A DNA stretch of 64,000 bases from assembly GCA_963719515.1 (NCBI GenBank), contig CAVRCJ010000010.1, forward strand, positions 288,001 through 352,000, written 5' to 3'. Position 1 is the stretch's first letter; each line of letters opens with the position of its first letter. The translations under genes were made by a program, and so were the position numbers. The notes below the pieces were generated by a model. That model was not told the DNA's origin, made no database searches, and saw only the letters and a list, made by a program, of their open reading frames with translations. Below are positions 1 to 64,000 of this stretch, piece after piece. This stretch comes from an uncultured cyanobacterium. Its GTDB lineage: Bacteria > Cyanobacteriota > Cyanobacteriia > CAKZMO01.

Positions 1-1163
1 ACCGGCTGCGGGATGGTTTGAAAGATGCCCGCTACGATGGGAATCAGCCCCAAAAGCGACAGGATGGCCGCAATGAAATAGCCTACATAGCGGCTGCCGA
101 TGCCGGTGAGCTGAATGACGCCGTTGTTTTGGCTGAAGGTGGTGTTGGGGAAAGTGTTGAAGATGGCCCCAATCATGGAGTTGATGCCGTCGCCTAAGAT
201 ACCCCCCTTGATGCGATCGAAGTAGGGCTTGCCCTCAATGGGCTGCCCCGTGAGGATAGAGGTGGCCGTTAGATCTCCCGTAGACTCGATAGTCGTAATC
301 AAGTAGAGAAAAGCAAACGGAATAAACGCCGCTATGTCAAAGCCAAACCCGTAGCGGAAGGGGATGGGGACGGTGACCGGCGGCAGGCCGCTAAGGGTGC
401 TAAAGTCTACCAGGCCCATGGGAATAGCGACAATGTAGCCCACCAGCAGGCCGATGGCGATGGACGACATCCGCAGGAGGCTGCTGCTGAGGCTGTTGAG
501 AATGACGATAATCGCCAGCACCAGGGCCGCAAGCCCTAAGTTTTGCGGGCTGCCAAAGGTGCCTGCCGCCCGCGCCGGGAATCCACCGCCCATGCTGGTG
601 ATGCCCACATTGATCAGCGTTAGGCCAATCAGGGTGACCACGATGCCCGTAACCAAAGGCGTCACCACCGCTTTGGCAAACTGGATTAGGCGGCTAAAAA
701 ACATCTCAATGAACGAGCCGAAAAAGCACAGCCCAAAGATGGTGCCCAGCGCGGCCTGGGGCGTCCCCCCTGCGCCAGTAACGGCGGTGCCTGCGGCAAT
801 GATTGGGCCGATGAAGGCAAAGCTCGTACCCTGAACGCTCAGCAGCCCTGACCCGACGGGGCCGATTCTTTTGGCCTGAATAAAGGTGGCAATGCCCGAG
901 ACAAACAGGGACATGCTGACTAGGTAGGCCGCATCGGCAGGCTCTAGGCCCAGGGCACCAGAGATAATTAGCGACGGCGTGATGATGCCCACAAAAGAAG
1001 CAAACACGTGCTGAATCGCGGCTAGAATGGCTTCGCGCACGGGGGGCCGCGCCTCTAAGCCGTAGATAAGGTCGGTCTCGATAGGGGGTGACGCGACGGC
1101 GGCGTCAGCAGCGGCGCGAGCTTCGCTCTCTAAACTGACAGAGGTCTCTTGGGGATTATTCAT
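1..1163 (-). CDS. NCS2-family xanthine/uracil permease (runs off the left edge of the window)
   Basis: Translated by hand from ATG at 1163: MNNPQETS...LIYGLEARPP...AIQHVFASFVG... and the NAT signature FPNTTFSQNNGVIQLTG; not in the ORF track because it is truncated. Confidence 0.9.
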   Translation of the reverse strand, partial: MNNPQETSVSLESEARAAADAAVASPPIETDLIYGLEARPPVREAILAAIQHVFASFVGIITPSLIISGALGLEPADAAYLVSMSLFVSGIATFIQAKRIGPVGSGLLSVQGTSFAFIGPIIAAGTAVTGAGGTPQAALGTIFGLCFFGSFIEMFFSRLIQFAKAVVTPLVTGIVVTLIGLTLINVGITSMGGGFPARAAGTFGSPQNLGLAALVLAIIVILNSLSSSLLRMSSIAIGLLVGYIVAIPMGLVDFSTLSGLPPVTVPIPFRYGFGFDIAAFIPFAFLYLITTIESTGDLTATSILTGQPIEGKPYFDRIKGGILGDGINSMIGAIFNTFPNTTFSQNNGVIQLTGIGSRYVGYFIAAILSLLGLIPIVAGIFQTIPQP

Positions 1164-1208
1164 GGCTTAGGGTTTCTCATGCAGATCGAGGGATATGAAT
1201 ATAGGGTC

Positions 1209-3152
1209 TTAAAAGCTGAACTGGGTTCTGAGGTTGCCTACCCACACCGTGGGGTTGTCGCTGAAATTGTTGGGGTTGCTGACCACATACACCGCTGGCA
1301 CCAGCGCGATGTTGTCGGTGAGGGGATAGTAGTAGGTGGCTTCTAGCTCGAACTGCACGCCACCATCACCGCCACCCGAGGCCAAGAATTCGCGCCCGTC
1401 GAGAACGGAGAAGGGAATCAGGTAGGAGAAGCTTAAGAGCGCTCCTTCAGTCCCTAAGTCTGGAAAAGCTAGCCCCGCCTGTATCGCTTGGGCATCAATT
1501 TCGCCATCGTTCCGGCCTGGGGTTTGGGGATCGATTTCGGTGCTGCCGTAAAAGTAGCGGCCAAAAACGCCGAATTTCTCAGCGATGCGCCAGTCAAAGT
1601 TGAATCCAAAGGTGTTGGCGATCGCCGGGTCGATGGTTCCCCCGAAGCCATCGTCGGCGACGCCGTACACGGGCTCGCCGGTTGCCCCGCCGATGCCAAA
1701 CCCCGTCAAGTTGCCCAACTCATTAAAGAGAGGCACGTTGTTGTCGATGCGGGAGCGGGTATAGAGGAAGCGTAGGTTGAGATCGGAGACAGGCTGAAGG
1801 CGCACCTGAGCCGTCAGGGTATTGGTGCCGTTAAACAGGCCGTCGTCTGCGTCTGTTGCGGTGTTGAAGAATGCGTTGGGCAAAAATTCGGTGTTCTCCC
1901 CCATGTAGGCCGCGCTCACGTCTACCCAGTCAGCCGGCGCCCAGTTTACGAATGCTCCCGCCCCGCGGTCAATGGCATTGACCAGGGTACTGCCGCTGGC
2001 GTTGAAGCTGCTGGCTCCCCTACCAAAGAAGGTAAAGGCGTTGCCGTCGAAGTAGCGGTACCAGTTGAGCCTCGGTCCGACGGCAAACTGCAGGGTATCC
2101 CCGACAGCGAAGGTATAGAACAGCTCCCGCAGGGCAATATCACCGCTCAGCGGTGCCCCGGCCTGGTCGGTGAAGGGGGTGCCAAACGTGTTGAACAGCC
2201 CTGCAGAAACGAGGGAGTTAGCGGGGGACTGGCCGTTGCCGACTGCGAGCTGGGTGGTGAGGCGATCGCGTCCGTTGAAGGAGGTGTTGAGGTTGAGGAA
2301 CGTGTAGTTACTGAAGATGATGGACGGATCGTCGTCTCTAGTCGCCACCAAAGGCTCTCCGGTGACCGAATCTCGGCCCGCGCGGCGCAGGTTGAGGGGA
2401 CGGGCGTCAATATCGGCCGTTTCTACCTGGAGGCCATCCCCAGCGATGGAGGCCCCCGTGACGTTGAAGTAGACGTTGCCCGTCAGCTTGGTGGTGGTCG
2501 AAAACTGGTTGGCCTCTAGTTCTGCAGTGCGAACCTCTAGTGAATCGGCGCGGCCCCGCAAGGTCGCCAAATCTGCGGCAAACTGCTGCTGCAGGCGGTT
2601 GAGGGTGGCAACGTCCTGCTGGTTGATCTGAACCTGGTCGAGGTTGGCCGTGATGTTGTTGAGGCAGGCGTTCAGACCCGCCGCAAACTCGTAGCGGCTC
2701 ATGGCGGTGAATCCGCGAAACGTACCGTCGGGGTAGCCGGCAATGCAGCCATAGCGAGCAATTAGGTCTGATAGCGCCTGGAATGCCCAGTCGGTAGGCT
2801 GAACGTCTCCGAGCTGGTTGACGCTCGTCACCTGAGACATGGCGTCATCGGTATCGAGGGTAGAATCGCCCAGAATATCAGGGGCCAGAATGTCTGAAAC
2901 CTGCTGATTGGCGTCGTTTTCTAGGTCATTGACCTCCAACGCGTAGGCCTCTAACTCAGGCGGCGCGGCCTCTACTGACAAAGATGTCGTCTCTGACATT
3001 TGCGCCAGAGCTTCGTCGGCAGCGGGCGCTGGTTCTGCAGACGCGGGTTGCCAAATTAACAGGCTGCCCGTAGCCACACTAGCAGCGAGTAGCGCGTATG
3101 ATTTGCTATTCCAGTACGCTGTCCAATAGGCCCATTTTTCTGAAGAAGTCAT
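1209..3152 (-). CDS. Cyanobacterial outer-membrane porin (SLH + OprB-like, iron-uptake-porin type)
   Basis: VTSVNQLGDVQPTDWAFQAL..YGCIAGYPDGTFRG SLH motif, coiled coil, QFSTTTKL, C-terminal LRTQFSF. Confidence 0.92.
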   Translation of the reverse strand: MTSSEKWAYWTAYWNSKSYALLAASVATGSLLIWQPASAEPAPAADEALAQMSETTSLSVEAAPPELEAYALEVNDLENDANQQVSDILAPDILGDSTLDTDDAMSQVTSVNQLGDVQPTDWAFQALSDLIARYGCIAGYPDGTFRGFTAMSRYEFAAGLNACLNNITANLDQVQINQQDVATLNRLQQQFAADLATLRGRADSLEVRTAELEANQFSTTTKLTGNVYFNVTGASIAGDGLQVETADIDARPLNLRRAGRDSVTGEPLVATRDDDPSIIFSNYTFLNLNTSFNGRDRLTTQLAVGNGQSPANSLVSAGLFNTFGTPFTDQAGAPLSGDIALRELFYTFAVGDTLQFAVGPRLNWYRYFDGNAFTFFGRGASSFNASGSTLVNAIDRGAGAFVNWAPADWVDVSAAYMGENTEFLPNAFFNTATDADDGLFNGTNTLTAQVRLQPVSDLNLRFLYTRSRIDNNVPLFNELGNLTGFGIGGATGEPVYGVADDGFGGTIDPAIANTFGFNFDWRIAEKFGVFGRYFYGSTEIDPQTPGRNDGEIDAQAIQAGLAFPDLGTEGALLSFSYLIPFSVLDGREFLASGGGDGGVQFELEATYYYPLTDNIALVPAVYVVSNPNNFSDNPTVWVGNLRTQFSF

Positions 3153-3282
3153 TGCAGATTCGATTCCCTAATTCACTCACACCATAAGAACAGCCCAGTA
3201 GGCGCAGTAAAAAATGCGCTGAGCCGTAGCGAAGCCTAGTACCAATCTCAAATTGTCTGCCTCCCTGCAGATGCCCGTATTT

Positions 3283-3330
3283 TGCATACGTTCTGTATAC
3301 CGGCAAGGATGGCATACCTCAATGTATACA
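3283..3330. promoter_or_regulatory. Candidate GntR/FadR operator array
   Basis: Four G(C/T)ATAC boxes including the palindrome TGTATACA, between the divergent porin and gntR genes. Confidence 0.4.
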
Positions 3331-3488
3331 GACCCACATCCGTGAATGGTGTTCTGCACTACAGTCTTAAACCAAGCTGAGAGAAAGGTGAGAATTTCAT
3401 GACCTGCGGGTCTTCCCGCTGATCGGCTATATTACGGAAGCGCTGCTGTCTTAGACACGATGGGCTGGAGGCCGCCTGTTCTGATCGG

Positions 3489-4343
3489 ATGACGTCATCG
3501 ACACCACTACTCCATGAGCAGATTTACCTCACGCTGCGGACATCGATTCTCACCGGGGGTATTGGCCTAGGCGATCGCCTCGTTGAGAGTCGCTTGGCAG
3601 AGGAGCTGCGGGTAAGCCGTACCCCCATCCGAGAAGCGATTCGGCGGCTGCAGTACGAAGGGCTGCTGACGACGGACCCGCTTAACGGCATCACGCCGGT
3701 CGAGCTTTCCCTTGAGAATGCAGTCCACCTCTACGACTGCCGCATTGCCCTAGAGCAGCTCGCCGTTGAAGGGGCCTGCCGCAGCGCAGCGCCTGCTCAG
3801 GTCGAGTCTCTCCGTCGCATTCTTCAAGATGCCGATGAACTCCTGCTGAAAACCAGCGGCATCAGCGATCGGCATACCCTGGAAGACCATGCGCAGCAGC
3901 TAGAAGACCATGCGCTGAGACAGAGGGACCTCAACTACGCCTTTCACCGCCTGATTGCGGAAAGCTCTCAAAACCCGTGGCTGGTGTCGATGCTGGACCA
4001 GCTGGCGAACCAGGTAAAGCTGCTGCGGCTGCAGATTTTGCAGGTTCCTGTGGACGTGGGGGCTATTCAATCAGAGCATTGGGAGATTGTGGAGGCGATC
4101 GCCCAGCGCGATACCCAGGCTGCCGTAGACCACATCCGCGCTCACCTAGAGATCAGCAAGCAGCGGGTGATTAAGACCTTAAACGGGCAAGCTCAGAGCC
4201 AGACCCTTCGGCAAAAGGGAGCACAGCCTGAGAGCGCCTGCCCCCGCTGCGGCGCTCAGGATCTAAGAAAAAACGGCAGGCGAAAGAACAAGCAAAACTA
4301 CCTCTGCAAGGCCTGCGGGCGGCAATTTGTGCGCAACAGATGA
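3489..4343 (+). CDS. GntR (FCD) transcriptional regulator with C-terminal Zn ribbon
   Basis: LAEELRVSRTPIREAIRRL HTH, FCD motifs (FH..I, EH..I..AI), terminal CPRCG..RKNG..KQNYLCKACGRQF. Confidence 0.9.
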   Translation: MTSSTPLLHEQIYLTLRTSILTGGIGLGDRLVESRLAEELRVSRTPIREAIRRLQYEGLLTTDPLNGITPVELSLENAVHLYDCRIALEQLAVEGACRSAAPAQVESLRRILQDADELLLKTSGISDRHTLEDHAQQLEDHALRQRDLNYAFHRLIAESSQNPWLVSMLDQLANQVKLLRLQILQVPVDVGAIQSEHWEIVEAIAQRDTQAAVDHIRAHLEISKQRVIKTLNGQAQSQTLRQKGAQPESACPRCGAQDLRKNGRRKNKQNYLCKACGRQFVRNR

Positions 4344-4362
4344 TGGCTCAACAGCGAAAGGC

Positions 4363-4725
4363 TTAGCTGCCGCGATAGGTGCTGTAGGACCAGGGCGACA
4401 CCAAAAGCGGCACGTGATAGTGGGCGTTGACGTCGGCGATGCCGAAGCGGATGGGAACGCGGCTTAAAAACGGGGGGTCGGGCAACGTTGGGTCAAGCGC
4501 GGCAAAGTAGTCGCCGACCCAGAACAGCAGCTCATATTCCCCAGCGACCATAGCGCCCTGGGCGAGTAGGGGCGCAGGCGATCGCCCGTCGGCATTGGTT
4601 GTGCTGCTGACGACCAGCGCCCCATCTGACGTCATCCGCCACAGCTCTAGCTTCAGCCCGGCCGCTGGGCAGCCGTTAGCGGTGTCGAGCACGTGGGTGG
4701 TCAGTTTTCCTGTGGGTTCAGCCAT
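4363..4725 (-). CDS. uraH: 5-hydroxyisourate hydrolase
   Basis: LTTHVLDTANGCPA and HYHVPLLVSPWSYSTYRGS transthyretin-like signature. Confidence 0.97.
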   Translation of the reverse strand: MAEPTGKLTTHVLDTANGCPAAGLKLELWRMTSDGALVVSSTTNADGRSPAPLLAQGAMVAGEYELLFWVGDYFAALDPTLPDPPFLSRVPIRFGIADVNAHYHVPLLVSPWSYSTYRGS

Positions 4726-4878
4726 AACGATGGATAGGACTAGGGAGGGGTCGATGAATCGGAGTACGAATTTTCTGCATTAGATCTGCGTTGGATCAAT
4801 CCAATATCAGCCAGTGAGGGCGCGGCCTGTCCCCGTGCCGAAAATTGAAAAATCGTCAGCATCAGGCGGTGTAGCTCA

Positions 4879-6042
4879 TCACCGCATTGGCCCCAAAAGA
4901 ATCGTCTCAGAGATAGCGTCCATAATCGTGGTGCCGTCCTCATGGGCTAGCTCAGCGTACCACTGCTCGGTTTTGCTCATGTCCTTACCGTGGGTCACCC
5001 CGGCCCGCTTACGCGCCTTGAGAATGACCTGGGCCACCCGCTCTAGGCGACTGTCCTGATAGCGCTCCAGCGCATCCGCTACGCCGAGATTGGTGGTCAG
5101 CAGAGCGTTGGCCAGTGACCAAGCGTCCTCCATAGCCTGACAACCTCCTTGCCCCAGGTCCGGCGCGGTGCTGTGGGCCGCATCTCCAATCAGCGCGATC
5201 CGCCCTTTGACCAGCGTTTGCAGCGGCTCAATATCGTGAATTTCTACCCGGTTGGTGTTCTCCGGCTCTAGCCGCTCGATCAGGGCCTGCACGGGCGCGG
5301 CCCAGCCCTCAAAGTGCTGGGAAAGCTCCCGGCGGAAGTTGTCGGGGCTTCTATCCGTGCCCTTGGGCAGAGGCACGTCTAGAAAGAAGTAGAAGCGATC
5401 GCCCCCCACCGGCATCAGAGAAGCCCGCTGGCCGTTGCCCACGTAAATGTCCCAGCTATTGCGGGGCGCGAGGTCATCGCTCATTGCCACTAGCCCGTTC
5501 CAGTTGACGTAGCCGACGTAGCGCCGTTCGGCAGGGTGGCCGAGCACGTGGGTGCGGATGACTGAATGGGTGCCGTCTGCCCCAACCACTAGGTCGGCGG
5601 TAGCGCGGTGGCCGTCTTCAAATACGGCGGTGGCGCTGTCGGCGGTCTGCTCTACGGCGACGCAGCGGTGGTTGAGCTGCACATTATTCTCGCCCACGGC
5701 TTCTAGCAGCATCCGCTGTAGGTCGGTGCGGGCTACCGGGTAGGGGGCTTGCCCGACGCGATCGACGATGGGGTCCAGGCTGAAGCGGGTGAGCAGGTTT
5801 CCCGCTTTGTCGTAATAGGCCATCTGCTCCATCGGTCCGCCGATTTCAGCAATCTCGCGGCCCAGCCCTAGGCGATTGAGAACTTTGACGCCATTGGACC
5901 ACAGCGAAATCCCGGCCCCAGCCGGACGCAGCTCACTGACGCGATCGTAGATCTCAACGCTGTAGCCCGCCTGCTTCATCGCTAGGGCTGTAGTTAGCCC
6001 ACCCATACCTGCACCGACGACGACAACGCTGAGCTTTTCCAT
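4879..6042 (-). CDS. hpxO: FAD-dependent urate hydroxylase
   Basis: GAGMGG FAD motif, GDAAHSTAPDLGQGGCQAMED, adjacent to uraH. Confidence 0.88.
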   Translation of the reverse strand: MEKLSVVVVGAGMGGLTTALAMKQAGYSVEIYDRVSELRPAGAGISLWSNGVKVLNRLGLGREIAEIGGPMEQMAYYDKAGNLLTRFSLDPIVDRVGQAPYPVARTDLQRMLLEAVGENNVQLNHRCVAVEQTADSATAVFEDGHRATADLVVGADGTHSVIRTHVLGHPAERRYVGYVNWNGLVAMSDDLAPRNSWDIYVGNGQRASLMPVGGDRFYFFLDVPLPKGTDRSPDNFRRELSQHFEGWAAPVQALIERLEPENTNRVEIHDIEPLQTLVKGRIALIGDAAHSTAPDLGQGGCQAMEDAWSLANALLTTNLGVADALERYQDSRLERVAQVILKARKRAGVTHGKDMSKTEQWYAELAHEDGTTIMDAISETILLGPMR

Positions 6043-6121
6043 GCTGTTAGAACTTGGGGAGGATTAAGTTGATTGTGAAATTACGCCAATGGAATCACTA
6101 CTGCCCCAAGTCTGTCAACTT

Positions 6122-8047
6122 TTAAACGTCGCGCTCCGCCAGCTCCATCCAGCGCTCGGTGGCCTGATCAATCTCGCCTGAGAGTTGAGTGAGCTGCTGG
6201 CTGATGGTTTCTAGAGCCGTAAAATCGCTGGGAGCCTCTTGGTAAAGCTGACGCTCTAGCTCCAATTTTTTGGCTTCCATTTGGGCGATCGCCGCTTCCA
6301 GCTTTTGGTACTCCCGCTGCTCGTAGTTTGACAGCGGCTTCACCCGCCCGCCCTGAGCGGGCTGGACGTTGGGCTGTTCGGGCTTAGGAGCCTTTGGCCC
6401 CGGCGACACGTCTTGGGCCGCCTTTTCCCGCACCGCCTCCTGACGCTTGTAGTCCATATAGACCGAGTAGTTGCCGGGGTACTGACGCACCTCGCCGTCT
6501 TCGAGGGCAAAAATGACGTTGACCGCCCGGTCGAGGAAGTAGCGATCGTGGGAGACGACAATGACGCAGCCGCTGAATTCCTCTAGGTACTCCTCCAGCA
6601 CCGACAGGGTCTGCACGTCGAGGTCGTTGGTAGGCTCGTCAAGAATCAGGACGTTGGGCGCTTCCATCAGGACTCTCAGCAGAAACAGCCGCCGCCGCTC
6701 CCCCCCGGAGAGCTTGTGGAGCGGGGTGTACTGCTGATTGCCAAAAAAGAGAAATCGTTCCAGCATTTGGGAGGCGCTAATCTGACTCCCGTCAGCGGTC
6801 TGGACGTAGGAGCCCACCTCTTGAAGGTAGTTGATCACCCGCTGTTCGGGGTCGGCCTCGATCAGATTTTCCGAATGCTGGTCAAAGTAGCCGATGTGAA
6901 TGGTGCCGCCGATGTCCACCGTGCCGCTGTCCGGCTCGACGCGGCCCGTGACCATATTCACCAGGGTCGACTTTCCCACCCCGTTGCGGCCAATGATGCC
7001 CACGCGGCTGTCGGCGCTGAACTGATAGGTGAAGTCTTTGACGATGGTGCGATCGCCGTAGGCCTTAGACACCGCCTCTAGCTCGATCACTTTTTTGCCG
7101 ATGCGACGACCCGGCGTGTCCATTTCAACGCGAGTCTGAGCCTCCTTAAAGGTCTTATCCTGCATCTCCCCAATCCGGTCGATACGGGCCTTCTGCTTGG
7201 TGCTCCGCGCCTTAGGGCCGCGCTTCAGCCACTCTAGCTCGCGCACGAGCGCCCGCTGGTGCTTCCGCTGCCCTTCAGCGGCCACCGACTCCGACAGGGC
7301 CTTTTTCTCTAGGAAGTAGCTGTAGTTACCGTCGTACTCATACAGGTCGCCCCGGTCTACTTCGATGATCCGGTTAGTGACTCGGTCTAAAAAGTAGCGA
7401 TCGTGGGTAATCAGCAGCAGGGCTCCGCTGTAGCTTTTGAGGTAGTCCTGCAGCCACTCCACCGACGCGGCGTCTAGATGGTTGGTGGGCTCGTCCATCA
7501 GCAGCAGGTCTGGGAAGGAGAGCAGCGCGGTCGCTAGAGCAATACGCTTGCGGTAGCCGCCAGATAAATCCCCCACCCTGGCATCGACGTCATCGATGCC
7601 CAACTGGGTCAAAATAATTTTGGCATTGGTCTCTAGCTCCCAAGCCCCAGCGGCTTCCATTTGAGCGTTGACCTGGGTCATCTCGTTCATCAAAGTGCTG
7701 AGTTCATCCCCTTCCGCCTGGGCCATGCGGTGAGACAGGGTCTCGTAGCGGCGCACTAAATCCATCTGCTCGCCGCTGTCGGCAAACACCTGGTCGAGCA
7801 CCGTCCGGCCTTTGTCCATGTCGGGCTGCTGCGGCAGGTACATGATGCGCGCGCCGGAGCGCACTAGCCGCTTACCGCCATCGATAGGCTCTAAGCCGGC
7901 CAGCATCTTGAGCAACGTCGACTTGCCGGAGCCATTGACGCCGATGAGGCCAACTTTATCGCGGGCGTCGATGCTGAAGCTGGCGTCTCTAAGAATTTCT
8001 TTGATGCCGAAGTCTTTCTTGATGGATTGGAGCGTAATGATGCTCAT
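6122..8047 (-). CDS. uup: ABC-F family ATPase (Uup-like)
   Basis: Two ABC cassettes (GVNGSGKST/LSGG/DEPTN), no TM segments, C-terminal ERWMEL. Confidence 0.85.
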   Translation of the reverse strand: MSIITLQSIKKDFGIKEILRDASFSIDARDKVGLIGVNGSGKSTLLKMLAGLEPIDGGKRLVRSGARIMYLPQQPDMDKGRTVLDQVFADSGEQMDLVRRYETLSHRMAQAEGDELSTLMNEMTQVNAQMEAAGAWELETNAKIILTQLGIDDVDARVGDLSGGYRKRIALATALLSFPDLLLMDEPTNHLDAASVEWLQDYLKSYSGALLLITHDRYFLDRVTNRIIEVDRGDLYEYDGNYSYFLEKKALSESVAAEGQRKHQRALVRELEWLKRGPKARSTKQKARIDRIGEMQDKTFKEAQTRVEMDTPGRRIGKKVIELEAVSKAYGDRTIVKDFTYQFSADSRVGIIGRNGVGKSTLVNMVTGRVEPDSGTVDIGGTIHIGYFDQHSENLIEADPEQRVINYLQEVGSYVQTADGSQISASQMLERFLFFGNQQYTPLHKLSGGERRRLFLLRVLMEAPNVLILDEPTNDLDVQTLSVLEEYLEEFSGCVIVVSHDRYFLDRAVNVIFALEDGEVRQYPGNYSVYMDYKRQEAVREKAAQDVSPGPKAPKPEQPNVQPAQGGRVKPLSNYEQREYQKLEAAIAQMEAKKLELERQLYQEAPSDFTALETISQQLTQLSGEIDQATERWMELAERDV

Positions 8048-8194
8048 AGGGCACCGGTACTCTTTAATACGGAACTGAGTCTGAACATATTGGATTTAAC
8101 CTCGCCCCATACTGTGAAAGCTGACACCGTAGAGCTATATGGGCTTTAATATGAAAGCACCTAACAGCATGAACCTGTGGAGCGCAATAGCTCG

Positions 8195-10075
8195 ATGGCT
8201 GAGTCAGACAAAAAGCTAAAGCTACTGGTCGTTGATGACGAGTCTGACAACCTGGACCTACTATATCGGACCTTTCGACAGAAGTTCAGGGTCTTTCGGG
8301 CCGACAGCGCGGTAACAGCTCTAGGGCTGCTTAGGAAAGAGGGAGAGATGGCTATCATCATCTCTGACCAGCGCATGCCGTTTATGAAGGGAACCGAGCT
8401 GCTTCAGCGCACCGTCGAGCAGTTCCCAGATACGGTGCGCATCGTGCTGACTGGCTATACCGACGTAGAAGACCTGGTAGAGGCCATCAACACAGGTCAA
8501 GTCTTTAAGTACATCACCAAGCCCTGGAAGCCGCAAGAGCTTCAGGACATTGTGCGGCAGGCGGCAGACACCTACCGAGCCATTAAGCAGCGCACCAGCG
8601 ATCTCAGACGGGCCCTGTGGCGAGAGTCTGTCTTCAATGAGGTAATGCAGGCGATTCGAGAAACCCTAGACTACGATCGCATCGAGAACGCGATCGCCTA
8701 CACGTTTGGAAGACTGTTTGATGCAGAGACGAGCGTTCTGATTCCGGTTTCCACGGTAGGCCTAACAAATATAACTCCGCAAACGCTGTCGGCTCAATCC
8801 ACCGCCTATCGGTTTTCTCAAGCTGAGCCTGCTGACGATGCCGTCGGTGTTGCTCCGATGGCCCCGTTAAAGGCTCCGGTCGCGCGTCCTGTGGATAGCC
8901 TTGTGGAGAAGTGTCTTACCAAAACAGATGCCTCTGAGGTCAACACCACGACAGTAGTCGCCGCCGAAATAGCGATTCAGGACGCCGACATCGCCTGCCT
9001 CGAAACTGTGCTCCAGAGCAACCGTCACCAATGGAGCTGTTGCCGAGAGGCCCACATACGATGTGAGCAGGTCAGCATACCGCTGGTTTACCAGCATCAG
9101 CCCCTAGCGGTTTTAGTTCTAAAGCGCTCAATCGACCAACCGTCTTGGCGTCCGGAGGACCTCAAGCTGCTGGATGATGTGGCACAGCAGGCTGCTTTGG
9201 CACTCTCTCAAGCGAAGCTCCATCAGCGCGTTCAGGCGCAAACCCTGCGCATGCAGTCTGAGCTTGAGTTCGCCCGAGAGATTCAGACTAGCCTCCTACG
9301 TCAGCAGCTGCCCGAGCTGCCCGACGTCACCCTTGAAGCCCGGTGCCTTCCGGCCAGAGAGGTCGGCGGCGATTTTTACGAAGTGTATAAGCACGTCAAC
9401 AGCGATGACGTCTGGCTCTCGGTTGGCGACGTTTCCGGCAAAGGCGTTCCGGCAGCGCTGTTGATGGCCAGCGCTATTTCTGTACTGCGCCAGGAGCTCT
9501 CTCAAGAATCCCCGCCTGCTCCGGGAGTGATTATGCAGCGGCTCAACCAAAATCTAATGAGTAGCTTGGTGAGCAGCAACTGTCTGATTACTATGGTGCT
9601 GGTACGCTACTCGCGGCAGTCATCAGAGATAACGTACGCCAATGCAGGCCATATTTATCCAATGGTCTGGTCTCACGCCCAGGTGAAATCTCAGCAGCAC
9701 GGCACTCGCGACCCCAACGCCCCGCCGACCCTCCAGCCCGACTACCTAAAGGAGCGCGGCGTTCCCCTGGGCATCACCGCTGACTGGCAAGGAGAAACGG
9801 GACGGCGATCGCTCGAGTCTAGCGACGTCGTCATGCTAGTTAGCGATGGGATTACCGAGGCGACTGCCCCTAGCCCGCTCCACCACCACAGCGATCGCGC
9901 TCCTGCTGCTCCAGACTCCTACCCAGAAATGCTCCGGCATACGGGGCTGTGGCAGCTCATTCTGCGGCTCAATGGGGCCCCCAACTTGGACGCTATACTT
10001 GACTATATCCAGTCGGACAGCAACGTTCGTGAGGACGATCAGACCATCCTCGCTATGGAGGTCCTGCAGTCATGA
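8195..10075 (+). CDS. Response regulator receiver-GAF-SpoIIE (PP2C) phosphatase
   Basis: LLVVDDE/IISDQRMP receiver; VGGDFY, GDVSGKG, NAGH, SDGITE, DDQT PP2C motifs; start may be 8177. Confidence 0.92.
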   Translation: MAESDKKLKLLVVDDESDNLDLLYRTFRQKFRVFRADSAVTALGLLRKEGEMAIIISDQRMPFMKGTELLQRTVEQFPDTVRIVLTGYTDVEDLVEAINTGQVFKYITKPWKPQELQDIVRQAADTYRAIKQRTSDLRRALWRESVFNEVMQAIRETLDYDRIENAIAYTFGRLFDAETSVLIPVSTVGLTNITPQTLSAQSTAYRFSQAEPADDAVGVAPMAPLKAPVARPVDSLVEKCLTKTDASEVNTTTVVAAEIAIQDADIACLETVLQSNRHQWSCCREAHIRCEQVSIPLVYQHQPLAVLVLKRSIDQPSWRPEDLKLLDDVAQQAALALSQAKLHQRVQAQTLRMQSELEFAREIQTSLLRQQLPELPDVTLEARCLPAREVGGDFYEVYKHVNSDDVWLSVGDVSGKGVPAALLMASAISVLRQELSQESPPAPGVIMQRLNQNLMSSLVSSNCLITMVLVRYSRQSSEITYANAGHIYPMVWSHAQVKSQQHGTRDPNAPPTLQPDYLKERGVPLGITADWQGETGRRSLESSDVVMLVSDGITEATAPSPLHHHSDRAPAAPDSYPEMLRHTGLWQLILRLNGAPNLDAILDYIQSDSNVREDDQTILAMEVLQS

Positions 10076-10617
10076 GAACGGAACTGCACGTTCCCAGCGA
10101 CATTCGCTTCCTGAAGATCGTCGAAGACTGGCTTTTGGGATGTCTTGAGTCTCAACTCGGGGATTCGGTAGACTGGCCGCAGCAGGCCAACAGGCTGCGC
10201 CTTGTGCTGTCAGAGGCTTACTCGAATGTGGTGCGCCACGCCCACCACCAACAGCCCAACCTCCCTGTCCTCATCCGGCTAGAGATACGGGAGGAGGAAG
10301 TGAAGCTAGAAATTTGGGATTATGGCAAGGGTTACGACCTGTCAACCTATCTGCCGCCCAAGCCTGAAGAGATGCAGGAGCATGGATATGGCTGGCTAAT
10401 TCTGAACCGGCTGATGGACAAGGTGGAGTACCGCCTCCAAATCAACGGGCGCAACTGCCTATCTCTGGCTGCTAGCCTATCGGACAGCGAAGAACCGGAC
10501 TTGACTCAGGAAAACGGGCAGGATGCACTTGCGCCGGACGCGCCGGACCCCATCCTATCTGAACGAAGTAAGATCGAGGAAGCGCCGCCCCAGGGGAAAC
10601 GTCCGGATGAGGCCTAA
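10072..10617 (+). CDS. RsbW-like anti-sigma factor / HATPase kinase
   Basis: SEAYSNVVRHA, IWDYGKG, HGYGW; ATGA overlap with the upstream phosphatase. Confidence 0.88.
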   Translation: MRTELHVPSDIRFLKIVEDWLLGCLESQLGDSVDWPQQANRLRLVLSEAYSNVVRHAHHQQPNLPVLIRLEIREEEVKLEIWDYGKGYDLSTYLPPKPEEMQEHGYGWLILNRLMDKVEYRLQINGRNCLSLAASLSDSEEPDLTQENGQDALAPDAPDPILSERSKIEEAPPQGKRPDEA

Positions 10618-10647
10618 GACCGCCAGAAAGACACACCATAGCAAAAA

Positions 10648-11676
10648 TTGACGCCTCAGGCGGACCTCATTCCCCAAGGCAGAGTCTACCCCCGAAATTC
10701 AGTGGTGAACGGCATGGAGCGAAATCACAACGTCCAAACGCTTTGGCGCAGCGCTGTGCGCATGGCTCGGTTTGCGCGCTTCTCCCAACCCACCCATCCC
10801 CTACCCGCCTGGTGCTTTTGGTCTGTCGCGGCCAATTTGGCGGGCGCGGGGCTCTTGGGGGGGGTGCTGATTTACGGGCAGATTCGCGCCGCTGCCTCGG
10901 CTGATCACGCTGCTAGCGCTAGCGCTGAGGCGGCTAGGCCCTCTGCACCGCACCCCGGTCGTTTAGCAACGTTTTCCCTCGGCGACGGGCAAGCCGCTGC
11001 CTCCAAGACATCCCTAGCGCCCCCAACCTCACTTGAGATTGGTCCTCGGCACAAGCTCGACTATCAAGACTGGCTAACCCTACTGGAGCAGGAGGCGATC
11101 GCGGTTAGCGAGCGATCGCCCGATCGGCTCACCGTTTTGCTGGGCGATTCCATCAGCCTGTGGTTTCCCCCCCACTTGCTCCCCCCTGAGCGCAGCTGGC
11201 TCAATCAGGGGATTTCAGGGGAGGTATCGTCGGGTCTGCTCAAGCGCCTAGACCTGATTGACCAGACCGAGCCTGAGACCGTCTTGGTGATGGTAGGCAT
11301 CAACGATTTGATTCGAGACGTCAGCTCCCAGACGCTGCTGGCCAACTACCAGCTGATTCTAGAAGAGCTGGTAGAGCATCATCCCAAGGCACAGCTTGTG
11401 GTGCAGTCGGTCTTGCCCCACGCTGGGGAAGCGGCCACCTGGGAAGGGGCAGCCCGGCTGCAGGAGATTCCCAACGCCGAAATCCGGGACATTAACGATG
11501 ACCTGAAGGCGATCGCCCTCAAGCACGACGCCCAGTACCTGGACCTCTACTCGCTGTTTAGCGACGGCGAAGGAAACCTGCGCTCGGAACTAACGACCGA
11601 CGGGCTGCACCTCAATACAAGCGGCTACCTGGTTTGGGCGACCGCGCTGCAGGTGTATCCCTTCGAAGATCGGTGA
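10648..11676 (+). CDS. SGNH/GDSL hydrolase (start uncertain)
   Basis: GDSI, NQGISG, GIND, DGLH blocks; N-terminal TM. Confidence 0.88.
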   Translation: MTPQADLIPQGRVYPRNSVVNGMERNHNVQTLWRSAVRMARFARFSQPTHPLPAWCFWSVAANLAGAGLLGGVLIYGQIRAAASADHAASASAEAARPSAPHPGRLATFSLGDGQAAASKTSLAPPTSLEIGPRHKLDYQDWLTLLEQEAIAVSERSPDRLTVLLGDSISLWFPPHLLPPERSWLNQGISGEVSSGLLKRLDLIDQTEPETVLVMVGINDLIRDVSSQTLLANYQLILEELVEHHPKAQLVVQSVLPHAGEAATWEGAARLQEIPNAEIRDINDDLKAIALKHDAQYLDLYSLFSDGEGNLRSELTTDGLHLNTSGYLVWATALQVYPFEDR

Positions 11677-12064
11677 CATCCTCCCGACGCTGACAGCAAG
11701 CTGTACAGCGCGGGCTTCCTCAGTGACTCCCAGCTATTGCCGAGACATATCCTGAGATAGGTTTATACTCCGCCTGATGCCCCACGGCAGAGTTTTGAAT
11801 TTTCATCTCCGCGAGGGAGGATACGCACTATGTGTCGCAGATACATTTGCAAACTGAGGAACGGGTGACTTGCAGCTTTCGCCTACGGGCCCGTCACACT
11901 CTTTGCGGGGTGTATCACCTTGCTATCTCTATCATACCAACTGCTAGCCTCAGCGCTGAGCGCACTATCCGCTGTGCATCATTTTGCGGGCGCACTTCGG
12001 CTAGCGCGACTCTCATCCCGACGCTCACCCTAACGGGTAGAGCGCGGGGCTTCCTGTCTAGTAG
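11673..12064 (-). mobile_element. Non-autonomous IS200/IS605 derivative, family A, copy 1 (392 bp)
   Basis: Ends match the IS at 24171-25970 (CCCGACGCT..AGCGCGGG hairpins, right end TCAC), preceded on - strand by TTTAG (12065-12069); near-identical to 13662-14053. Confidence 0.93.
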
Positions 12065-12123
12065 CTAAACTGGCATGGACTTTGCTAGGCTAAACGCAAT
12101 AGCGCGTACGCCAACGGCCCAGC

Positions 12124-13317
12124 ATGGATACCAAAACCTTCAAGCGATCGCTCAATCAGTCTGAGAACTATCACCGCAAAGGATTCGGCCACGAGGACGA
12201 CGTCTCGGGGATGATGGATAGCGAGTACCAAAGCTCTTTGATCCAAACCATTCGCGATCGCAACTACACCCTAACCCAGGGGGACGTTACGATTCACCTA
12301 GCCGAAGCGTTTGGGTTCTGCTGGGGCGTAGAGCGGGCGGTAGCGATGGCCTACGAGACGCGGCAGCATTTCCCTACTGAGCGCCTGTGGATCACCAACG
12401 AGATTATTCACAACCCCTCAGTGAATCAGCGGCTGCGGGAAATGCAGGTGCAGTTTGTGCCGATAGAGAGCGGCGTCAAGGACTTTTCCCCCATCGGGGC
12501 GGGAGACGTGGTGATTCTGCCTGCGTTTGGGGCCAGCGTTCAGGAGATGCAGACCCTCAACGACCGGGGCTGTGTCATTGTCGATACGACCTGTCCTTGG
12601 GTTTCTAAGGTGTGGAACTCGGTGGAAAAGCACAAGAAAAAAGAGTTCACCTCCATCATCCACGGCAAATATAAGCATGAGGAGACCGTAGCCACCAGCT
12701 CCTTTGCCGGGATCTACCTGGTGGTGCTGAACCTGGAAGAAGCCGAGTACGTGGCCCGCTATATCCTTGAAGGAGGCGATCGCGCGGAATTCCTAGAGAA
12801 GTTCCGCCACGCTCACTCCGATGGCTTTGACCCCGATCAGGATCTAAAGCGCGTGGGGGTGGCCAACCAAACCACCATGCTCAAAGGGGAGACGGAGCGC
12901 ATCGGCAAGCTGTTTGAGCACACCATGCTGACGAAGTATGGCCCTGCCGAGCTCATGGACCACTTCATGAGCTTCAACACCATCTGTGATGCCACCCAAG
13001 AGCGTCAAGATGCCATGTACCAGCTCATCGACCATCAGCTAGACCTGATGGTGGTCATCGGCGGCTACAACTCTTCTAACACCACCCACCTGCAGGAGAT
13101 TGCTGTGGATCGGGACATCCCGTCCTACCATATCGATAGCGCCGAGCGTATTGGTCCCGGTAACCAAGTCGAGCACAAACCTTTAGATGCGCCCCTCGAC
13201 CTGAAAACAGACTGGCTTCCCGAAGGTGCGATTACCGTTGGCGTCACCTCTGGGGCTTCGACGCCAGACCGCGTCGTCTCGGACGCTATTGAGAAAATCT
13301 TTGCGCTCAAAGCCTGA
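12124..13317 (+). CDS. ispH: 4-hydroxy-3-methylbut-2-enyl diphosphate reductase
   Basis: [39 protein letters not shown]. Confidence 0.97.
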
Positions 13318-13583
13318 TGCCGACCAAAAAGTCGAAATCGAAGCCCCTCACGGGCGACGCTCTGGTGAAAGAGGTCTGTCGCCGCATTCGCGTCGCCCGC
13401 TCCTACTGGGATGCCCACAATAATCGCGCCTGCCGAGGAGAACGAGAGAAAGCGCTGGCGCTCTATGAGCAGCTGACCCAAGCGCAAAAGGAAAAAGTGC
13501 CTCAGCAGCTACGCGTCTGGCTGCGCTACCGCAGCGAGAAGTACTTTGGGGAGCACCGCACGCCGCCCCATAAGTCACGCTGA
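13317..13583 (+). CDS. Small conserved cyanobacterial hypothetical protein
   Basis: TGATG coupling to ispH; basic 88-aa ORF. Confidence 0.7.
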   Translation: MPTKKSKSKPLTGDALVKEVCRRIRVARSYWDAHNNRACRGEREKALALYEQLTQAQKEKVPQQLRVWLRYRSEKYFGEHRTPPHKSR

Positions 13584-13661
13584 CGAACGCAATGCCCCCC
13601 CGCAGACAGCGCCAGCAGGGGGGCGATCGCCGTAAGCCTCGCGAACAGCTTACTAGACTGC

Positions 13662-14053
13662 GTGACATCCTCCCGACGCTGACAGCAAGCTGTACAGCGC
13701 GGGCTTCCTCAGTGACTCCCAGCTATTGCCGAGACATATCCTGAGATAGGTTTATACTCCGCCTGATGCCCCACGGCAGAGTTTTGAATTTTCATCTCCG
13801 CGAGGGAGGATACGCACTATGTGTCGCAGATACATTTGCAAACTGAGGAACGGGTGACTTGCAGCTTTCGCCTACGGGCCCGTCACACTCTTTGCGGGGT
13901 GTATCACCTTGCTATCTCTATCATACCAACTGCTAGCCTCAGCGCTGAGCGCACTATCCGCTGTGCATCATTTTGCGGGCGCACTTCGGCTAGCGCGACT
14001 CTCATCCCGACGCTCACCCTGACGGGTAGAGCGCGGGGCTTCCTGTCTAGTAG
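13662..14053 (-). mobile_element. Non-autonomous IS200/IS605 derivative, family A, copy 2 (392 bp)
   Basis: Direct repeat of 11673-12064 (one difference seen); target TTTAG at 14054-14058. Confidence 0.93.
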
Positions 14054-14785
14054 CTAAACCGTGAAGCTAAAGGCCATAAGCTCAGCTGAACTGGGGAAAA
14101 CGCCGCCATCAAACTGAGGCAGAGTGTCGAGCGGAACATCGATTTCAGGCCCCATTGCCGCTTCCGGCAGGCCTACGATAAAGATAGGGATTTCAGGCAG
14201 GGCACTCCCCTCGGTAAGTGGGTCAGTCGCCAAGGCGTCAGCAGCAAAGGGATCAATGGGGAGCAGTTCAGCTGGAATTTGGTAGACCGAGGCGATCGCT
14301 TCGCCTGCCACTGACGCCAGGACATCGACCACCAAATCGTAGTCCACGCCCACCGCAGGAATCTCTCCCGTCAGTGAGTCGACCACCGCCGTAATCACAA
14401 CGTCCCCGGTCATATCCTGCAGCCCAATGGCCAGGATGTTGGATACCTCCAAGGCAGGAGCTTCTAAAACAGCCTCGTCAGAGCCTTCGACTCGCTCTTC
14501 CGGAGTGCTCAGGGCTTCGAGAATAGCCAGCGTATCTGGGTCGGCAAATTCTCCGGTGACGTCTAGCTCGACGGGCAGCGTGCTGAATCCAAGCAAATCT
14601 ATTACGACGCTATTGACGACGCCCGCGTCTCGAAGCAGGTCCAAGGTAATAAACTTAACGGCCTCAAAGGAAATCTCAACAGTCGGCTCAACGAGCGGCG
14701 CTACCGGCAGGCTTGTCTCTGTAGGGACAACAGTTGCAGCAAATTGGCTTGCTACAGGTGAAGGGTTAGGGATGACAGCAGTCAT
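14054..14785 (-). CDS. Highly acidic hypothetical protein
   Basis: 243-aa ORF rich in D/E/V/P/A with almost no basic residues. Confidence 0.65.
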   Translation of the reverse strand: MTAVIPNPSPVASQFAATVVPTETSLPVAPLVEPTVEISFEAVKFITLDLLRDAGVVNSVVIDLLGFSTLPVELDVTGEFADPDTLAILEALSTPEERVEGSDEAVLEAPALEVSNILAIGLQDMTGDVVITAVVDSLTGEIPAVGVDYDLVVDVLASVAGEAIASVYQIPAELLPIDPFAADALATDPLTEGSALPEIPIFIVGLPEAAMGPEIDVPLDTLPQFDGGVFPSSAELMAFSFTV

Positions 14786-14945
14786 TTTAGAAGGCCTCTA
14801 GAGATTTGGCATAGCCAATGTCCTGATGCATCGGGATATTGGCGTGTCCTATCGCCTATTCAATGTCAGGCCCTGAGTCAAAAGCGTTGTTTGAAGCGAT
14901 AGGGGTAAACGCAGCACATAACAATCGCTGCTTTCTCTCTACTAC

Positions 14946-15016
14946 AAAAAAGACGCAAATCTGGAACATTTTGTGCCCTGTTGCGGTCACAGCGACATAA
15001 AACATTCCAGATTTGC
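14946..15016 (-). terminator. Long imperfect hairpin with T-run, likely terminator
   Basis: GCAAATCTGGAA (14955) / TTCCAGATTTGC (15005), A-run at 14946-14951, downstream of the 15056 gene. Confidence 0.55.
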
Positions 15017-15055
15017 AGTTAATGGCTTAAGGTGGCCGTCCAGCCACGACCGTGC

Positions 15056-16120
15056 CTACTCGCGAATCAAGGTCAAATCGGCCTCAGAAAAGGACTCTCC
15101 GTTGAGGCTGGCGCTGGCGCTGACTTGGTACTCCGTCCCTGAGCCAGCGGTGAAGCCCCGCAGCGGTACCTCAATCCGAAACTCTCCCTCCTCGTTAGCC
15201 ATCACGCGCTGGTCGAGGATAGTTTCCCCAAGGCTGACGAGCCCTAAGACAGAGCGACTCGTCTGCACAACGACGCTCACCTCAGCGCCGGGCCGAGTTT
15301 GCCCCACTAGGGTGATGCTGCCGCTTGACACGGACTCGCCGTCGCTGTGGCTGGTGAACTCAAGTCCAGCGGGAGCAACCGCTATGGGTTCTTCCGAAGA
15401 GGACGCAGGTGACTCTGTCGTGGTCTCAACCGCAGGGGTAGAGGCGGCTGCCGCTGAGGGGCTAAACTGCAGCGGCTGTTCCGCGACGCCGTAGACCGGC
15501 TGCCCCTGCTGCTGCAGCCGGCCCACAACAATGCCTTCTGTGACTGACCCGCTGGGCACTGTCAGCGTGGCCACATAGACGCCGGGAGACACTTCTTCGG
15601 TTGCTAGCACCTGCACCGTTTGTTCGTCATTGACCAGCAGCACCGAGGCGATCGCCCCCGGCGTGCCGGTCACGGTAGCGAGAAAGTTGTCGCCAGGGGC
15701 TACGGCGCTGCTAGCGTTGTGGGTCACTGAATCGATGGCGATCGCCTGCTGCAAGGGCTGAACCGCAAACTCCCAAGAGGACGCCCGCGTTTCCCCTGCA
15801 GCGCTGTTGTACTCCACACGCACCGTGACAGGACCGGGGGCAAAAGGCTGGCTAGGGCGATAGCTAAAGAAGGTGTCAGTGACGACGCTGCTGGCGGTAA
15901 CGTCTTCTCCATTGACCAGCAGTTTCACGGAGTTTGGCGCAACGGTTTGACCGTCAGTAGCCTCAAACCTACCGTAGATAGACGCGTCGGGGGAGATGTT
16001 GTCGCTGTCTACTGCCGGGTTAACGCCGACCACTTGCTGCGCGATGGCAGCAGAGGGAATGAGCAGCGGTAGGCCGGTGAGGCCAGCGGCAGCGATGAGC
16101 GATAGGGCAAGTCGTTTCAT
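15056..16120 (-). CDS. Secreted protein with Ig-like beta domains
   Basis: Signal peptide MKRLALSLIAAAGL...AIA-QQ; beta-rich repeats. Confidence 0.75.
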   Translation of the reverse strand: MKRLALSLIAAAGLTGLPLLIPSAAIAQQVVGVNPAVDSDNISPDASIYGRFEATDGQTVAPNSVKLLVNGEDVTASSVVTDTFFSYRPSQPFAPGPVTVRVEYNSAAGETRASSWEFAVQPLQQAIAIDSVTHNASSAVAPGDNFLATVTGTPGAIASVLLVNDEQTVQVLATEEVSPGVYVATLTVPSGSVTEGIVVGRLQQQGQPVYGVAEQPLQFSPSAAAASTPAVETTTESPASSSEEPIAVAPAGLEFTSHSDGESVSSGSITLVGQTRPGAEVSVVVQTSRSVLGLVSLGETILDQRVMANEEGEFRIEVPLRGFTAGSGTEYQVSASASLNGESFSEADLTLIRE

Positions 16121-16585
16121 AAAAGGTGAGGTAATGTCCGGAAATAGTTCAAACTTCAATTATATTATTCGGAGGTGTTTGTCAAGGCCCGGAAAGGGCC
16201 AGTTTTGGAGATAGGTCTTCTGATCTTGACTTTTCCCGAAAAAGTGGACACTTCCGAAAAGAGGCTAAATAAAGATGTTCACATGTAGCAAATGTCCTGA
16301 TGCTTAGGACATTTGCGCGCCTCATTACCTATGCTATGTAAAGTTTTGAGTCCACGACACTGTCCTCAGCAATATGGCCAAAGCTATAAATCAGCAGCGA
16401 CGTCGAGAATTTGCAGACTTTTTAGCCAGACCAGCAAGGACGTCCTGGCCTCAATAAGTGGGTTGTGGGCAGACTCTGTGCCTCAGTTCAAGATTGGCGC
16501 GCTTTTTCTCTAGGTGTCCTTAAAGGCAGGGTGAAACACCTTATTTGCCAACGGCACCACGGCGGGTTGAGAGCACAGCCTATCT

Positions 16586-16681
16586 AAACCTTTGGCCAAA
16601 GCCGCTTGTTAAAACCTTTGGCCAAAGCCGCTTGTTAAAACCTTTGGCCAAAGCCGCTTGTTAAAACCTTTGGCCAAAGCC
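16586..16681. repeat. 26-bp tandem repeat, about 3.7 copies
   Basis: AAACCTTTGGCCAAAGCCGCTTGTTA starting at 16586, 16612, 16638 and a partial copy at 16664. Confidence 0.95.
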
Positions 16682-18514
16682 AAAGTGAAGCCGACTGTCT
16701 CCCTGGTCGTTGAGCCCAAAGTCAGCCCGAATCAGTCCGATAGGAGAACCAAACCGTAGCCCTACCCCATACCCAAACCCTGTTCCCGGCTTATCCCGCA
16801 CCCCGGCAGGATTTCCCGGAACGTCTTCTCCAGTACCCAAATCAGTCCCAATATCGGTAAACAAAACGCCGCCAACAAACCGGTAGATCGGAAAGCGATA
16901 TTCCGCCGACGCTAGCGCATAGCTGCGGCCACTGCCCACATCTCCCGCCCCGTAACCGCGCACTGAGCTGATACCCCCCAGATCAAAAGCCTCGTAGGGC
17001 GGCAAATCACCCAGTATCGTGCCCGCCTGTAGATTAAAGGCAAAGACTTCGGGGTTGCTGAGACGGCCCGAGCCAAACAGATTGACGGGAATGAAGCGGG
17101 CATAGTCCGCCCGCAGACGATTCATGAGGATGCTGCCGCTGCCGATGGGCACCGACTGCTCAGTGCGCAGAGAGAGCACCGAGCCGCCGCTAGGGTTGTT
17201 GGGGTTGATGCGACGATCCTGGGCCAGGCCAAAGCCCAAGGTAAACAGGTCGTCCGTCCCCGAGTCGCTAAAGGTTAGCTGGTTGCCGAGTTCATCTTCA
17301 TTGAGGCGATCGCCGCTGTCATCGCGAATGCTGGTGCGGGCGTAGCTGAAGCCTAGCTCAGCGTCCCAGTTACCCAAAGGCCGCAGCACCGATGCCCCCC
17401 CGCCGATCTGTCGCTCCCGCGCTTCGTCACCGTTAGACAGCAGCACCTCGTCGCTGAAGGTGAGGGACTGACTGCCACTGCGGAACGCTTCTAGGCCGTA
17501 GCCCAGCCGATTAGGTCGACTCTCGCGGTAGGGGCTGGTAAATCCGGTGTTGAAGTTGAGGCCGCGTCCGCCAATCTGCGCTCCTAGTCGCACCGCCTCG
17601 CCCCGCCCGCGAAAGTTACCGTCGCGGAAGTTTAGGGAGCCAAACAGCCCTAGCTCCGTACTCACCCCACCCCCAACGCGAAACGAGCGGGCTAGCTGCT
17701 CCTGCAGGCGGTAGGTGATATCGACCACGGGCTGCGCAGTCGAGTTGTCGACGTCCAGCTCCACCGCCGCCGTCTCAAACACCCCCAGGCTCATCAGCTG
17801 CTGTAGGTCTTGCCGAATGGTGGCCTGGTTAAACACCTCTCCGGGCTGGGTCTCCAATTCCCGGCGCACAAAGTCTTCTTGGGTACGCCCCTCTACCGGT
17901 TCGCCCTCGGCGTCAATGCCGCTGCCGGTCTCATCTAGAAACCGAATCGCAATCTCGCTGATTAGGGGCTCCTCCACCTCCACCGTCAGCCCGCCTGAGG
18001 GCTCCGTCATCAGCCCCACCACGCGGGAGAGAGTGTAGCCGTTATCGAGATACCAGCTGTCGAGGCGATCGGCGATTTGCTCTAGGGTAAGGGGCGTCAG
18101 GGAGCGGCGCAGAAAGGGAGCGGTGACCTCAGCGGCGATGTCCGGCGTCAGCGCCTTGGCCCCCACTAGGGTCAGCGACGGTTGTGAAGCTGGTTCAGGG
18201 TAGGGCAATATGGGGAGCGGATCGGCGGCAGACGGCCCAGCAGACGGCCCCTCAACAGGCAAATCAACTAGCGGCGCTACGCCCTCCGACCTATCAGCAG
18301 GCTGCGGCCCCTCAGCAGGCACACTGCTGGGCGTTTCTTCCGGGTAAGGCAGTACCGCCGAGGGGTCACCGTCGATATCACTCCAGGTCTGCGCCTGAAC
18401 CGGCAGCCCAGCCGCCAGGCCAAGTAGCACTCCAAACCCGACCCAGTTTAATCCGTTCCCATTCACGCCGCTTCCCCCGCTTCTTGACGCCGCTAGTGCT
18501 GAATATTTGGACAA
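16661..18514 (-). CDS. Omp85/BamA-family outer-membrane protein
   Basis: POTRA-like segments, LGGISSVRGY motif, C-terminal HFGFGQRF; start uncertain. Confidence 0.9.
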   Translation of the reverse strand: MSKYSALAASRSGGSGVNGNGLNWVGFGVLLGLAAGLPVQAQTWSDIDGDPSAVLPYPEETPSSVPAEGPQPADRSEGVAPLVDLPVEGPSAGPSAADPLPILPYPEPASQPSLTLVGAKALTPDIAAEVTAPFLRRSLTPLTLEQIADRLDSWYLDNGYTLSRVVGLMTEPSGGLTVEVEEPLISEIAIRFLDETGSGIDAEGEPVEGRTQEDFVRRELETQPGEVFNQATIRQDLQQLMSLGVFETAAVELDVDNSTAQPVVDITYRLQEQLARSFRVGGGVSTELGLFGSLNFRDGNFRGRGEAVRLGAQIGGRGLNFNTGFTSPYRESRPNRLGYGLEAFRSGSQSLTFSDEVLLSNGDEARERQIGGGASVLRPLGNWDAELGFSYARTSIRDDSGDRLNEDELGNQLTFSDSGTDDLFTLGFGLAQDRRINPNNPSGGSVLSLRTEQSVPIGSGSILMNRLRADYARFIPVNLFGSGRLSNPEVFAFNLQAGTILGDLPPYEAFDLGGISSVRGYGAGDVGSGRSYALASAEYRFPIYRFVGGVLFTDIGTDLGTGEDVPGNPAGVRDKPGTGFGYGVGLRFGSPIGLIRADFGLNDQGDSRLHFGFGQRF

Positions 18515-18933
18515 ATCGTTCGGGCCTGTTGCTCAGCGGGAGGGCGCTCTTGCCACCCAGACAGCAGTCCTTGAAGCTCACTCTGCAGCATCGTCAGCTC
18601 GTCAATTTGAACTTGAACCGCCGCCAGCTTCTCTACAAGATACTCCTTGACGTCGCCGCAGGGCAGCTGGCCCTGGTCATGCACCCCTAAAACTTGCCGC
18701 ACCTCGTCTAGGCTCAGACCAAGGGACTGGGCGCGTTTGATAAAGGATAAACGGTTGAGCACGGCAGGCGCAAACAGCCGGTAGCCCGAGGGCGATCGCG
18801 ATACGGTGGGGTTGAGCAGACCGATGTCTTCGTAGTAGCGAATCGTTTTAATCGGTAGCCCGGCCTCCTGGGCCACTTGGCCAATCTTGAGGCGGTGTTC
18901 GGTAGAGGGTTGAATCGATCGAGTCATGATCAA
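18493..18933 (-). CDS. MerR-family heavy-metal regulator
   Basis: KIGQVA..TIRYYEDIGLL..GYRLF, conserved Cys (PCG, ICP). Confidence 0.92.
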   Translation of the reverse strand: MIMTRSIQPSTEHRLKIGQVAQEAGLPIKTIRYYEDIGLLNPTVSRSPSGYRLFAPAVLNRLSFIKRAQSLGLSLDEVRQVLGVHDQGQLPCGDVKEYLVEKLAAVQVQIDELTMLQSELQGLLSGWQERPPAEQQARTICPNIQH

Positions 18934-18958
18934 TAGCTCGCAGCAGCAATACGGCCTG

Positions 18959-19162
18959 CTAAGATTCTGTTGCGCCCTGCGCCCTTTGCCAGGAGTGCAG
19001 CAGCAGGGCCACCGCCGAGAGACCGGCCCCAGTCAAAAATAGGGGCAGCCTAGGGTGCGCGCCTCCAATCATCATATCAACTAGCCCTATGGTGAAGATA
19101 AAGCTTGGTATGGGGTACTGGCAGTAGGACTTTCTCAAAAGGTGTCGCCAGAGATAGCGCAT
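18959..19162 (-). CDS. Small membrane hypothetical protein
   Basis: 67 aa with two hydrophobic segments. Confidence 0.6.
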   Translation of the reverse strand: MRYLWRHLLRKSYCQYPIPSFIFTIGLVDMMIGGAHPRLPLFLTGAGLSAVALLLHSWQRAQGATES

Positions 19163-19235
19163 GGGCGGTAAGTTCGTCCAAGTAGATTTATATTAGAATA
19201 GTAGACCGCTGCGGAACTATAGTCTGCTAGCGTCT

Positions 19236-19320
<85 letters not shown>

Positions 19321-19427
19321 TCAATGGTTGCCGCCCCATCGGAGCTCAAGGTAAACGCTATGGGCAAGATTTTGTTCTCGGACGAGATTCACCGCCTACC
19401 TACCTTTCGCCCCGACTTACCTACAGT

Positions 19428-20174
19428 ATGGACGTCAGCCTCTACCTTTGGCTTAGCCTTGCCAGTACAGTTAGCTGGTTCATCAGCACCCTGGCGGGGG
19501 GCGGCAGCTCCCTAATTTTGATTCCTGTGGTGGGCATGCTGCTGGGAACGGCAGCGGTACCTCCGGTCATCACGGTGGGGGGTGTCTTTGGCAATATCGG
19601 GCGTATAGTAGCTTACCGCAGCCACATCTGCTGGCGACTGGTGGCCTGGGAGCTGCCGGGCGCTGTGGTTGGCGCTTATTGCGGAGCCTTCGCCCTGACA
19701 AGAATAGAGATCCCGTGGCTGAGCGCGGCGATCGCTTTATTTTTATTGGGTTCGGCAGTGAGCTACGGAATAAAGGGAGAGGCCGCGTCGTTCACGGTGC
19801 GGCCCTGGTACTTCCTTCCGGGAGGTCTAATCTACGCCCTTTTCTCTGGCCTCATCGGCAGTATGGGGCCGCTTCTTGCCCCCTTCTACCTCAACTACGG
19901 CCTCACCAAAGAGGGGCTGCTGGCCACCCAGGCCACCAACCGGACAGCGGTGCATCTAATCAAGGTGGTGGTCTACAGCTATTTTGGGATTTTGACGGTG
20001 CAGACAGCGGGGCTGGGAGTGCTGATGGGGGTGGCGGCGTTTCCCGGAAACTGGCTGGGTCAGAAGGCTTTGAAGCGCATTAGCGAGCAGCAGTTCCGAC
20101 GGCTAGTGATTGGCTTCGTGACGGTGAGCGGGGGCCTGCTGCTGTGGGACCAGCGGCAGGCCTTCGGGCTTTAG
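19428..20174 (+). CDS. TauE/SafE (TSUP) family membrane transporter
   Basis: STLAGGGSSLILIP, SGLIGSMGP, multi-TM; real start is MDVSLY, since the longer ORF overlaps the tRNA. Confidence 0.85.
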   Translation: MDVSLYLWLSLASTVSWFISTLAGGGSSLILIPVVGMLLGTAAVPPVITVGGVFGNIGRIVAYRSHICWRLVAWELPGAVVGAYCGAFALTRIEIPWLSAAIALFLLGSAVSYGIKGEAASFTVRPWYFLPGGLIYALFSGLIGSMGPLLAPFYLNYGLTKEGLLATQATNRTAVHLIKVVVYSYFGILTVQTAGLGVLMGVAAFPGNWLGQKALKRISEQQFRRLVIGFVTVSGGLLLWDQRQAFGL

Positions 20175-20238
20175 CAATGAGCGGCTGGTTCCCAGAATGA
20201 GTCGGTTCTGGGCTCTACAGAAGGCAGCGCGGCGCGGC

Positions 20239-21024
20239 CTACTCCGCAGTCGTCACCTGCAGACGGCGAGTGGTGCCGACAATGCCGTCATCGCGCACCA
20301 CGACTGCCGACAGCCACCGCTGTCCTGGCGTCGCAGGAGCCTGCCCCACCTTAAAAAGTCCGCCAGACGTCAGCAGCTCGAATTCGATTTCCGGGAGGGC
20401 TACATAACCCGCCGAGCTAACAATCTCCTCAACAGCCGTTCCCAGCAGTAGACGCTCTCCCAACGGCTCGACAACAATCGCATCAAAATAAAACGACTCC
20501 CCCGTATCCACTTGCTCTGGCAAATTCACCTTTAGCTCTGGCGGGTTGTTGCCTGCGGTGACGCTGCTGCTCTCGCTCAAAATGTTTTGGCTGATAATCT
20601 GGCCGTTGACAATGTCCTGCTGCGCCGTCAGCTCCGCCGTCAGCAGCAGCGCCTGGTCCCCCATCTCGCGGGTGCCGGTAATCGTCGTGGTGGTTTCGGT
20701 GCTGTAGCCCGTACCAGTGCGCTCCCAGCTGTCGACGTTTGTCTCGTAGACTAAGTTATCGTACTGCTCCCAAAACTGGATGAGCGCTGCCTCTAGGTCG
20801 TCGCGGGTCAGGCCATCGCCATGGGACAAGGTTTCGCTATAGGCCTCTAGCACCTGCAGCAGGTCTTCCTGGCTGGCGGCTTGATCGAGCTGCTGTACAA
20901 AGGTCATTATGTCTGGCGGGGTCTGAGCCTGAGCCACACTCGCTGTGGCCACTGAGGCAGCAAGTCCGAAGCAGACTAGCGCAGCACGCCGTAGCGCGGT
21001 AAGGCAGGAGTGAGAGTGGAGCAT
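20239..21024 (-). CDS. Secreted NTF2-like domain protein
   Basis: Signal peptide ending AQA-QT, SGGLFKVG motif; the upstream ORF extension overlaps murG. Confidence 0.7.
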   Translation of the reverse strand: MLHSHSCLTALRRAALVCFGLAASVATASVAQAQTPPDIMTFVQQLDQAASQEDLLQVLEAYSETLSHGDGLTRDDLEAALIQFWEQYDNLVYETNVDSWERTGTGYSTETTTTITGTREMGDQALLLTAELTAQQDIVNGQIISQNILSESSSVTAGNNPPELKVNLPEQVDTGESFYFDAIVVEPLGERLLLGTAVEEIVSSAGYVALPEIEFELLTSGGLFKVGQAPATPGQRWLSAVVVRDDGIVGTTRRLQVTTAE

Positions 21025-21314
21025 GATGTATAGAGTTAACGTAGGGGTAAGAGGAATAGAATCGCTTGAGTGAGTCGCGTCTGCGAGGACCAGGCGGCAG
21101 TGGCTGTGCGGCGGTGGCCAGAAGACGGCTGTTACTGTAACTGTAGTAGACGCAGCTGAAAATCGGCACCAAGAGGCTAACTCAATCTTCCGTAGGCGAT
21201 CGCGGCAATACGGACAGTTTGGGCACAAATGCATGATAGCGACTGCATAATAGCAAGTGCGTGATGACGAATCCAATAGAGCAAACGCGGCAAACGTAAC
21301 AACGGGATGCAACT

Positions 21315-22412
21315 GTGGCTGAAACGAAGAAACTGCTGGTAGCGGCAAGCGGCACAGGAGGTCACCTGTTTCCCGCGATCGCGACGGTGGAGCAGCTCTC
21401 AAACTGCGAGGTGGAATGGCTCGGAGTTCCCAACCGGCTAGAGACACGCCTGGTGCCTAAGCAATACCCGCTGCACTTGGTCAACCTTGAGGGTATCCAG
21501 ACGGCGCTGGGGCTAGGGGGCATTCGCCTATTTTTCCGGCTTTTAGGCTCCGTCCGGCAGGTGCGTCAGCTGCTCAGGCAGGGCCAGTTCGACGGCGTAT
21601 TCACCACCGGCGGCTATATCGCCGCCCCCGCCATCATTGCCGCCCGCTCGCTGGGTTTACCCGCCGTCCTACACGAGTCTAACGCCCTACCCGGCAAAGT
21701 CACCCGCTGGCTGAGTCCCTGGTGCAGCACCGTCGCCCTGGGCTTCTCCGCCGCCGCTGCCCATCTGCCTAAAGCTAAGGCTGTCTGTGTAGGCACCCCG
21801 GTGCGCCAGGCCTTTCAGGATCACGGTGCCGGGGCATCTTTGCCAGAGCTCGATATTCCGGCGGACGTCCCCCTAATCGTCGTGGTAGGGGGGAGCCAGG
21901 GCGCTGTCGCCGTCAACCGCCTGGTGCGCCAGAGCCTCAAGGCCTGGCTGACGGCGGGGGCCTGGGTGGTTCACCTGACGGGGGACAATGACCCCGACGC
22001 CGATGCCGTAGACCTTCCCCAATACATTCATCGCCCCTTCTACGACGATATGGCGGCGCTGCTGCAGCGGGCAAATCTCGCGATTAGCCGGGCGGGGGCG
22101 GGCACTCTGGTGGAGCTGGCCATCACCCAAACCCCCGCCATCCTCATTCCCTACCCCTTCGCCGCAGAGAATCACCAGACCTTCAACGCCGCCGTGTTTG
22201 CCGCCGCCGGGGCGGCCCAGGTCCACCAGCAGTCTGACCTCGACGCCCAAACCCTAGAGCAGCGGGTGCTGTCGCTGCTGCAGTGCCCCGAGCGCCTAGA
22301 GGAAATGGCGATCGCCGCTGAATCTTTGGCGGTTACCGATAGCGCCACCCGACTGAGCCAGCTGATTGACGAGCAGCTTTGCGCCCGCCACGGCCCTAAA
22401 GCCGGGCGGTAG
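21315..22412 (+). CDS. murG: Lipid II GlcNAc transferase
   Basis: SGTGGHLFP, GGY, HESNALPG, GGSQGA, SRAGA. Confidence 0.97.
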   Translation: MAETKKLLVAASGTGGHLFPAIATVEQLSNCEVEWLGVPNRLETRLVPKQYPLHLVNLEGIQTALGLGGIRLFFRLLGSVRQVRQLLRQGQFDGVFTTGGYIAAPAIIAARSLGLPAVLHESNALPGKVTRWLSPWCSTVALGFSAAAAHLPKAKAVCVGTPVRQAFQDHGAGASLPELDIPADVPLIVVVGGSQGAVAVNRLVRQSLKAWLTAGAWVVHLTGDNDPDADAVDLPQYIHRPFYDDMAALLQRANLAISRAGAGTLVELAITQTPAILIPYPFAAENHQTFNAAVFAAAGAAQVHQQSDLDAQTLEQRVLSLLQCPERLEEMAIAAESLAVTDSATRLSQLIDEQLCARHGPKAGR

Positions 22413-22450
22413 GGACAGGGCGCTACCGTGCCTTGACAAGATTCATTCCC

Positions 22451-23350
22451 TTAATCCGGCGGCAAAAAGTCTAGGCGAGGCTGAGGAAACACCTGGGTCC
22501 GCAGCGTGGGGTTGTCAGAAGGCTGCCCCGAACGGCCGCTAGCGGGGAGCTGTCCGCGCAGACTCAAAATCACGTCCTGCCCGGCCCCCACGCAGCCCAA
22601 AACGCTGTCCACCTGCGCCAGCACAGGCGCTGTTGCCGTCGGCTGATAGCCCTCAGGGCAGACCCTACCCCCCTGCGCTGAAAAGTCGATAAAATCCACT
22701 AGCGGTACGGGCGCGCTGCCCCGTAAGGAGGGACGGCCCGCCTGTTGGTTGGCCAGTGTAGCGCCATTATAGGACCACGGCCAGCTCCAGAACCGGTGGC
22801 GCGAGGGGTCGACGTAGCCGGGGACGACTGCGCCGCTTTGACGAAACTTGGTGAGGGTGTAGCGCAGAAGCCGGGCTTCTCCCGCCCAGATGTCGCCATC
22901 GTCAAGGCCGCTCACCAGGTAGACCACCAGACTGTAGGCGTGCTGCGACTGGCATTCTGCCGCGGTCAGTCGTCCCTGCCGGCAGTGCTGCAGCACCGTC
23001 GCGGATAGGGGCGTCTGTCGCCAAAAGGCCAGCACCGGATAGCGATCGCTCTCTGGCCCTAGGGTGACCGGCAGGTGGTAGGCCAGCCCCGGACAGCCTC
23101 CGCCTTCTATGGGTCTGCGCCCTTGACCTAGGCAGCCGCCATCGTAAACGTACAGGGCCTGACGCAAATCTTCAGCCATGTAGTCCAGCGATCGCTTCAG
23201 GTCGGCATGCACCCGATTGCGGCTCATGTGGCGCTGGTTTGCGCTCAGCAGCGTAGAGGCCAGGTGCAGGGTCACCGACACAATACCGCCCGCGATTAGC
23301 ATCACCACGAGCAGCTCCGTGAGGGTGAAGCCTGCCTCAGTGTTCTTCAC
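22451..23350 (-). CDS. Prepilin-type (type IV minor pilin-like) protein
   Basis: AG-FTLTELLVVMLI N-methylation motif. Confidence 0.85.
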   Translation of the reverse strand: MKNTEAGFTLTELLVVMLIAGGIVSVTLHLASTLLSANQRHMSRNRVHADLKRSLDYMAEDLRQALYVYDGGCLGQGRRPIEGGGCPGLAYHLPVTLGPESDRYPVLAFWRQTPLSATVLQHCRQGRLTAAECQSQHAYSLVVYLVSGLDDGDIWAGEARLLRYTLTKFRQSGAVVPGYVDPSRHRFWSWPWSYNGATLANQQAGRPSLRGSAPVPLVDFIDFSAQGGRVCPEGYQPTATAPVLAQVDSVLGCVGAGQDVILSLRGQLPASGRSGQPSDNPTLRTQVFPQPRLDFLPPD

Positions 23351-23356
23351 CGGCTT

Positions 23357-24112
23357 CTACTCCCTGCAGCCCTGAGCGTGGTAGCACAGCAGGGCGGCAG
23401 GGGCATCGCTCGGGGCAATGGTCGCCGTGGCGATCGCCAGCGGACGGCGAGTCATCCCTTGGCCTAACCGCATCGGGGCTATCTCAGTTTGCAGGTCTAC
23501 CGCTTTTGACGCGGCGTAGACCCGTACCGTCACGCCGAACGGAGCGGCTTCGTTCGAAGCCGACGGGCCGCCCTGGCGAAACACCTGCACCAGAAATTCA
23601 GGGTCGCAGGCCGCGTCACCGTCCACATCCACACCCGTGACCTCTACCGGCGCAAGATCTTCTGTCTGACAGTGGGCATGGGTGGAGCGAAGGGCCGCGA
23701 TCGCCTGGGGTGGGGGCTGCTGAGCGGGGTCACCGGCGGCACTTACTGGCGGCAGGCCGCCTAGGTCTAGCCCTGAAGTTGAGGCTTGTCTTACGAGCGA
23801 TCGCACCCGGTCGATCTCGGCTTGGGCCAGGTGCTGCGCCTGCTGAATGCGCTGGGCCTGCAGCTGGGCAGCGGCGGCGAGCAGCAGCGGTGGCCCGACT
23901 AAGGCTCCCGCTAGGGCCACTGTGGTGATCGAGACTAGGCATTCTATCAGCGTCAGCCCTGCCTCAGGGGCAGCCTGAGGAATGGGGTCCGCTTGCGCTT
24001 GTTTTGCAGGGGGCGCCGTCTGGGAGATTTTTAGAGGGACGCTATAGCTGTAGCTTAGCCGCCGCCATAGCCGCCTCCGGCCCCGCTGTCTCGCTCTTCC
24101 TACCCGGCGCAT
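23357..24112 (-). CDS. Prepilin-type (type IV minor pilin-like) protein; start uncertain
   Basis: AG-LTLIECLVSI motif, AQAEIDRVR. Confidence 0.78.
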   Translation of the reverse strand: MRRVGRARQRGRRRLWRRLSYSYSVPLKISQTAPPAKQAQADPIPQAAPEAGLTLIECLVSITTVALAGALVGPPLLLAAAAQLQAQRIQQAQHLAQAEIDRVRSLVRQASTSGLDLGGLPPVSAAGDPAQQPPPQAIAALRSTHAHCQTEDLAPVEVTGVDVDGDAACDPEFLVQVFRQGGPSASNEAAPFGVTVRVYAASKAVDLQTEIAPMRLGQGMTRRPLAIATATIAPSDAPAALLCYHAQGCRE

Positions 24113-24216
24113 TGCCCATTTCCCTCGCTCCTACGCCGCTAGGGTACCCGGGATAGGAGAAGAGACAACTGTGACATCCTCCCGACGCTGATGCTACGCA
24201 TACAGCGCGGGCTTCC

Positions 24217-25413
24217 TCAGTGACTCCCAGCTACCGCTGAGACATTTCCTGAGAGATTAAGGGCTTGATGTCCCACAGCCCTATTCAATAGGTTGATAGC
24301 CGCGTTGTGGTCGCGACAGATCGTTAAGCCGCATGACGGGCAACTATGGACCCGATCGGCCAGCGTCTTTGGTACCCGCTCACCACAACCCGAGCAATCA
24401 ATGCTGGTTCCGCGTGGGTTCTCAGCGATGGTCATCTTTCCAGCTTTCGCGGCTTTGAAAGAGCCTATCTCCAAGAATGTACCCCATGCGGCATCAGCGA
24501 TTGACTTTGCCAGTCTGGTTCGAGCAAGTCCTTTGATGTTGAGCTTTTCATGAGCGACAACATCGTACTTTGAGAACAGCCAATCCCACACCTTAGAAAA
24601 GAAATCACGACGCTGACGCGATATCTTTAGATGTAGTTTGGCGATGCGATTTACCTGCTTACGCCAGCGGTTAGAGCCCTTCTTCTGTCTCGATAGCTGC
24701 CGCTGCAGCTTGGATAGCTGCCGCTCTGAGCGTCGAAAGAACTGAGGGATAGGAACGCTCTCACCGTCACTGGTAACCAAGAAATCCTTCAGCCCAACGT
24801 CAACACCGACAGACTTAGCCCTATCGACATCCGGAGTAAGCATCGGAACGGCATTGTTTTCCAGTAACAGGCTCACATACCAACCATCTGCTTTGCGAGT
24901 CACCTTGGCCGTTTTGACAGTAAACCCATCAGGTATCGGGCGATGAAGGATTAGCTTCACCTGGCCAATCTTAGGCAGGGTAATACGACTTCCATCGATG
25001 CAGTCAGGTTTCATCTGCGGGAACGTGAACGTCCTGTAGCGCCCCGCGCCTTTGAACCGAGGCTTGCCGCTACGCTTACCATTCCTATCACCTTTGATGA
25101 AACGCTCGAACGTCTGCTTTACCTGCTTCGTCACCTCCTGAAGCGCTTGTGAATGCAAATCTTTGTACCAGGGCCGCTCTCGCTTGAGAGGTACTAGGCT
25201 AGCCTTCTGGCTGTAGTAATTAGGATTATCTTTGAGTGGCGCAAGGCTACAGGTGAGTGGGCAGGCGTTGACCGAACAGCGGTTCATCTCCCACCAGTCG
25301 AAGCGCTCAGCCAGCAACCAGTTGTACTGTGCCCGAAGCATATCTAGCCATCGGGTCATGGTAACCGTTTGCTCAGCCGTTGGGCGTAACCTGTACTGAT
25401 GGGTGATTTTCAC
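24217..25413 (-). CDS. tnpB: RNA-guided endonuclease TnpB
   Basis: YRLRPT HTH, RuvC GVDVG / HEKL / RDHNAA, zinc finger CSGC..CPSC. Confidence 0.96.
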   Translation of the reverse strand: MKITHQYRLRPTAEQTVTMTRWLDMLRAQYNWLLAERFDWWEMNRCSVNACPLTCSLAPLKDNPNYYSQKASLVPLKRERPWYKDLHSQALQEVTKQVKQTFERFIKGDRNGKRSGKPRFKGAGRYRTFTFPQMKPDCIDGSRITLPKIGQVKLILHRPIPDGFTVKTAKVTRKADGWYVSLLLENNAVPMLTPDVDRAKSVGVDVGLKDFLVTSDGESVPIPQFFRRSERQLSKLQRQLSRQKKGSNRWRKQVNRIAKLHLKISRQRRDFFSKVWDWLFSKYDVVAHEKLNIKGLARTRLAKSIADAAWGTFLEIGSFKAAKAGKMTIAENPRGTSIDCSGCGERVPKTLADRVHSCPSCGLTICRDHNAAINLLNRAVGHQALNLSGNVSAVAGSH

Positions 25414-25466
25414 TACTGCGTCTAAGTCAGTGATATCATAATAGCATACGCTGATTTCGATGCACC

Positions 25467-25946
25467 ATGAAAAATGACTTTGTTTCTAGCGGTCGCTCAA
25501 TTTCAGACCTTAAGGCCCATCTGGTTTTGACGACGAAATACTGCCGTAAGGTTTTTACCGAAGAAATGATACGGCGACTTCTAGAGGTTGTCGGAGATCT
25601 GTGCGAGAAGTGGGACTGCAAGATGATTGAGTTCAACGGAGAGGCCGACCACGTTCATCTGCTGTTTCAGTATTATCCGCAGATGGAGCTACCCAAGTTC
25701 GTCAGTAATTTGAAGTCTGTTTCCAGCCGCAGGCTGAGGTCGGAGTTCGCGGAGCGAGTAGACCAGTTCTACTGGAAGTCTGTTCTCTGGAACGAATCGT
25801 ACTTTATCGCCAGTTGTGGCGGGGTCACTGTCTCTGTGCTGAAACGGTACATTGAGCAGCAGGACGCCCCGGAGATGGGTGCTTCTGGGGCATTGAACCC
25901 CGTCAGCACCCGCGACTCTCATCCCGACGCTCACCCTAGCGGGTAG
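25467..25946 (+). CDS. tnpA: Y1 (HUH) transposase TnpA
   Basis: HLVLTTKY, DHVHLL, LKSVSSR, LWNESYF, RYIEQQ. Confidence 0.96.
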   Translation: MKNDFVSSGRSISDLKAHLVLTTKYCRKVFTEEMIRRLLEVVGDLCEKWDCKMIEFNGEADHVHLLFQYYPQMELPKFVSNLKSVSSRRLRSEFAERVDQFYWKSVLWNESYFIASCGGVTVSVLKRYIEQQDAPEMGASGALNPVSTRDSHPDAHPSG

Positions 25947-25978
25947 ATCGCGGGGCTTCCCGTCTAGCAGCTAAAGCG

Positions 25979-27343
25979 CTAGCCGAGGGTCAGCGCCAGC
26001 TGCTTACGGGCCACGGGCCGCCCCGTAAGGCTGAAGGCCCTAACTTCGGTGATCTCTACGTCCACCAGCTGGCCCTGTAGATCCGAATTGCCTGCGAAAA
26101 ATACCAGCCGGTTGCCTCGGGTCCGCCCCATAACCTGAGCCGCATCTCTTGGGTTAGCCCCCTCCACCAGCACCTCTTCCACTCGGCCCGCGTAGCGCTG
26201 CGATCGCTCTGCCGCCTTCACCTCCACGAGGCGATTGAGCCGCTGGAGGCGATCGCTCTTGACCGCCTCAGACAGCTGGTTTTCCCAGAGGGCAGCGGGG
26301 GTGCCGGGGCGGGGAGAATAGGCCGCCGTATTGAGGAGATCGAAGCCAACCTCATCGACAAGGGTCATCGTCTGCTGGAACTGCTCCTCTGTCTCTCCGG
26401 GAAAGCCCACAATGGCGTCGGCGCTGATGGCCGCGTCAGGCATCAGCCCGCGAATCTTGTCGATGATGCGCCGGTAGCGATCGCGGGTGTAGCCCCGACC
26501 CATGGCCTTGAGCAGGTCGTTGTCCCCCGACTGGAAGGGAATGTGAAAATGCTCGCACACCTTGGGCAGCTCGGCGCAGGCGCGAATCAGCCGCTCGGTG
26601 AAGTAGCGGGGGTGGCTGGTGGCAAAACGAATGCGATCGATGCCGGGGCTATCGTGGACAAAGTAGAGCAGGTCGGTGAGGGTGTGCTGGTGGCGGCCTT
26701 CAGCTGTCGAGCCAGGCAGGTCACGGCCATAGGCGTCGATGTTTTGCCCCAGCAGCGTCACCTCTCGGTAGCCCTGCTGCCCTAGCGCCTCCATTTCAGC
26801 GCGGATGGCCTCCGGGGTACGAGACTGCTCTACGCCCCTCACCCCCGGCACTACGCAGTAGGTGCAGCGTTCGTTGCAGCCGTAAATCACGTTTACCCAG
26901 GCGCTAACCTTGCTGTCGCGCCGGGGCTTGGTAATGTCCTCCATGATATGGACAGGCTCAGTCGCAACCACCTGTTCCCCGGCCTCCACCTGCTCTAGCA
27001 GATCCTGCAGCCGATTAGCATGCTGAGGCCCCATCACCAGGTCTAGTTCGGGGACTCGCCGCAGCAGGGCTTCACCCTCTTGCTGAGCCACGCAGCCCGC
27101 CAGTACCAGCGTCAGCGTCGGCTCGCTCTGCTTGCGTTTGGCCTGTCGTCCCAGATAGGAATAGACTTTTTGCTCGGCGTTGTCGCGGATAGTGCAGGTG
27201 TTGTAGAGGACTAAATCTGCCTTTTCCGGCGATGCCTCAAACTGGTAGCCCATTGACTCCAGAATTCCGGCCATGCGCTCGGAGTCGGCTTTGTTCATCT
27301 GGCAGCCGAAGGTGGTGATGTGGTAGCGGCGGGGTGCAGTCAT
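25979..27343 (-). CDS. miaB: tRNA-i6A37 methylthiotransferase
   Basis: [23 protein letters not shown] radical-SAM motif, TRAM domain. Confidence 0.97.
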
Positions 27344-27413
27344 GGAGGGGAATCAGCGTCGGGGTAAGTCTAGGGTTTGATTCTAGCCCATCTCATCCGC
27401 AGTATGAGGCCTC

Positions 27414-29295
<1,882 letters not shown>

Positions 29296-29388
29296 TAGGG
29301 CTACAGCATTGGGCAAGCGATCGCTTGCCCAATAGAACATTAGAGATCTGGGCTTATTGCCCATTACTGTTGAATTTTTTGTGTCACT

Positions 29389-29796
29389 ATGCCACTAACG
29401 GTTCGCGTTATTGCTCCCGACAAAACGGTTTGGGACGCGGAAGCTGAAGAAGTTATTTTGCCCAGCACGACCGGACAGCTCGGTCTACTGTCGGGGCACG
29501 CGCCGCTGCTAACGGCTCTAGAAACCGGCGTCATGCGGGTTAGAGAACATCAAAAATGGATTCCCATTGCCCTGATGGGCGGGTTTGCTGAAGTTGACCA
29601 AGATGAAGTGACGATCCTGGTTAACGGCGCGGAGCGCGGCGACAGCATTAGCCTAGATGAGGCCAAGACCACTTTTTCGGAGGCTGAGTCTCGCCTATCG
29701 TCAGCTCAATCAGGCGAGGATAAGCAAGAGAAGTTTCAGGCTAAGCAGGCTCTCAAGCGGGCCCGCGCGCGTCTACAGGCAGCAGGCGGCACATAA
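29389..29796 (+). CDS. atpC: ATP synthase F1 epsilon subunit
   Basis: [16 protein letters not shown], downstream of the beta subunit. Confidence 0.97.
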
Positions 29797-29839
29797 TTTC
29801 TCGAGCCTTATCTCAAGCCTTAATCTATCCGAAACGATT

Positions 29840-29868
29840 GTAGGGACATGGTGTTGCCATGTCCCTAC
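29840..29868. repeat. REP-like GTAG palindrome / bidirectional terminator
   Basis: GTAGGGACATGG-TGTTG-CCATGTCCCTAC between convergent genes. Confidence 0.7.
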
Positions 29869-29909
29869 GCATTTTGATGCCTTGGCGACGCCGATAGGCG
29901 TTGCCTGGA

Positions 29910-30230
29910 TTAGGCGCTGCCGGTAAAGGCCACGCTGGGAAACTTCGACTGAGCCTCCGACATGGGTCGGCGCTTTCCTTCTTCCTGCCAATAGTTAATA
30001 ATTTCGGTAGCCTGATTCAGCAGCTCAACGCGATCGACGTCGCTGATCCAATGCTTGGCCTCGAGCTCGCTCTTGAGCTGCTCCCACGCATCGTTACGGG
30101 GCCAGAAGAAATAGGACGTCAGGGGGCTGGTGCCTTTTCCTACGACCTGGTCTACGGCGATCGCCACGTTCTCGTCCAGCCAGAGAACCTTGAGAATAAA
30201 CTTAGATTGAGATTCGGTTTCCACAGCCAT
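29910..30230 (-). CDS. ycf65: 30S ribosomal protein PSRP-3 / Ycf65
   Basis: [34 protein letters not shown]. Confidence 0.93.
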
Positions 30231-30368
30231 ACCAACGTTTTATCGAACCCAATTGTAGCGTATACGCGAGGGTTCGACCAAAATAAGCAACATAAACCAA
30301 AGCCATTTCCCGACCCAGACGAGGGTTGTCATCAGGTAGACGATGTGTGTATTTGGCGTCTCGGATTA

Positions 30369-30441
30369 CCCCCTCTAACGCCCCCTTGGAAAGGGAGAGA
30401 ATTGAGCTTTCCTCCATTCCAAGGGGGGACTGAGGGGGGGG
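30369..30441. repeat. C-rich/G-rich cyanobacterial dispersed palindromic repeat
   Basis: CCCCCT..CCCCCTTGGAAAGGGAG..CCAAGGGGGGACTGAGGGGGGG; related units at about 38126-38242 and 44028-44063. Confidence 0.55.
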
Positions 30442-30518
30442 AAACCAAGGCGTACGGCCTTTTTATTCAAGGTCGCTAAACACGTACTGGACAATGCCCA
30501 CCCGACACACCTAGTGGG

Positions 30519-32159
<1,641 letters not shown>

Positions 32160-32295
32160 TCACGCGTGGGCCCGGTCGATTTCTGACCTAAGGGTACACG
32201 CTTCGGTCACCTTATGGCAGCTATCTGATGGACCCCCAACCCAAAACTACACATTAGCTGAGTCATTGCGCAAAGACGGCCCGCGAACAGCTTCT

Positions 32296-32700
32296 TCAGA
32301 AGGCCGTTAGCCGCTGCGCCTGCTCAATCCACAGGCGGACCTCCCCCAGGCTGGGGCAGCCCTGGCGATCGCGCAGAGTCGCGACGTGGAGCTTCATCAG
32401 CTGCCGGTGGAGCTGCCCTATGGGGGTCAAGGCGAGCTGCTGTGGTGAGGCAATTCCGGCGTGCAGCAGTTCGCCGCAGTGCTGACAGCCTACGGCAGGA
32501 ATGCGGGCCAAGTCGGCCAAGGCCATCCATTTGGTGAGGTGTTGAGGATGGACCCGCAGGCGGGCGGCGAGCGATCGCTGTCGCTCAGGCGATCGGTGCT
32601 GCAAGAGTTTGCCCGTGGAGTCGATGCCGCAGCTGAGGAGTGCCGTGCGGCTATTGGCGTCTAGACCAGGAATAGCGTCAATGGGCCAGGTGGAGGGCAT
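32296..32700 (-). CDS. DUF4332-like helix-hairpin-helix protein
   Basis: WPIDAIPGL, WMALADLARIPAVG, LLHAGI. Confidence 0.75.
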   Translation of the reverse strand: MPSTWPIDAIPGLDANSRTALLSCGIDSTGKLLQHRSPERQRSLAARLRVHPQHLTKWMALADLARIPAVGCQHCGELLHAGIASPQQLALTPIGQLHRQLMKLHVATLRDRQGCPSLGEVRLWIEQAQRLTAF

Positions 32701-32832
32701 AGGGTAGTGGCAATGGCCAGCTGCGCTTTGACAAAGCGTCGTCAATTAACGGTGACCGAATTTGGATTGAGGGGCTATACTATTAAAGCTGGAAGGCTAG
32801 CGCTTCTGTAGCTAGTGTAGCCTACCGCACCT

Positions 32833-32910
<78 letters not shown>

Positions 32911-32968
32911 GATTATTGCTTGGGCTGTTCTGCAACGGTCCAGTTTTCAGCTCAGATAGCTCCTTAGC

Positions 32969-33289
32969 CTAAAGGAACTCTTTCAGCTTTTTGATCAGGC
33001 TCTTTTCAGACTCGACCCCAATCAACGTCTCGACAAGTTGGCCTTGCCTGAAGACCATAACGGTCGGCAGAATCTCAATATCGAACCGCTCAGCGATCGC
33101 CGTGCTCGCTTCTACATCTATCCTGCAAACCCTGACGCGATCGCTATAGTCACTAGCTAACTGATCGATGGCTGGTGCGATGAGTCTGCAGGGACCGCAC
33201 CAGGTCGCCATAAAGTTGACGATGAGCAGCGGCTCTTCCATGAGAGCGTCAAGTACTGCCTCATCTTTTATAAGAATAACGGCGCTCAT
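32969..33289 (-). CDS. Thioredoxin
   Basis: WCGPC. Confidence 0.92.
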   Translation of the reverse strand: MSAVILIKDEAVLDALMEEPLLIVNFMATWCGPCRLIAPAIDQLASDYSDRVRVCRIDVEASTAIAERFDIEILPTVMVFRQGQLVETLIGVESEKSLIKKLKEFL

Positions 33290-33360
33290 GGCCCGTGCTC
33301 TCAAATTAAGTAAGGTTAAGTAAGGTAAGCTAATACCAGGGTTATTCAGCTGCTGCAGAT

Positions 33361-33708
33361 ATGAGTGCCGAGGACCTGCACCGCAACGAGATCTGGGAAA
33401 GGCTTGACCAAGGACGACAAGCCAAGTCCGAAGAGGGTGGGTACGCCGGTTATGGTTCGCCGGCCTTCGGGAAAAAGTCAGTCAATGGTGAACTGGTAGA
33501 CGATCCGGCAGAGTGCGAAATCATTGACCTAATTCGCCGTCACCACAAGTCTGGAAAATCTCTACAGAAAATTGCAGACTGGCTCAATCAGCAGGGCTAT
33601 TTAACTAAGCGGGGACGCGCCTGGCAGCGAATATCCGTGAAGCGCGTGCTCGATAGACTCTACGGAAATTCGCCAAGAAGCCGCGGCGTCTCCGAAGACT
33701 TTGAATAA
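33361..33708 (+). CDS. Stand-alone recombinase DNA-binding domain protein
   Basis: SLQKIADWLNQQG..TKRGRAW..VKRVL; no catalytic serine-resolvase domain. Confidence 0.75.
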   Translation: MSAEDLHRNEIWERLDQGRQAKSEEGGYAGYGSPAFGKKSVNGELVDDPAECEIIDLIRRHHKSGKSLQKIADWLNQQGYLTKRGRAWQRISVKRVLDRLYGNSPRSRGVSEDFE

Positions 33709-34012
33709 ACCCTAAATGACACCCGCTATGGCTATTTCTTCTAGCCAGGTCTGCGGCAGTAACGCTAGTAAAGTAAAAGTTTTTGCCACTTCTCATTGGT
33801 AAAGATGCCCTGTTGTCCCTGTAACATCCCTCTATGATAACCTAGAGGACATAGCAACCGTTGCGAGGAAAGGCTTTTACCCAGATTGAGCGTTACATCC
33901 CTCAGGGGAGGTCAACAGCCCGATGGACTGACCGCAATAATAAACTCGCCCCATTATAATCTATTTGTATAATTTTCCCTATATGCACTCTACATAAGCT
34001 AGGCCAGCATCT

Positions 34013-35143
34013 ATGGAACCTGAGGCATTGCCTTCTTGGCTTCCAAACTTGAAAGACGCCATTGATCGTGACCCGCTAGTTGTTTCTCCGGAAACTTCCC
34101 TAGCTGGTGCGATCGCCCTGGTCAGCCGGGTTCACCTCAGCGCCTGTGCAATCGCAAAAGATATCGGCGCGTCAGATTTCGATATCAAAGTGGCCCAGAC
34201 AGATTGCCTGCTCGTAGCCTGCGATGGAATTGTTCTGGGTATCTTAACAGAGCAAGATATTGTACAGCTTACCGCCCAAGCCCTAGATGCGTTTTCCGTC
34301 AGCGTGGCAGACGTCATGGTCAAGCCTGTGATCACGCTCCCCCAGCGCTCTATCCAAAGCGTATTTTCTGCTCTATTTATCTTTAGACGATTTCAAATCC
34401 ATCATCTTCCTATAGTGGATGACCATGATTGTCTAATAGGGCTTATCTCTTACGAAAGTATCTATAAAACTTTGTGCCCCGCCAATTTGCTTCGACTCCG
34501 TCGTGTCTCTGAAGTCATGACGACGACTGTGGTTTGCGCCCCACTTACTGCAACAGTTTCTTCTCTAATTCAGCTAATGGCTGACCACTCAGTGAGCTGC
34601 ATTGCCATTGTGCAGCAAGATCCTAAAGGGGTTGAACAACCCGTGGGAATTGTGACTGAGGGGGACATCATTCAATTTCAGGCGCTGCAGATTGACGCCG
34701 CTAGCACCCAGGCAAGAACCGTGATGAGCAGCCCGTTGTTTTTGCTCAGGCCTGAAGATTCGCTGTGGAGAGCCCATCAAGAGATGCAGACCCGTGGGGT
34801 CAAGCGTCTAGTGGTGTCTTGGAACTGGGGCCGAGATATCGGCCTGATTACCCAAGCCAATTTGCTGTCCGTACTCGACCCCACAGAAACCTATGAAATG
34901 ATTGAAGTTTTGCAGCAAATGCAGCAGCAGATGCAGCGCGATGAATCAGAAGCCGAGACCTCTAGCACGGCTGGCGTCCCCACCTACGATCGCCAAAAGC
35001 TACTCGACACCCTCAACGCTATGCGAGACCACATCGGCCAAATCGTAGACGATTCCACCCTGTCGGCCTATCAAATGCGATCGCAAATGGGCTCAGTTCT
35101 CGATACGCTAGAGCAGCTCTCCCGCGATATTGACGACGAGTAG
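34013..35143 (+). CDS. Multi-CBS domain protein
   Basis: Four CBS-like repeats (GILTEQD, HLPIVDD, GIVTEGD, RLVV). Confidence 0.85.
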   Translation: MEPEALPSWLPNLKDAIDRDPLVVSPETSLAGAIALVSRVHLSACAIAKDIGASDFDIKVAQTDCLLVACDGIVLGILTEQDIVQLTAQALDAFSVSVADVMVKPVITLPQRSIQSVFSALFIFRRFQIHHLPIVDDHDCLIGLISYESIYKTLCPANLLRLRRVSEVMTTTVVCAPLTATVSSLIQLMADHSVSCIAIVQQDPKGVEQPVGIVTEGDIIQFQALQIDAASTQARTVMSSPLFLLRPEDSLWRAHQEMQTRGVKRLVVSWNWGRDIGLITQANLLSVLDPTETYEMIEVLQQMQQQMQRDESEAETSSTAGVPTYDRQKLLDTLNAMRDHIGQIVDDSTLSAYQMRSQMGSVLDTLEQLSRDIDDE

Positions 35144-35172
35144 GGTACGCCACGACGTACCCCAGCCGCAGT

Positions 35173-36345
35173 CTAATATTCCGGCACCGAAGGGTCAATT
35201 TCCCGACTCCAGGCTAGAATACCGCCTTTGACGTTGGTGCCTTCGATCCCCGCATCCTTGAGGATGGACAGCGCCTTCGCCGAGCGCCCGCCCATCTTGC
35301 AGTGGGCAATCACCTTATGGCCGTTGACGATCTCTTTCACCTTGGCCACCCCGTCGCCGTTCTCAATATCCGGCAGCGGCACCAGCACCGACCCCGGAAT
35401 TTGGGCGATGTCGTACTCGTGGGGGTTACGCACGTCGAGCAGCACGTAGTCGTCTGCGCCGCTGTCGAGGACCTGCTTCAGCTCCTGCACCGACATCTCG
35501 GCGATCGCCGCCTTTTGTTCTTCTTCCATTGCTTTAGCCTGAGGAATGCCGCAAAACTGCTCGTAGTCAATCAGCTCTTCGATCACCGGGCGCTCGGGGT
35601 TAGGGCGCAGCTTCAGCTCCCGGAAGGTCATGTCGAGGGCGTTGTAGAGCATCAGCCGCCCGCTGAGGGTGTTGCCCTGGCCCAGAATAATCTTGACGGT
35701 TTCGGTGGCCTGGATAGTGCCAATGATGCCGCACAGCACCCCTAGCACCCCGCCCTCGGCGCAGGAGGGCACCAAGCCCGGCGGCGGCGGCTCGGGGTAG
35801 AGATCCCGGTAGTTGGGGCCGCCCTCGTAGTTAAACACCGTGGCCTGACCCTCGAAGCGAAATATCGATCCGTAGACGTTGGGCTTATCGAGCAGCACGC
35901 AGGCGTCGTTTACCAGGTAGCGGGTGGGGAAGTTGTCGGTGCCGTCCACAATTACGTCGTAGTCGCGCATCAGGTCCAGGGCGTTATCTGAGGAGATGCG
36001 GGTGTTGTAGAGGTCTACTTGGCAGAAGGGGTTGATTTCGAGAATGCGCTCTTTCGCGGACTCAATCTTAGGCTTACCAACGGCGGAGGTGCTGTGGATA
36101 ATCTGGCGCTGCAGGTTGGAGCGATCGACGACGTCAAAATCGACGATGCCCAGCCGACCCACGCCAGCAGCGGCGAGGTAGAGCAGCAGCGGGGAGCCAA
36201 GACCACCGGTACCAATACACAGAACGCTGGCGGCTTTAAGGCGCTTTTGGCCCTCTAGCCCCACCTCCGGCAAAATTAGGTGGCGGGAGAAGCGCTCGTA
36301 TTCTTCGCGGGAGAGCTGGACGTCGTCCAGGTTTGGATTCAGCAT
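35173..36345 (-). CDS. moeB: MoeB/MoeZ adenylyltransferase-rhodanese
   Basis: GTGGLG, SNLQRQ, DGTDNF, C-terminal rhodanese CKMGGRS. Confidence 0.95.
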   Translation of the reverse strand: MLNPNLDDVQLSREEYERFSRHLILPEVGLEGQKRLKAASVLCIGTGGLGSPLLLYLAAAGVGRLGIVDFDVVDRSNLQRQIIHSTSAVGKPKIESAKERILEINPFCQVDLYNTRISSDNALDLMRDYDVIVDGTDNFPTRYLVNDACVLLDKPNVYGSIFRFEGQATVFNYEGGPNYRDLYPEPPPPGLVPSCAEGGVLGVLCGIIGTIQATETVKIILGQGNTLSGRLMLYNALDMTFRELKLRPNPERPVIEELIDYEQFCGIPQAKAMEEEQKAAIAEMSVQELKQVLDSGADDYVLLDVRNPHEYDIAQIPGSVLVPLPDIENGDGVAKVKEIVNGHKVIAHCKMGGRSAKALSILKDAGIEGTNVKGGILAWSREIDPSVPEY

Positions 36346-36431
36346 GGCAATCTAGCTTCGATGCAATGTGCAGTGTAGGAACAAGGCCCCCTAAGGGCGC
36401 ACGTCTGACAGCGATGCTTGCTTTGAAAGCG

Positions 36432-36553
36432 TTATGGGCGAGGCGTTACAAGCAGCGCTTCAGGCTGAAATTGCCTGTCGTCATTCAAGCCTCCAGCATA
36501 AGACATCTTGAGCCGTACCGTGTTGGACGGACACAATGATATACGAATAGTGG
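36432..36553 (-). pseudogene. Displaced 3' end of the Mov34/JAMM gene (island boundary)
   Basis: Reads HYSYIIVSVQHGTAQDVLCWRL..(1-nt insertion)..DRQFQPEALLVTPRP*, aligning with 47063-47177. Confidence 0.88.
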
Positions 36554-36664
36554 AAACAGAAATGGTGCGATGGAATCTGCGCTCCGCTGCGCGATCGCAC
36601 TTTGATGACAATCATGGGTTGCGAATGGCGATGAAGCCATGCCTCCGCTACGCGATCGCTGCTC

Positions 36665-37086
36665 GTGACATACTCCCGACGCTCATTCTACGAATAGAGC
36701 GCGGGCTTCTTGGCTCGCGCACCACAAATGAATGGGTGCCGCACAAGAAAGTTTCCTGCTTCTCCTGGTCTTGTCTAGCCAAACAGCAAGCTGTATGACC
36801 CCGATTAGATCCCATCCACAGGCAATTTATTTTACGTCCAGGCAATGACCAACCCCAGACAGACTACTTTTTTGAGCTTCCTTTCTTCCAAAAACTGTGT
36901 CGCGTCACCGTTATGTTTTCTATGGGTGATATTTTTCTCGACGAACACTTTGGAGGGGTAGAAAACCTTGCAAACAGTTGATATGTATACATTCTAGCAT
37001 GAATAAGGATTGTTCGCCTTTGGCTCACGAGCCTTTCATCCCGACGCTGATGCTGCGCATACAGCGCGGGACTTCCCGTCTAAGAG
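36665..37086 (-). mobile_element. Non-autonomous IS200/IS605 derivative, family B, copy 1 (422 bp)
   Basis: Ends match 59740-61137; target TTTAA at 37087-37091; inverted near-copy of 44124-44545. Confidence 0.93.
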
Positions 37087-37125
37087 TTAAAATTACGTCA
37101 CAAGCCCTGTATGACGTAGGCTGCA

Positions 37126-37736
37126 ATGGTTCAAGCAAGTGCTCTACTGATGAGCTTTGAAGCGTTTCTGGCATGGAAGCCAGAGACGGGACGGTATGAG
37201 CTGCACGATGGAGTGGTGGTTGAGATGCAGCCGACAGGGGCGCATGAGAGAGTTGTTGGACTGCTGAATCGCAAGCTGAATGTCCTAATCGACCAGGACG
37301 ATTTGCCCTATTTTATTCCCAACACGGCGATGATTCAGCCTCTGGGCTACGAGAGTGGCTACAAGCCGGACGTCCTGATGCTGGATTCTACGGGGCTCGT
37401 AACAGGGAGCCGTTGTGGGAGCGGGAGTCGGTGGTGACGCTGGGGGAGTCGGTGGTGGTGGCGGTTGAGGTGGTTTCGACCAACTGGCCAGACGACTACG
37501 CCCGTAAGTTTGAAGACTATGAGGCGATGGGCGTTGCCAACTACTGGATCGTTGACTATTTGGGACTGGGGGGGCGGCGCTATATTGGCTCGCCGAAGCA
37601 GCCGACGATTACGGTCTGTACGCTGGTGGATGGGGTTTATCAGACGCGGCTGTTTCGTCGGGGGGATGCGGTGGTGTCTCCAAGCTTTCCTCAGTTGAAA
37701 TTGACGGCGGAGCAAGTGTTTGAGGCGGGTGAGTAA
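37126..37736 (+). pseudogene. Uma2 (DUF820) endonuclease, frameshifted near 37405
   Basis: YELHDG..YKPDV and VAVEVVSTNW..YWIVDY lie in two frames. Confidence 0.85.
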
Positions 37737-38091
37737 AAACCGGAGAATTAGGGGGACTGTACCGGAACTTGAGCAAGCTGCGTGGCGGCTGCGCCAGAAT
37801 CTTACGCCAGCGGAGGCGAGGCTATGGCGATCGCTGAGGAATCGGCAGCTTGAGGGACTACGGTTTCGCTGTCAGCATCCGGTTGGGCGGTTTATTTTGG
37901 ATTTTTATTGCCCGTCGCAGAAGCTGGTAATCGAGGTGGATGGGGGTGTGCATGATGAGCAGGCTGAGTATGATGCTGCGAGGACTGAGCAGCTTGAGGC
38001 ATATGGGTACCGGGTTCTGCGGTTTACGAATGAGGCGGTGATGGCAGATTTGAATGGGGTGTTGGAGGAGATTCGTCGGGCAGTTTTGTAA
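37729..38091 (+). CDS. DUF559 endonuclease-domain protein
   Basis: LRQNLTPAEARLW, FRCQHPVG, IEVDG..H, YRVLRFTN. Confidence 0.9.
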   Translation: MSKNRRIRGTVPELEQAAWRLRQNLTPAEARLWRSLRNRQLEGLRFRCQHPVGRFILDFYCPSQKLVIEVDGGVHDEQAEYDAARTEQLEAYGYRVLRFTNEAVMADLNGVLEEIRRAVL

Positions 38092-38303
38092 AAGGGTCTG
38101 TCGTACCGAGTGACACGTCCTGGAGGCCCCCTCCGCCCCCAATTCTGGGGGGACCAGAGAAAGGCCAAACTGATTGACGATAAAGACTTTCAAGAATTCT
38201 AATCTCGAATCCTGCTCCCCCAAATTTGGGGGCTGGGGGGCCTTCTCCGGTGGACAGATCACCAGAACAGCATTTTCCTTCAATCGTTTCAGACACAGAC
38301 CCT

Positions 38304-38476
38304 TTAGGCGGCTCGAAAATCACGACAAAGAGCGCTTGGGGAATTAGGCGCTTGAGGGTGCGAGCGTGGGCGTCGGCGTCGTTGCGTTTGCGGAAGCGGG
38401 CGACGGTAATGCGTTGGGCTTTGGGCAGCAGACGAATGATGCACCAGGGGTGGAGTTGGGTTCGGTAGTGCGACAT
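38304..38476 (-). CDS. Small basic cyanobacterial hypothetical protein (3' end uncertain)
   Basis: MSHYRTQLHPWCIIRLLP..VARFRKRNDADAH..IFEP; the frame stays open to 38024, but a stop at 38304 is one base out of frame. Confidence 0.6.
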
Positions 38477-38728
38477 GGTTTGGTTTGTTGAATGGGTATG
38501 CAACGGTAGGGGCATACGGTCGTATGCCCAGAATCTGGCGCAGGAAAATTTGCCTCCGCAGATGCAGAGGCCCAAAAAGGCGGAAGATTTGCAGCAGAAT
38601 ATGACCCCGAGTGGCGGTGCTATCGACTGCAAACAAAAAACGGTTTGTGCCTCGGAGATGAGACACTAAGGGAAAGCCGCAATCAGCTCTGTGAAGCTGT
38701 CCTGCGGGATTGTGTTTATCTTCAATAT

Positions 38729-38775
38729 GAAGTCTACTTCTAAATCAGGGCGCTGTCAAGAAGTATGCTTCTAAA
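38729..38775 (-). promoter_or_regulatory. Sigma70 promoter overlapped by two operator-like repeats
   Basis: TTGACA (38759-38754)-N17-TAGACT (38736-38731) on - strand; GAAGTnTnCTTCTAAA at 38729 and 38760. Confidence 0.7.
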
Positions 38776-38786
38776 ACTTTTTGGGT

Positions 38787-39044
38787 ATGACTGAATCTGA
38801 TAAGGAGCCAAAGCAGGACATCTCGCCGCTGAAGCGGTTGCGGCAGCAGGCGGGAATGACCCAGGCGGAGCTGGCGCGTCAAATTCCGGATAAGTCGGGG
38901 AATGGGACGCTGTCGCAGCGGGCGGTTAGTGCTTGGGAGCGGGGGGAGTATCAGCCGGAGCTGACAATTCCACAGATGAAGGCGCTGTGTCGGGCGTTGG
39001 GGGTGACGTTGGAGGAGTTGCCGGATGATATGCGGCCTGGATAG
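38787..39044 (+). CDS. XRE-family HTH regulator
   Basis: LKRLRQQAGMTQAELA..VSAWERG..LCRALGVTLEEL. Confidence 0.9.
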   Translation: MTESDKEPKQDISPLKRLRQQAGMTQAELARQIPDKSGNGTLSQRAVSAWERGEYQPELTIPQMKALCRALGVTLEELPDDMRPG

Positions 39045-39094
39045 GCGATCGCTTCTTGTTGCTTGCAGAAAAAAGCCCGACCAATGTAGGTTTT

Positions 39095-39500
39095 AGCTCG
39101 GACGGTTGAGCTCTGAGGCTAAACGGTCGGTCTTTTTACTCAAGGGATGCAGCTCAGAGCTCGGGCAATGCAGTTCTGAGCTCGAAGCGTGCAGTTCTGA
39201 ACTCGGACGGCGGAGCTCTGAGCTTGAAGCGCTTGGTGGTGCAGAAATCTCGGCCAGAGAATATTGATTCTCATAGAAAGGCTGGAAAAGCTCAGATACG
39301 TACTCTCAAACCACGCAAATACGTGGGGAATTGCCTCAATTTGCCCTGAACTGCGGAAATTGTCGTTTTCGGCGAAATCCTTTAGTACCAATGCTTTCAG
39401 GAGTTCTCTGCACCACTAAGGCTTGAAGCGTGAGACTCTGAGCTCGGGTAGTGGAGTTTTGGGCTCGGAGGATGCAGCTCGGAACTTGGATGATGGGTCT
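39095..39500. repeat. Degenerate 21-bp-period tract interrupted by a MITE
   Basis: Units like GCAGTTCTGAGCTCGAAGCGT; the - strand reads SSELHxx heptads. Confidence 0.65.
39232..39420. mobile_element. 189-bp TIR-type MITE with 10-bp target duplication
   Basis: TIR CTTGGTGGTGCAGA / TCTGCACCACTAAG (13/14); GCTTGAAGCG at 39222-39231 and 39421-39430. Confidence 0.9.
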
Positions 39501-39515
39501 TTTTACTCCATTGGG

Positions 39516-39836
39516 TCAAGTGGCGTGCTGCTCTGCCTGCGCCATGAATTCGTCTAGGAGTTGAAAGAATTTGTAGAATCCAGCTTTTTCGTCGTGGCAG
39601 GAGAGCATGAGCAGCTTCGCCCAGCTGGTGACGCTGGTGACGCCTAGCTTTTCCTGCAGCCAGGGCTGGAAGTTTTCGTAGAAGTGGTTTTCGGCTTTGC
39701 TGGGGGCTTGGCCGAGTTCGGTGCGGGCGAAGTCGTAGCCGATGGGGGATGTGGGGCGATCGCTGACGGAGGGGCGACCAATATATAGCCCTGGAGACTA
39801 TTTGATTTTGTCTAGGGTAGTGAAGAGATCTGTCAT
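39516..39836 (-). pseudogene. Conserved cyanobacterial hypothetical protein, with a nonsense codon and a frameshift
   Basis: MTDLFTTLDKIK*SPGLYIGRPSVSD..GYDFARTELG..FQPWLQEK..SWAKLL..FFQLLDEF. Confidence 0.65.
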
Positions 39837-39851
39837 TTCAGCACGCCTTTT

Positions 39852-42800
39852 TTAATCGCTGATTCCCTGAAGGGCCTTTTGCTGCTCTTCCAAAATCCAA
39901 TCCGCGTCGGGGGTGAGTTCTAAGGCGCGTTCGAAATCGGTTAGGGCCTGCTCGTAGCGTTCTGTCTGCCGATAAGCTGTGCCGCGCTTGGCGATCGCCC
40001 AGGCATAGTCATTATTTAGCTCAATAGCCCGGTCGAAGTCTGTTAGAGCTTCTTCATAGCGCACCATCAAACGGTAAGTTTCGCCGCGGCTAGCGATCGC
40101 CCAGTCATCGCTAGGGGCGAGTTCAATGGCTCGATTGAGGTCTGTCAGAGCTTCTTCATAGCGTTCTATTTTGCGGTAGGCGTCGCCACGGTTACCAATT
40201 GCGATCGCATATTGAGGGTCGATGTCGATGGCTTGGGTGTAGTCTGCAATGGCCGCGTCTAAGTCGCCCTGGTCGCTGCGAGCATTGCCGCGATTGTTGT
40301 AAGCGATCGCATATTGAGGGTCGATGTCGATGGCTTGGGTGTAGTCTGCAATGGCCGCGTCTAAGTCGCCCTGGTCGCTGCGAGCATTGCCGCGATTGTT
40401 GTAAGCGAACGCATATTGAGGGTCGAGGTCGATAGCTTGGGTGTAGTCTGCAATGGCCCCATCTAAGTCGCCCTGGGCTCTGCGAGCATTGCCGCGATTT
40501 TTATAGAAAAGCGCTTTTTGGGGCTCGAGTTCAATAGCTTGAGTAAAATCTCTAATCGCTCCTCGGCCATCGCCTTGTGCTTCGCGGGCAAGGCCACGGC
40601 TATTGTAGGCACATGGAACACATGAAGCGGGAGGTTGAATCTCGATAGCTTGAGTAAGATCCTCAATAGCCTGCTCTAGATTTCCCTCGCCAAAATGAAT
40701 CTGCCCACGAGCATAGTACCCATAGGCATTCTCGGGATCAAGGTCAATAGCCTGGCTGAAATTCTTTACTGCTTCCTCATAGCGTTCTAGCTCTTCATAA
40801 GCTTCTCCCAAATGGATATAAGCATTCACCAAACTAGGCCTAACCTCTACAGCACGAGAGTAGTCTTCAATGGCTCCTACAATATCACCTTGTGCTTTGC
40901 GGACAAGGCCACGACCAACATAAGCACATGGAACACACGGAGCAGGAGGTTGAATTTCAATAGCCTGAGTAAAATCTTCAATGGCCTGCTCTAACTTATC
41001 CTGGCCATAGTAAAGGCTAGCTCGCCAATAGTAAGCATCAGAAAATTGAGGATCAAGCTCGATAGTTCGAGTATAATCCTCAGTAGCTCCTACAATATCG
41101 TCTTGTTCAATACTGTTGCGCTCACGGCGAGCCCTGCCGCGATAATAGTAAGTAATTGCATCCAAAGGATTATAAGATATAGCACGGTCAAAATCCCCAA
41201 TTGCCGCTTGCAAGTTACCTTGATTTCTATAAACAACGCCACGTAATTTGTGAAGCTCTCCTCTTTTCTCTCTGTTCGAGGTTTTTTCGAGCTTACGCGA
41301 GTAATAGCTAATGGCATAGTCGAAATCGGCGAGCGATTTCTCTTCGTTTCCTTGACGCTCATGAATAAGGCCACGAGTAAGATATGCCTCTGGATACTCA
41401 GGCTGAAGCGCTATAGCAGAATTTACTTGTTCTAACGCAAGCGGGTAATTCTCTGAAATTAGCAGTGAGATACCTATGTAATGATAAGCGTCTGCGTCTT
41501 CAGGATAAATCTCAAGTAACGTATTACTAGCTATAGCAATAATTTCAGCTTCTTCTCTCTCTAAAACAAGGCCGGCTGATGGCAAGGGCTCTACATTTAA
41601 TGATTGGCGCGAGCCCTCAACTGCATTGGCAGTCGTTGCATTTCCTAATTGTATAGGCGTGAGCGAGTTGCCGCTAAATAAATTCCACGTTAACGTAGAA
41701 AGTGTGTTTCTCAAATTCTCTGCTGTTACTGTATTTGGCTCAATCTCAAGCGCCCGTGTATAAGATTTTACGGCTTCAAGTACGCGCCTAGAACTCAGAA
41801 AAGCATTGCCACGCCCAACATGAGCGATGTGATTATCTGAACTGATATCTATAACCGCGTCGAAGCTTTGTAGGGCAAGATCAAAATCCCCCATTTGTGT
41901 ATGAAATTCTCCTTTAGCTATTAGAGCGTGTAAATTGTCAGAGTTTTCTCTTAGAATTTTATTAAGCTGAGCGATCGCCTCTTCACGATTCCCTTGGGCA
42001 AAACTAGACACAGCAGCAGTTATCGGAAAAATATCTTCCAAATCGCGCTCTTGCTCGGCAATATTAGCTTGTAGTATATCGGCCTCTTCTTCGGCTGCTT
42101 CGACGTCACGTAAAGCCTGCTCACGATCTGTCTGTGCAATAGTCAAATCGCCCCGAGCTTCAGACAAATTTTGTCGTGCTACTTCGGCTTGCTGCTGTGC
42201 TGAAGCTTGTTCGGCCTGAGCCTGTTTCGCGTCCTGGGTAGCTTGCTGATTTTGCCGCTTTAAAGCATTGTTGGTGTTTTGTAACCCGCTATTCTCCCCG
42301 GCCAATGTCTGATTTTTAGCTTGTAGCTCGCTCTGCTCATCTTGGACACCTTTTAGCTCCCGCAAGGCATCTGATTTGTCACCCTCAGCTTGTTGAGACA
42401 CCTGTAAAGCATTTTGCTTTTCGCGCTCAGCCTGCTGTGATTCCTGCTTAGACTCCTCAGCAAGAATTCGCTGCTCCGACGCTTCACGGGAAGCCACGTC
42501 TGCCCTGTTAATAGCCCAGCCCGAAAATATAGCCAATAGGCCCAACAGGCCAACACCTGCACCTGCTGCCCTACGACTAACCTTCTGCACCTGTTCCAGT
42601 TTCTGCCGCGCGATCGCAAGCTGCCCATTCGTCTCCTCCAGCGCCAGATTCCGCGCCTCCAGCCGCTGACTCGCCGCCGCCACCGCCGCCCGTTTCTCCT
42701 CCAGCTCCCGCCGCAGTCCCAGCTTCTGGCTCTCCACCAAATACTCATAATCCTGCTTGCTCAAGCTCCGCGACTCCGCCCAGTCCAGCGCCGCCCCAAG

Positions 42801-43988
42801 CGCCGCCCCCTGCAGCAAATCCCCATCCGATCGCGTCCCCAACCAAGCCTCAATCTCCTCCCCATAGGGCCGCAAATCCCCCAGCGCCTTCGCCACCCAA
42901 CCCGCCGAAAACACTGAGCCATAGATCGGGTTATGCACGCACAGCAGCCCGCCACACTCCACCACCACACCCGCCAGCCGCAGCTCCATCTGCTGACCGC
43001 TCGCATCCGCCTCAATCTCTTCTCCTTCTAAAACCTGCCGGTACAGCCCCAGCCGTCGCCCCTCCGTCGCCTTCACCCGCTCATCCAGCAGGCGATCGCG
43101 TATCGTCCGCAAATGCTCCGGCTCGTCCTGCGCCTCCCAATTCTCAATCACCCGCTCCCGCACCAAGTTCTCCACCATCACCGCCTCATCCCCGGCAGCA
43201 ATAAACGGCAACCCCTGAACCATCCCGCAAATCTTCTGCGTCAAAAACGGTTGCCCATTTGTCCAGTGCAGCACCGCCCTCAGCACCGCCTCCGGCTGCG
43301 CCGCAAAAGGCCATAGCCCCGCCACTAGTGGCCCCGTCTCTTGCGCCTCAAACCCCCGCAGCGCGATCGCATGCCCCACGTTAAACGGCGTCCGCTGCTT
43401 ATCTTCGATTAAATCCGACGGCGTCGCCACCCCCAACAAGCAAAACGTCAGCCGCTTAAACGCCGGCTTATCCGCCCGCTGGTTATAGCAATTGCGAATA
43501 ATCGTAAAAAAGTTATCCAGAGAAAACGACAAGCTCAGCACCGTGTCGATCTCGTCAATAAACACGGCGATCGGCTGCTGCACCTCCCGCAGCACCACCA
43601 TCTCCAAAAACTCCCCCAGCCGCTGCACCGCCGGGATTTCATTCCGCTCTCGCCACCACTGGCGAAAGTTCACCCGCGCCGTCAGCCCCAGCTCTTGCGC
43701 TAGCCTACGCGTGAACCCCGCATACCACCGGTCTGGCGTAATATCCTTGCCGCCCCCCACCTGCGTCAGGTCAATGGCCGCACAGGCCACTCCCTCCGCC
43801 TTCAGCCGCCCCATCGTCTGCACCCGTAGACTAGACTTGCCCATCTGCCGCGAATTCAGCACATAGCAAAACTCCCCGGCTTTGAGGCGATCGTACAGCT
43901 CATCATCCGCCTGCCGCTTCACATAGCTGGGCGCATCCGCCGGTAAGCTGCCGCCAACTTGGTAGGTATACTGCGAGCTCTGGGACAT
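39852..43988 (-). CDS. AAA_35 P-loop NTPase-TM-coiled coil-TPR protein
   Basis: [23 protein letters not shown] Walker A, FIDEID Walker B, TM near 42510-42570, many TPRs. Confidence 0.9.
40201..40506. repeat. 102-bp TPR-coding tandem repeat (2 apparently identical units and 1 diverged)
   Basis: 40201-40302 repeated at 40303-40404. Confidence 0.9.
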
Positions 43989-44123
43989 GGGGCCTATAAG
44001 ATAATCGCGTCAACAAAATCTGTATAGTCTCCCTTGGTAAGGGGGACGCCGAAGGCGGGGGTCAAGCAAAACTGCTATCTAGCCAGAATAGTCCAACTTT
44101 TTCTGCAGCCCCTACTTTTTTAA

Positions 44124-44545
44124 CTTTTAGACGGGAAGTCCCGCGCTGTATGCGCAGCATCAGCGTCGGGATGAAAGGCGCGTGAGCCAAAGGCGAACAA
44201 TCCTTATTCATGCTAGAATGTATACATATCAACTGTTTGCAAGGTTTTCCACCCCTCCAAAGTGTTCGTCGAGAAAAATATCACCCATAGAAAACGTAAC
44301 GGTGACGCGACACAGTTTTTGGAAGAAAGGAAGCTCAAAAAAGTAGTCTGTCTGGGGTTGGTCATTGCCTGGACGTAAAATAAATTGCCTGTGGATGGGA
44401 TCTAATCGGGGTCATACAGCTTGCTGTTTGGCTAGACAAGACCAGGAGAAGCAGGAAACTTTCTTGTGCGGTACCCATTCATTTGTGGTGCGCGAGCCAA
44501 GAAGCCCGCGCTCTATTCGTAGAATGAGCGTCGGGAGTATGTCAC
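44124..44545 (+). mobile_element. Non-autonomous IS200/IS605 derivative, family B, copy 2 (422 bp)
   Basis: TTTAA at 44119-44123, ends in TCAC; about 5 differences seen from copy 1. Confidence 0.93.
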
Positions 44546-45175
44546 GTTTTCTTCTCTTAGCGATCGCGCAAACCGCTTCAAAATTTGTAGCACCACCGCC
44601 AAGTCATTGCGGCTATCGATGGCAAACAGATCCGACTGCCCGTAGTACGGCTGCGGCTGAGCTACCAGCTTGAGAAAGCGAAACGTAGACCCATTGCTCA
44701 CAAACCCAAACGTCGGCTGCGAACCATTGGGGCTACCCAGCATATAGGCCAGCGCTTGCGGAATCGCCGTTTCCACAGAATACGCCACCTGCTTCGACTC
44801 AATCACCGTTACCCAAAAGGGTGGAGAAAACGCTAGCAAATCAATTCGCCCCCGAACCACCAATCCCTCATCCTCAGAGGCGATCGCCACCTCTTTTTCA
44901 GCCGCTAGATAGAAGGGCGGTTGGTAGAAGGTGGCTAGCCTTAGCAGCGGCGACAGCACCACCATCTTCACCATCGGCTCCAGCATCGAATACTGCGATA
45001 GGTGGCGATACTCTGCCTTCACCTCAGCGATCGCCTGCTGCTCTGCTACCGTTAATTCGGGTAAGTCCGTTTGCCACTCGGGGAAAAACTGCTCGTCGTC
45101 GCTGCGCGTGAGGCCAAAGCTGTCCTGCAAATCGGGCAGCGTTATCTGACTAGCGGGAATTGCTTGAACCATCAC
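44513..45175 (-). CDS. PD-(D/E)XK / HsdR-N-like small nuclease-fold protein; C-terminus altered by the IS derivative
   Basis: RGRIDLL..VIESKQ..IPQALAYML..FVSNGS.FRFLKL. Confidence 0.75.
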   Translation of the reverse strand: MMVQAIPASQITLPDLQDSFGLTRSDDEQFFPEWQTDLPELTVAEQQAIAEVKAEYRHLSQYSMLEPMVKMVVLSPLLRLATFYQPPFYLAAEKEVAIASEDEGLVVRGRIDLLAFSPPFWVTVIESKQVAYSVETAIPQALAYMLGSPNGSQPTFGFVSNGSTFRFLKLVAQPQPYYGQSDLFAIDSRNDLAVVLQILKRFARSLREENVTYSRRSFYE

Positions 45176-45335
45176 TCAATCCTCCATCGCTGACATATTT
45201 ATCATATCTACCCTGCCCTATCGGAAAGGCAAATAGCCTATCTCCCCAACCGATCGCCGTACGGGCGGGTTTAGCAAAAACGCCTCGGTCTTGACCAAAA
45301 CGTAACTGCCAAACCCGCCCCGACGTATTTATCTT

Positions 45336-46873
45336 TTATCCCCCCAACCGATCGCCAAAATACCGCCGATATAAATCGCACCGGGGCACCACCTCATTGC
45401 CCCGCAAATGCACCACCCCCATACTATGCAGCTGAAACGCCTGCACCGACTCCAGCCGCACCGCTTCTCGTGCCGTCATCACCCGCCGAATCGCCCCCAC
45501 CATTTCCGAGCGCTGCTGCAAATTCCACAGGTGCCGCCGCAGGTGGTCACCGTAGGGTCCTTCCTCCGTCGGCGCAATTTCCAGCAGCTTATCCAAGGTT
45601 GTTTCTTTGCGGGCGATCGCATACAGCGCCACGCGCACCAAATAGGGGTGCCCCCCCACCATCGCCATCAGCCGCTCGGTCTCCTCCTCTCCCCAGTTCA
45701 AACCGTGCCGCTGGGCCAAATCCTGCACCTGTCCCGCGCCAAACTCCACCAGCTCAATCGGCAGCCCCACGTTAAAGGGCGACTGGTTAATATTCATGGG
45801 GATGTACACCTCCGTCGACTACACCACCACCAGCCGCAGCTGCTTCCACAGGTCATCCACCTTCGCCGACTCGTGCCAGGCCCGCAGCAGCCCCATAAAA
45901 TCCGCCGCGATGTTGGGGTGCTCAAACACCATGTCTACCTCGTCTAGCCCCAGCACCAGCGGCGAAGACAGGTTGGGCAGCAGGTACTCCTCAAAGTAGG
46001 CGGTGCAGTTGTCCTTCGCGCCAAAAATCTCCGCATCCCAGTAGTCCTTCAGCTTGTTGGGCAGCTTCAGCCGCCGGGCAATGCTGGCGCAAAACCAGCG
46101 CAAAAACTTGTCCAAATCCGAGAGATGGCCGCATCCGCCAGTTGAAAGCTGAGGGGCACCGTAGGCACGCCGCTTTCCGCGCTGCTGGCATGCAGCAAAA
46201 TCCGCGACATCAGCGAGGTTTTGCCCATCTGGCGCGGGGCCTTGATGCGGATCAGCGCGCCGGGCTTCAGCACCGTCTCGTAGCAGTTGGCCTCCAGCGG
46301 CGGGCGCTCCACATAATACTGCGAGGCTAAATCTACCTGTCCCCCCGGCAGCTCCGGCGGCGCAACGGGGACCGGGGGCGCTCGGGCTGGTCGATTAGCG
46401 GGCCTGAATCAGGCTGTGACTCGGGTTTAGGCGGCGCTGTCCGCTGGCCTTCTACGATCTCCAAAATATCCTGCAGCACGCGGGGCGTGTCTTCGGGCGA
46501 TCGCCACTGTCCCTGCTGGATGGGGTTGAGGTAACCCCGCAGGTCGTAGTTCATGGGGGATTCAAACGGAAAATTGACCCGAATCGGCAAGAGCTTGGGC
46601 TTGTCTAACTCTCGGGTATCCCGCAGCTCCCGGGCCCGCCGTACCTCTTCGGTCACCATCTCGCTGGTGGCCGACTGGGGCGACAGCAACAGCACAAAGT
46701 AATCGCAGCGTTCCAGCGCCTGATCAATGCGGGCGGACCAGTTGTCCCCCAGGCGAATGCTCTCCGCCGCCATGAATACCTCGTGCCCGGCACCCTGGAG
46801 CACCCGGTGAAATTCCCCCTGCCAGGTCGCTATCGGGCGGCTGACTGCGGTAGCTAATGAAGATGTGAGTCAT
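45336..46873 (-). pseudogene. TIR + AAA_35 NTPase gene, with 3 frameshifts and 1 in-frame stop
   Basis: MTHIFISYRS..LLLSPQSATSEMVTEE (TIR); APRQMGKTS; LDEVD; VVV*STEVY; indels near 46817, 46372 and 46120, TAG at 45819-45821. Confidence 0.85.
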
Positions 46874-47062
46874 GTTTGGGCGCGGGCGCGGGTATCACCA
46901 TCAGCATAGTTCAGAGTTTTCTACAGTCTACAATTTTTTAGATTTCTCTCTTGCTCGATAGCCACCGCCGGAACACCAAAGCGCTGAAATCGGACCATAT
47001 CGCTGCTGCACGAACTGATGGGGATGAGGCGCTGTCGGTGATTGATAGGGTCGAGCCCACAG

Positions 47063-47530
47063 TCAAGACGTAATTAGCAGCGCTTCGGGCTGAAACTGCC
47101 TATCCTCATCAAGCCTCCAACACAGCACATCCCGAGGGACGCCATGATGGACGGACACAATGATATATGAATAGTGGGACCAGGCGACCAGGCGATCGCA
47201 CTCTGAGGGCAGCGCCGGGTGGTCGGGGTGGGAATGGATGATGCCGATGATGTCGAGCTCTAAGTCGCGGGCGTCTTTTTGAGCCTTCAGCATATCTCTG
47301 GGATCGATGGTGTAGCGGCTGGTTTTGGTGCGGGCTTCAGCGGCTTGGCGGGCGTCGGTGATGTTTTCTGCGGCGGACCAGACGTTGGGCACGAGGCGTA
47401 CTTCAACAAGTTGACGAATCGCATCGCTTTCACTTCGGCCCAGCAGAATGCCGCAGCCCTCTTCGGGGTAGGCTTGCTCGCCGCAGTGGGCGATCGCCTC
47501 CATATGCTCGGGGGTCAGCCGCAAGACCAT
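47063..47530 (-). CDS. Mov34/MPN/JAMM (M67) metallopeptidase
   Basis: YPEEGCG, HSHPDHPALPSECD JAMM motif. Confidence 0.93.
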   Translation of the reverse strand: MVLRLTPEHMEAIAHCGEQAYPEEGCGILLGRSESDAIRQLVEVRLVPNVWSAAENITDARQAAEARTKTSRYTIDPRDMLKAQKDARDLELDIIGIIHSHPDHPALPSECDRLVAWSHYSYIIVSVHHGVPRDVLCWRLDEDRQFQPEALLITS

Positions 47531-47545
47531 CGCACCACTCCCCTG

Positions 47546-48373
47546 CTATCGCTTCTTTTTCTTGGTGCTTTTCTTCGCGGCCCCAAACCCTTTCACCGAT
47601 GCCAGCGGTGGTGATGGAAACTGCGGTATCTCTTTAGCCTTGAGCGCGACATATCTTCTGGCAGCCTTAAGCCTCTCCGAGACTTTCGGCTTTAGCTGCT
47701 TTGGCGTAAAGTCTGACTCTTGTTTCAGCCCCAGCCTCACCTGCACCATTGGCCAACTTGTGGCAATCGTTTCGTCAATCTCTTTACTAGAAAAAACAGT
47801 TTCAATGAGCGGAGCCGCTTCTGCCGCCTTAAGCTCGGCCAGAGTATCAATCAGACACGAATCTAGGAAATCGTCTTCTCGACTCTCGTGGTTTTCCAGC
47901 TCCGCCATCAGCCGTTCGATGCAGCTCTGGCGATGCTGAGGATGTTTTGTCGCGATCGCTTCAAGACAGGCCATGAAGAAGATCCGATCGTGGGCAGCAT
48001 GCCGCGAGTTGTGAAAGTATTTTGCGGTGGGTGCGATCGCGCTTTCCCCGATCAATCCGATGGCTTCGGGGATATTCTGCTTGAAGTAATCGTCGTCTTG
48101 CAGCAGTAGCTTGAGCAAGGGGGCGATCGCCTCTTCTGCGCGAAGCTGCCCCAGAGCCCGAACGGCATGGATAGGGGCCCACGACGCTTTATTTGTCTCA
48201 GCAAGTTGGTCAAATAGCGGATCGCAGGCCATGCGAATCAGCTCAGGGGCATCAGCCTCCGTCAACCCAAAGCGCTCAGGGTAGTTCACCCAGCTTTCAG
48301 CCTTGTACTTGTTGTAGCTAGCGTCACAGTCTAGTAGCGCAGCGACAGATCCGGTATACGACTCTAACCCCAT
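47546..48373 (-). CDS. HEAT-repeat / DUF1186-like protein
   Basis: WAPIHAVRALGQLRAEEAIAPL; C-terminal KGFG..KKKKR. Confidence 0.7.
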   Translation of the reverse strand: MGLESYTGSVAALLDCDASYNKYKAESWVNYPERFGLTEADAPELIRMACDPLFDQLAETNKASWAPIHAVRALGQLRAEEAIAPLLKLLLQDDDYFKQNIPEAIGLIGESAIAPTAKYFHNSRHAAHDRIFFMACLEAIATKHPQHRQSCIERLMAELENHESREDDFLDSCLIDTLAELKAAEAAPLIETVFSSKEIDETIATSWPMVQVRLGLKQESDFTPKQLKPKVSERLKAARRYVALKAKEIPQFPSPPLASVKGFGAAKKSTKKKKR

Positions 48374-48376
48374 AGT

Positions 48377-50503
48377 TCACCCCTTTAAATATCGCTCCAT
48401 TGCCCGTAGCGCTGTCCAAATCAGCTTAAAGTATCCCGGCTCAGCAACATCGATTGCCGCAGCTTCTGACCGGCTAGCCCCGAGTAGTCCCTCACCGGTT
48501 ACCCCATCCACCACCAGCACCTCCTGCTGGCCGTTCCGCAGCCGCAGCTCTGAGCCGTCCTCCCGCTGAAACACGCCGCAGACGTAGGGGCGCTCGTTGT
48601 GGGTAAAGCGAATCGGCTTCACCGCTTGGTGCGCCAGCCCCGAGACCTCGATCCTATCCACGTCGATATCTTCCACCGCAGGCCGCGCCCCCGCCAGCTC
48701 TAGCTCCACGCTCTGCTTCCCCTGCCACTCGTTGAGCCGCAGCTTATAGGCCACGTCCAATCTCTCTGGCAGCGGGTAATAGTCCCCCCAGCGCCAGGCG
48801 ATCGCCGTCCTTTGGGCCGATTTACCTGAACCAGCGGGGTCTTCTAGGGTCAGCTTTAGGTGACTGCGATCGCGGCCTACGGTGCGCTGCTCTACCACTC
48901 GCACCCCCGGCGTCCAAAACAGCGGCTCCGGGTTGCCAATGCCGCAGGGCTGCAGGCGGTCCATTTGCTGAAACAGCTCTAGAGTGACGACGCTGAGGGG
49001 GGTCTGGCCGTCGATATTGAGCGCGGGCTTGAGGTGGTGGGGATGCAGGGTGAGGTTGGCGTAGAGCTGCAGGCGGCGGCGAAAGGCCTCTAGGTTGGCG
49101 GCAGGCAGGGTGAAGCCCCCGGCGGCGGGGTGACCGCCAAACTTCCCCAGCACCGAGCCGCTAAACTGCAGCGCCCCGAACACGTCAAACTCAGGGATGC
49201 CCCGGGCGGAGCCGCGCAGGTGCTGGGCCTGACTCAGGTCGCTGGTGGGGCTCAGCTCGGCCTCGTCCACATCCTCGTCCGTGCCGATGAACACCGGCAC
49301 CCCGTAGCGCTCCACGAGACGTGAGGCCACAATGCCAATCACGCCGTGGTGCCAGCCGGGGCGCACCACCACCAGCACCCGCTCTTCCGCTAGGTCAGGC
49401 TTGGTGGTCTCGATGTAGGCGATCGCCTCCGCCTCAATTAGCTCGCACAGCTGGCGGCGGGTGCCGTTGACCTGCTCGCAGGCCATGGCCCGCTCTAGGG
49501 CCACACCCTCGTCGTCGGTGGTCAATAGCTCAATCACCGTCTGTGGGTTGCTGATTCGCCCCACGGCGTTGATACGTGGCCCCAGCCGAAACCCAATCGC
49601 TTCCGGCTTCAGCGCCTTTTTACTGCCCTCTATTCCCGACACCTGAATCAGCGCCTTCACCCCCGCAATCTTGGAGTGCGGCAGCAGCGCCAGCCCCTGC
49701 TGCACCCAGCGGCGGTTCACCCCCGTCAGAGAAGCGAGGTCGGCAATGGTGCCTAGGGTAAACAGCGCCAGCAGCGGGTCCGCCAATAGCAGACCGTAGC
49801 CCAGCGACTCCGCCAGCTCCCGCGCCAGCAGGTAGGCGACCCCAACGCCCGCCAGCCCCCGGTAGGGCGATCGCTCATCGATCAGCTTGGGGTTCAAGAT
49901 GGCGTTGGCGGGGGGGATTTGGGGCGGAACGTCGTGATGGTCGGTGATAATTACCGCCAAGCCTAGCTCCCGCGCCCTGGCGACAGGGTCGTAGGCGGCG
50001 ATGCCGTTGTCTACGGTGAGGATAATCTGCACACCTTCGGCGTGGAAGTCCTCCACGATGCGGCGGTTGATGCCGTAGCCCTCCATCATGCGGCTAGGTA
50101 TTGCATAGTCCACATCCGCACCCATGGCCCGCAGCGCCCGAATTAGCAGCGCCGTGCTGGTCATCCCGTCGGCGTCGTAGTCGCCGCAGATGGCGATCTT
50201 TTGGTCGGTGGCGATCGCCTGGCTCAGCAGCTCTAGGGCGTGGGCAAAGTCAGGGAAGTCGTCACCGGCGGCGGGCAGGGTCTCTAGGGTGGGGTCTAAG
50301 AACCGCGCTGCGGCCTCTACGGTATCAAAGCCCCGGTTGACCAACACCTGGGCCAGCAGGGGCGGCAGGTCGGTGGCGGCGGCGATCGCCCTTGCCTCGG
50401 CTGACAGTTCAGTAATACGCCACCGCTGCTCCGGCAACGATCGAGATTGAGAGGCAGCATCAAAGGCGGAGGGGCGAGGGTCAGATAGGGGAGGATGAAC
50501 CAC
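48377..50503 (-). CDS. recJ: ssDNA exonuclease RecJ
   Basis: GDYDADG, TVDNG, TDHH, GTIAD, GGH. Confidence 0.95.
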   Translation of the reverse strand: MVHPPLSDPRPSAFDAASQSRSLPEQRWRITELSAEARAIAAATDLPPLLAQVLVNRGFDTVEAAARFLDPTLETLPAAGDDFPDFAHALELLSQAIATDQKIAICGDYDADGMTSTALLIRALRAMGADVDYAIPSRMMEGYGINRRIVEDFHAEGVQIILTVDNGIAAYDPVARARELGLAVIITDHHDVPPQIPPANAILNPKLIDERSPYRGLAGVGVAYLLARELAESLGYGLLLADPLLALFTLGTIADLASLTGVNRRWVQQGLALLPHSKIAGVKALIQVSGIEGSKKALKPEAIGFRLGPRINAVGRISNPQTVIELLTTDDEGVALERAMACEQVNGTRRQLCELIEAEAIAYIETTKPDLAEERVLVVVRPGWHHGVIGIVASRLVERYGVPVFIGTDEDVDEAELSPTSDLSQAQHLRGSARGIPEFDVFGALQFSGSVLGKFGGHPAAGGFTLPAANLEAFRRRLQLYANLTLHPHHLKPALNIDGQTPLSVVTLELFQQMDRLQPCGIGNPEPLFWTPGVRVVEQRTVGRDRSHLKLTLEDPAGSGKSAQRTAIAWRWGDYYPLPERLDVAYKLRLNEWQGKQSVELELAGARPAVEDIDVDRIEVSGLAHQAVKPIRFTHNERPYVCGVFQREDGSELRLRNGQQEVLVVDGVTGEGLLGASRSEAAAIDVAEPGYFKLIWTALRAMERYLKG

Positions 50504-50619
50504 AGACGGCTTAACCTTCGTGGATAGCGACCGGAGGGACTAGGCCTCAGTATAGAGAGCTAGCGTATGGAACCCCGCTTTCGTAACAAAATCTCAAGGG
50601 ATGGACTCTAGAAATTGCG

Positions 50620-51027
50620 GTGAATACTCCCTATGCGAACCGTCTTGACCTTGAATCCATTAGGGATAGGGCGGTGCAGAACGATGCGCATCGTGCCCAG
50701 CTTAAGCAACTTGATTTGGCTACCCGTCACCGGGTTTTCCTTGAACTGCGGAAAGAGGAACGAGCGGTACTGCCCAAACTTTTTGAAGCGCGGAAAACCA
50801 TGACCTCTCTCCTTCCTCGCAGCAAATGCTGCCTCTACCCTGCGAATAGGCTCTTGAAGCACCTGAGACTGCACGTCCTTCAGGTGAGGAAATATCTTCT
50901 TAGCCGCAGTCAGCGCATTTTGCTGCTTGTAGTAGTGCGCCGCTCCTTAATTGTTCGCCTACGGCTCACGCGCCCTTCATCCCGACGCTGATGCTGCGCA
51001 TACAGCGCGGGACTTCCCGTCTAATAG
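50620..51027 (-). mobile_element. Doubly deleted family-B tnpB element
   Basis: Left end with TTTAA (51028-51032), internal tnpB fragment, only the last 12 bp of the right end (GGGAGTATTCAC). Confidence 0.9.
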
Positions 51028-51033
51028 TTAAAG

Positions 51034-51076
51034 AGCCCCGCAGTGCCAGAACACTATGTCTTGGCACTGCGGGGCT
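51034..51076 (-). terminator. Intrinsic terminator hairpin
   Basis: AGCCCCGCAGTGCCA / TGGCACTGCGGGGCT. Confidence 0.75.
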
Positions 51077-51131
51077 TTGGCGATACAGGCCGCTGCTAGA
51101 AGCTAGCTTGTAGTCGGAGCTCAGCTGAGGC

Positions 51132-51572
51132 TTAGGCTTTGCCGCCGGAGATCTCAAGCAGGTCAGGGGTCTTGATGAAGCCGAAGTAGATGGCAAATAC
51201 CGCCGTGATGGCATGCAGGATGACGTTAGTCCCAAACAGCGGCGTTAAACCAAAGAGGGTATCAGCGTAGGGGATGAGGCCAAGGACCGCACCTGCAGTC
51301 ATAATGATGCCTAAAAGGCCGGAGAAGGCGCGAGCGCTGTCGAGGGCGATCGCCGTGGCAATACCGGTGAGGCCGAGCAGGAGGTTGATGCCACTACTCA
51401 AGTTGTTGACAGGGAGAATCCCTAGGAGATAGCTAAAAGTGGCGTTAAGGTCTGGATCGACGGTTAGGTTGGCAGAGTCAATAGTCTCAATGGCATTAGG
51501 AATTAGTCCTAAAATCCCGAGGACGAGATAAATGACGCCGAAGGTCAAAGTAAAATACTGTGTGGATTTCAT
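51132..51572 (-). CDS. DUF4383-like membrane protein
   Basis: Four hydrophobic segments, FGLTPLFGTNVILH. Confidence 0.7.
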   Translation of the reverse strand: MKSTQYFTLTFGVIYLVLGILGLIPNAIETIDSANLTVDPDLNATFSYLLGILPVNNLSSGINLLLGLTGIATAIALDSARAFSGLLGIIMTAGAVLGLIPYADTLFGLTPLFGTNVILHAITAVFAIYFGFIKTPDLLEISGGKA

Positions 51573-51931
51573 AGATTCTCCAATGAATAAAGGTGAAAAT
51601 TTCTGCCTAGTCTTGTCTTTTTTCAACTAGGAACGCGCATTAGTGAGCAGCTTCTATTAGGTCATCTCAGAAGAAATTAGGGATGAGCGTCGCTGACATC
51701 TCACAATGTCTATCGCGTTAAGTTCTTCAGCTTTACTATAGATAACCTTTCCAGGGTAAATATCGATAAAAGGCATCAGTTTTCTCTGTGCCAAAAGAGA
51801 GAGAATCTTGTCAATCTATTAATCAAATTGACGATTGAGGTTGCTTATGACCCTCCGGCAGCACAGTCTCTAGCAGCACGGCTATGACTCAGCGGTACTC
51901 GGGTCACCGCTCAAGCAATCCCTTCAAAAGA

Positions 51932-52699
51932 TCAGCGTACGTCCTGATAAAATCGCTTTAGCCAGGAGGTGGGTACGCTGAACCCCCACAAAATGCCGAT
52001 CATTAAATAGACCAGGTTAGCCCGCAGCGGCCCCCACTTCGCAACCCGGCGATCGCTAGAATAAACCACTCGGTTCACCAGGCGAATACGCCCCTGCTGC
52101 ACCAGTCTGAGGCAGAGATCACCGTCCTCCATAATTGGCATCGTTGGGTCGAACCCGCCGCAGGCCCAAAACGCTTTTGTATGGCAAAAAATTACCTGGT
52201 CTCCAAACAGCAGCCGTAGGCCACGCAAAAACAGGTGAGGCCGAAACAGCAGGGGAGCATAGAACGTTTTGAGGTAGTTGTGCAGCGAAGTGCCCCAGCG
52301 CGTTACCGTTCTACCCTGCATTAGCGAAATAAAGCCACCGCCTGCAACGTTCTGCTGCTGTAAAGTATGCTCAATCAGCCACAAGACATCGTTGGGCACC
52401 TCCGTATCGGCGTGGAGAAAACAGAGGACGTCGCCGCTAGCAGCCCTAGCCCCCTCATTCATCTGCAGCGATCGCCCAGGAAGACCATCTATTCTCATGA
52501 TAGGAACCGGACAGCGGTGGGTCTGCAGAGCGATCGCTGCCCTTGTTCCATCGGTGCTGCCGCCATCTACGACGATAATTTCCAGCGGCAGCGGCTGGAG
52601 CTGAGCGAGGCCAATCAGGGTTTGGTTGATACAGGCTTCTTCGTTCAGCGTAGGAATTATAATGGAGCAGCGAAGCATAGGTGATATAAGTGAGGTCAA
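51932..52699 (-). CDS. GT2 glycosyltransferase (TIGR04283-like)
   Basis: IIIPTLNEE, VDGGSTD, FLHAD, FGDQ, MED. Confidence 0.88.
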   Translation of the reverse strand: MTSLISPMLRCSIIIPTLNEEACINQTLIGLAQLQPLPLEIIVVDGGSTDGTRAAIALQTHRCPVPIMRIDGLPGRSLQMNEGARAASGDVLCFLHADTEVPNDVLWLIEHTLQQQNVAGGGFISLMQGRTVTRWGTSLHNYLKTFYAPLLFRPHLFLRGLRLLFGDQVIFCHTKAFWACGGFDPTMPIMEDGDLCLRLVQQGRIRLVNRVVYSSDRRVAKWGPLRANLVYLMIGILWGFSVPTSWLKRFYQDVR

Positions 52700-52754
52700 T
52701 CCTGGCTCATTCTCACGTAGACTGCTAGCCTTCTAAAACACCATTTAGATCACT

Positions 52755-53144
52755 ATGTTCGAGCGCATCAACCTTCCCGACGATATTCTCCCATCGGTTG
52801 CCCCCTATTCCCACGCCGTGAGAGCTGGAGATTTCCTATTTGTGACCGGTCAGCTGGCTGAAGACCCCCAGACGGGACAGGTGGTGCGCGGCAGCATTGA
52901 GACTCAGACCATCCGCGTGATGGAAAACCTGAAGCTGGTGCTTCAACACGCCGGGTCAGACTTTGACCGGGTGACGATGGCGCGAATTTTCGTCACTGAT
53001 TTTCGCTTTTACGACCCCGTTAACGAGATCTACGCCTCGTACTTTCCAGAGGGTGCGCTGCCGGGGCGAACAACGGTGGGGGTGACGGCGCTGGCGGCTT
53101 ATGGCGATGTGGAAATTGATTTGATTGCCTACTGCGGGAATTAA
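52755..53144 (+). CDS. RidA/YjgF family protein
   Basis: PYSHAVRAGDFLFVTGQ, PGRTTV, VEID. Confidence 0.92.
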   Translation: MFERINLPDDILPSVAPYSHAVRAGDFLFVTGQLAEDPQTGQVVRGSIETQTIRVMENLKLVLQHAGSDFDRVTMARIFVTDFRFYDPVNEIYASYFPEGALPGRTTVGVTALAAYGDVEIDLIAYCGN

Positions 53145-53315
53145 TTGGCGATCGCTTCTAAGACGTTATCAATACTTTGCTTAGCGGCCCGCTCGCTAAA
53201 CGCCAGTGGGTCACCACAGCGTACGCAGGCCGCCTTCCAAGACGTTTCTGAACCGCCCAGAGCGCTACCCTAGAGGAGTGAAGCTCGCCGCTTCAAACGC
53301 AGTTCAACGCCGGTA

Positions 53316-55205
53316 ATGCTCATGGCCCCAGACCCTCATCCTTCAAATCCTAGCAACGGGGACGCCCCCTCGCTGAGCGATCGCTACACCGATTTTATTG
53401 ACCTGATCATTGACAACACCCTAAAAGGTAAGGTCCGCTCTAAAGAATACGTCTACAACCAGCTCGTCAAAAAACTCAAGCTAGGGGCGGGCGAAATCTT
53501 TGAGCGGTGCCTGCTCACGCGGCGCGGGGAAATTGACCAACAGTTAGAAGCCCAGAGAGACGAGCTGAAGCGCGCCAAGATTGAGCGTCAGAGCAAGGCA
53601 CTGCGCACCCTTGAAGACGCTTGGCGACAGTATCAAGATAGCCAGCAGAGCAAAACCGCCAGCAGCGATGCCGTTAGCCAGCTGATGCAGGCGACTGATG
53701 AGGAACGCCTCTCAGTGCTGGTCAATATCCTCGATCCCAACCAGACCTACGTCTTTAACCATCACCACATCGAGCTGCTGGCCCAGGCGCTAGCTCAGGT
53801 GCAGCCCAGCGACAATAATCACGGACTCGTTGAAGAACTGCACCGCATCGCCACCGGGCTGAAGCAGGGGCTAGCCACCTACACCGCTCTGCAGCCCCAC
53901 CTGCTCGGCTGGCTGTATGAAAATCCTCGTGCCGTCGGCTTTACCCAATCTGCGGTGAGCGATAATAATCCCTGGAACTATTGGGCAAGACATACGAGCC
54001 AGCCCCTCCCCCAGATGCTGTTTACCGCTCAAGCTCGTAATCAGTCTGCCCGAGCGATCGCTCAGCAGCGCAGCACTCTCGACCTGAGCGCTTGGGTCGA
54101 GCTGATGGTGCTGCTGCGGGGAATGCAAAGCGGCCTGGTGGAGTGGTTTGACAAGCAGCCCTATAGCTTTAAGGTGGGCCGCAACCTCTCAGCAGCCACT
54201 TTCTTTGCCTTTGCTATTATCTGGTGCGAGCTCAGCGAAGGCTCCCGCGCAGCTCAGCAAGCAGGGTTCAACCGCCTTTCTAGCGCCTGTTTTCAGGTAG
54301 CGCTGCAGATTCTGCGCACCTTCGCCCAGCGCGACAATTTTCCCCTCTACGGCGGTGTGTTCGTCTCCTTTTCAGGAGATAGCTTCCGCAATACAATCAC
54401 CTACCTCGACCAGCCCCTAAAAGCGATTGAAAAGACCCAGGAAAAAGCGAGAATTCTGACAATTTTGGGCTACTCTCAGCAGTGGGTGGGCAATCGCGAA
54501 CAGGCTAGACAGCTCTACGAAGAGGCTCTTGACCTAGCCCGCCAGGCCGCAGACCAAACCTGCGAGGTGGCCAACCTCAACCACCTCAGCCGCTTGAGCG
54601 TTGGGCAGCGGGAGTTTTCCGAGGCAATAGCCCACGGCCAGCGCGCCCTGCTGCTGGCTCGCCAGAGCGGTGATTCCATGGGGGAGACAAACGCGATCGC
54701 CAATCTGGGCTATGCCGAAGTGCGGCAAACTCAGCAGCAAGAGCACGTTACGACCCTGATGCTAGAGCCCGTTGTCCAAAGGCTGGAGCGGGGGCTGGCC
54801 CTATCAGACAAGCATAAAGACCTGCTATCAGGGCTGTTTTGCTCACTGGGTCTGGGTACGGCGCACCTGCTGCTGGAGCAAGCGAGTCTTGCAAAACCCT
54901 ACCTGGACCGTAGCCTTGTAGCCTCTATTCAGACAGGTAATCTAGAGCTAGAAGGGCTGAGCCATGCCGCGCTGGCCGAGGTGCTCTATCAGCTCGGCCA
55001 GCCAGGGGATGCAGTCGTTCATGCCTGCTTGGGGCTGTACTTGCTAGAGCAGAAAGAGGCGGCACAGCAGCAGGCGGCCAACCTGGTCGCCATTCTCAAG
55101 GGGCAGCTTGGGGATCGGTTTAAACAAATTTTGCAGCAGCAGCGATCGCAGATCGTTTCTCGAATTAGTGTTGAGGGCTATGACGACTTGTTAGAGCGAC
55201 ATTAA
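53316..55205 (+). CDS. TPR-containing protein
   Basis: Helical repeats in the C-terminal half. Confidence 0.75.
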   Translation: MLMAPDPHPSNPSNGDAPSLSDRYTDFIDLIIDNTLKGKVRSKEYVYNQLVKKLKLGAGEIFERCLLTRRGEIDQQLEAQRDELKRAKIERQSKALRTLEDAWRQYQDSQQSKTASSDAVSQLMQATDEERLSVLVNILDPNQTYVFNHHHIELLAQALAQVQPSDNNHGLVEELHRIATGLKQGLATYTALQPHLLGWLYENPRAVGFTQSAVSDNNPWNYWARHTSQPLPQMLFTAQARNQSARAIAQQRSTLDLSAWVELMVLLRGMQSGLVEWFDKQPYSFKVGRNLSAATFFAFAIIWCELSEGSRAAQQAGFNRLSSACFQVALQILRTFAQRDNFPLYGGVFVSFSGDSFRNTITYLDQPLKAIEKTQEKARILTILGYSQQWVGNREQARQLYEEALDLARQAADQTCEVANLNHLSRLSVGQREFSEAIAHGQRALLLARQSGDSMGETNAIANLGYAEVRQTQQQEHVTTLMLEPVVQRLERGLALSDKHKDLLSGLFCSLGLGTAHLLLEQASLAKPYLDRSLVASIQTGNLELEGLSHAALAEVLYQLGQPGDAVVHACLGLYLLEQKEAAQQQAANLVAILKGQLGDRFKQILQQQRSQIVSRISVEGYDDLLERH

Positions 55206-55301
55206 GAGCTAGCAGCCTGAAGAAAGTTAATTCGACAGGCAGTTCTCTTTGCTGAACCTCCCTTGCGCTGTCCCGTAGTGGCTAAATTCTCAACTCTCCC
55301 T

Positions 55302-55976
55302 ATGACTCCCTCCAGCAAGCAGTGGACAGTCTGGGCGCTGCTGCTCAGCCTCACGGGCTGCATCAGTCCTCAGCCCAGCTCGAACCCATCTGAACCCTCC
55401 CCTACTCAAAGCGAAGCGGCCCGGCCAGAACCAGGGCGCCCGGCGCCGATCGCCCAAACCGACGGTCAAACCGACGCCGATATCTGGTCCCAGCTTCAGG
55501 AAGCCGATACCCACTACTACGTGCTGATGCGCCATGCGATCGCCCCTGGCACCGGCGATCCACCCAGCTTCGACCTACAGGACTGCTCCACACAGCGCAA
55601 CCTGTCAGAAGAAGGGCTGACCCAGGCCCGGCGCACCGGGGAGCTGTTTCGACAAAAGAACGTAGCGGCCGGGCAGGTCCTCTCTAGCGAATGGTGCCGC
55701 TGCCTTGACACCGCTACCCAGCTGGCTCTTGGTCCCGTAGAACCGTTCCCCACCCTAAACTCATTCTTCGAAAACCGTGCCCAGGGTCCAGAGCGTACCG
55801 AGCGTCTGCAAGCGTTCATGGCCGAGCATAAAGAGGCTCAGCAGGTGACGGTGATGGTGACCCACTTCGTCAATATTTCAGCGATTGCAGGAAGCGGCGT
55901 CGCTTCCGGGGAGATGGTGGTGATGCGATATGAGCAAAATCAGCTCCAAGTTGTGGGCCGAATCGAAGCGCAATAA
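55302..55976 (+). CDS. Histidine phosphatase family lipoprotein
   Basis: Lipobox LTGC, RHA motif, SSEWCRC, VTH. Confidence 0.85.
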   Translation: MTPSSKQWTVWALLLSLTGCISPQPSSNPSEPSPTQSEAARPEPGRPAPIAQTDGQTDADIWSQLQEADTHYYVLMRHAIAPGTGDPPSFDLQDCSTQRNLSEEGLTQARRTGELFRQKNVAAGQVLSSEWCRCLDTATQLALGPVEPFPTLNSFFENRAQGPERTERLQAFMAEHKEAQQVTVMVTHFVNISAIAGSGVASGEMVVMRYEQNQLQVVGRIEAQ

Positions 55977-55990
55977 GGCTTAATTAAAGA

Positions 55991-56063
55991 AGCTGGTGAC
56001 AAGATTCGAACTTGCGACCGGCTGATTACAAATCAGCTGCTCTACCAACTGAGCTACACCAGC
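55991..56063 (-). tRNA. trnT: tRNA-Thr(TGT)
   Basis: GCTGGTG/CACCAGC acceptor, GCTGA-TTTGTAA-TCAGC, GTTCGAAT. Confidence 0.97.
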
Positions 56064-56290
56064 AACAGGGATTCAATATAGCAGATTTCCCGTCCGCCTA
56101 GCCAATATTTTCAGCGCCCCGTAAACGGTGGCCTAGCGCAGCCCCCCTCCGAACCGCCGCCAATTCGCTACCCTAAATACTAGAGGTTCTGTATGATGAT
56201 GCGTTAGATTATGGTGCGGTGGGCTTACGCACAGTGCACCCTGCGTCTCTATATTGCCGCTTTCACTACTTTGTTTGGTTCTCAAAATTC

Positions 56291-57118
56291 ATGATTAACC
56301 CGACGCTCAGCGCCCCCCCCACTCAAAAGCTGAACCAGCTGCGATCGCTCTTCTCCGAGATGCAGCAGGCGCTGATTGCCTACTCAGGCGGCGTCGACAG
56401 CGCCCTAGTGGCGAAAGTGGCCTACGACGTGCTGGGCGATCGCGCTTTGGCCGTCACCGCCGACTCCCCCTCTCTGCTGCCCGAAGACCTAGAAGCCGCC
56501 CGCCAGCAGGCAGAGTTCGTTGGCATTCGCCACGAAATCGTCCACACCTACGAACTCGACAACCCCAACTACACCTCTAATCCCGTCAACCGCTGCTACT
56601 TTTGCAAAAGCGAGCTGCACGACACCCTCAAGCCTTTGGCCCTAGAGCGGGGTTATCCCTACGTGGTGGACGGCGTCAACGCCGATGACCTGCAGGACTA
56701 CCGGCCCGGCATTCAGGCAGCCAAAGAGCGAGGCGCGCGATCGCCTCTAGCGGAGGTGGGTATCACAAAGCTAGAGGTGCGGCAGATTTCGCGACAGCTG
56801 GGACTTGACTGGTGGGATAAGCCCTCCCAGCCTTGCCTCAGCTCCCGGTTCCCCTATGGCGAATCCATCACGGTAGACAAGCTGCGCCGGGTGGGGCAGG
56901 CAGAGCGCTACTTGAGAAACCTGGGGTACCGGGATCTGCGGGTGCGCTCGGATGGGGACACGGCCCGCATTGAGCTGCCGCCGGGGGAGATTACGCCCTT
57001 CGTGCTGAACGTAGACCGCGATGCCATGGTGGCAGCGTTTCAGGAAATGGGGTTTTTGTACGTCACCTTAGACCTAGAGGGCTACCGCAGCGGCAAGCTC
57101 AACCGGGTGCTAGCTTAG
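56291..57118 (+). CDS. larE: LarE-like PP-loop sulfur transferase
   Basis: AYSGGVDS, RCYFCK, DYRPG, PCLSSR, GYRSG. Confidence 0.85.
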   Translation: MINPTLSAPPTQKLNQLRSLFSEMQQALIAYSGGVDSALVAKVAYDVLGDRALAVTADSPSLLPEDLEAARQQAEFVGIRHEIVHTYELDNPNYTSNPVNRCYFCKSELHDTLKPLALERGYPYVVDGVNADDLQDYRPGIQAAKERGARSPLAEVGITKLEVRQISRQLGLDWWDKPSQPCLSSRFPYGESITVDKLRRVGQAERYLRNLGYRDLRVRSDGDTARIELPPGEITPFVLNVDRDAMVAAFQEMGFLYVTLDLEGYRSGKLNRVLA

Positions 57119-57178
57119 CCGTAGCGGCTGGGTAAACATCGGCAGATCTTAAAGACGCCCCGACGGGCGATCGCCAGC

Positions 57179-57994
57179 CTATAGCTCCTCAATAAGAATC
57201 GGACTTGAGACATGGCGTTGCGGCGCGCTGGCGTCTTCTACCGTAACGGCGATCGCCTTGATCCAGCGGCTGTCGCGGTAGACCGGCGGCAGAGGGATAG
57301 TTTCGCCTTCGCCCTCTGCCGTTTCGCCCTCTGCCGTAAACACGTAGGTGAGGATTGCGCCCTTCTCGTCTGTGGTGAACGGGGCGTCGGCCTGCAGCAC
57401 CGTCCACAGCGCATACACCTGACCCTCAGGAAGTGGGGGAAGTTCTGTCTCCAGCAGCGCCTTGAGGTTGGCGGCGTCAAGCGCTACTGTCACTGCGCCG
57501 TCTGCAGCGCTTCCTTCCGCCGGGTTGAGAGAAACCGTCAGAAAAGTCGCCTGCCCTTCGGTTTGCCTCTCGGCCTGTAGGGTCTGCAGCGATCGCCAGG
57601 TCAGGTAGTTGCTGAGGCTTAGCCCCACAATACATAGCGCCGCGATCGCCCCCAAATGTCTCCCCCAGCGGCCTCCCCAGCGGCGCGGTTCGGAGCGACC
57701 GTCACTAGACCATTCAAGGGAGCGGTTGGGCGGCGCAGGTCTAACCGTGGAGATAGATCTTGCCTGCGACGTCAGATGAGCGGCTTGGTGAGCATCCAGA
57801 AGTGACTCGCGTAAGCGACGGGGCGGCTGGACCTCCGCAGGGGCATAGGCCAGCTCAAACGCCTGCTGCATCTGCCTAACGTCTTGAGCGATCGCTGGAT
57901 CGGCCAGCATCTGCTCGATGGCAGCCGCTTCGTCTGGGCTCAAATCGCCCAAAACGTAGCCCGCGATTAATTCTTGCTGCTCTTTTCGAGACAT
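57179..57994 (-). CDS. RskA-type anti-sigma factor
   Basis: AGYVLGDL, single TM, YALW, IAVTVE; downstream of the ECF sigma. Confidence 0.85.
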   Translation of the reverse strand: MSRKEQQELIAGYVLGDLSPDEAAAIEQMLADPAIAQDVRQMQQAFELAYAPAEVQPPRRLRESLLDAHQAAHLTSQARSISTVRPAPPNRSLEWSSDGRSEPRRWGGRWGRHLGAIAALCIVGLSLSNYLTWRSLQTLQAERQTEGQATFLTVSLNPAEGSAADGAVTVALDAANLKALLETELPPLPEGQVYALWTVLQADAPFTTDEKGAILTYVFTAEGETAEGEGETIPLPPVYRDSRWIKAIAVTVEDASAPQRHVSSPILIEEL

Positions 57995-58045
57995 CGACCC
58001 AGTCACAGTGCCATCATCCCCCGTAAAAAATTGACCCAATGCCGC

Positions 58046-58630
58046 CTAAAGTTTGTTGGACTGCTGAATAACCTGGCGCAGGTTAAGCAAGCCGCGTCTG
58101 GCTCTGGACTTAACGGTGCCTACAGGAATATTGAGCTGTTCGGCGATCGCGGCTTGGGTAAGTCCGTCGTAGTAGATCATCTCTAGAACCTGGCGCTGAC
58201 TGCCCGATAGCGCGGCAAGCGCAGCCCGAACCTCCTGGGATCGCTCCTGCTGAAGTGCGGCGTCTGTAGGGTTGTCTGCTGCAGGTGGTGAGGCCCGCAT
58301 ATCGCCCTGGGATCGCCGCGACTGCTGCTCCCGCCGCCGCCGCGATCGCAACCGGTCTATGGCACGCGATCGCGTCAGAACCGCCAAAAACGTTCTGAGA
58401 GAGCCGCGCTGCGGATCATAGGACGAGCTCTCAGTCAGTTTAAGAAAAATATCCTGGGTGAGGTCTTCTGCTTCTTGAGCGCTACCCAAAACCTTGAGCG
58501 CAATACCGTAGACTAGACCCGCGTGGCGATCGTAGAGCAATCCTAAGGCATTGGTATCTCCCTGCGCGATCGCTGACCACAGGTGTCCGTCCGTTGGAGT
58601 CTCGTTAGGGTTAGATTTCCCAGAATCCAT
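58046..58630 (-). CDS. ECF sigma factor (SigK-like)
   Basis: AEDLTQDIF, RSRAIDRLR, GTVKSR. Confidence 0.93.
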   Translation of the reverse strand: MDSGKSNPNETPTDGHLWSAIAQGDTNALGLLYDRHAGLVYGIALKVLGSAQEAEDLTQDIFLKLTESSSYDPQRGSLRTFLAVLTRSRAIDRLRSRRRREQQSRRSQGDMRASPPAADNPTDAALQQERSQEVRAALAALSGSQRQVLEMIYYDGLTQAAIAEQLNIPVGTVKSRARRGLLNLRQVIQQSNKL

Positions 58631-58757
58631 AGATCGCTGGATACACAGATACCACGACCCATCTTACCCTCTGACAGCAGGCTCCGATAGAACGCTCTCC
58701 GTAAAAACTACTACAGGTCAATTCAGACGTCCATAGGTCGGCGATTCTAGCGGGCTG

Positions 58758-58865
58758 TTAGAGAAGAAATATCGCTCGCCACAGCAGCATTGTTAATAAG
58801 CTAGTCGCCATCAGGCATACAGACTCTAGCGGGACGTATCGCATGAATTTTTTTTCATCCTGCAT
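58758..58865 (-). CDS. Putative 35-aa membrane peptide
   Basis: SD AAGGAGGT 4 nt before ATG; MQDEKKFMRYVPLESVCLMATSLLTMLLWRAIFLL*. Confidence 0.6.
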   Translation of the reverse strand: MQDEKKFMRYVPLESVCLMATSLLTMLLWRAIFLL

Positions 58866-58964
58866 GGGCACCTCCTTTATCGTCACAACAGCAAGAACAC
58901 AACGAGCAGAAACACGGCAGCCAAGCAGCCTAAGGGATCGAACTCACGTCGAGTTCACTATAGA

Positions 58965-58990
58965 TACGCTGCTTACGGCAATTGGGATCC
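58965..58990 (-). promoter_or_regulatory. ECF-type promoter GGATCC-N16-CGTA (leftward)
   Basis: Same motif and spacing as 59077-59102. Confidence 0.65.
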
Positions 58991-59076
58991 ATTTAAGTTG
59001 AGATTACTTTTTGCAGGGAAAGGCATCTACAACAGCAGGTCGTTAGCTCTGTAGCAAACTAAAAAGAGCAGGCCTT

Positions 59077-59102
59077 GGATCCAAACTTGGAGTCTAAGCG
59101 TA
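59077..59102 (+). promoter_or_regulatory. ECF-type promoter GGATCC-N16-CGTA (toward the CHRD gene)
   Basis: 35 nt upstream of the CHRD ATG. Confidence 0.65.
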
Positions 59103-59137
59103 GTATTAAGTGAGTCCAAACATCGGGAAAGTATTTA

Positions 59138-59674
59138 ATGACAACGAAGCTCAACGGTCTTAAACTGGTGCTCGGCACCGTTGTTTTAGGCCTCGGAATT
59201 GCGCTGCCTCAAACCGCTAGAGCGGGTCACACAAACGTCATCCTCTCAACAGAGCTAGACGGCAGCGCCGAAGTTGCTGGCGATGGTGATACCAGCCAGC
59301 TAGTGGGAGATGCCACCGGCACGGGAGAAGCCTACGTTTTTGGCATTGACGGCGACGAGACTACGCTTTGCTACGTGCTCAACGTCTCTGGAATTCAGCA
59401 GGTGCCTGTGGGAAGCGGTATGGCAGCCCACATTCACGAGGGAGCAGCCGACGAGAATGGCCCCGTCGTTGCGGCTTTGGCTGGACCTGAAGACGGCAAT
59501 GCCGGTGACTGCCTGACTGAAGGCGAAGAGGGCAAGTTTCCTACAGGAGAAGCAGGAATTGTTCAGCGTATCTTGATGGATCCGGGGAGCTTTTACATCA
59601 ACGTGCACAATCCTCAGTTCCCCGATGGGGCTATTCGAGGACAGCTCTACAACGGCCAGAACCACACGCACTAG
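59138..59674 (+). CDS. Secreted CHRD-domain protein
   Basis: Signal peptide, AAHIHEG, FYINVH..PDGAIRGQL. Confidence 0.92.
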   Translation: MTTKLNGLKLVLGTVVLGLGIALPQTARAGHTNVILSTELDGSAEVAGDGDTSQLVGDATGTGEAYVFGIDGDETTLCYVLNVSGIQQVPVGSGMAAHIHEGAADENGPVVAALAGPEDGNAGDCLTEGEEGKFPTGEAGIVQRILMDPGSFYINVHNPQFPDGAIRGQLYNGQNHTH

Positions 59675-59699
59675 CCCTGTTCGACTGAATCTATGCACC

Positions 59700-59737
59700 A
59701 TCGCCACCAAGCCCATTTCGGCTTGGTGGCGATTTTT
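59700..59737 (+). terminator. Intrinsic terminator
   Basis: 14-bp stem ATCGCCACCAAGCC/GGCTTGGTGGCGAT followed by a T-run. Confidence 0.85.
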
Positions 59738-59739
59738 AA

Positions 59740-61137
59740 CTGGTAGACGGGAAGTCCCGCGCTGTATGCGCAGCATCAGCGTCGGGATGAGAGGCGCGTG
59801 AGCCGTAGGCGAGCGATTAAGGAGTGTCTCACTACTCCTTAAAAACGCTATAATCGAGGTATGTTGACCTTGAACTACTCCTACAGAATTTATCCGTCTG
59901 TTGAGCAGGAAGCCCGTATGGTCTGTTGGCTTGAGACCTGTCGCGGCGTCTACAACTATGCGCTGCGCGAACGCAAGGACTGGGTAAAGTCGAGAAGCTG
60001 TGCGGCTAATGCCTGCTCGCTTCAGTCGGAGTACGTCATGGCGGCGGACGCGCCATATCCTGACTACTACAAGCAGCAAAATGCGCTGACTGCGGCTAAG
60101 AAGGTATTTCCTCACCTGAAGGACGTGCAGTCTCAGGTGCTTCAAGAGCCTATTCGCAGGGTAGAGGCAGCATTTGCTGCGAGGAAGGAGAGAGGCCACG
60201 GTTTCCCGCGCTTCAAAAAGTTTGGGCAGTACCGCTCGTTCCTCTTTCCGCAGTTCAAGGAAAACCCGGTGACGGGTAGCCAAATCAAGTTGCCTAAGCT
60301 AGGCACGATGCGCATCGTTCTGCACCGCCCTATCCCAGAAGGGTTTGCGGTGAAAACGGTGCGCATCATCAAAAAGCATTCGGGGTGGTACGCTACCGCG
60401 AGTATTCAAGCTGATGTCAATGTTCCTGATGCCATCCCTGCTGGGGACAGCATTGGTATTGATGTCGGGCTTGAGTATTTCCTGTCCACTTCCAACGGTT
60501 TGCAGGTAGAGCGCCCGCGCTTTTTCGGTAAGCTGCAGCGCAAGCTTAAATTGCTGCAACGCAGGCTGAAGAATAAGCAGCGGCGCTCGAATAACCGCGC
60601 CAAGCTCATCGGAAGAATTGGACGGGTGCATGAGCAGATAGCCGCTTGCCGCCTTGACTGGCAGTTCAAGCTGGCCCACAAGCTTTGTGACCAGGCCCAG
60701 ATCATCTTCGTGGAAGACCTTGACTTTCGCATCATGGCGAAAGGGATGCTGGGTAAACACACACTCGATGCTGGCTTGGGGCAGTTCATAAACCAGGTCT
60801 TGCCATGGGTGTGCTTCAAGCGCGGCGTCTATTACGGCAAGGTTGACCCGTATGGCACCTCTCAGGAGTGCCCAGACTGCGGCGCTGTGGTCAAAAAATC
60901 GTTGGGCGATCGCGTTCATCGTTGTGGTGAATGCGGGTCGCTCAAGCCGAGAGATATTGCCGCTGCTCAAGTCATCAACGCCCGTGGAATTTCGGGTATT
61001 CAAATTGCCTGTGGAGTCGAGGTAGCGGGGATGTGGGAAACCATATCTAGCCAACTGGCCCAGAAGCAGGAAGCTCATCGGGTGACCGATGAAGCCCGCG
61101 CTCTATCGCATCAGCGATGAGCGTCGGGAGTATTCAC
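59740..61137 (+). mobile_element. IS1341-type element (tnpB only), family B
   Basis: TTTAA at 59735-59739, end hairpins, right end TCAC. Confidence 0.95.
59861..61120 (+). CDS. tnpB: RNA-guided endonuclease TnpB
   Basis: YRIYP, GIDVG / VEDL / RDIAAA RuvC, CPDC..CGEC; TATAAT at 59849 suggests a leaderless mRNA. Confidence 0.96.
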   Translation: MLTLNYSYRIYPSVEQEARMVCWLETCRGVYNYALRERKDWVKSRSCAANACSLQSEYVMAADAPYPDYYKQQNALTAAKKVFPHLKDVQSQVLQEPIRRVEAAFAARKERGHGFPRFKKFGQYRSFLFPQFKENPVTGSQIKLPKLGTMRIVLHRPIPEGFAVKTVRIIKKHSGWYATASIQADVNVPDAIPAGDSIGIDVGLEYFLSTSNGLQVERPRFFGKLQRKLKLLQRRLKNKQRRSNNRAKLIGRIGRVHEQIAACRLDWQFKLAHKLCDQAQIIFVEDLDFRIMAKGMLGKHTLDAGLGQFINQVLPWVCFKRGVYYGKVDPYGTSQECPDCGAVVKKSLGDRVHRCGECGSLKPRDIAAAQVINARGISGIQIACGVEVAGMWETISSQLAQKQEAHRVTDEARALSHQR

Positions 61138-61183
61138 CTCCGTGGGGGTGCGGCACAGTCGCTGACCCCTAAGGCCGCCAAAG

Positions 61184-63744
61184 CTAGCTCTTGCTGAGCT
61201 TGCAGGTCAGCCCGTTGTCCAGGTTGCCAGCTCCCGACATCGCATCCGATAAATTGATGGACTGGGGCGACACCTTCCAGATCTCGTCGCAATACTCTTG
61301 GACAGAGCGATCTGAAGAGAATACACCCATGCGGACCGAGTTCAAGATAGACAGTTTCGTCCAGTGGTCTGTATCGCAGTAAGCCCGACTCACCGACTCT
61401 TGGCAGTCGACGTAGGACTGATAATCTGCCAGTAGGGCAAAGGGATCGTGGTGAAGCAGCTTACCGAGAAGCGGCTCGAACAGGGCCGTATCTCCGTGGG
61501 AAAAATGGCCCGATGCAATCAGGTCAATCGCGTCTTTGAGCACGGGGTTGGTGCGGTAGTAGTCCTGAGGGTTGTAGCCTTCCGCTTTGAGATCCTGAAT
61601 TTGCTGCGCCGTGAGGCCGAACAGGAAAAAGTTCTCTGCGCCAACGGCCTCACGAATTTCTACGTTGGCGCCGTCTAGGGTGCCAATGGTAAGGGCACCA
61701 TTCATCGCAAATTTCATGTTGCCGGTACCGGAGGCCTCGAACCCAGCAGTAGAAATTTGCTCTGACAGGTCTGACGCAGGGTAGATCTTTTGGCTGTTGG
61801 TGACGTTGTAGTTGGGCAAAAACACCACCCGCATTTGATTGCGCAGTTCTGGGTCGCGGTTGATCATGTCCGCTACCGAAGTGATCAACTTGATCATCAG
61901 CTTGGCCATGTGGTAGCCCGGTGCCGCCTTGCCGCTGAAGATAAAGGTGCGGGGCGTAATTTGCAGCGACGGGTTTTGCTTAAGCTGGCTGTAGAGGGTA
62001 ACGATATGGAGCGCGTTGAGGTGCTGCCGCTTGTATTCGTGAATGCGCTTCACCTGCACGTCGAACAGCGACAGGGGGTCGACTAAGATGTCCATTTTGC
62101 TGTGAATATGGCTCGCCAAATCGCGCTTAATGGCCTGCTTAATATCTCGCCATTCCTGCCGAAAGCTACTGTCATCGGCCATGGGTTCGAGGCGCTTGAG
62201 TTCGTCAAGGTGTTTGACCCAGGTGTCCCCAATGTGGCTAGACACTAGTTTTGTCAGGCGGGGATTGCTCAGGGCCATCCAGCGCCGGGGGGTGACGCCG
62301 TTGGTTTTGTTGCAGAACCGGTCTGGAAACAGCTCGTAGAAATCTTTGAGTACGGTTTGCTTGAGCAGTTCGCTGTGGAGCTCGGCGACGCCGTTGATAG
62401 TGTGGCTGCTGACGCAGGCCAGGTTGGCCATTCGCACGTAGCGATCGCCGCTCTCATCGATGAGTGACATCCGCGCCAGCCGCTCGGGGTCTTTGGGAAA
62501 CTTCATCCGCACCAGATCTAGAAAGCGGGCGTTGATTTCATAGATGATTTCTAGATGGCGCGGCAGCAGCCTGCCAAACAGGCTGACGGGCCATTTCTCA
62601 AGAGCCTCGGGCATCAGGGTGTGATTGGTGTACGCTAGGGTCTTTTGGGTAATCTCCCAAGCCCTGTTCCAGGTCAGCCCTGCATGTCTAACAGCAGTCG
62701 CATCAGCTCAGCCGCTGCGATCGCTGGGTGGGTATCGTTGAGCTGAATGGCAAATTTCTCGTGAAATTTTTCTACAGGGACGTCCTGCCTCTCCAAAATC
62801 CTGAACATGTCTTTGAGAGAACAGGATACGAAGAAATGCTGCTGCTCCAAGCGCAGCTGCTTCCCGGCCACCGTATCGTCATTGGGGTACAACACCTTGG
62901 TTAGGTTCTCAGAAGAGACTTTCTCTTCCACTGCTCCGTAGTAGTTACCCTCATTGAAGACGGCGAAGTCAAACGACTCATTTGCCTCAGCCTTCCACAG
63001 CCGCAGCGTATTGGCTGTATTCACCTGGTAGCCCAGTATGGGCGTATCATAAGGAACCCCCAACACCTCTCTTTCAGGCACCCAGCGAACGCGGTAGCAA
63101 CCGGACCGATCGGTGTAGGCCTCGGTGTAGCCGCCGAATTTCACCGCCTGCCCCCATTCTGGGCGCACCACTTCCCAAGGGTTGCCGTAGCGCAGCCACT
63201 TATCGGTGCGCTCGACCTGCCAGCCCTCCTTGAGGTCCTGCTGAAAAATGCCAAATTCGTAGCGAATGCCGTAGCCCAGCGACGGGACTTCTAGCGCGGC
63301 CATGGAGTCGAGGTAGCAGGCCGCCAAACGTCCCAAACCACCATTGCCTAACCCTGGCTCCACTTCCTGGGACAGCAGCTGATCAAAGTCTAGGCCTAGC
63401 TCTTCAATGGCCTGCTTCGCGGGCTCATAGATGCCCATGTTGATCAAGTTGTTGCCCAGGTGCGGCCCCATCAAAAACTCTGCTGACAGGTAGCACACCG
63501 TGCGCGCTTTCTTCTGGGTATAGCCTGCAGCGGTGCTGTTCCAGCGCTGCAGCATGCGATCGCGTACGACATAGGCCAAAGCCGTGTAGTAATCGTGCTG
63601 CGTTGCCAGGGTCACCGGCTTTCCCTGAACAAAAAACAGATTGTTCAAAAAAGAGCGCTTGATGGCTTCAACCGTAATCCCGGTGCGGCTGCCATCAAAT
63701 TTTGCTGCGCGATCTAGGCTAGAAGAGGGCTGAGCGATATCCAT
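61184..63744 (-). CDS. glgP: Glycogen/starch phosphorylase, single frameshift near 62675
   Basis: [30 protein letters not shown]; the frame break lies in a G-run (CAGGGCTGA). Confidence 0.92.
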
Positions 63745-64000
63745 GGCGATTTCGACTCGTAATTGGGCGAACTATTGTATCTATAGTCACAATTAATTCA
63801 CAGCAAATTCTCACGTTTTGTCGCATTGGCTACAACTTCAGTAAAGCTTAAGATGTAGCCGACAGCTGGCGCGGGAGTTGCCTAGAGCGAGAGTTGCCTC
63901 TATCGGCGGCAGCTGGTCTCAGCCGCCCAGACAGTCTGGTCCGATGACCTTTAGCCCTGATAGCGGCCTTTAGCCACAGCTCGAATTGAATTGGACCGAG

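Follow-up and report, generated by a model that had tools for sequence, protein, structure and literature searches.

Seven IS200/IS605 elements lie in the window

The window is a 64,000-nucleotide stretch of DNA from an uncultured cyanobacterium whose assembly comprises 21 contigs. Direct reading of its sequence revealed seven IS200/IS605 elements, as the initial annotation had proposed: three (family A) with the tetranucleotide AAGC at the left end, 3′ of TTTAG, and four (family B) with AAGT, 3′ of TTTAA (Table 1). The exact motif AAGYCCCGCG occurs seven times (three AAGC, four AAGT), and all seven occurrences are element left ends. The motif by itself is not significant, since with up to one mismatch it is found at 18 sites in the window against 13.8 expected by chance.

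Subterminal imperfect palindromes of the form CCCGCG...CG(T)CGGG, with a bulged T, are present on the same strand at both ends, and there are no terminal inverted repeats. In the window elements, the dinucleotide that comes next after the hairpin is AT at the left end and AG at the right end, and the right-end cleavage site lies 9 to 10 nt 3′ of the hairpin foot. The expected right-end arrangement, GAAG before the hairpin and TCAC at the terminus, was found at every intact right end (6/6). The internally deleted B element has kept its left end, a 5′ fragment of tnpB and the last 12 nt including TCAC, and has lost the right-end hairpin.

The tnpA product matched Pfam Y1_Tnp (E = 7.5e-41, profile positions 2-121 of 121) and contains H62-V-H64 and Y128. 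Both TnpBs matched HTH_OrfB_IS605 (PF12323), OrfB_IS605 (PF01385) and Cas12f1-like_TNB (PF07282). When aligned to ISDra2 TnpB, both keep the catalytic D-E-D triad of RuvC, in line with the earlier proposal that the two are catalytically intact.

Table 1. Elements and genes of families A and B in the window
Feature	Positions	Strand	Size	Left-end guide	Target (outside element)	Other features
Family A short element	11673-12064	-	392 bp	AAGC 12049-12052	TTTAG 12065-12069	No TnpA or TnpB; right end GAAG-hairpin-AGGATGTCAC
Family A short element	13662-14053	-	392 bp	AAGC 14038-14041	TTTAG 14054-14058	
Family A autonomous element	24171-25970	-	1800 bp	AAGC 25955-25958	TTTAG 25971-25975	Right end GAAG...TCAC
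tnpB, family A	24217-25413	-	398 aa			D205/E289/D368; residues 69-71 QKA
tnpA	25467-25946	+	159 aa			Y1 HUH transposase; divergent from tnpB
Family B short element	36665-37086	-	422 bp	AAGT 37071-37074	TTTAA 37087-37091	
Family B short element	44124-44545	+	422 bp	AAGT 44136-44139	TTTAA 44119-44123	
Family B element, internal deletion	50620-51027	-	408 bp	AAGT 51012-51015	TTTAA 51028-51032	
Family B tnpB-only element	59740-61137	+	1398 bp	AAGT 59752-59755	TTTAA 59735-59739	Right end GAAG-hairpin-AGTATTCAC
tnpB, family B	59861-61120	+	419 aa			D201/E285/D365; residues 72-74 QQN

Among the closest known systems is IS608 of Helicobacter pylori, a member of the IS200/IS605 family. The guide/cleavage-site pairs of IS608 have been described (He 2011, PMC3201880), and the elements here share several features with it: TnpA is a Y1 HUH enzyme, the subterminal hairpins have a bulged T, four guide bases 5′ of each hairpin pair with the cleavage site, AT comes after the left and AG after the right hairpin, the right-end site has a similar position (in IS608, 10 nt 3′ of the foot), and insertion is 3′ of a tetranucleotide without duplication. 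The IS608 rule, in which guide positions 1, 2 and 4 pair with site positions 2, 1 and 4, fits AAGC/TTAG, AAGT/TTAA and GAAG/TCAC, as had been noted. The pairs themselves differ: TTAG/AAGC or TTAA/AAGT with TCAC/GAAG here, TTAC/AAAG with TCAA/GAAT in IS608. Also unlike IS608, the left-end site lies 15-16 nt from the foot rather than 19, left-end guide position 3 is G rather than A, and tnpA is divergent from tnpB.

The pentamer belongs to the target DNA

TTTAG and TTTAA are target DNA and not part of the element, because three empty sites keep the pentamer without an element. One of these (family B) is in a relative, at G004:C382, where TTTTTAA is joined directly to the right flank of the plus-strand short B element, an exact empty site. 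The other two are uninterrupted paralogous sites, one for an A and one for a B element, each of which aligns without gaps over the junction. At all three, insertion occurred 3′ of a specific tetra- or pentanucleotide with no target-site duplication. In the relative G002, divergence of the intergenic region kept us from placing the empty site of the first A element, and a search for a closer relative with a 17-kb query found none.

Could the pentamers instead be the elements' own first bases, so that the correlation merely mirrors two element sequences? The pentamer shows the same conservation as the element in every copy, which would fit such a reading. However, the empty sites hold the pentamer with no element beside it, and the base at -5 varies among copies. 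We regard this reading as so improbable as to be negligible.

Guide and target are partitioned genome-wide

Across the genome, 112 left ends share the hairpin, and all have distinct left flanks; they are independent insertions. AAGC was found with TTAG at 92/92 left ends and AAGT with TTAA at 15/16 (Fisher p = 1.3e-18 for AAGC/AAGT by TTAG/TTAA), so that 107 of 108 AAGC or AAGT copies are at their own site. Thus, the correlation of AAGC with TTTAG and AAGT with TTTAA, first noticed in the window, is unbroken at genome scale. GAAG/TCAC was present at 99/100 right ends. Since the guide is inherited by copies, this partition measures each family's choice of target. The exception is one family D copy with guide AAGT at TCAG/CAGA.

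Four copies of a third family, C, carry the guide CAGC. The rule predicts TGAG for these, but the actual sites are TTAG (3/4) and CTAG (1/4). Two of the CAGC copies have further markers in common, which indicates that this variant has moved. Position 1 of the guide thus does not decide the target here, and the CAGC sublineage did not retarget. At position -5 of the TTAG sites the bases are T 80, G 9, C 5 and A 1; T is enriched, at 80/95 TTAG and 14/15 TTAA sites compared to backgrounds of 34% and 28%.

One potential explanation for the partition is that TnpA is indifferent at TTA[A/G] and that only copies beside the TAM of a matching TnpB are later kept by RNA-guided homing. TnpB homing after excision is established (Meers 2023, 10.1101/2023.03.14.532601), and the enrichment of T at -5 could be a TnpB preference. 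Such a retention bias would nevertheless have to purge all mis-sited copies from a set of 107 insertions, near-identical and recent short ones among them, and it leaves the complementary change of the guide unexplained. Moreover, IS608 has reportedly been redirected in experiments by changing its guides (Guynet 2009; abstract of Morero 2018). We consider retention alone very unlikely and favor target choice through the guide.

Families B and C are the sister pair

The initial annotation read families A and B as one base apart. This reading does not stand: their TnpBs are only 37% identical and their left-end hairpin loops differ. Family C, located outside the window and with intact copies on other contigs, encodes a TnpB ∼91% identical to that of B and has guide AAGC at target TTAG. 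Judged by these sequences, the real sister pair is B and C, not A and B. Most of the difference between B and C falls in two separate patches, one at the left end and the other at about codons 60-110; identity is 88-98% between the patches and mostly 80-100% beyond them.

One TnpA type may mobilize all families in trans

The tnpA gene in the window is one of three A-type copies in the genome (98-100% identity). The other TnpAs of the genome are at most 50% identical to it, and the one inspected goes with different hairpins. A-type TnpA is the only TnpA that adjoins hairpins of the kind described here; the hairpin feet are identical in families A, B and C, and a single loop base separates the left-end hairpin of B from the right-end hairpin of A. 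As the sole TnpA found beside such hairpins, A-type TnpA is most likely the enzyme that moves all of these families in trans. Family E has a second, next-closest TnpA type and different left-end hairpins; from its two copies, no fit to the guide rule was obtained. In a search of 16 relatives, nothing exceeded 74% identity to A-type TnpA.

B and C may, however, be moved, now or formerly, by another TnpA that has been lost or left unassembled. tnpA is absent from all B and C copies, several other TnpA types are present in the genome, and the assembly is split over 21 contigs. The relative G004 (93% complete, 980 contigs) has B-like left ends and yielded no A-type TnpA at E ≤ 1e-30. On the other side stand the shared feet and the near-identical B and A hairpins, the divergence of the left-end hairpins that accompany the next-closest TnpA type, and the 98-99% similarity among short B and C copies, which points to recent movement. 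On balance, we find a different mobilizing enzyme unlikely and retain A-type TnpA as the candidate.

Short copies resemble PATEs and carry omegaRNA-like regions

Short copies of 392, 422 and 449 bp have both a left and a right end, and in those of the window we found no open reading frame of at least 100 aa. The short A, B and C copies fit the description of palindrome-associated transposable elements (PATEs; Meers 2023), in which both ends are kept and protein genes are absent. Unlike PATEs as reported, the short copies are the majority here (72/94 complete elements), and at least the B/C type matches the omegaRNA-region model over its full length.

This model, R1, was built from the 3′ ends of 24 relatives, and its RNAalifold consensus is the right-end hairpin alone (13 pairs). 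The 3′ 171 nt of the minus-strand short B element match it. Scores over the full length of R1 were 112.8 bits for full-length B and 80 bits for short B; for family A, the short element reached 50.8 bits across the whole model and the full-length element 55 bits from the right end alone. R1 is uninformative on family A upstream of the right end. In A3, compensatory changes were seen by eye in a stem just before GAAG. A search of the window against Rfam at gathering thresholds returned three tRNAs only and no omegaRNA family.

The idea that each TnpB has its own set of satellites held in part. Short A shares 86 nt and a stem-loop with full-length A, a relation based on those common nucleotides, on comparison of the stem-loop by eye and on single-sequence folds. 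Short B does have the omegaRNA-like scaffold of the clade, but this scaffold resembles the short C version more closely than the full-length B one.

TnpB residues 73-74 covary with the last base of the site

The A and B TnpBs resemble ISDra2 TnpB in domain order and RuvC triad, and in ISDra2 the TAM equals the TnpA target (Karvelis 2021; Nakagawa 2023, PMC10097598). They differ in that the ISDra2 TAM is TTGAT, that the B TnpB has low identity to ISDra2 TnpB (phmmer E = 2e-26), and that about 15 residues are inserted ahead of the TAM-reading helix. In a profile alignment, residues 72-74 of the B TnpB align to ISDra2 Q54-T55-S56, with Y70 on Y52 and residue 74 on S56. ISDra2 Y52 and S56, which belong to the REC domain, contact the -1 TAM base (Nakagawa 2023, PMC10097598).

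We then asked about this position in relatives, where 147 left-end loci were collected; 62 were not parsed automatically, and among the 85 rows that were, 6 needed manual correction or removal. Guide base 4 is complementary to site base 4 in 84/85 loci (T:A, C:G, A:T, G:C), and TnpB residue 73 tracks the last base of the site in the same 84/85. One relative, L018, has AAGT at TTTAC. Two relatives were read as AAAG/TTAC with a predicted stem 2 nt past the guide, and their register is uncertain.

Guide class requires nine changes on the tree of TnpB residues 106-400 but only two on that of residues 1-105, and a single clade for guide class was rejected (AU test, p = 2e-98). The independent pairs were concordant in 5/5 cases (sign test p = 0.0625, the same with metagenome loci added). 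These data suggest that the residue 73-74 module has been reshuffled against the rest of TnpB, and that these residues probably changed in step with the guide base and TAM reading. The guide and TnpB codon 73 are about 330 bp apart, so physical linkage could account for part of the association.

Mechanism and comparison with known systems

We think it likely that these are IS608-like elements whose targeting is set by the guide, which A-type TnpA mobilizes in trans and in which TnpB residues 73-74 changed along with the guide. As IS608-like members of IS200/IS605, they would move as single strands. TnpA would bind the subterminal hairpins and find the cleavage or target tetranucleotide by way of the four bases just 5′ of the hairpin, which pair with it, rather than through protein contacts. 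At the left end, AAGC would pair with TTAG (A and C) and AAGT with TTAA (B); at the right end, GAAG would pair with TCAC in all families. Through this pairing, guide base 4 would fix the base at which the insertion site ends, and insertion of each family would occur only 3′ of its own site with no duplication. The three A-type TnpA copies would serve all families. The insertion site would double as the TAM that TnpB reads to re-cut the emptied donor site, with residues 73-74 being Q-N where the site ends in A and K-K/R where it ends in G. The short copies would be PATE-like derivatives in which both ends remain, along with a 3′ scaffold of omegaRNA-like type.

A close parallel is ISGst1-5 of Geobacillus stearothermophilus, where guide and TAM mutations covary and one TnpA moves the families (Meers 2023, 10.1101/2023.03.14.532601). 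There, as here, one genome holds several IS605 families with similar ends and covarying TAM/TEM and DNA-guide bases, one tnpA is predicted to act on several families (tested in that study), and there are many tnpA-less copies and PATE-like copies, which encode omegaRNAs in ISGst1-5 and would do so here. Unlike ISGst1-5, the elements here are in a cyanobacterial host, number about 110 copies, and vary in their left-end pair alone, with the right-end pair constant; a link to particular TnpB residues is not found in the accessible text of Meers 2023. The IS605 TnpB7 of Sulfolobus islandicus likewise has a cognate TAM TTTAA and an end TTCAC, and it cleaves without needing the T at -5 (NTTAA), similar to the elements here, where that T is not obligatory (PMC11043419). 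That system is archaeal, and no TTTAG sister family is described in the accessible part of that report.

A further reading, which we put forward tentatively and with slightly less than even confidence, is that the left-end guide used by TnpA, together with those TnpB residues that recognize the final TAM base, may form one coadapted specificity unit, repeatedly exchanged between otherwise near-identical elements. The unit would follow a simple code: guide ...T, TAM ...A, Gln73-Asn74; guide ...C, TAM ...G, Lys73-Lys/Arg74; guide ...A, TAM ...T, Leu73; and, in a second clade, Ala with ...T and Cys with ...C. Because the B/C differences are confined mainly to two patches, selection, beyond linkage, would keep TnpA targeting and TnpB homing in register. 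In the main text of openly available papers, we found no report of natural variation at the S56-equivalent TnpB site linked to the DNA guide.

The principle is already published, in the guide/cleavage-site pairing of IS608 and in the covarying guide and TAM of the ISGst families (Meers 2023). The value of the present case lies in an unusually clean natural data set, with 112 independent insertions in one genome and three families whose hairpin feet are identical, whose right-end pair is constant and whose left-end pair varies; it offers a ready-made system for studying guide-directed targeting and mobilization in trans. The more useful lead is that the TnpB residues aligned to the ISDra2 -1 TAM contacts switch with the guide base, and do so across clades and in conflict with the phylogeny of the remainder of the protein. 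If the coadapted unit is real, the TAM of a TnpB would be predictably switchable by one or two residues and one guide base. This lead bears on how transposase targeting and nuclease homing stay coupled, and it points to substitutions that may change TnpB TAMs.

Elements of the window and their target

The exact motif AAGYCCCGCG occurs seven times in the window, three times as AAGC and four times as AAGT. Allowing up to one mismatch gives 18 matches against 13.8 expected; the short motif alone therefore proves nothing, and context decides. In family A, the left end consists of CT.CTAGAC.GG, the guide AAGC (the four bases 5' of the hairpin) and the hairpin CCCGCG...CG(T)CGGG, in that order; family B has AAGT in place of AAGC. 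The right end of six of the seven elements consists of GAAG, a hairpin and AG..(G)TCAC. In the seventh (50620-51027), an internal deletion has fused a 5' fragment of tnpB to the last 12 bases; the right hairpin is gone, and the element is presumably immobile. Reading the sequence bore out the initial annotation: AAGC follows TTTAG in 3/3 A elements, AAGT follows TTTAA in 4/4 B elements, and 6/6 intact right ends have GAAG...TCAC. An octamer, GCGATCGC, is common across the window (e.g., 36650-36657 and 44560-44567); cyanobacterial HIP1 is similarly abundant, in line with the cyanobacterial annotation of the related loci.

IS200/IS605 elements of the window and their intact transposition genes
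Feature	Coordinates	Strand	Upstream	Guide	Remarks
Family A element	11673-12064	-	TTTAG	AAGC	
Family A element	13662-14053	-	TTTAG	AAGC	
Family A element	24171-25970	-	TTTAG	AAGC	1800 bp, tnpA + tnpB
TnpB of A	24217-25413	-			398 aa, divergent from tnpA; Pfam domains
TnpA	25467-25946	+			Y1 transposase, 159 aa, in the 1800-bp A element; Pfam Y1_Tnp E = 7.5e-41
Family B element	36665-37086	-	TTTAA	AAGT	
Family B element	44124-44545	+	TTTAA	AAGT	
Family B element	50620-51027	-	TTTAA	AAGT	Internal deletion
Family B element	59740-61137	+	TTTAA	AAGT	1398 bp, TnpB only
TnpB of B	59861-61120	+			419 aa, sole gene of its element; Pfam domains

TnpA has HVH at 62-64 and Y128. Both TnpBs match HTH_OrfB_IS605, OrfB_IS605 and Cas12f1-like_TNB, and their RuvC residues, aligned to ISDra2 TnpB, are present (D205/E289/D368 in A, D201/E285/D365 in B).

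Does the pentamer belong to the element or to its target? A relative genome (G004, contig C382) has an empty site in which the left flank of 44124-44545, with TTTAA, is fused to its right flank (CTACTTTTTTAA followed directly by GTTTTCTTCTCTTAGCG). For A element C3:646799 and B element C13:36204, a paralogue of the flanks in the genome (84% and 73% identical, respectively) spans the junction with no gap. These three empty sites rule out TTTAG/TTTAA as part of the element; insertion is therefore 3' of TTTAG or TTTAA, the element ends in TCAC, and there is no duplication. About 800 bp next to this empty site (C382 377-1195, locus L002) are present in the relative and absent from the window at 44563-44570, an indel unrelated to the element.

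Guide and site across the genome

In the 5.28-Mb assembly of 21 contigs, where the window spans C10:288001-352000, a hairpin scan returned 238 matches: 112 left ends, 100 right ends and an unrelated remainder. One tandem array (C11:113668-115510), whose ∼123-bp units each contain CCCGCG...CGTCGGG, bears no relation to the elements and probably represents repetitive coding sequence. Because the 20-nt left flanks all differ (two lie at contig edges), the 112 left ends are separate insertions. The tetranucleotide before the element was TTAG at 92/92 left ends with AAGC and TTAA at 15/16 with AAGT, and right ends combined GAAG with TCAC in 99/100 cases, the remaining one having TCGC. This genome-wide count had been named beforehand as the test that could refute the AAGC/TTTAG and AAGT/TTTAA correlation, and the correlation survived. 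The Fisher test of guide versus site (p = 1.3e-18) measures the families' target choice, not 107 independent guide changes, because the guide is inherited within a family. A T at -5 is preferred, not obligatory (80/95 TTAG sites and 14/15 TTAA sites; background, 34% and 28%).

The genome holds 94 complete elements, plus 18 unpaired left and 6 unpaired right ends. Short copies, which have both ends without a tnpA or tnpB gene, number 51 in family A (391-393 bp), 5 in B and 16 in C (449-450 bp). Family A also has 14 copies with tnpB only (1483-1484 bp), one more of 1612 bp, and 2 with tnpA and tnpB; the right end of a third was missed by the search pattern. There are three B copies with tnpB, one C copy of 1467 bp and one D copy.

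Fit to the IS608 scheme

In IS608, the published text describes C-3 pairing with G-35, T-4 pairing with A-34, and A-2 making no contact with the guide (He 2011, PMC3201880). The rule that guide positions 1, 2 and 4 pair with site positions 2, 1 and 4 follows from these pairs, and AAGC/TTAG, AAGT/TTAA and GAAG/TCAC all obey it, as first proposed. According to the same account, A+42/T+43 downstream of the left hairpin and the A and G next to the right one on its 3' side take part in base triples, and cleavage at the right end occurs 10 nt 3' of the foot. Like IS608, the elements here have AT after the left hairpin and AG after the right; their right site lies 9-10 nt from the foot compared with 10 nt. 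These shared features make the architecture very close to that of IS608. We read the pairing directly in the sequence; its chemistry would be that of the family.

There are exceptions to the strict rule. Four short C copies (C11:+34717, C13:-79542, C13:-161496 and C10:+597008) carry the guide CAGC, for which the rule predicts TGAG; three of the four follow TTAG and one follows CTAG. In this sublineage, guide position 1 changed without the predicted target change, and the variant has transposed, since two of the four copies share further markers. Of the two divergent copies of family D (C1:-7530, reverse-complement coordinates 367396, and C4:-102357), one has AAGC after TTTAG and the other AAGT after TCAG/CAGA, the latter being the genome's only AAGT exception. 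One relative's locus (L018) has AAGT after TTTAC.

Source of TnpA

By tblastn, the genome has three copies of the A-type TnpA (98-100% identity), and every other TnpA is ≤50% identical. The nearest other type belongs to family E, a second autonomous IS605-type element (C10:588450-590560 and C6:364580-366700; identity to A, ∼50% for TnpA and ∼48% for TnpB). Its left hairpin (CCACCA...TGGTGG) is unlike that of A, B and C, its right end is CCCCCG...CGGGGG-AGGATGTCAC, and AAAG replaces GAAG 5' of the right hairpin in one copy; the left ends of the two copies yielded no fit to the guide rule. No B or C copy in the genome carries tnpA. The short copies of B and C show 98-99% similarity, a sign of recent movement. 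Hairpin feet are identical across families, and a single loop base separates the left hairpin of B from the right hairpin of A. The most economical reading is that the A-type TnpA would move B and C in trans. B-like left ends are present in G004, where no A-type TnpA was found at E ≤ 1e-30 (assembly 93% complete, 980 contigs). In Geobacillus stearothermophilus, the text of Meers 2023 describes a single TnpA acting on several families and ∼50 tnpA-less copies predicted to be mobile in trans.

Family C and the TAM-reading patch of TnpB

Family C, a sister of B outside the window (contigs C3, C4, C5, C10, C11, C13, C15 and C16; e.g., C10:526043 and C3:-468288), has the left end TTAG followed by CTAGTTCGTGA-AAGC. 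Several copies have tnpB, and the intact TnpBs (C3:-468288 and C10:+892622) are ∼91% identical to that of B. Comparison of four intact B proteins with two intact C proteins gave only 10 fixed differences, seven of which cluster at residues 73-75 (QNA in B, KRS in C) and 88, 96, 97 and 99. DNA identity between B and C is 63-80% at the left end, 88-98% over codons 1-55, 63-78% over codons about 60-110, and mostly 80-100% over the rest, with local dips that include a C3-specific insertion; the profile therefore reveals two separate diverged patches in elements that are otherwise near-identical. One-base retargeting, as initially suggested, does not hold as a single step between A and B, whose TnpBs are 37% identical; a single-base contrast is seen across genomes, where two loci (L026 and L029) combine the B spacer CTATTAGACGGG with AAGC after TTTAG.

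Where do these differences lie relative to the TAM, the DNA motif read by TnpB? In ISDra2 TnpB, Y52 and S56 contact the last (-1) TAM base, Q80 contacts -2 and K76 contacts -3 (Nakagawa 2023, PMC10097598). A profile of 16 homologues (A2), aligned to solved chains via chain 9yyg with ISDra2 numbering kept in the stretch, matches Y70 to Y52, Q72 to Q54 and residue 74 to S56, and Q95 is matched to Q80 in this as well as in the direct ISDra2 alignment. The direct alignment has a gap in this stretch, which leaves the register uncertain by about one residue. In this register, the B/C differences fall at the positions expected to read the -1 base. In the TnpB of A, a TTTAG user, the aligned positions are QKA, with Lys73 common to A and C.

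The A2 profile also retrieved 80 reference-genome and 80 metagenome loci. Of these, 147 could be aligned over the N-terminal part, and automatic parsing gave a left end for 85; after four hand corrections (L045, L096, L127 and L171), removal of two spurious loci (L112 and L143) and addition of two read by hand (L029 and L091), the set was 85 loci, some of which are one record in two collections (L035/L105) or several copies from a single genome. In 84/85, the fourth base of the site was complementary to that of the guide and residue 73 tracked the site. Element boundaries in the relatives were set by analogy, without empty sites, and in a second clade (L037-L097), which has another left-end architecture, from the guide rule alone. 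TnpBs of this clade are 43-50% identical to B in the aligned N-terminal stretch and 54-61% over full-length matches. In the H loci and two L loci, the predicted stem begins 2 nt after the guide.

Residue 73 of TnpB, guide and site in loci from relatives
Residue 73	Guide	Site	Loci	Remarks
Q	..T	TTAA	26	Plus exception L018
K	..C	TTAG	15	
L	..A	TTAT	11	
H	AAAG	TTAC	2	
A	AGTA	CTAT	20	Second left-end architecture
C	AGTG	CTAC	10	Second left-end architecture

On 34 rows, with four pseudogene or partial sequences excluded, guide class required 9 changes on the tree of residues 106-400 and 2 on that of residues 1-105, and a single AAGT clade was rejected (AU test, p = 2e-98). Residue 73 changed with the guide in 5/5 independent pairs on well-supported branches (sign test p = 0.0625, the best attainable with 5 pairs). 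With 57 rows, the fourth guide base required 8 changes on the tree of the C-terminal part, against 4 for the N-terminal part; concordant independent pairs were 5/5 for T/Q, 4/4 for C/K and 1/1 for A/L, and we saw no discordant combination. These counts indicate that the left end and the TAM-reading patch were reshuffled against the rest of TnpB. Physical linkage (∼330 bp) could explain part of the association; the conserved segment that separates the two patches in this genome leads us to infer that selection also acts.

Short copies and an omegaRNA-like scaffold

A covariance model (R1) of the final 140 nt of tnpB elements from 24 relatives (alignment A3), none from this genome, scored 112.8 bits on full-length B. 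Both short B copies matched the entire model at ∼80 bits, with a single insertion of 23 nt; short B therefore carries the clade's putative omegaRNA-region scaffold. Short A and full-length A have their last 86 nt in common. Upstream of these, where R1 is uninformative for A, inspection by eye shows in short A a stem-loop whose loop (GUGGGNCAUCA) is unchanged and whose stem differs yet still pairs, and single-sequence folds give both the same three-hairpin layout. Rfam at its gathering thresholds returned three tRNAs in the window and none of the omegaRNA families. Short copies are plausibly guide-only satellites, and PATEs with omegaRNAs are described as depending on TnpB in trans (Meers 2023). 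That each TnpB has its own satellites is partly supported: short and full-length A share the 86 nt, and the scaffold of short B resembles that of short C (∼200 nt aligned) more than that of full-length B (58 nt).

Relation to known systems

The guide/site observation is confirmed, and its earlier interpretation (IS608 pairing, shared TnpA, TAM divergence and satellites) is partly supported. In G. stearothermophilus, families with similar ends have TAM/TEM and DNA-guide mutations that co-vary (Meers 2023), and PMC11043419 gives TTTAA as a TAM and TTCAC as the end, repeating an earlier suggestion that TnpA and TnpB evolved together to recognise one shared site. Since these precede it, the co-variation here is a very clean new example of a known principle. 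In the openly accessible main texts consulted, we found no report linking the guide to specific TnpB residues. We tentatively propose, as a possibility we rate slightly below an even chance, that the guide and the TAM reader form a co-adapted, exchangeable unit with a simple residue code.

Follow-up and report, generated by a model that had tools for sequence, protein, structure and literature searches.

The 392-bp element found twice in the window (the whole 64,000-nucleotide stretch of cyanobacterial DNA analysed here) is, by all sequence tests, a gene-less mini-transposon of the IS200/IS605 type (a PATE). The ~120 nt at its right end retain a TnpB omegaRNA scaffold, as judged from homology to tnpB-linked scaffolds and compensatory changes in the stems. 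The element probably works (a probability of roughly 0.65) as an omegaRNA cassette acting in trans, with its own promoter, scaffold and conserved folded leader. Protein-less guide elements are themselves known, and the less-known part is the leader, a portable and conserved domain of ~130 nt that precedes the omegaRNA scaffold.

Anatomy and spread of the element

On the minus strand, the element is composed in order of the left hairpin, a second hairpin, an extended -10 motif, the ~130-nt leader, the ~120-nt scaffold with the right hairpin, and TCAC (Table 1). An earlier reading of this DNA (the sequence-only reading) described two 392-bp copies keeping both TnpA end hairpins, with an extended -10 aimed at the right end and a predicted guide start for each copy. 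The hairpins, the coordinates of the -10 and both guide starts are correct, and both copies lie in the window, one base apart; the count of two, however, applies to the window only, with a BLAST search of the genome to which it belongs (G000, 5.28 Mb) returning 53 full copies of 33 distinct sequences, 96.7–100% identical. No ORF of 100 aa is present in the element, and a 28-codon frame is not preserved in genome G004. A small peptide encoded in the leader or scaffold was considered and ruled out, with the frame lost in G004 or G260.

Table 1. Positions of the element copies, their parts and the related IS605 within the 64-kb window.
Feature	Position	Strand	Remarks
PATE copy 1, 392 bp, ORF-less IS200/IS605 derivative	11673..12064	-	TTAG before left end, TCAC at right end
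PATE copy 2	13662..14053	-	differs from copy 1 by one base, 12032
Insertion motif and predicted TAM (TTTAG), outside left end of copy 1	12065..12069	-	TTAG in 53/53 copies
Left-end subterminal hairpin, putative TnpA binding	12017..12052	-	93–94% identity with left ends of cognate IS copies
Second hairpin, between left end and promoter	11943..12005	-	hairpin at same place in other PATE families too
Extended -10 promoter-like motif, points to right end	11931..11939	-	predicted transcription start near 11924
Leader RNA domain, ~130 nt, not tnpB-derived, without Rfam match	11795..11924	-	
Conserved stem-loop of leader	11840..11916	-	covarying outer 6-bp stem; near-invariant centre 11860–11896
OmegaRNA scaffold	11673..11793	-	hairpin 1 11793–11767, hairpin 2 11757–11718, right-end hairpin 11714–11683, predicted pseudoknot
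Predicted guide of copy 1 (putative role)	11653..11672	-	flank, antisense to 3' end of GDSL-lipase gene
Predicted guide of copy 2 (putative role)	13642..13661	-	flank
Complete IS605, same end motifs as PATE, probable provider of TnpA and TnpB acting in trans	24171..25970	-	
tnpB, 398 aa	24217..25413	-	RuvC residues D205, E289, D368 present
tnpA (Y1 transposase), 159 aa	25467..25946	+	

All 53 copies have TTAG 5' of the left end and TCAC at the right end, with the right flanks being 53 different sequences. The TTTAG motif proposed in the sequence-only reading holds for 47 of the copies, but three have GTTAG and three CTTAG, so the motif is TTAG. The orthologous GDSL-ispH interval of genome G002 is an empty site without the element. 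IS605-like subterminal palindromes are present, terminal inverted repeats and protein-coding genes are absent, and the dispersed copies share a fixed 4–5-nt motif with no target duplication. The copy number, the TTAG and TCAC ends, the distinct flanks, the empty G002 site and the ends shared with the IS place the element within the sequence definition of a homogeneous PATE, as worded in the defining passages of PMC3119063.

The insertion point of copy 1 is the stop codon of a GDSL-lipase gene (window 10648–11676), for which the element supplies a new in-frame stop that leaves the protein end unchanged, and copy 2 lies directly behind the TAG stop of an ORF at 14785–14054 (window 14054–14785). 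Across the genome, stop codons of long frames host 13/53 copies and the interiors of long frames 3/53, compared with 253/597 random TTAG sites inside long frames. Copies 1 and 2 flank ispH/lytB (12124–13317) in direct orientation, and this arrangement (window 11673–14053) is a potential composite unit or deletion substrate.

The right end as an omegaRNA scaffold

Homology between the right end of the element and the tnpB 3'/omegaRNA region of the IS at 24171–25970, noted previously, extends over ~120 nt, with BLAST giving 87% identity over 85 nt and the similarity continuing to about 11793; the tail frame of tnpB is still readable here. Folding of the final 125 nt is much more stable than that of shuffled sequences (z = -4.56, 0/200) and gives three hairpins, which are also those of the IS end. 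In an alignment of nine ends (four gene-less, three tnpB-linked and two remnants), pairing holds for 91.4% of cells, and two-sided changes are seen in 16 of the 34 pairs, values possibly inflated by related sequences and by a structure derived from these same sequences; the alignment is also small. None of 500 shuffles reaches these values, and slid controls reach 36–48%.

Comparison of the PATE with the IS shows changes on both strands in 5/6 pairs of hairpin 1, which lies ~100 nt from the element end and outside the TnpA hairpin. This is counted in favour of the scaffold, as recognition of the right hairpin by TnpA would not demand such changes. The predicted pseudoknot between loop 1 and the last bases is paired in 82% of cells, with a two-sided change in only one of its eight pairs. 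The scaffold model matches 66/151 genomes of the class, and among the 28 loci inspected outside G000 both tnpB-linked and gene-less ends are present.

The leader: origin, structure and distribution

The ~120-nt interior is, as previously claimed, absent from the IS at 24171 (leader local score of 50, against a shuffle mean of 53), and the element is not a simple internal-deletion product, the leader giving no match to tnpB by DNA or protein profiles. Decayed tnpB, a case of the decayed coding sequence that the sequence-only reading had itself named as an outcome that would speak against it, was rejected as the origin of the leader, with 0/13 leaders matching a DNA profile of 29 tnpB C-termini. 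Protein scores fall within the shuffle range, although the sensitivity of these DNA and protein profile tests is overstated, as their positive control was part of the training set. The 42 nt of the leader next to the scaffold show about 40% anchored identity to tnpB, and a faint tnpB trace in this stretch is possible.

The leader had also been described as hairpin-rich. Alone, it folds no better than shuffles (z = -0.57), so hairpin richness by itself is not evidence; the part of the description that stands is the structure, which is backed by covariation in homologs. The outer 6-bp stem is formed by three unrelated sequences in three subgroups, yet retains 6/6 pairs in 12 of 13 sequences, with none of 78 cross-subgroup swaps pairing 6/6 when given the same register freedom. 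Additionally, the next stem of the G002 leader has inserted bases in both strands, and these pair with each other. Enclosed by these stems is a 36-nt centre that is near-invariant and largely unpaired. All 53 copies in G000 deviate from the inter-family consensus in this centre, 52 of them at two positions, and the family expanded regardless; a single copy (G000:C5:56237–56628) matches the consensus at one of the positions. Searches of Rfam 15, including HEARO, riboswitches and ribozymes, return no match up to an E of 10 for either the element or its G050 homolog, and the twister-sister, c-di-AMP riboswitch, RNase P and rRNA motifs to which the leader could be likened fit poorly, as checked through Rfam only.

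Within G000 the hits of a leader-only model are the 53 copies, with no others. The same model matches 9/151 class genomes, a motif search 12/401 genomes (reverse-pattern control, 0), and a wider model 6/151 genomes of one family, together with 1/151 in a phylum sample, this being the centre genome itself. In total the leader is present in 16 cyanobacterial genomes (G000 and 15 further) from 7 families. No tnpB gene was found beside it at 25 loci outside G000 by tblastn of the fetched flanks with one TnpB query, some of these loci being cut by contig ends and the left hairpin not being seen in all. The leader precedes two scaffold subtypes, each also occurring on tnpB genes: the subtype of the window in the G002, G004, G260 group, and a second subtype in the G050 group, which is similar to the end of another tnpB of G260 (73% over 123 nt). 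The leader is a portable, conserved RNA domain, an uncatalogued fold under evident selection across the 7 families.

Searches of genomes, plasmids and viral contigs found the leader in PATEs only, with no occurrence on plasmids. Candidate matches from a metagenome pattern scan were all dismissed as chance (8/8), as were the two matches of one viral scan, another viral scan giving 0.

Other PATE families have unrelated leaders at the same place, four of these families being in G000, and the leader model of the present family (family A) matches neither the other PATE families of G000 nor PATE leaders of the G008, G040, G052, G148, G290 or G356 types. Unrelated leaders at one and the same position point to a generic need.

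This bears on whether the leader could be independent cargo, that is, an RNA that binds a ligand or a protein or acts as a catalyst, or else a signal in single-stranded DNA, freed by the 5' trimming of TnpB and having a job unrelated to loading. A near-invariant, largely unpaired centre between freely varying stems is what one would expect of an aptamer or ribozyme, and movement of the leader between scaffold subtypes would also suit such cargo; its confinement to PATEs and the unrelated leaders of other families argue the other way, and we consider the cargo account quite unlikely. Doubtful, though worth stating, is a further proposal, in which the leader would be a portable functional RNA module of a new class, its 36-nt centre acting as an aptamer, ribozyme or protein-binding site. 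Gene-less omegaRNA parasites would add it to the guide scaffolds of TnpB proteins from different clades, enabling these elements to capture TnpB in trans, to outcompete it or to regulate it. If this were true, the elements would form a long-lived, RNA-only selfish lineage with an RNA domain of its own rather than decay products, and the leader might be usable as a natural enhancer of TnpB guides expressed in trans.

Several further elements were observed alongside family A. A second ORF-less PATE family of 421 bp with at least 4 copies (window 36665–37085 and 44125–44545) differs from family A in leader and scaffold type and has an extended -10 of its own. Its left end recurs in tnpB-only elements, both truncated and full, that belong to another TnpB clade (window 50633–51039 and 59728–61120). 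Outside the window, G000 contains further PATE families of 449 bp (at least 14 copies), 442 bp and 439 bp. A separate PATE lineage (L025:1488–1914, L090, L092 and L081, in G008, G075, G040 and G334) has its own conserved leader before the same scaffold subtype, and this leader may include part of a second omegaRNA type. Two repeats were also noted in the window, a tandem repeat of 26 nt at 16560–16681 and, in the 1378-aa ORF, a coding repeat of 102 nt at 40099–40559.

Promoter-like motif and RNA contigs

The extended -10 (TGnTAnnnT) differs only at free positions among three congeners, and its TAnnnT portion is invariant in 14/14 aligned leader-bearing sequences whilst the surroundings diverge. 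The strict motif occurs in the interior on the sense strand of 11/13 PATE families and on the antisense strand of 2/13, with 1.3 expected from shuffles, these 13 families having been picked from loci in hand and not being fully independent. An automated promoter scan did not flag the extended -10; its output had one site, on the antisense strand. A similar motif lies before tnpB in tnpB-only elements, so the promoter-like motif of the PATE may be inherited from a tnpB-only ancestor.

Metatranscriptome data were searched in 3 runs from 2 studies (share 0.05), as contigs without strand or start information, and the contigs recovered are from relatives at about 90% identity, not from this organism. 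One RNA contig of 238 nt runs from 11882 to the right end and continues into 26 flank bases. The two other runs, both from one study, gave a contig beginning within the -10 motif and a second one spanning the left end and adjoining flank.

Cognate TnpA and TnpB

The end motifs of the PATE also mark 22 BLAST matches to the tnpB-bearing IS, with three of the elements carrying tnpA as well, and these three cognate tnpA genes share the same ends as the PATE. Among 24 tblastn pieces of >90% identity, 17 are intact, full-length TnpB with three RuvC motifs. The IS at 24171 had been taken as the parent of the element, and this does not hold: its right hairpin differs from that of the PATE, which is instead identical letter for letter to that of a tnpB IS in G111 (L076; 85% over 116 nt), making the IS at 24171 a sister rather than the parent.

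Two observations count against the cassette model, namely that a TnpB with matching scaffold in the same genome was found only in G000, or 1/11 of the leader-bearing genomes examined (mostly draft assemblies), and that the G000 copies depart from the consensus in the leader centre. In 4 of the 10 other leader-bearing genomes, again mostly draft assemblies, the G000 TnpB query finds no TnpB at E 1e-30. Both observations would fit a relic, in which TnpA alone spreads the family, the scaffold and leader being inherited from a working ancestor and here neither expressed nor loaded, and the copies are too young, at the identity given above, to reveal selection within the genome. The -10, the scaffold stems and the leader stems are nonetheless intact, with compensatory or wobble changes even among three congeners, and intact cognate TnpB is abundant in G000, making a relic unlikely. 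As regards the sequence, the trans-acting guide-RNA cassette put forward in the sequence-only reading is thus favoured in part, by the PATE structure, the intact scaffold, the conserved promoter-like motif, the intact cognate TnpB of the genome and the origin of the leader from something other than decayed tnpB, with the two observations above weighing on the other side.

Guides and proposed mechanism

No guide has a TTAG-adjacent self-target with ≤2 mismatches in 16 nt (0/53, against 7/530 controls), and perfect guide-target runs of ≥9 occur for 3/53 guides against 86/530 controls, a difference that is a hint at most, as the control was not composition-matched. The lack of a close TTAG-adjacent target in the genome is as expected if the targets are empty sites.

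In the cassette model, the TnpA of complete IS605 copies would move the PATE in trans by peel-and-paste, as suggested by the biology of IS605. Transcription from the element's own promoter would give an RNA of ~270 nt, the front half being the folded leader and the back half the guide scaffold, which TnpB from the 17 intact tnpB copies would load in trans. The first 16–20 flank bases would serve as the guide, with TnpB cutting TTAG joined to the flank, a joint that would arise only after excision of the PATE from a sister chromosome; repair by recombination would then copy the PATE back. A protective or loading role of the leader, replacing co-expression with tnpB, is the favoured interpretation, in which the leader would provide what the tnpB message gives in cis, that is, protection of the 5' end and survival of the free RNA until TnpB binds, after which it may be trimmed off by TnpB.

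Scaffold RNA could instead damp TnpB, with transcripts from 53 promoters titrating the protein as decoys or the leader keeping the RNA inactive. The ratio of PATE copies to intact tnpB copies (53 vs 17) is in keeping with titration, and an mRNA region pairing with the omegaRNA is described as inhibiting cleavage in the relevant passages of PMC10278001. Restorative homing, however, needs precisely a guide-bearing, intact scaffold, and pairing of the leader with tnpB or tnpA mRNA is at chance level, its antisense match to the IS being only 9–10 nt. A decoy or regulator is accordingly very unlikely in our assessment, and the trans-acting cassette is preferred.

G000 offers a clean test set for this model: a single scaffold with 53 natural guides, 17 intact nucleases cognate to it, and an insertion motif that is known. 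If the leader raises the stability or loading of a guide made apart from tnpB, it would bear on how split protein/guide systems become workable, a step towards CRISPR-Cas12, and would be relevant to guide design for TnpB editors.

Comparison with known systems

The use in trans by TnpB of omegaRNAs encoded by PATEs has already been described (10.1101/2023.03.14.532601, PMC10055086), placing the main idea of the sequence-only reading among known kinds, and a separately expressed omegaRNA active in trans is described for an IS607 element in the relevant part of 10.1101/2023.11.20.567912. PATE omegaRNAs are thus an earlier proposal, and one that the literature passages on them do not dissect. Our literature search, mostly of open papers, found no description of a PATE with promoter and leader, which does not prove its absence, and the portions of PMC4810608 and PMC13565253 consulted contain nothing on leaders.

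The PATE-like elements of Geobacillus stearothermophilus (PMC10055086) likewise have no ORF, keep both IS ends and carry a right-end omegaRNA for TnpB in trans, whereas an internal promoter and a conserved leader not derived from tnpB are not described in the passages of that study on these elements. The 'homogeneous' PATEs of Haloquadratum walsbyi, as characterised in the passages of PMC3119063 on these elements, share the near-terminal palindromes of IS605 type, the lack of inverted terminal repeats and an expansion at >90% identity; they are, however, described as deletion derivatives having fused ends or C-terminal remnants, in contrast to the foreign conserved RNA module lying behind a promoter-like motif in the present element. 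The omegaRNA of ISDra2 (~116 nt; PMC10097598) and the omegaRNAs processed by TnpB (PMC10278001) resemble the predicted RNA in having a scaffold of ~120 nt at the right end, a pseudoknot between a loop and the 3' end, in the present element a predicted one, and a guide drawn from the flank. According to the sections of these two papers on omegaRNA, the 5' part of those RNAs is tnpB coding sequence, dispensable and trimmed, whilst in the present element its place is taken by a separately conserved non-coding domain.

Follow-up and report, generated by a model that had tools for sequence, protein, structure and literature searches.

A JAMM–moeB operon split by accessory genes in an uncultured cyanobacterium: a probable insertion hotspot and a putative moeB promoter in the displaced JAMM tail

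In the 64,000-nt stretch of DNA analysed here (the window), which comes from an uncultured cyanobacterium, the JAMM and moeB genes are separated by 10.4 kb of cargo. This cargo lies between two JAMM tails and the corresponding empty site is found in a relative; the native end is the tail on the moeB side, and within JAMM codons 121–152 a DNA-level element travels with adjacency to moeB. The explanation that we favour, with rather better than even confidence, is an accessory-gene hotspot within the JAMM–moeB operon, and not an integrase att site, with the displaced tail kept as a putative moeB promoter. The hotspot is most likely one of homology-assisted insertion.

Organization of the locus

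The features are listed below in window coordinates.

35173..36345, minus strand: moeB, a 390-aa E1/ThiF and rhodanese protein encoded downstream in the split operon (Pfam ThiF E 8e-81, Rhodanese; NCBIfam PRK07411 above cut-off)
36432..36632, minus strand: native JAMM tail in its displaced position, running from about codon 104 through the stop codon, with a 1-nt frameshift (clear homology over 36432–36559, decayed to ~36630)
36495..36530, minus strand: putative moeB promoter, predicted by comparing the copies: palindrome CCGT-N5-ACGG (36518–36530), 17-nt spacer and hexamer TATGCT (36495–36500)
36572..36595, minus strand: 24-nt insert splitting a HIP1 site after its third base, with SDR5-like geometry
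36664..37092, plus strand: 429-bp gene-less mobile element (inverted second copy at 44118–44546, 99%)
37126..37736, plus strand: Uma2 putative endonuclease, in two frames (Pfam Uma2 halves)
37720..38091, plus strand: DUF559 protein (profile match), followed by short stem-loop repeats
38118–38155 and 38205–38245: short stem-loop repeats (9 and 11 genome matches)
38303..38476, minus strand: core of a conserved small ORF, 58 aa, assigned to no family (95% aa identity to the congener G003)
38781..39044, plus strand: HTH_3 (XRE-type) protein (domain match)
39852..43988, minus strand: AAA_35 ATPase with coiled region and TPR array, 1378 aa (domain matches; 102-nt repeats)
44118..44546, minus strand: second copy of the 429-bp element, overlapping the end of the HSDR_N-like ORF
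44513..45175, minus strand: HSDR_N-like protein, 220 aa (E 8e-4, below the Pfam cut-off)
45336..46891, minus strand: broken TIR-AAA_35 gene (domains; four tblastn pieces in three frames)
47063..47530, minus strand: intact JAMM/Prok-JAB gene, 155 aa (Pfam Prok-JAB E 2e-23, above cut-off)
47192–47199: HIP1 site in JAMM codons 111–113
47546..50503, minus strand: upstream backbone, a HEAT-repeat gene and recJ (same order in the congener G004)

JAMM/JAB metallopeptidases carry the motif E...H-x-H-x7-S-x2-D, and H99-x-H101-x7-S109-x2-D112 is present in the intact JAMM ORF. The island shows no GC anomaly (0.542 versus 0.556 and 0.574 in its flanks). The 429-bp element, which we take to be probably IS200/IS605-derived, occurs in six near-full copies genome-wide with no visible target duplication, and a contig of run X3 joins across it; an inversion between its two copies here is unsupported, since the orientation of the small ORF relative to moeB is unchanged in G001 and G003. 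Rfam gave two sub-threshold matches, both at a hairpin near 45258–45325.

That the island had split a JAMM–moeB operon was proposed in the first-pass annotation, and the relatives bear this out. The genus set comprised five species-level genomes, this one (G000) included, with contigs broken within the cargo. In G004 the site is empty, JAMM codons 20 to the end being joined to moeB on a single contig (C416), and the upstream part of JAMM lies on a second contig with an overlap of 35/36 nt. The site is split in the other four of the five (this genome, G001, G002 and G003) and on a metagenome contig, L068. Variable cargo, which the same annotation had suggested looking for, is also found, the accessory content being partly different among these split relatives. 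The small ORF stands directly ahead of the JAMM fragment in G001 and G003, Uma2 recurs in G001 and G002, and the broken TIR-AAA_35 gene matches residues 249–767 of a caspase-TIR-AAA_35 gene that is intact in G002 and located after JAMM there. Among 28 relatives with a long JAMM match, moeB lies at most 1.4 kb downstream in 18, not in nine, and could not be placed in one. A metagenome scan returned one locus, and a scan of named genomes four loci with no new alleles.

The two JAMM tails

The last ~110 bp of JAMM do occur twice on the minus strand, as first noticed: window positions 47076–47183 match 36451–36559 over 109 columns with 80.7% identity (E 3e-21), the latter being the only second match to the JAMM tail in the 5.28-Mb genome, and the 30-mer quoted as common is present at both copies. 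The left copy is indeed without a start and upstream of moeB, ending ~90 nt ahead of the moeB start, and a 1-nt insertion shifts its frame (two tblastn frames). Single-base frameshifts in this genome may represent sequencing errors. Its originally assigned span, 36432–36553, does hold the second copy, but the duplicated segment extends further, with decayed homology that probably reaches ~36630 as judged by way of G003. A separate full paralogue as the source of the left copy is ruled out, and an assembly artefact is rejected, the copies being 81% alike and the same fragment occurring in three congeners and L068.

The left, moeB-side copy is the native moeB-linked JAMM end. It agrees with the intact G004 tail at 93/96 bases and at 29/32 third positions; the in-place tail does so at 78/96 and 19/32. 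Third positions of moeB are identical to those of G004 at 261/391 (67%), and those of recJ at 68%, so that the in-place tail shows no more than background synonymous divergence, and this divergence does not jump at the junction. Since this tail has diverged no more than the rest of the gene, a foreign end borne by an element is unsupported; a congeneric donor is compatible with such divergence. Duplication in place and replacement by a congener would look alike in these sequences.

A putative internal moeB promoter

The displaced JAMM tail is conserved and probably functional, which the first-pass annotation had overlooked. Its cis-element consists of CCGT-N5-ACGG, 17 nt and a TAnnnT hexamer. 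The full motif, defined on the same sequences in which it was counted, is present in 13/13 moeB-proximal copies of known linkage in the family, plus G016 (linkage unknown), and in 0/7 in-place or unlinked copies, the in-place tail of this genome being among those that lack it; because the genomes are related, this split rests on about six lineages and p-values overstate it. Such a distribution points to a retained internal moeB promoter. Five fragments show 40 differences relative to G004, none of which falls on the 11 motif positions, and none of the 19 differences in the G001 fragment lies in the motif; the in-place copies have 2, 2 and 3 differences on these positions. Only about three synonymous positions of the motif escape protein constraint. 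The TA of the hexamer requires a CTA or TTA leucine codon (20% of leucine codons here).

Synonymous identity is 93/109 in codons 121–152 versus 193/333 in codons 5–120 (nominal p 7e-8), over four within-genus pairs in three other genera, one member, G016, being of unknown linkage. No such rise is seen in a genus with unlinked JAMM (24/42 versus 93/154) or among in-place copies (44/66 versus 162/245). In genus g2, where JAMM is unlinked, no JAMM remnant precedes moeB in 4/4 cases, though a looser form of the palindrome occurs there. As a control, the displaced tails of clpB decay (171/183 and 161/182 versus G004), the in-place copy standing at 177/183. The spacer and first moeB codons are also highly alike.

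A strict sigma-70 scan of 36300–37150 found no sites: consensus −35/−10 hexamers at 16–18 nt are absent, and there is only the TAnnnT hexamer with the palindrome at the −35 position. Among six moeB-linked genes outside the family none has the full motif, the palindrome being kept in two and the hexamer in two. Genome-wide, the palindrome is not enriched (83 sites at N5 versus 29–117 at other spacings) and no regulon was seen; the exact 17-nt layout occurs at only one site. A structured RNA behind the constraint was rejected (z-scores −1.2 to +0.8 in five folds, with a positive covariation term in the consensus fold), as was a conserved upstream ORF, whose ATG is present in G000, G004 and L068 and missing in G002 and G003. 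In the promoter that we envisage, a factor would bind the palindrome over the −35 position, the hexamer would act as the −10 element and transcription would start near 36487. Selection would then retain the displaced tail for its promoter, and the in-place copy would keep only a coding role.

Entry of the cargo

Homology-assisted recombination, the last of three options in the first-pass annotation, fits these data best. The cargo would have entered by recombination anchored in JAMM or upstream of it, with a short-homology join inside the end of the resident gene, probably during natural transformation, and would later have been turned over by further insertions, deletions and small mobile elements. 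Later inserts now overlie the junction. The island has no integrase, in agreement with the earlier reading: family profiles run on 108 distinct six-frame open stretches of at least 50 aa, plus the 1378-aa ORF, detected no recombinase or integrase family. The genome holds one PF00589 match (108 kb from moeB), no PF00239 or PF00078 match, and one ComEC-family match. A recombinase-domain ORF at 33361–33708 was set aside, as it lacks a catalytic domain and does not neighbour moeB in congeners.

The same annotation had proposed an att site within a protein-coding gene, its replacement end brought by the element, and we consider such a decayed or trans-mobilized integrative element, with attB in JAMM codons 105–113, unlikely. 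The geometry is the textbook one, in that a direct repeat duplicating the target 3′ end surrounds the cargo and a relative has the empty site; e14 or phage 21 at icd of E. coli likewise presents an intact gene, cargo and a displaced 3′ fragment. The site falls on conserved catalytic codons, most of the genus is split, and left ends cluster near codons 104–113 in G000, G002, G003, L068 and, in another family, G194. However, e14 and phage 21 have both an integrase and a fixed crossover; at the JAMM–moeB island neither was found, nor was an integrase seen among by-eye ORFs beside the site on the broken contigs of relatives. The fragment left ends, near codons 104, 110, 112 and 121, differ by up to ~50 nt, allowing that later trimming could mask a common core; synonymous divergence does not mark the in-place tail as foreign; and among 296 class genomes with a match, eight outside the family matched twice, a downstream copy of the tail being confined to G194. 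Given that the island lacks an integrase, that the genome has a single tyrosine recombinase and no resolvase, and that left ends vary, a site-specific att site is not supported.

Also at odds with an integrative element is the recurrence of the same layout (intact gene, cargo, displaced tail) at seven loci of this genome, the six besides JAMM being unrelated genes, with CGATCG at 4/8 junctions. G004 and G000 share 1312 bp (96%) after clpB, a likeness that suggests recent exchange at such a site. Counting against our explanation, the starts of the two displaced clpB copies are no more than 1 nt apart, which resembles a site preference. The 24-nt HIP1 insert interrupts the displaced JAMM tail and has a related 24-nt unit at 36633–36656 and a 25-nt relative in G003; it is missing from one contig of run X1. 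A family of SDR-like repeats was rejected, counts being flat over spacings 12–39 with no peak. Runs X1 and X2 contain a joint of 36484 to 47193, with a 27-nt side, from one study and likely from another organism; it was left out of the count.

A single old event in the ancestor of the genus, either a local duplication or an insertion, after which the copies divided their roles and G004 was rejoined through repeat recombination, would need no outside transfer, and we judge it quite unlikely. The cargo common to congeners (small ORF, TIR-AAA_35, Uma2), the HIP1 insert common to G000 and G003, and the split in G001, which by moeB fourfold sites (54–60%) stands furthest from its congeners, all agree with it. 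Against this, a source of the cargo is still needed, G194 has an independent tail copy, and the G004 tail keeps its reading frame and falls close to the middle of the whole set of fragments, as expected of an intact copy resembling the ancestor; the tree of the 96-nt tails does not resolve (support 38–81). That the fragment is a neutral recent relic, like G004 through gene flow at the moeB leader and not through function, is very improbable: the clpB exchange and the similar spacer and first moeB codons speak for it, but this block shows constraint in three other genera as well and goes with adjacency to moeB, the G001 differences spare the motif, and the window fragment already has a frameshift and an insert.

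Beyond homology-assisted insertion at this one operon, we tentatively offer a wider proposal that we regard as unlikely to hold: that HIP1-rich cyanobacteria capture genes without integrase through a homology anchor and a join at or close to a HIP1/CGATCG site within the end of the resident gene, idle tails decaying and promoter tails being kept, and that moeB is controlled through an undescribed CCGT-N5-ACGG factor. If true, HIP1 would have a definite function in gene capture, that of the second joint, and should the junction bias extend to more genomes the long-open question of HIP1 function becomes testable at defined loci. In the literature covered, with most subscription papers outside its scope, we found no description of this split-operon/duplicated-tail layout or of HIP1 at the junction of island-flanking gene tails.

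On our reading, 10 kb of cargo can interrupt an operon and yet not silence the gene downstream, a pseudogene-like scrap probably serving as promoter, and a duplicated gene tail alone is no proof of an integrase att site. The locus amounts to an experiment of nature, one that lays bare a hidden cis-element together with a candidate site for a regulator of the cyanobacterial JAB–MoeB sulfur-relay pair.

Comparison with known systems

A JAB/JAMM peptidase gene directly before an E1–rhodanese fusion is listed for several cyanobacteria (Iyer et al. 2006, PMC1779556, Table 1 row 4b). The gene pair is the same here, but split by 10.4 kb, and the available sections of that account of the operon mention neither an internal promoter nor an interruption. 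HIP1-linked events include smtB excision, SDR5 insertion and HIP1-raised transformation (PMC13756078, PMC4390886, in the parts available). SDR5 of heterocystous strains is inserted between bases 3 and 4 of HIP1 (PMC4390886), as is the insert here, where junctions lie at HIP1 or CGATCG; unlike SDR5, which has 21 nt, the present inserts have 24–25 nt and no genome-wide peak. Transfer hotspots, as far as the portion available describes them, encode an integrase in less than half of cases (45%), and a link with natural transformation has been proposed (Oliveira et al. 2017, PMC5635113); like the present locus, they hold variable accessory genes between conserved core genes. A further related process is homology-facilitated illegitimate recombination, in which one homologous anchor and an illegitimate join suffice without integrase in naturally competent hosts, with segment replacement in Acinetobacter, Pseudomonas and Streptococcus (PMC2884548, in the sections available); the duplicated coding tail and the cyanobacterial host are our own extension of that process.

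Organization of the split JAMM–moeB locus

The window was placed at G000:C10:288001-352000 (G000 is the genome that holds it and G001-G004 are its congeners), and an Elainellaceae label is carried by two of the four named records nearest to the protein of the Mov34/JAMM metallopeptidase gene (JAMM). On the minus strand recJ comes first, followed by a HEAT-repeat gene, JAMM, ~10.4 kb of cargo, a fragment of the JAMM tail and moeB; features in and around the locus are as follows:

47063-47530 (-), JAMM
45258-45325, long hairpin between an HSDR_N-like gene and a TIR-AAA_35 remnant; three genome matches, Rfam matches sub-threshold only
36664-37092 and 44118-44546, gene-less 429-bp element (6 near-full copies), the end of which matches 50950-51032
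50608-50874, transposase-like fragment adjoining 50950-51032; no Pfam match
39074-39490, non-coding array of 21-nt units around GAGCTC, after an HTH gene
38303-38476, small ORF core, 95% identical in G003, no family match; short pieces in loci of G013 and G015
35173-36345 (-), moeB (E1/ThiF plus rhodanese)
33361-33708, 115-aa protein with the DNA-binding Recombinase domain (PF07508) alone; no PF00239 catalytic partner in the genome

The duplication of the JAMM tail (109 columns, 80.7%, E 3e-21; no further copy in the genome) stands as the first-pass annotation described it, but its extent had been understated, as the homology runs further. The fragment lacks a start and carries a 1-nt insertion; G003 matches it from 36645 on (83%), and the G003 fragment can be aligned with the intact gene of G004 back to approximately codon 104, spanning a 25-nt insert in a HIP1 site. 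The window fragment has a 24-nt insert at the equivalent position, which is missing from one contig of the sequencing run X1.

An empty site and variable cargo in relatives

JAMM was matched in 29 of the 40 relatives searched, 28 of which have the long gene; moeB lies ≤1.4 kb downstream of it in 18 of these 28 and not in nine, one being unreadable. In the genus sample (five genomes), G004 presents the empty site, with JAMM from codon 20 to its end, an 81-nt spacer and moeB all on one contig; a second contig, overlapping the first by 35/36 nt, holds recJ, the HEAT-repeat gene and the JAMM start. The tail fragment lies directly 5′ of moeB in G001, G002 and G003, and also in L068, a metagenome contig with an aminoacyl-tRNA synthetase gene before the fragment. 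No long JAMM gene was found in G003 (89% complete). The cargo is in part common to the congeners and in part variable: G002 has an intact caspase-TIR-AAA_35 gene after JAMM, of which the window holds a broken remnant, a small ORF lies 5′ of the fragment in both G001 and G003, and a ferritin-like gene follows JAMM in G001. The contigs of the split relatives all end within the cargo.

Origin of the two tails

The first-pass annotation had proposed an integrase-less island in JAMM, with 3′-end replacement at a protein-coding att site, and this interpretation is partly supported. It required the moeB-side copy to be the native JAMM end, which sequence comparison indicates that it is: of 96 aligned bases, the fragment shares 93 with the intact tail of G004, whereas the in-place tail shares 78 with it. 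The in-place tail does not, however, look like a foreign end brought by an element: its third-position identity is 19/32 (59%), compared with 59-70% for the rest of JAMM, 68% for recJ and 67% for moeB; it may derive from a congener or from local duplication. The odd one of the two is the fragment, whose conservation is too high for idle DNA.

In Pfam searches, neither the 108 non-redundant open stretches of ≥50 aa in 36400-47100 nor the long ORF of the island gave an integrase. Genome-wide, G000 yielded a single PF00589 match (108 kb away from moeB), none to PF00239 or PF00078, and one ComEC-family gene. Across the class, JAMM was matched in 296 of 401 genomes by a query that may miss short remnants in distant genomes, and eight genomes outside the family gave two matches: five are single genes that were scored as two adjoining pieces, and a sixth carries a transposase-like insert. 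G089 has a separate JAMM piece beginning at another HIP1. In G194 a genuine copy of the tail lies 2 kb downstream; it begins at the GATCG in the same codon, and the loci read contained no moeB. JAMM thus appears to be a hotspot at the level of the genus, with one or more independent cases elsewhere, and not a class-wide att site. L098 (G271:C3) has a JAMM gene disrupted at codon 103-106 by a transposase-like insert of 1 kb; its tail is not duplicated.

A conserved element in the displaced tail

In four within-genus pairs from three other genera, synonymous identity was 93/109 over codons 121-152 versus 193/333 over codons 5-120 (nominal p 7e-8; the pairs include G016, outside the known-linkage set). 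The corresponding values were 24/42 versus 93/154 in a genus with JAMM away from moeB, and 44/66 versus 162/245 for the in-place copies of the present genus. The conserved bases are CCGT-N5-ACGG, 17 nt and TAnnnT, directed towards moeB. This full motif, which was defined on the very sequences in which it was counted and in few lineages, occurs in 13/13 family copies known to precede moeB (eight intact genes, five fragments), in G016, in 0/7 in-place or unlinked copies and in 0/6 moeB-linked JAMM genes outside the family. Its TA requires a CTA or TTA leucine codon (20% of G000 leucine codons), and none of the 40 differences of the five fragments from G004 falls at the 11 motif positions. In the clpB control, the displaced tails have decayed and the in-place copy is conserved. 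A strict promoter scan, which returned 0 sites, counts against a promoter, as do the six genes outside the family that lack the full motif, the way the motif was defined and the small number of lineages. RNA folding gave no structure signal. We think it likely that the tail contains an internal moeB promoter, probably factor-dependent.

In genus g2, where JAMM has gone from moeB, a looser palindrome read by eye (CYGW-N5-ACRG, same spacing) lies directly before TATGAT, ~60 nt upstream of moeB, in 4/4 genomes (L040, L042, L044 and L046); it is possibly the same factor's site rebuilt.

Tail copies elsewhere in the genome

Orphan end copies were sought in G000 with two sets of crude ORFs (4470 and 3572), and the stricter pass gave 23: 14 tail-downstream, four tail-upstream, four head-upstream and one head-downstream. 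Inspection by eye removed spurious ORFs, one DGR-like pair and paralogues that matched each other reciprocally. With two further short cases added, seven loci (eight copies) have a tail copy downstream of cargo, and ≤2 cases remain in the other three layouts:

JAMM
clpB (twice)
AAA-type gene (label by eye)
hydrolase
amidase
glycogen debranching enzyme
phosphatase/mutase

A clpB tail copy is found in G002 too, short phosphatase-tail copies in G002, G003 and G004, and an empty debranching site in G003 and G004. Accessory DNA after the first clpB copy is shared by G004 and G000 (96% over 1312 bp), which suggests exchange among congeners. The two displaced clpB tails of G000 are nested and lie at L069:3040-6711 (G000:C11); their starts agree to within 1 nt, and Uma2 and HNH cargo separates them. 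At L073:4385-6782 (G000:C3:654384-656781), a gene of the caspase plus FGE-sulfatase type is followed, 166 bp downstream, by a 118-bp copy of its end. Most differences fall at positions where the copy carries A, which resembles the template of a diversity-generating retroelement; G000 gave no match to the reverse transcriptase family PF00078.

CGATCG lies ≤15 nt from the junction in 4/8 copies, against a background of 4.9% per window (a post hoc test; p 0.005 at doubled background), and G000 has 7737 HIP1 sites in 5.28 Mb. HIP1-bounded deletions could have trimmed the fragments later; those of G000 and G003 extend ~20 nt beyond HIP1.

Proposed mechanism and comparison with known systems

We suggest that homology-assisted recombination, completed by a join at short homology, would have brought in the cargo, that small elements would then have driven its turnover, and that the displaced tail would have been retained as a promoter. 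In the literature searched, neither this locus nor the retention of a displaced tail as a promoter is described. Related systems have been published: the JAMM–moeB operon (Iyer et al. 2006, PMC1779556), hotspots without integrase (Oliveira et al. 2017, PMC5635113), homology-assisted illegitimate recombination (summarized in PMC2884548) and links to HIP1 (PMC13756078, PMC4390886).
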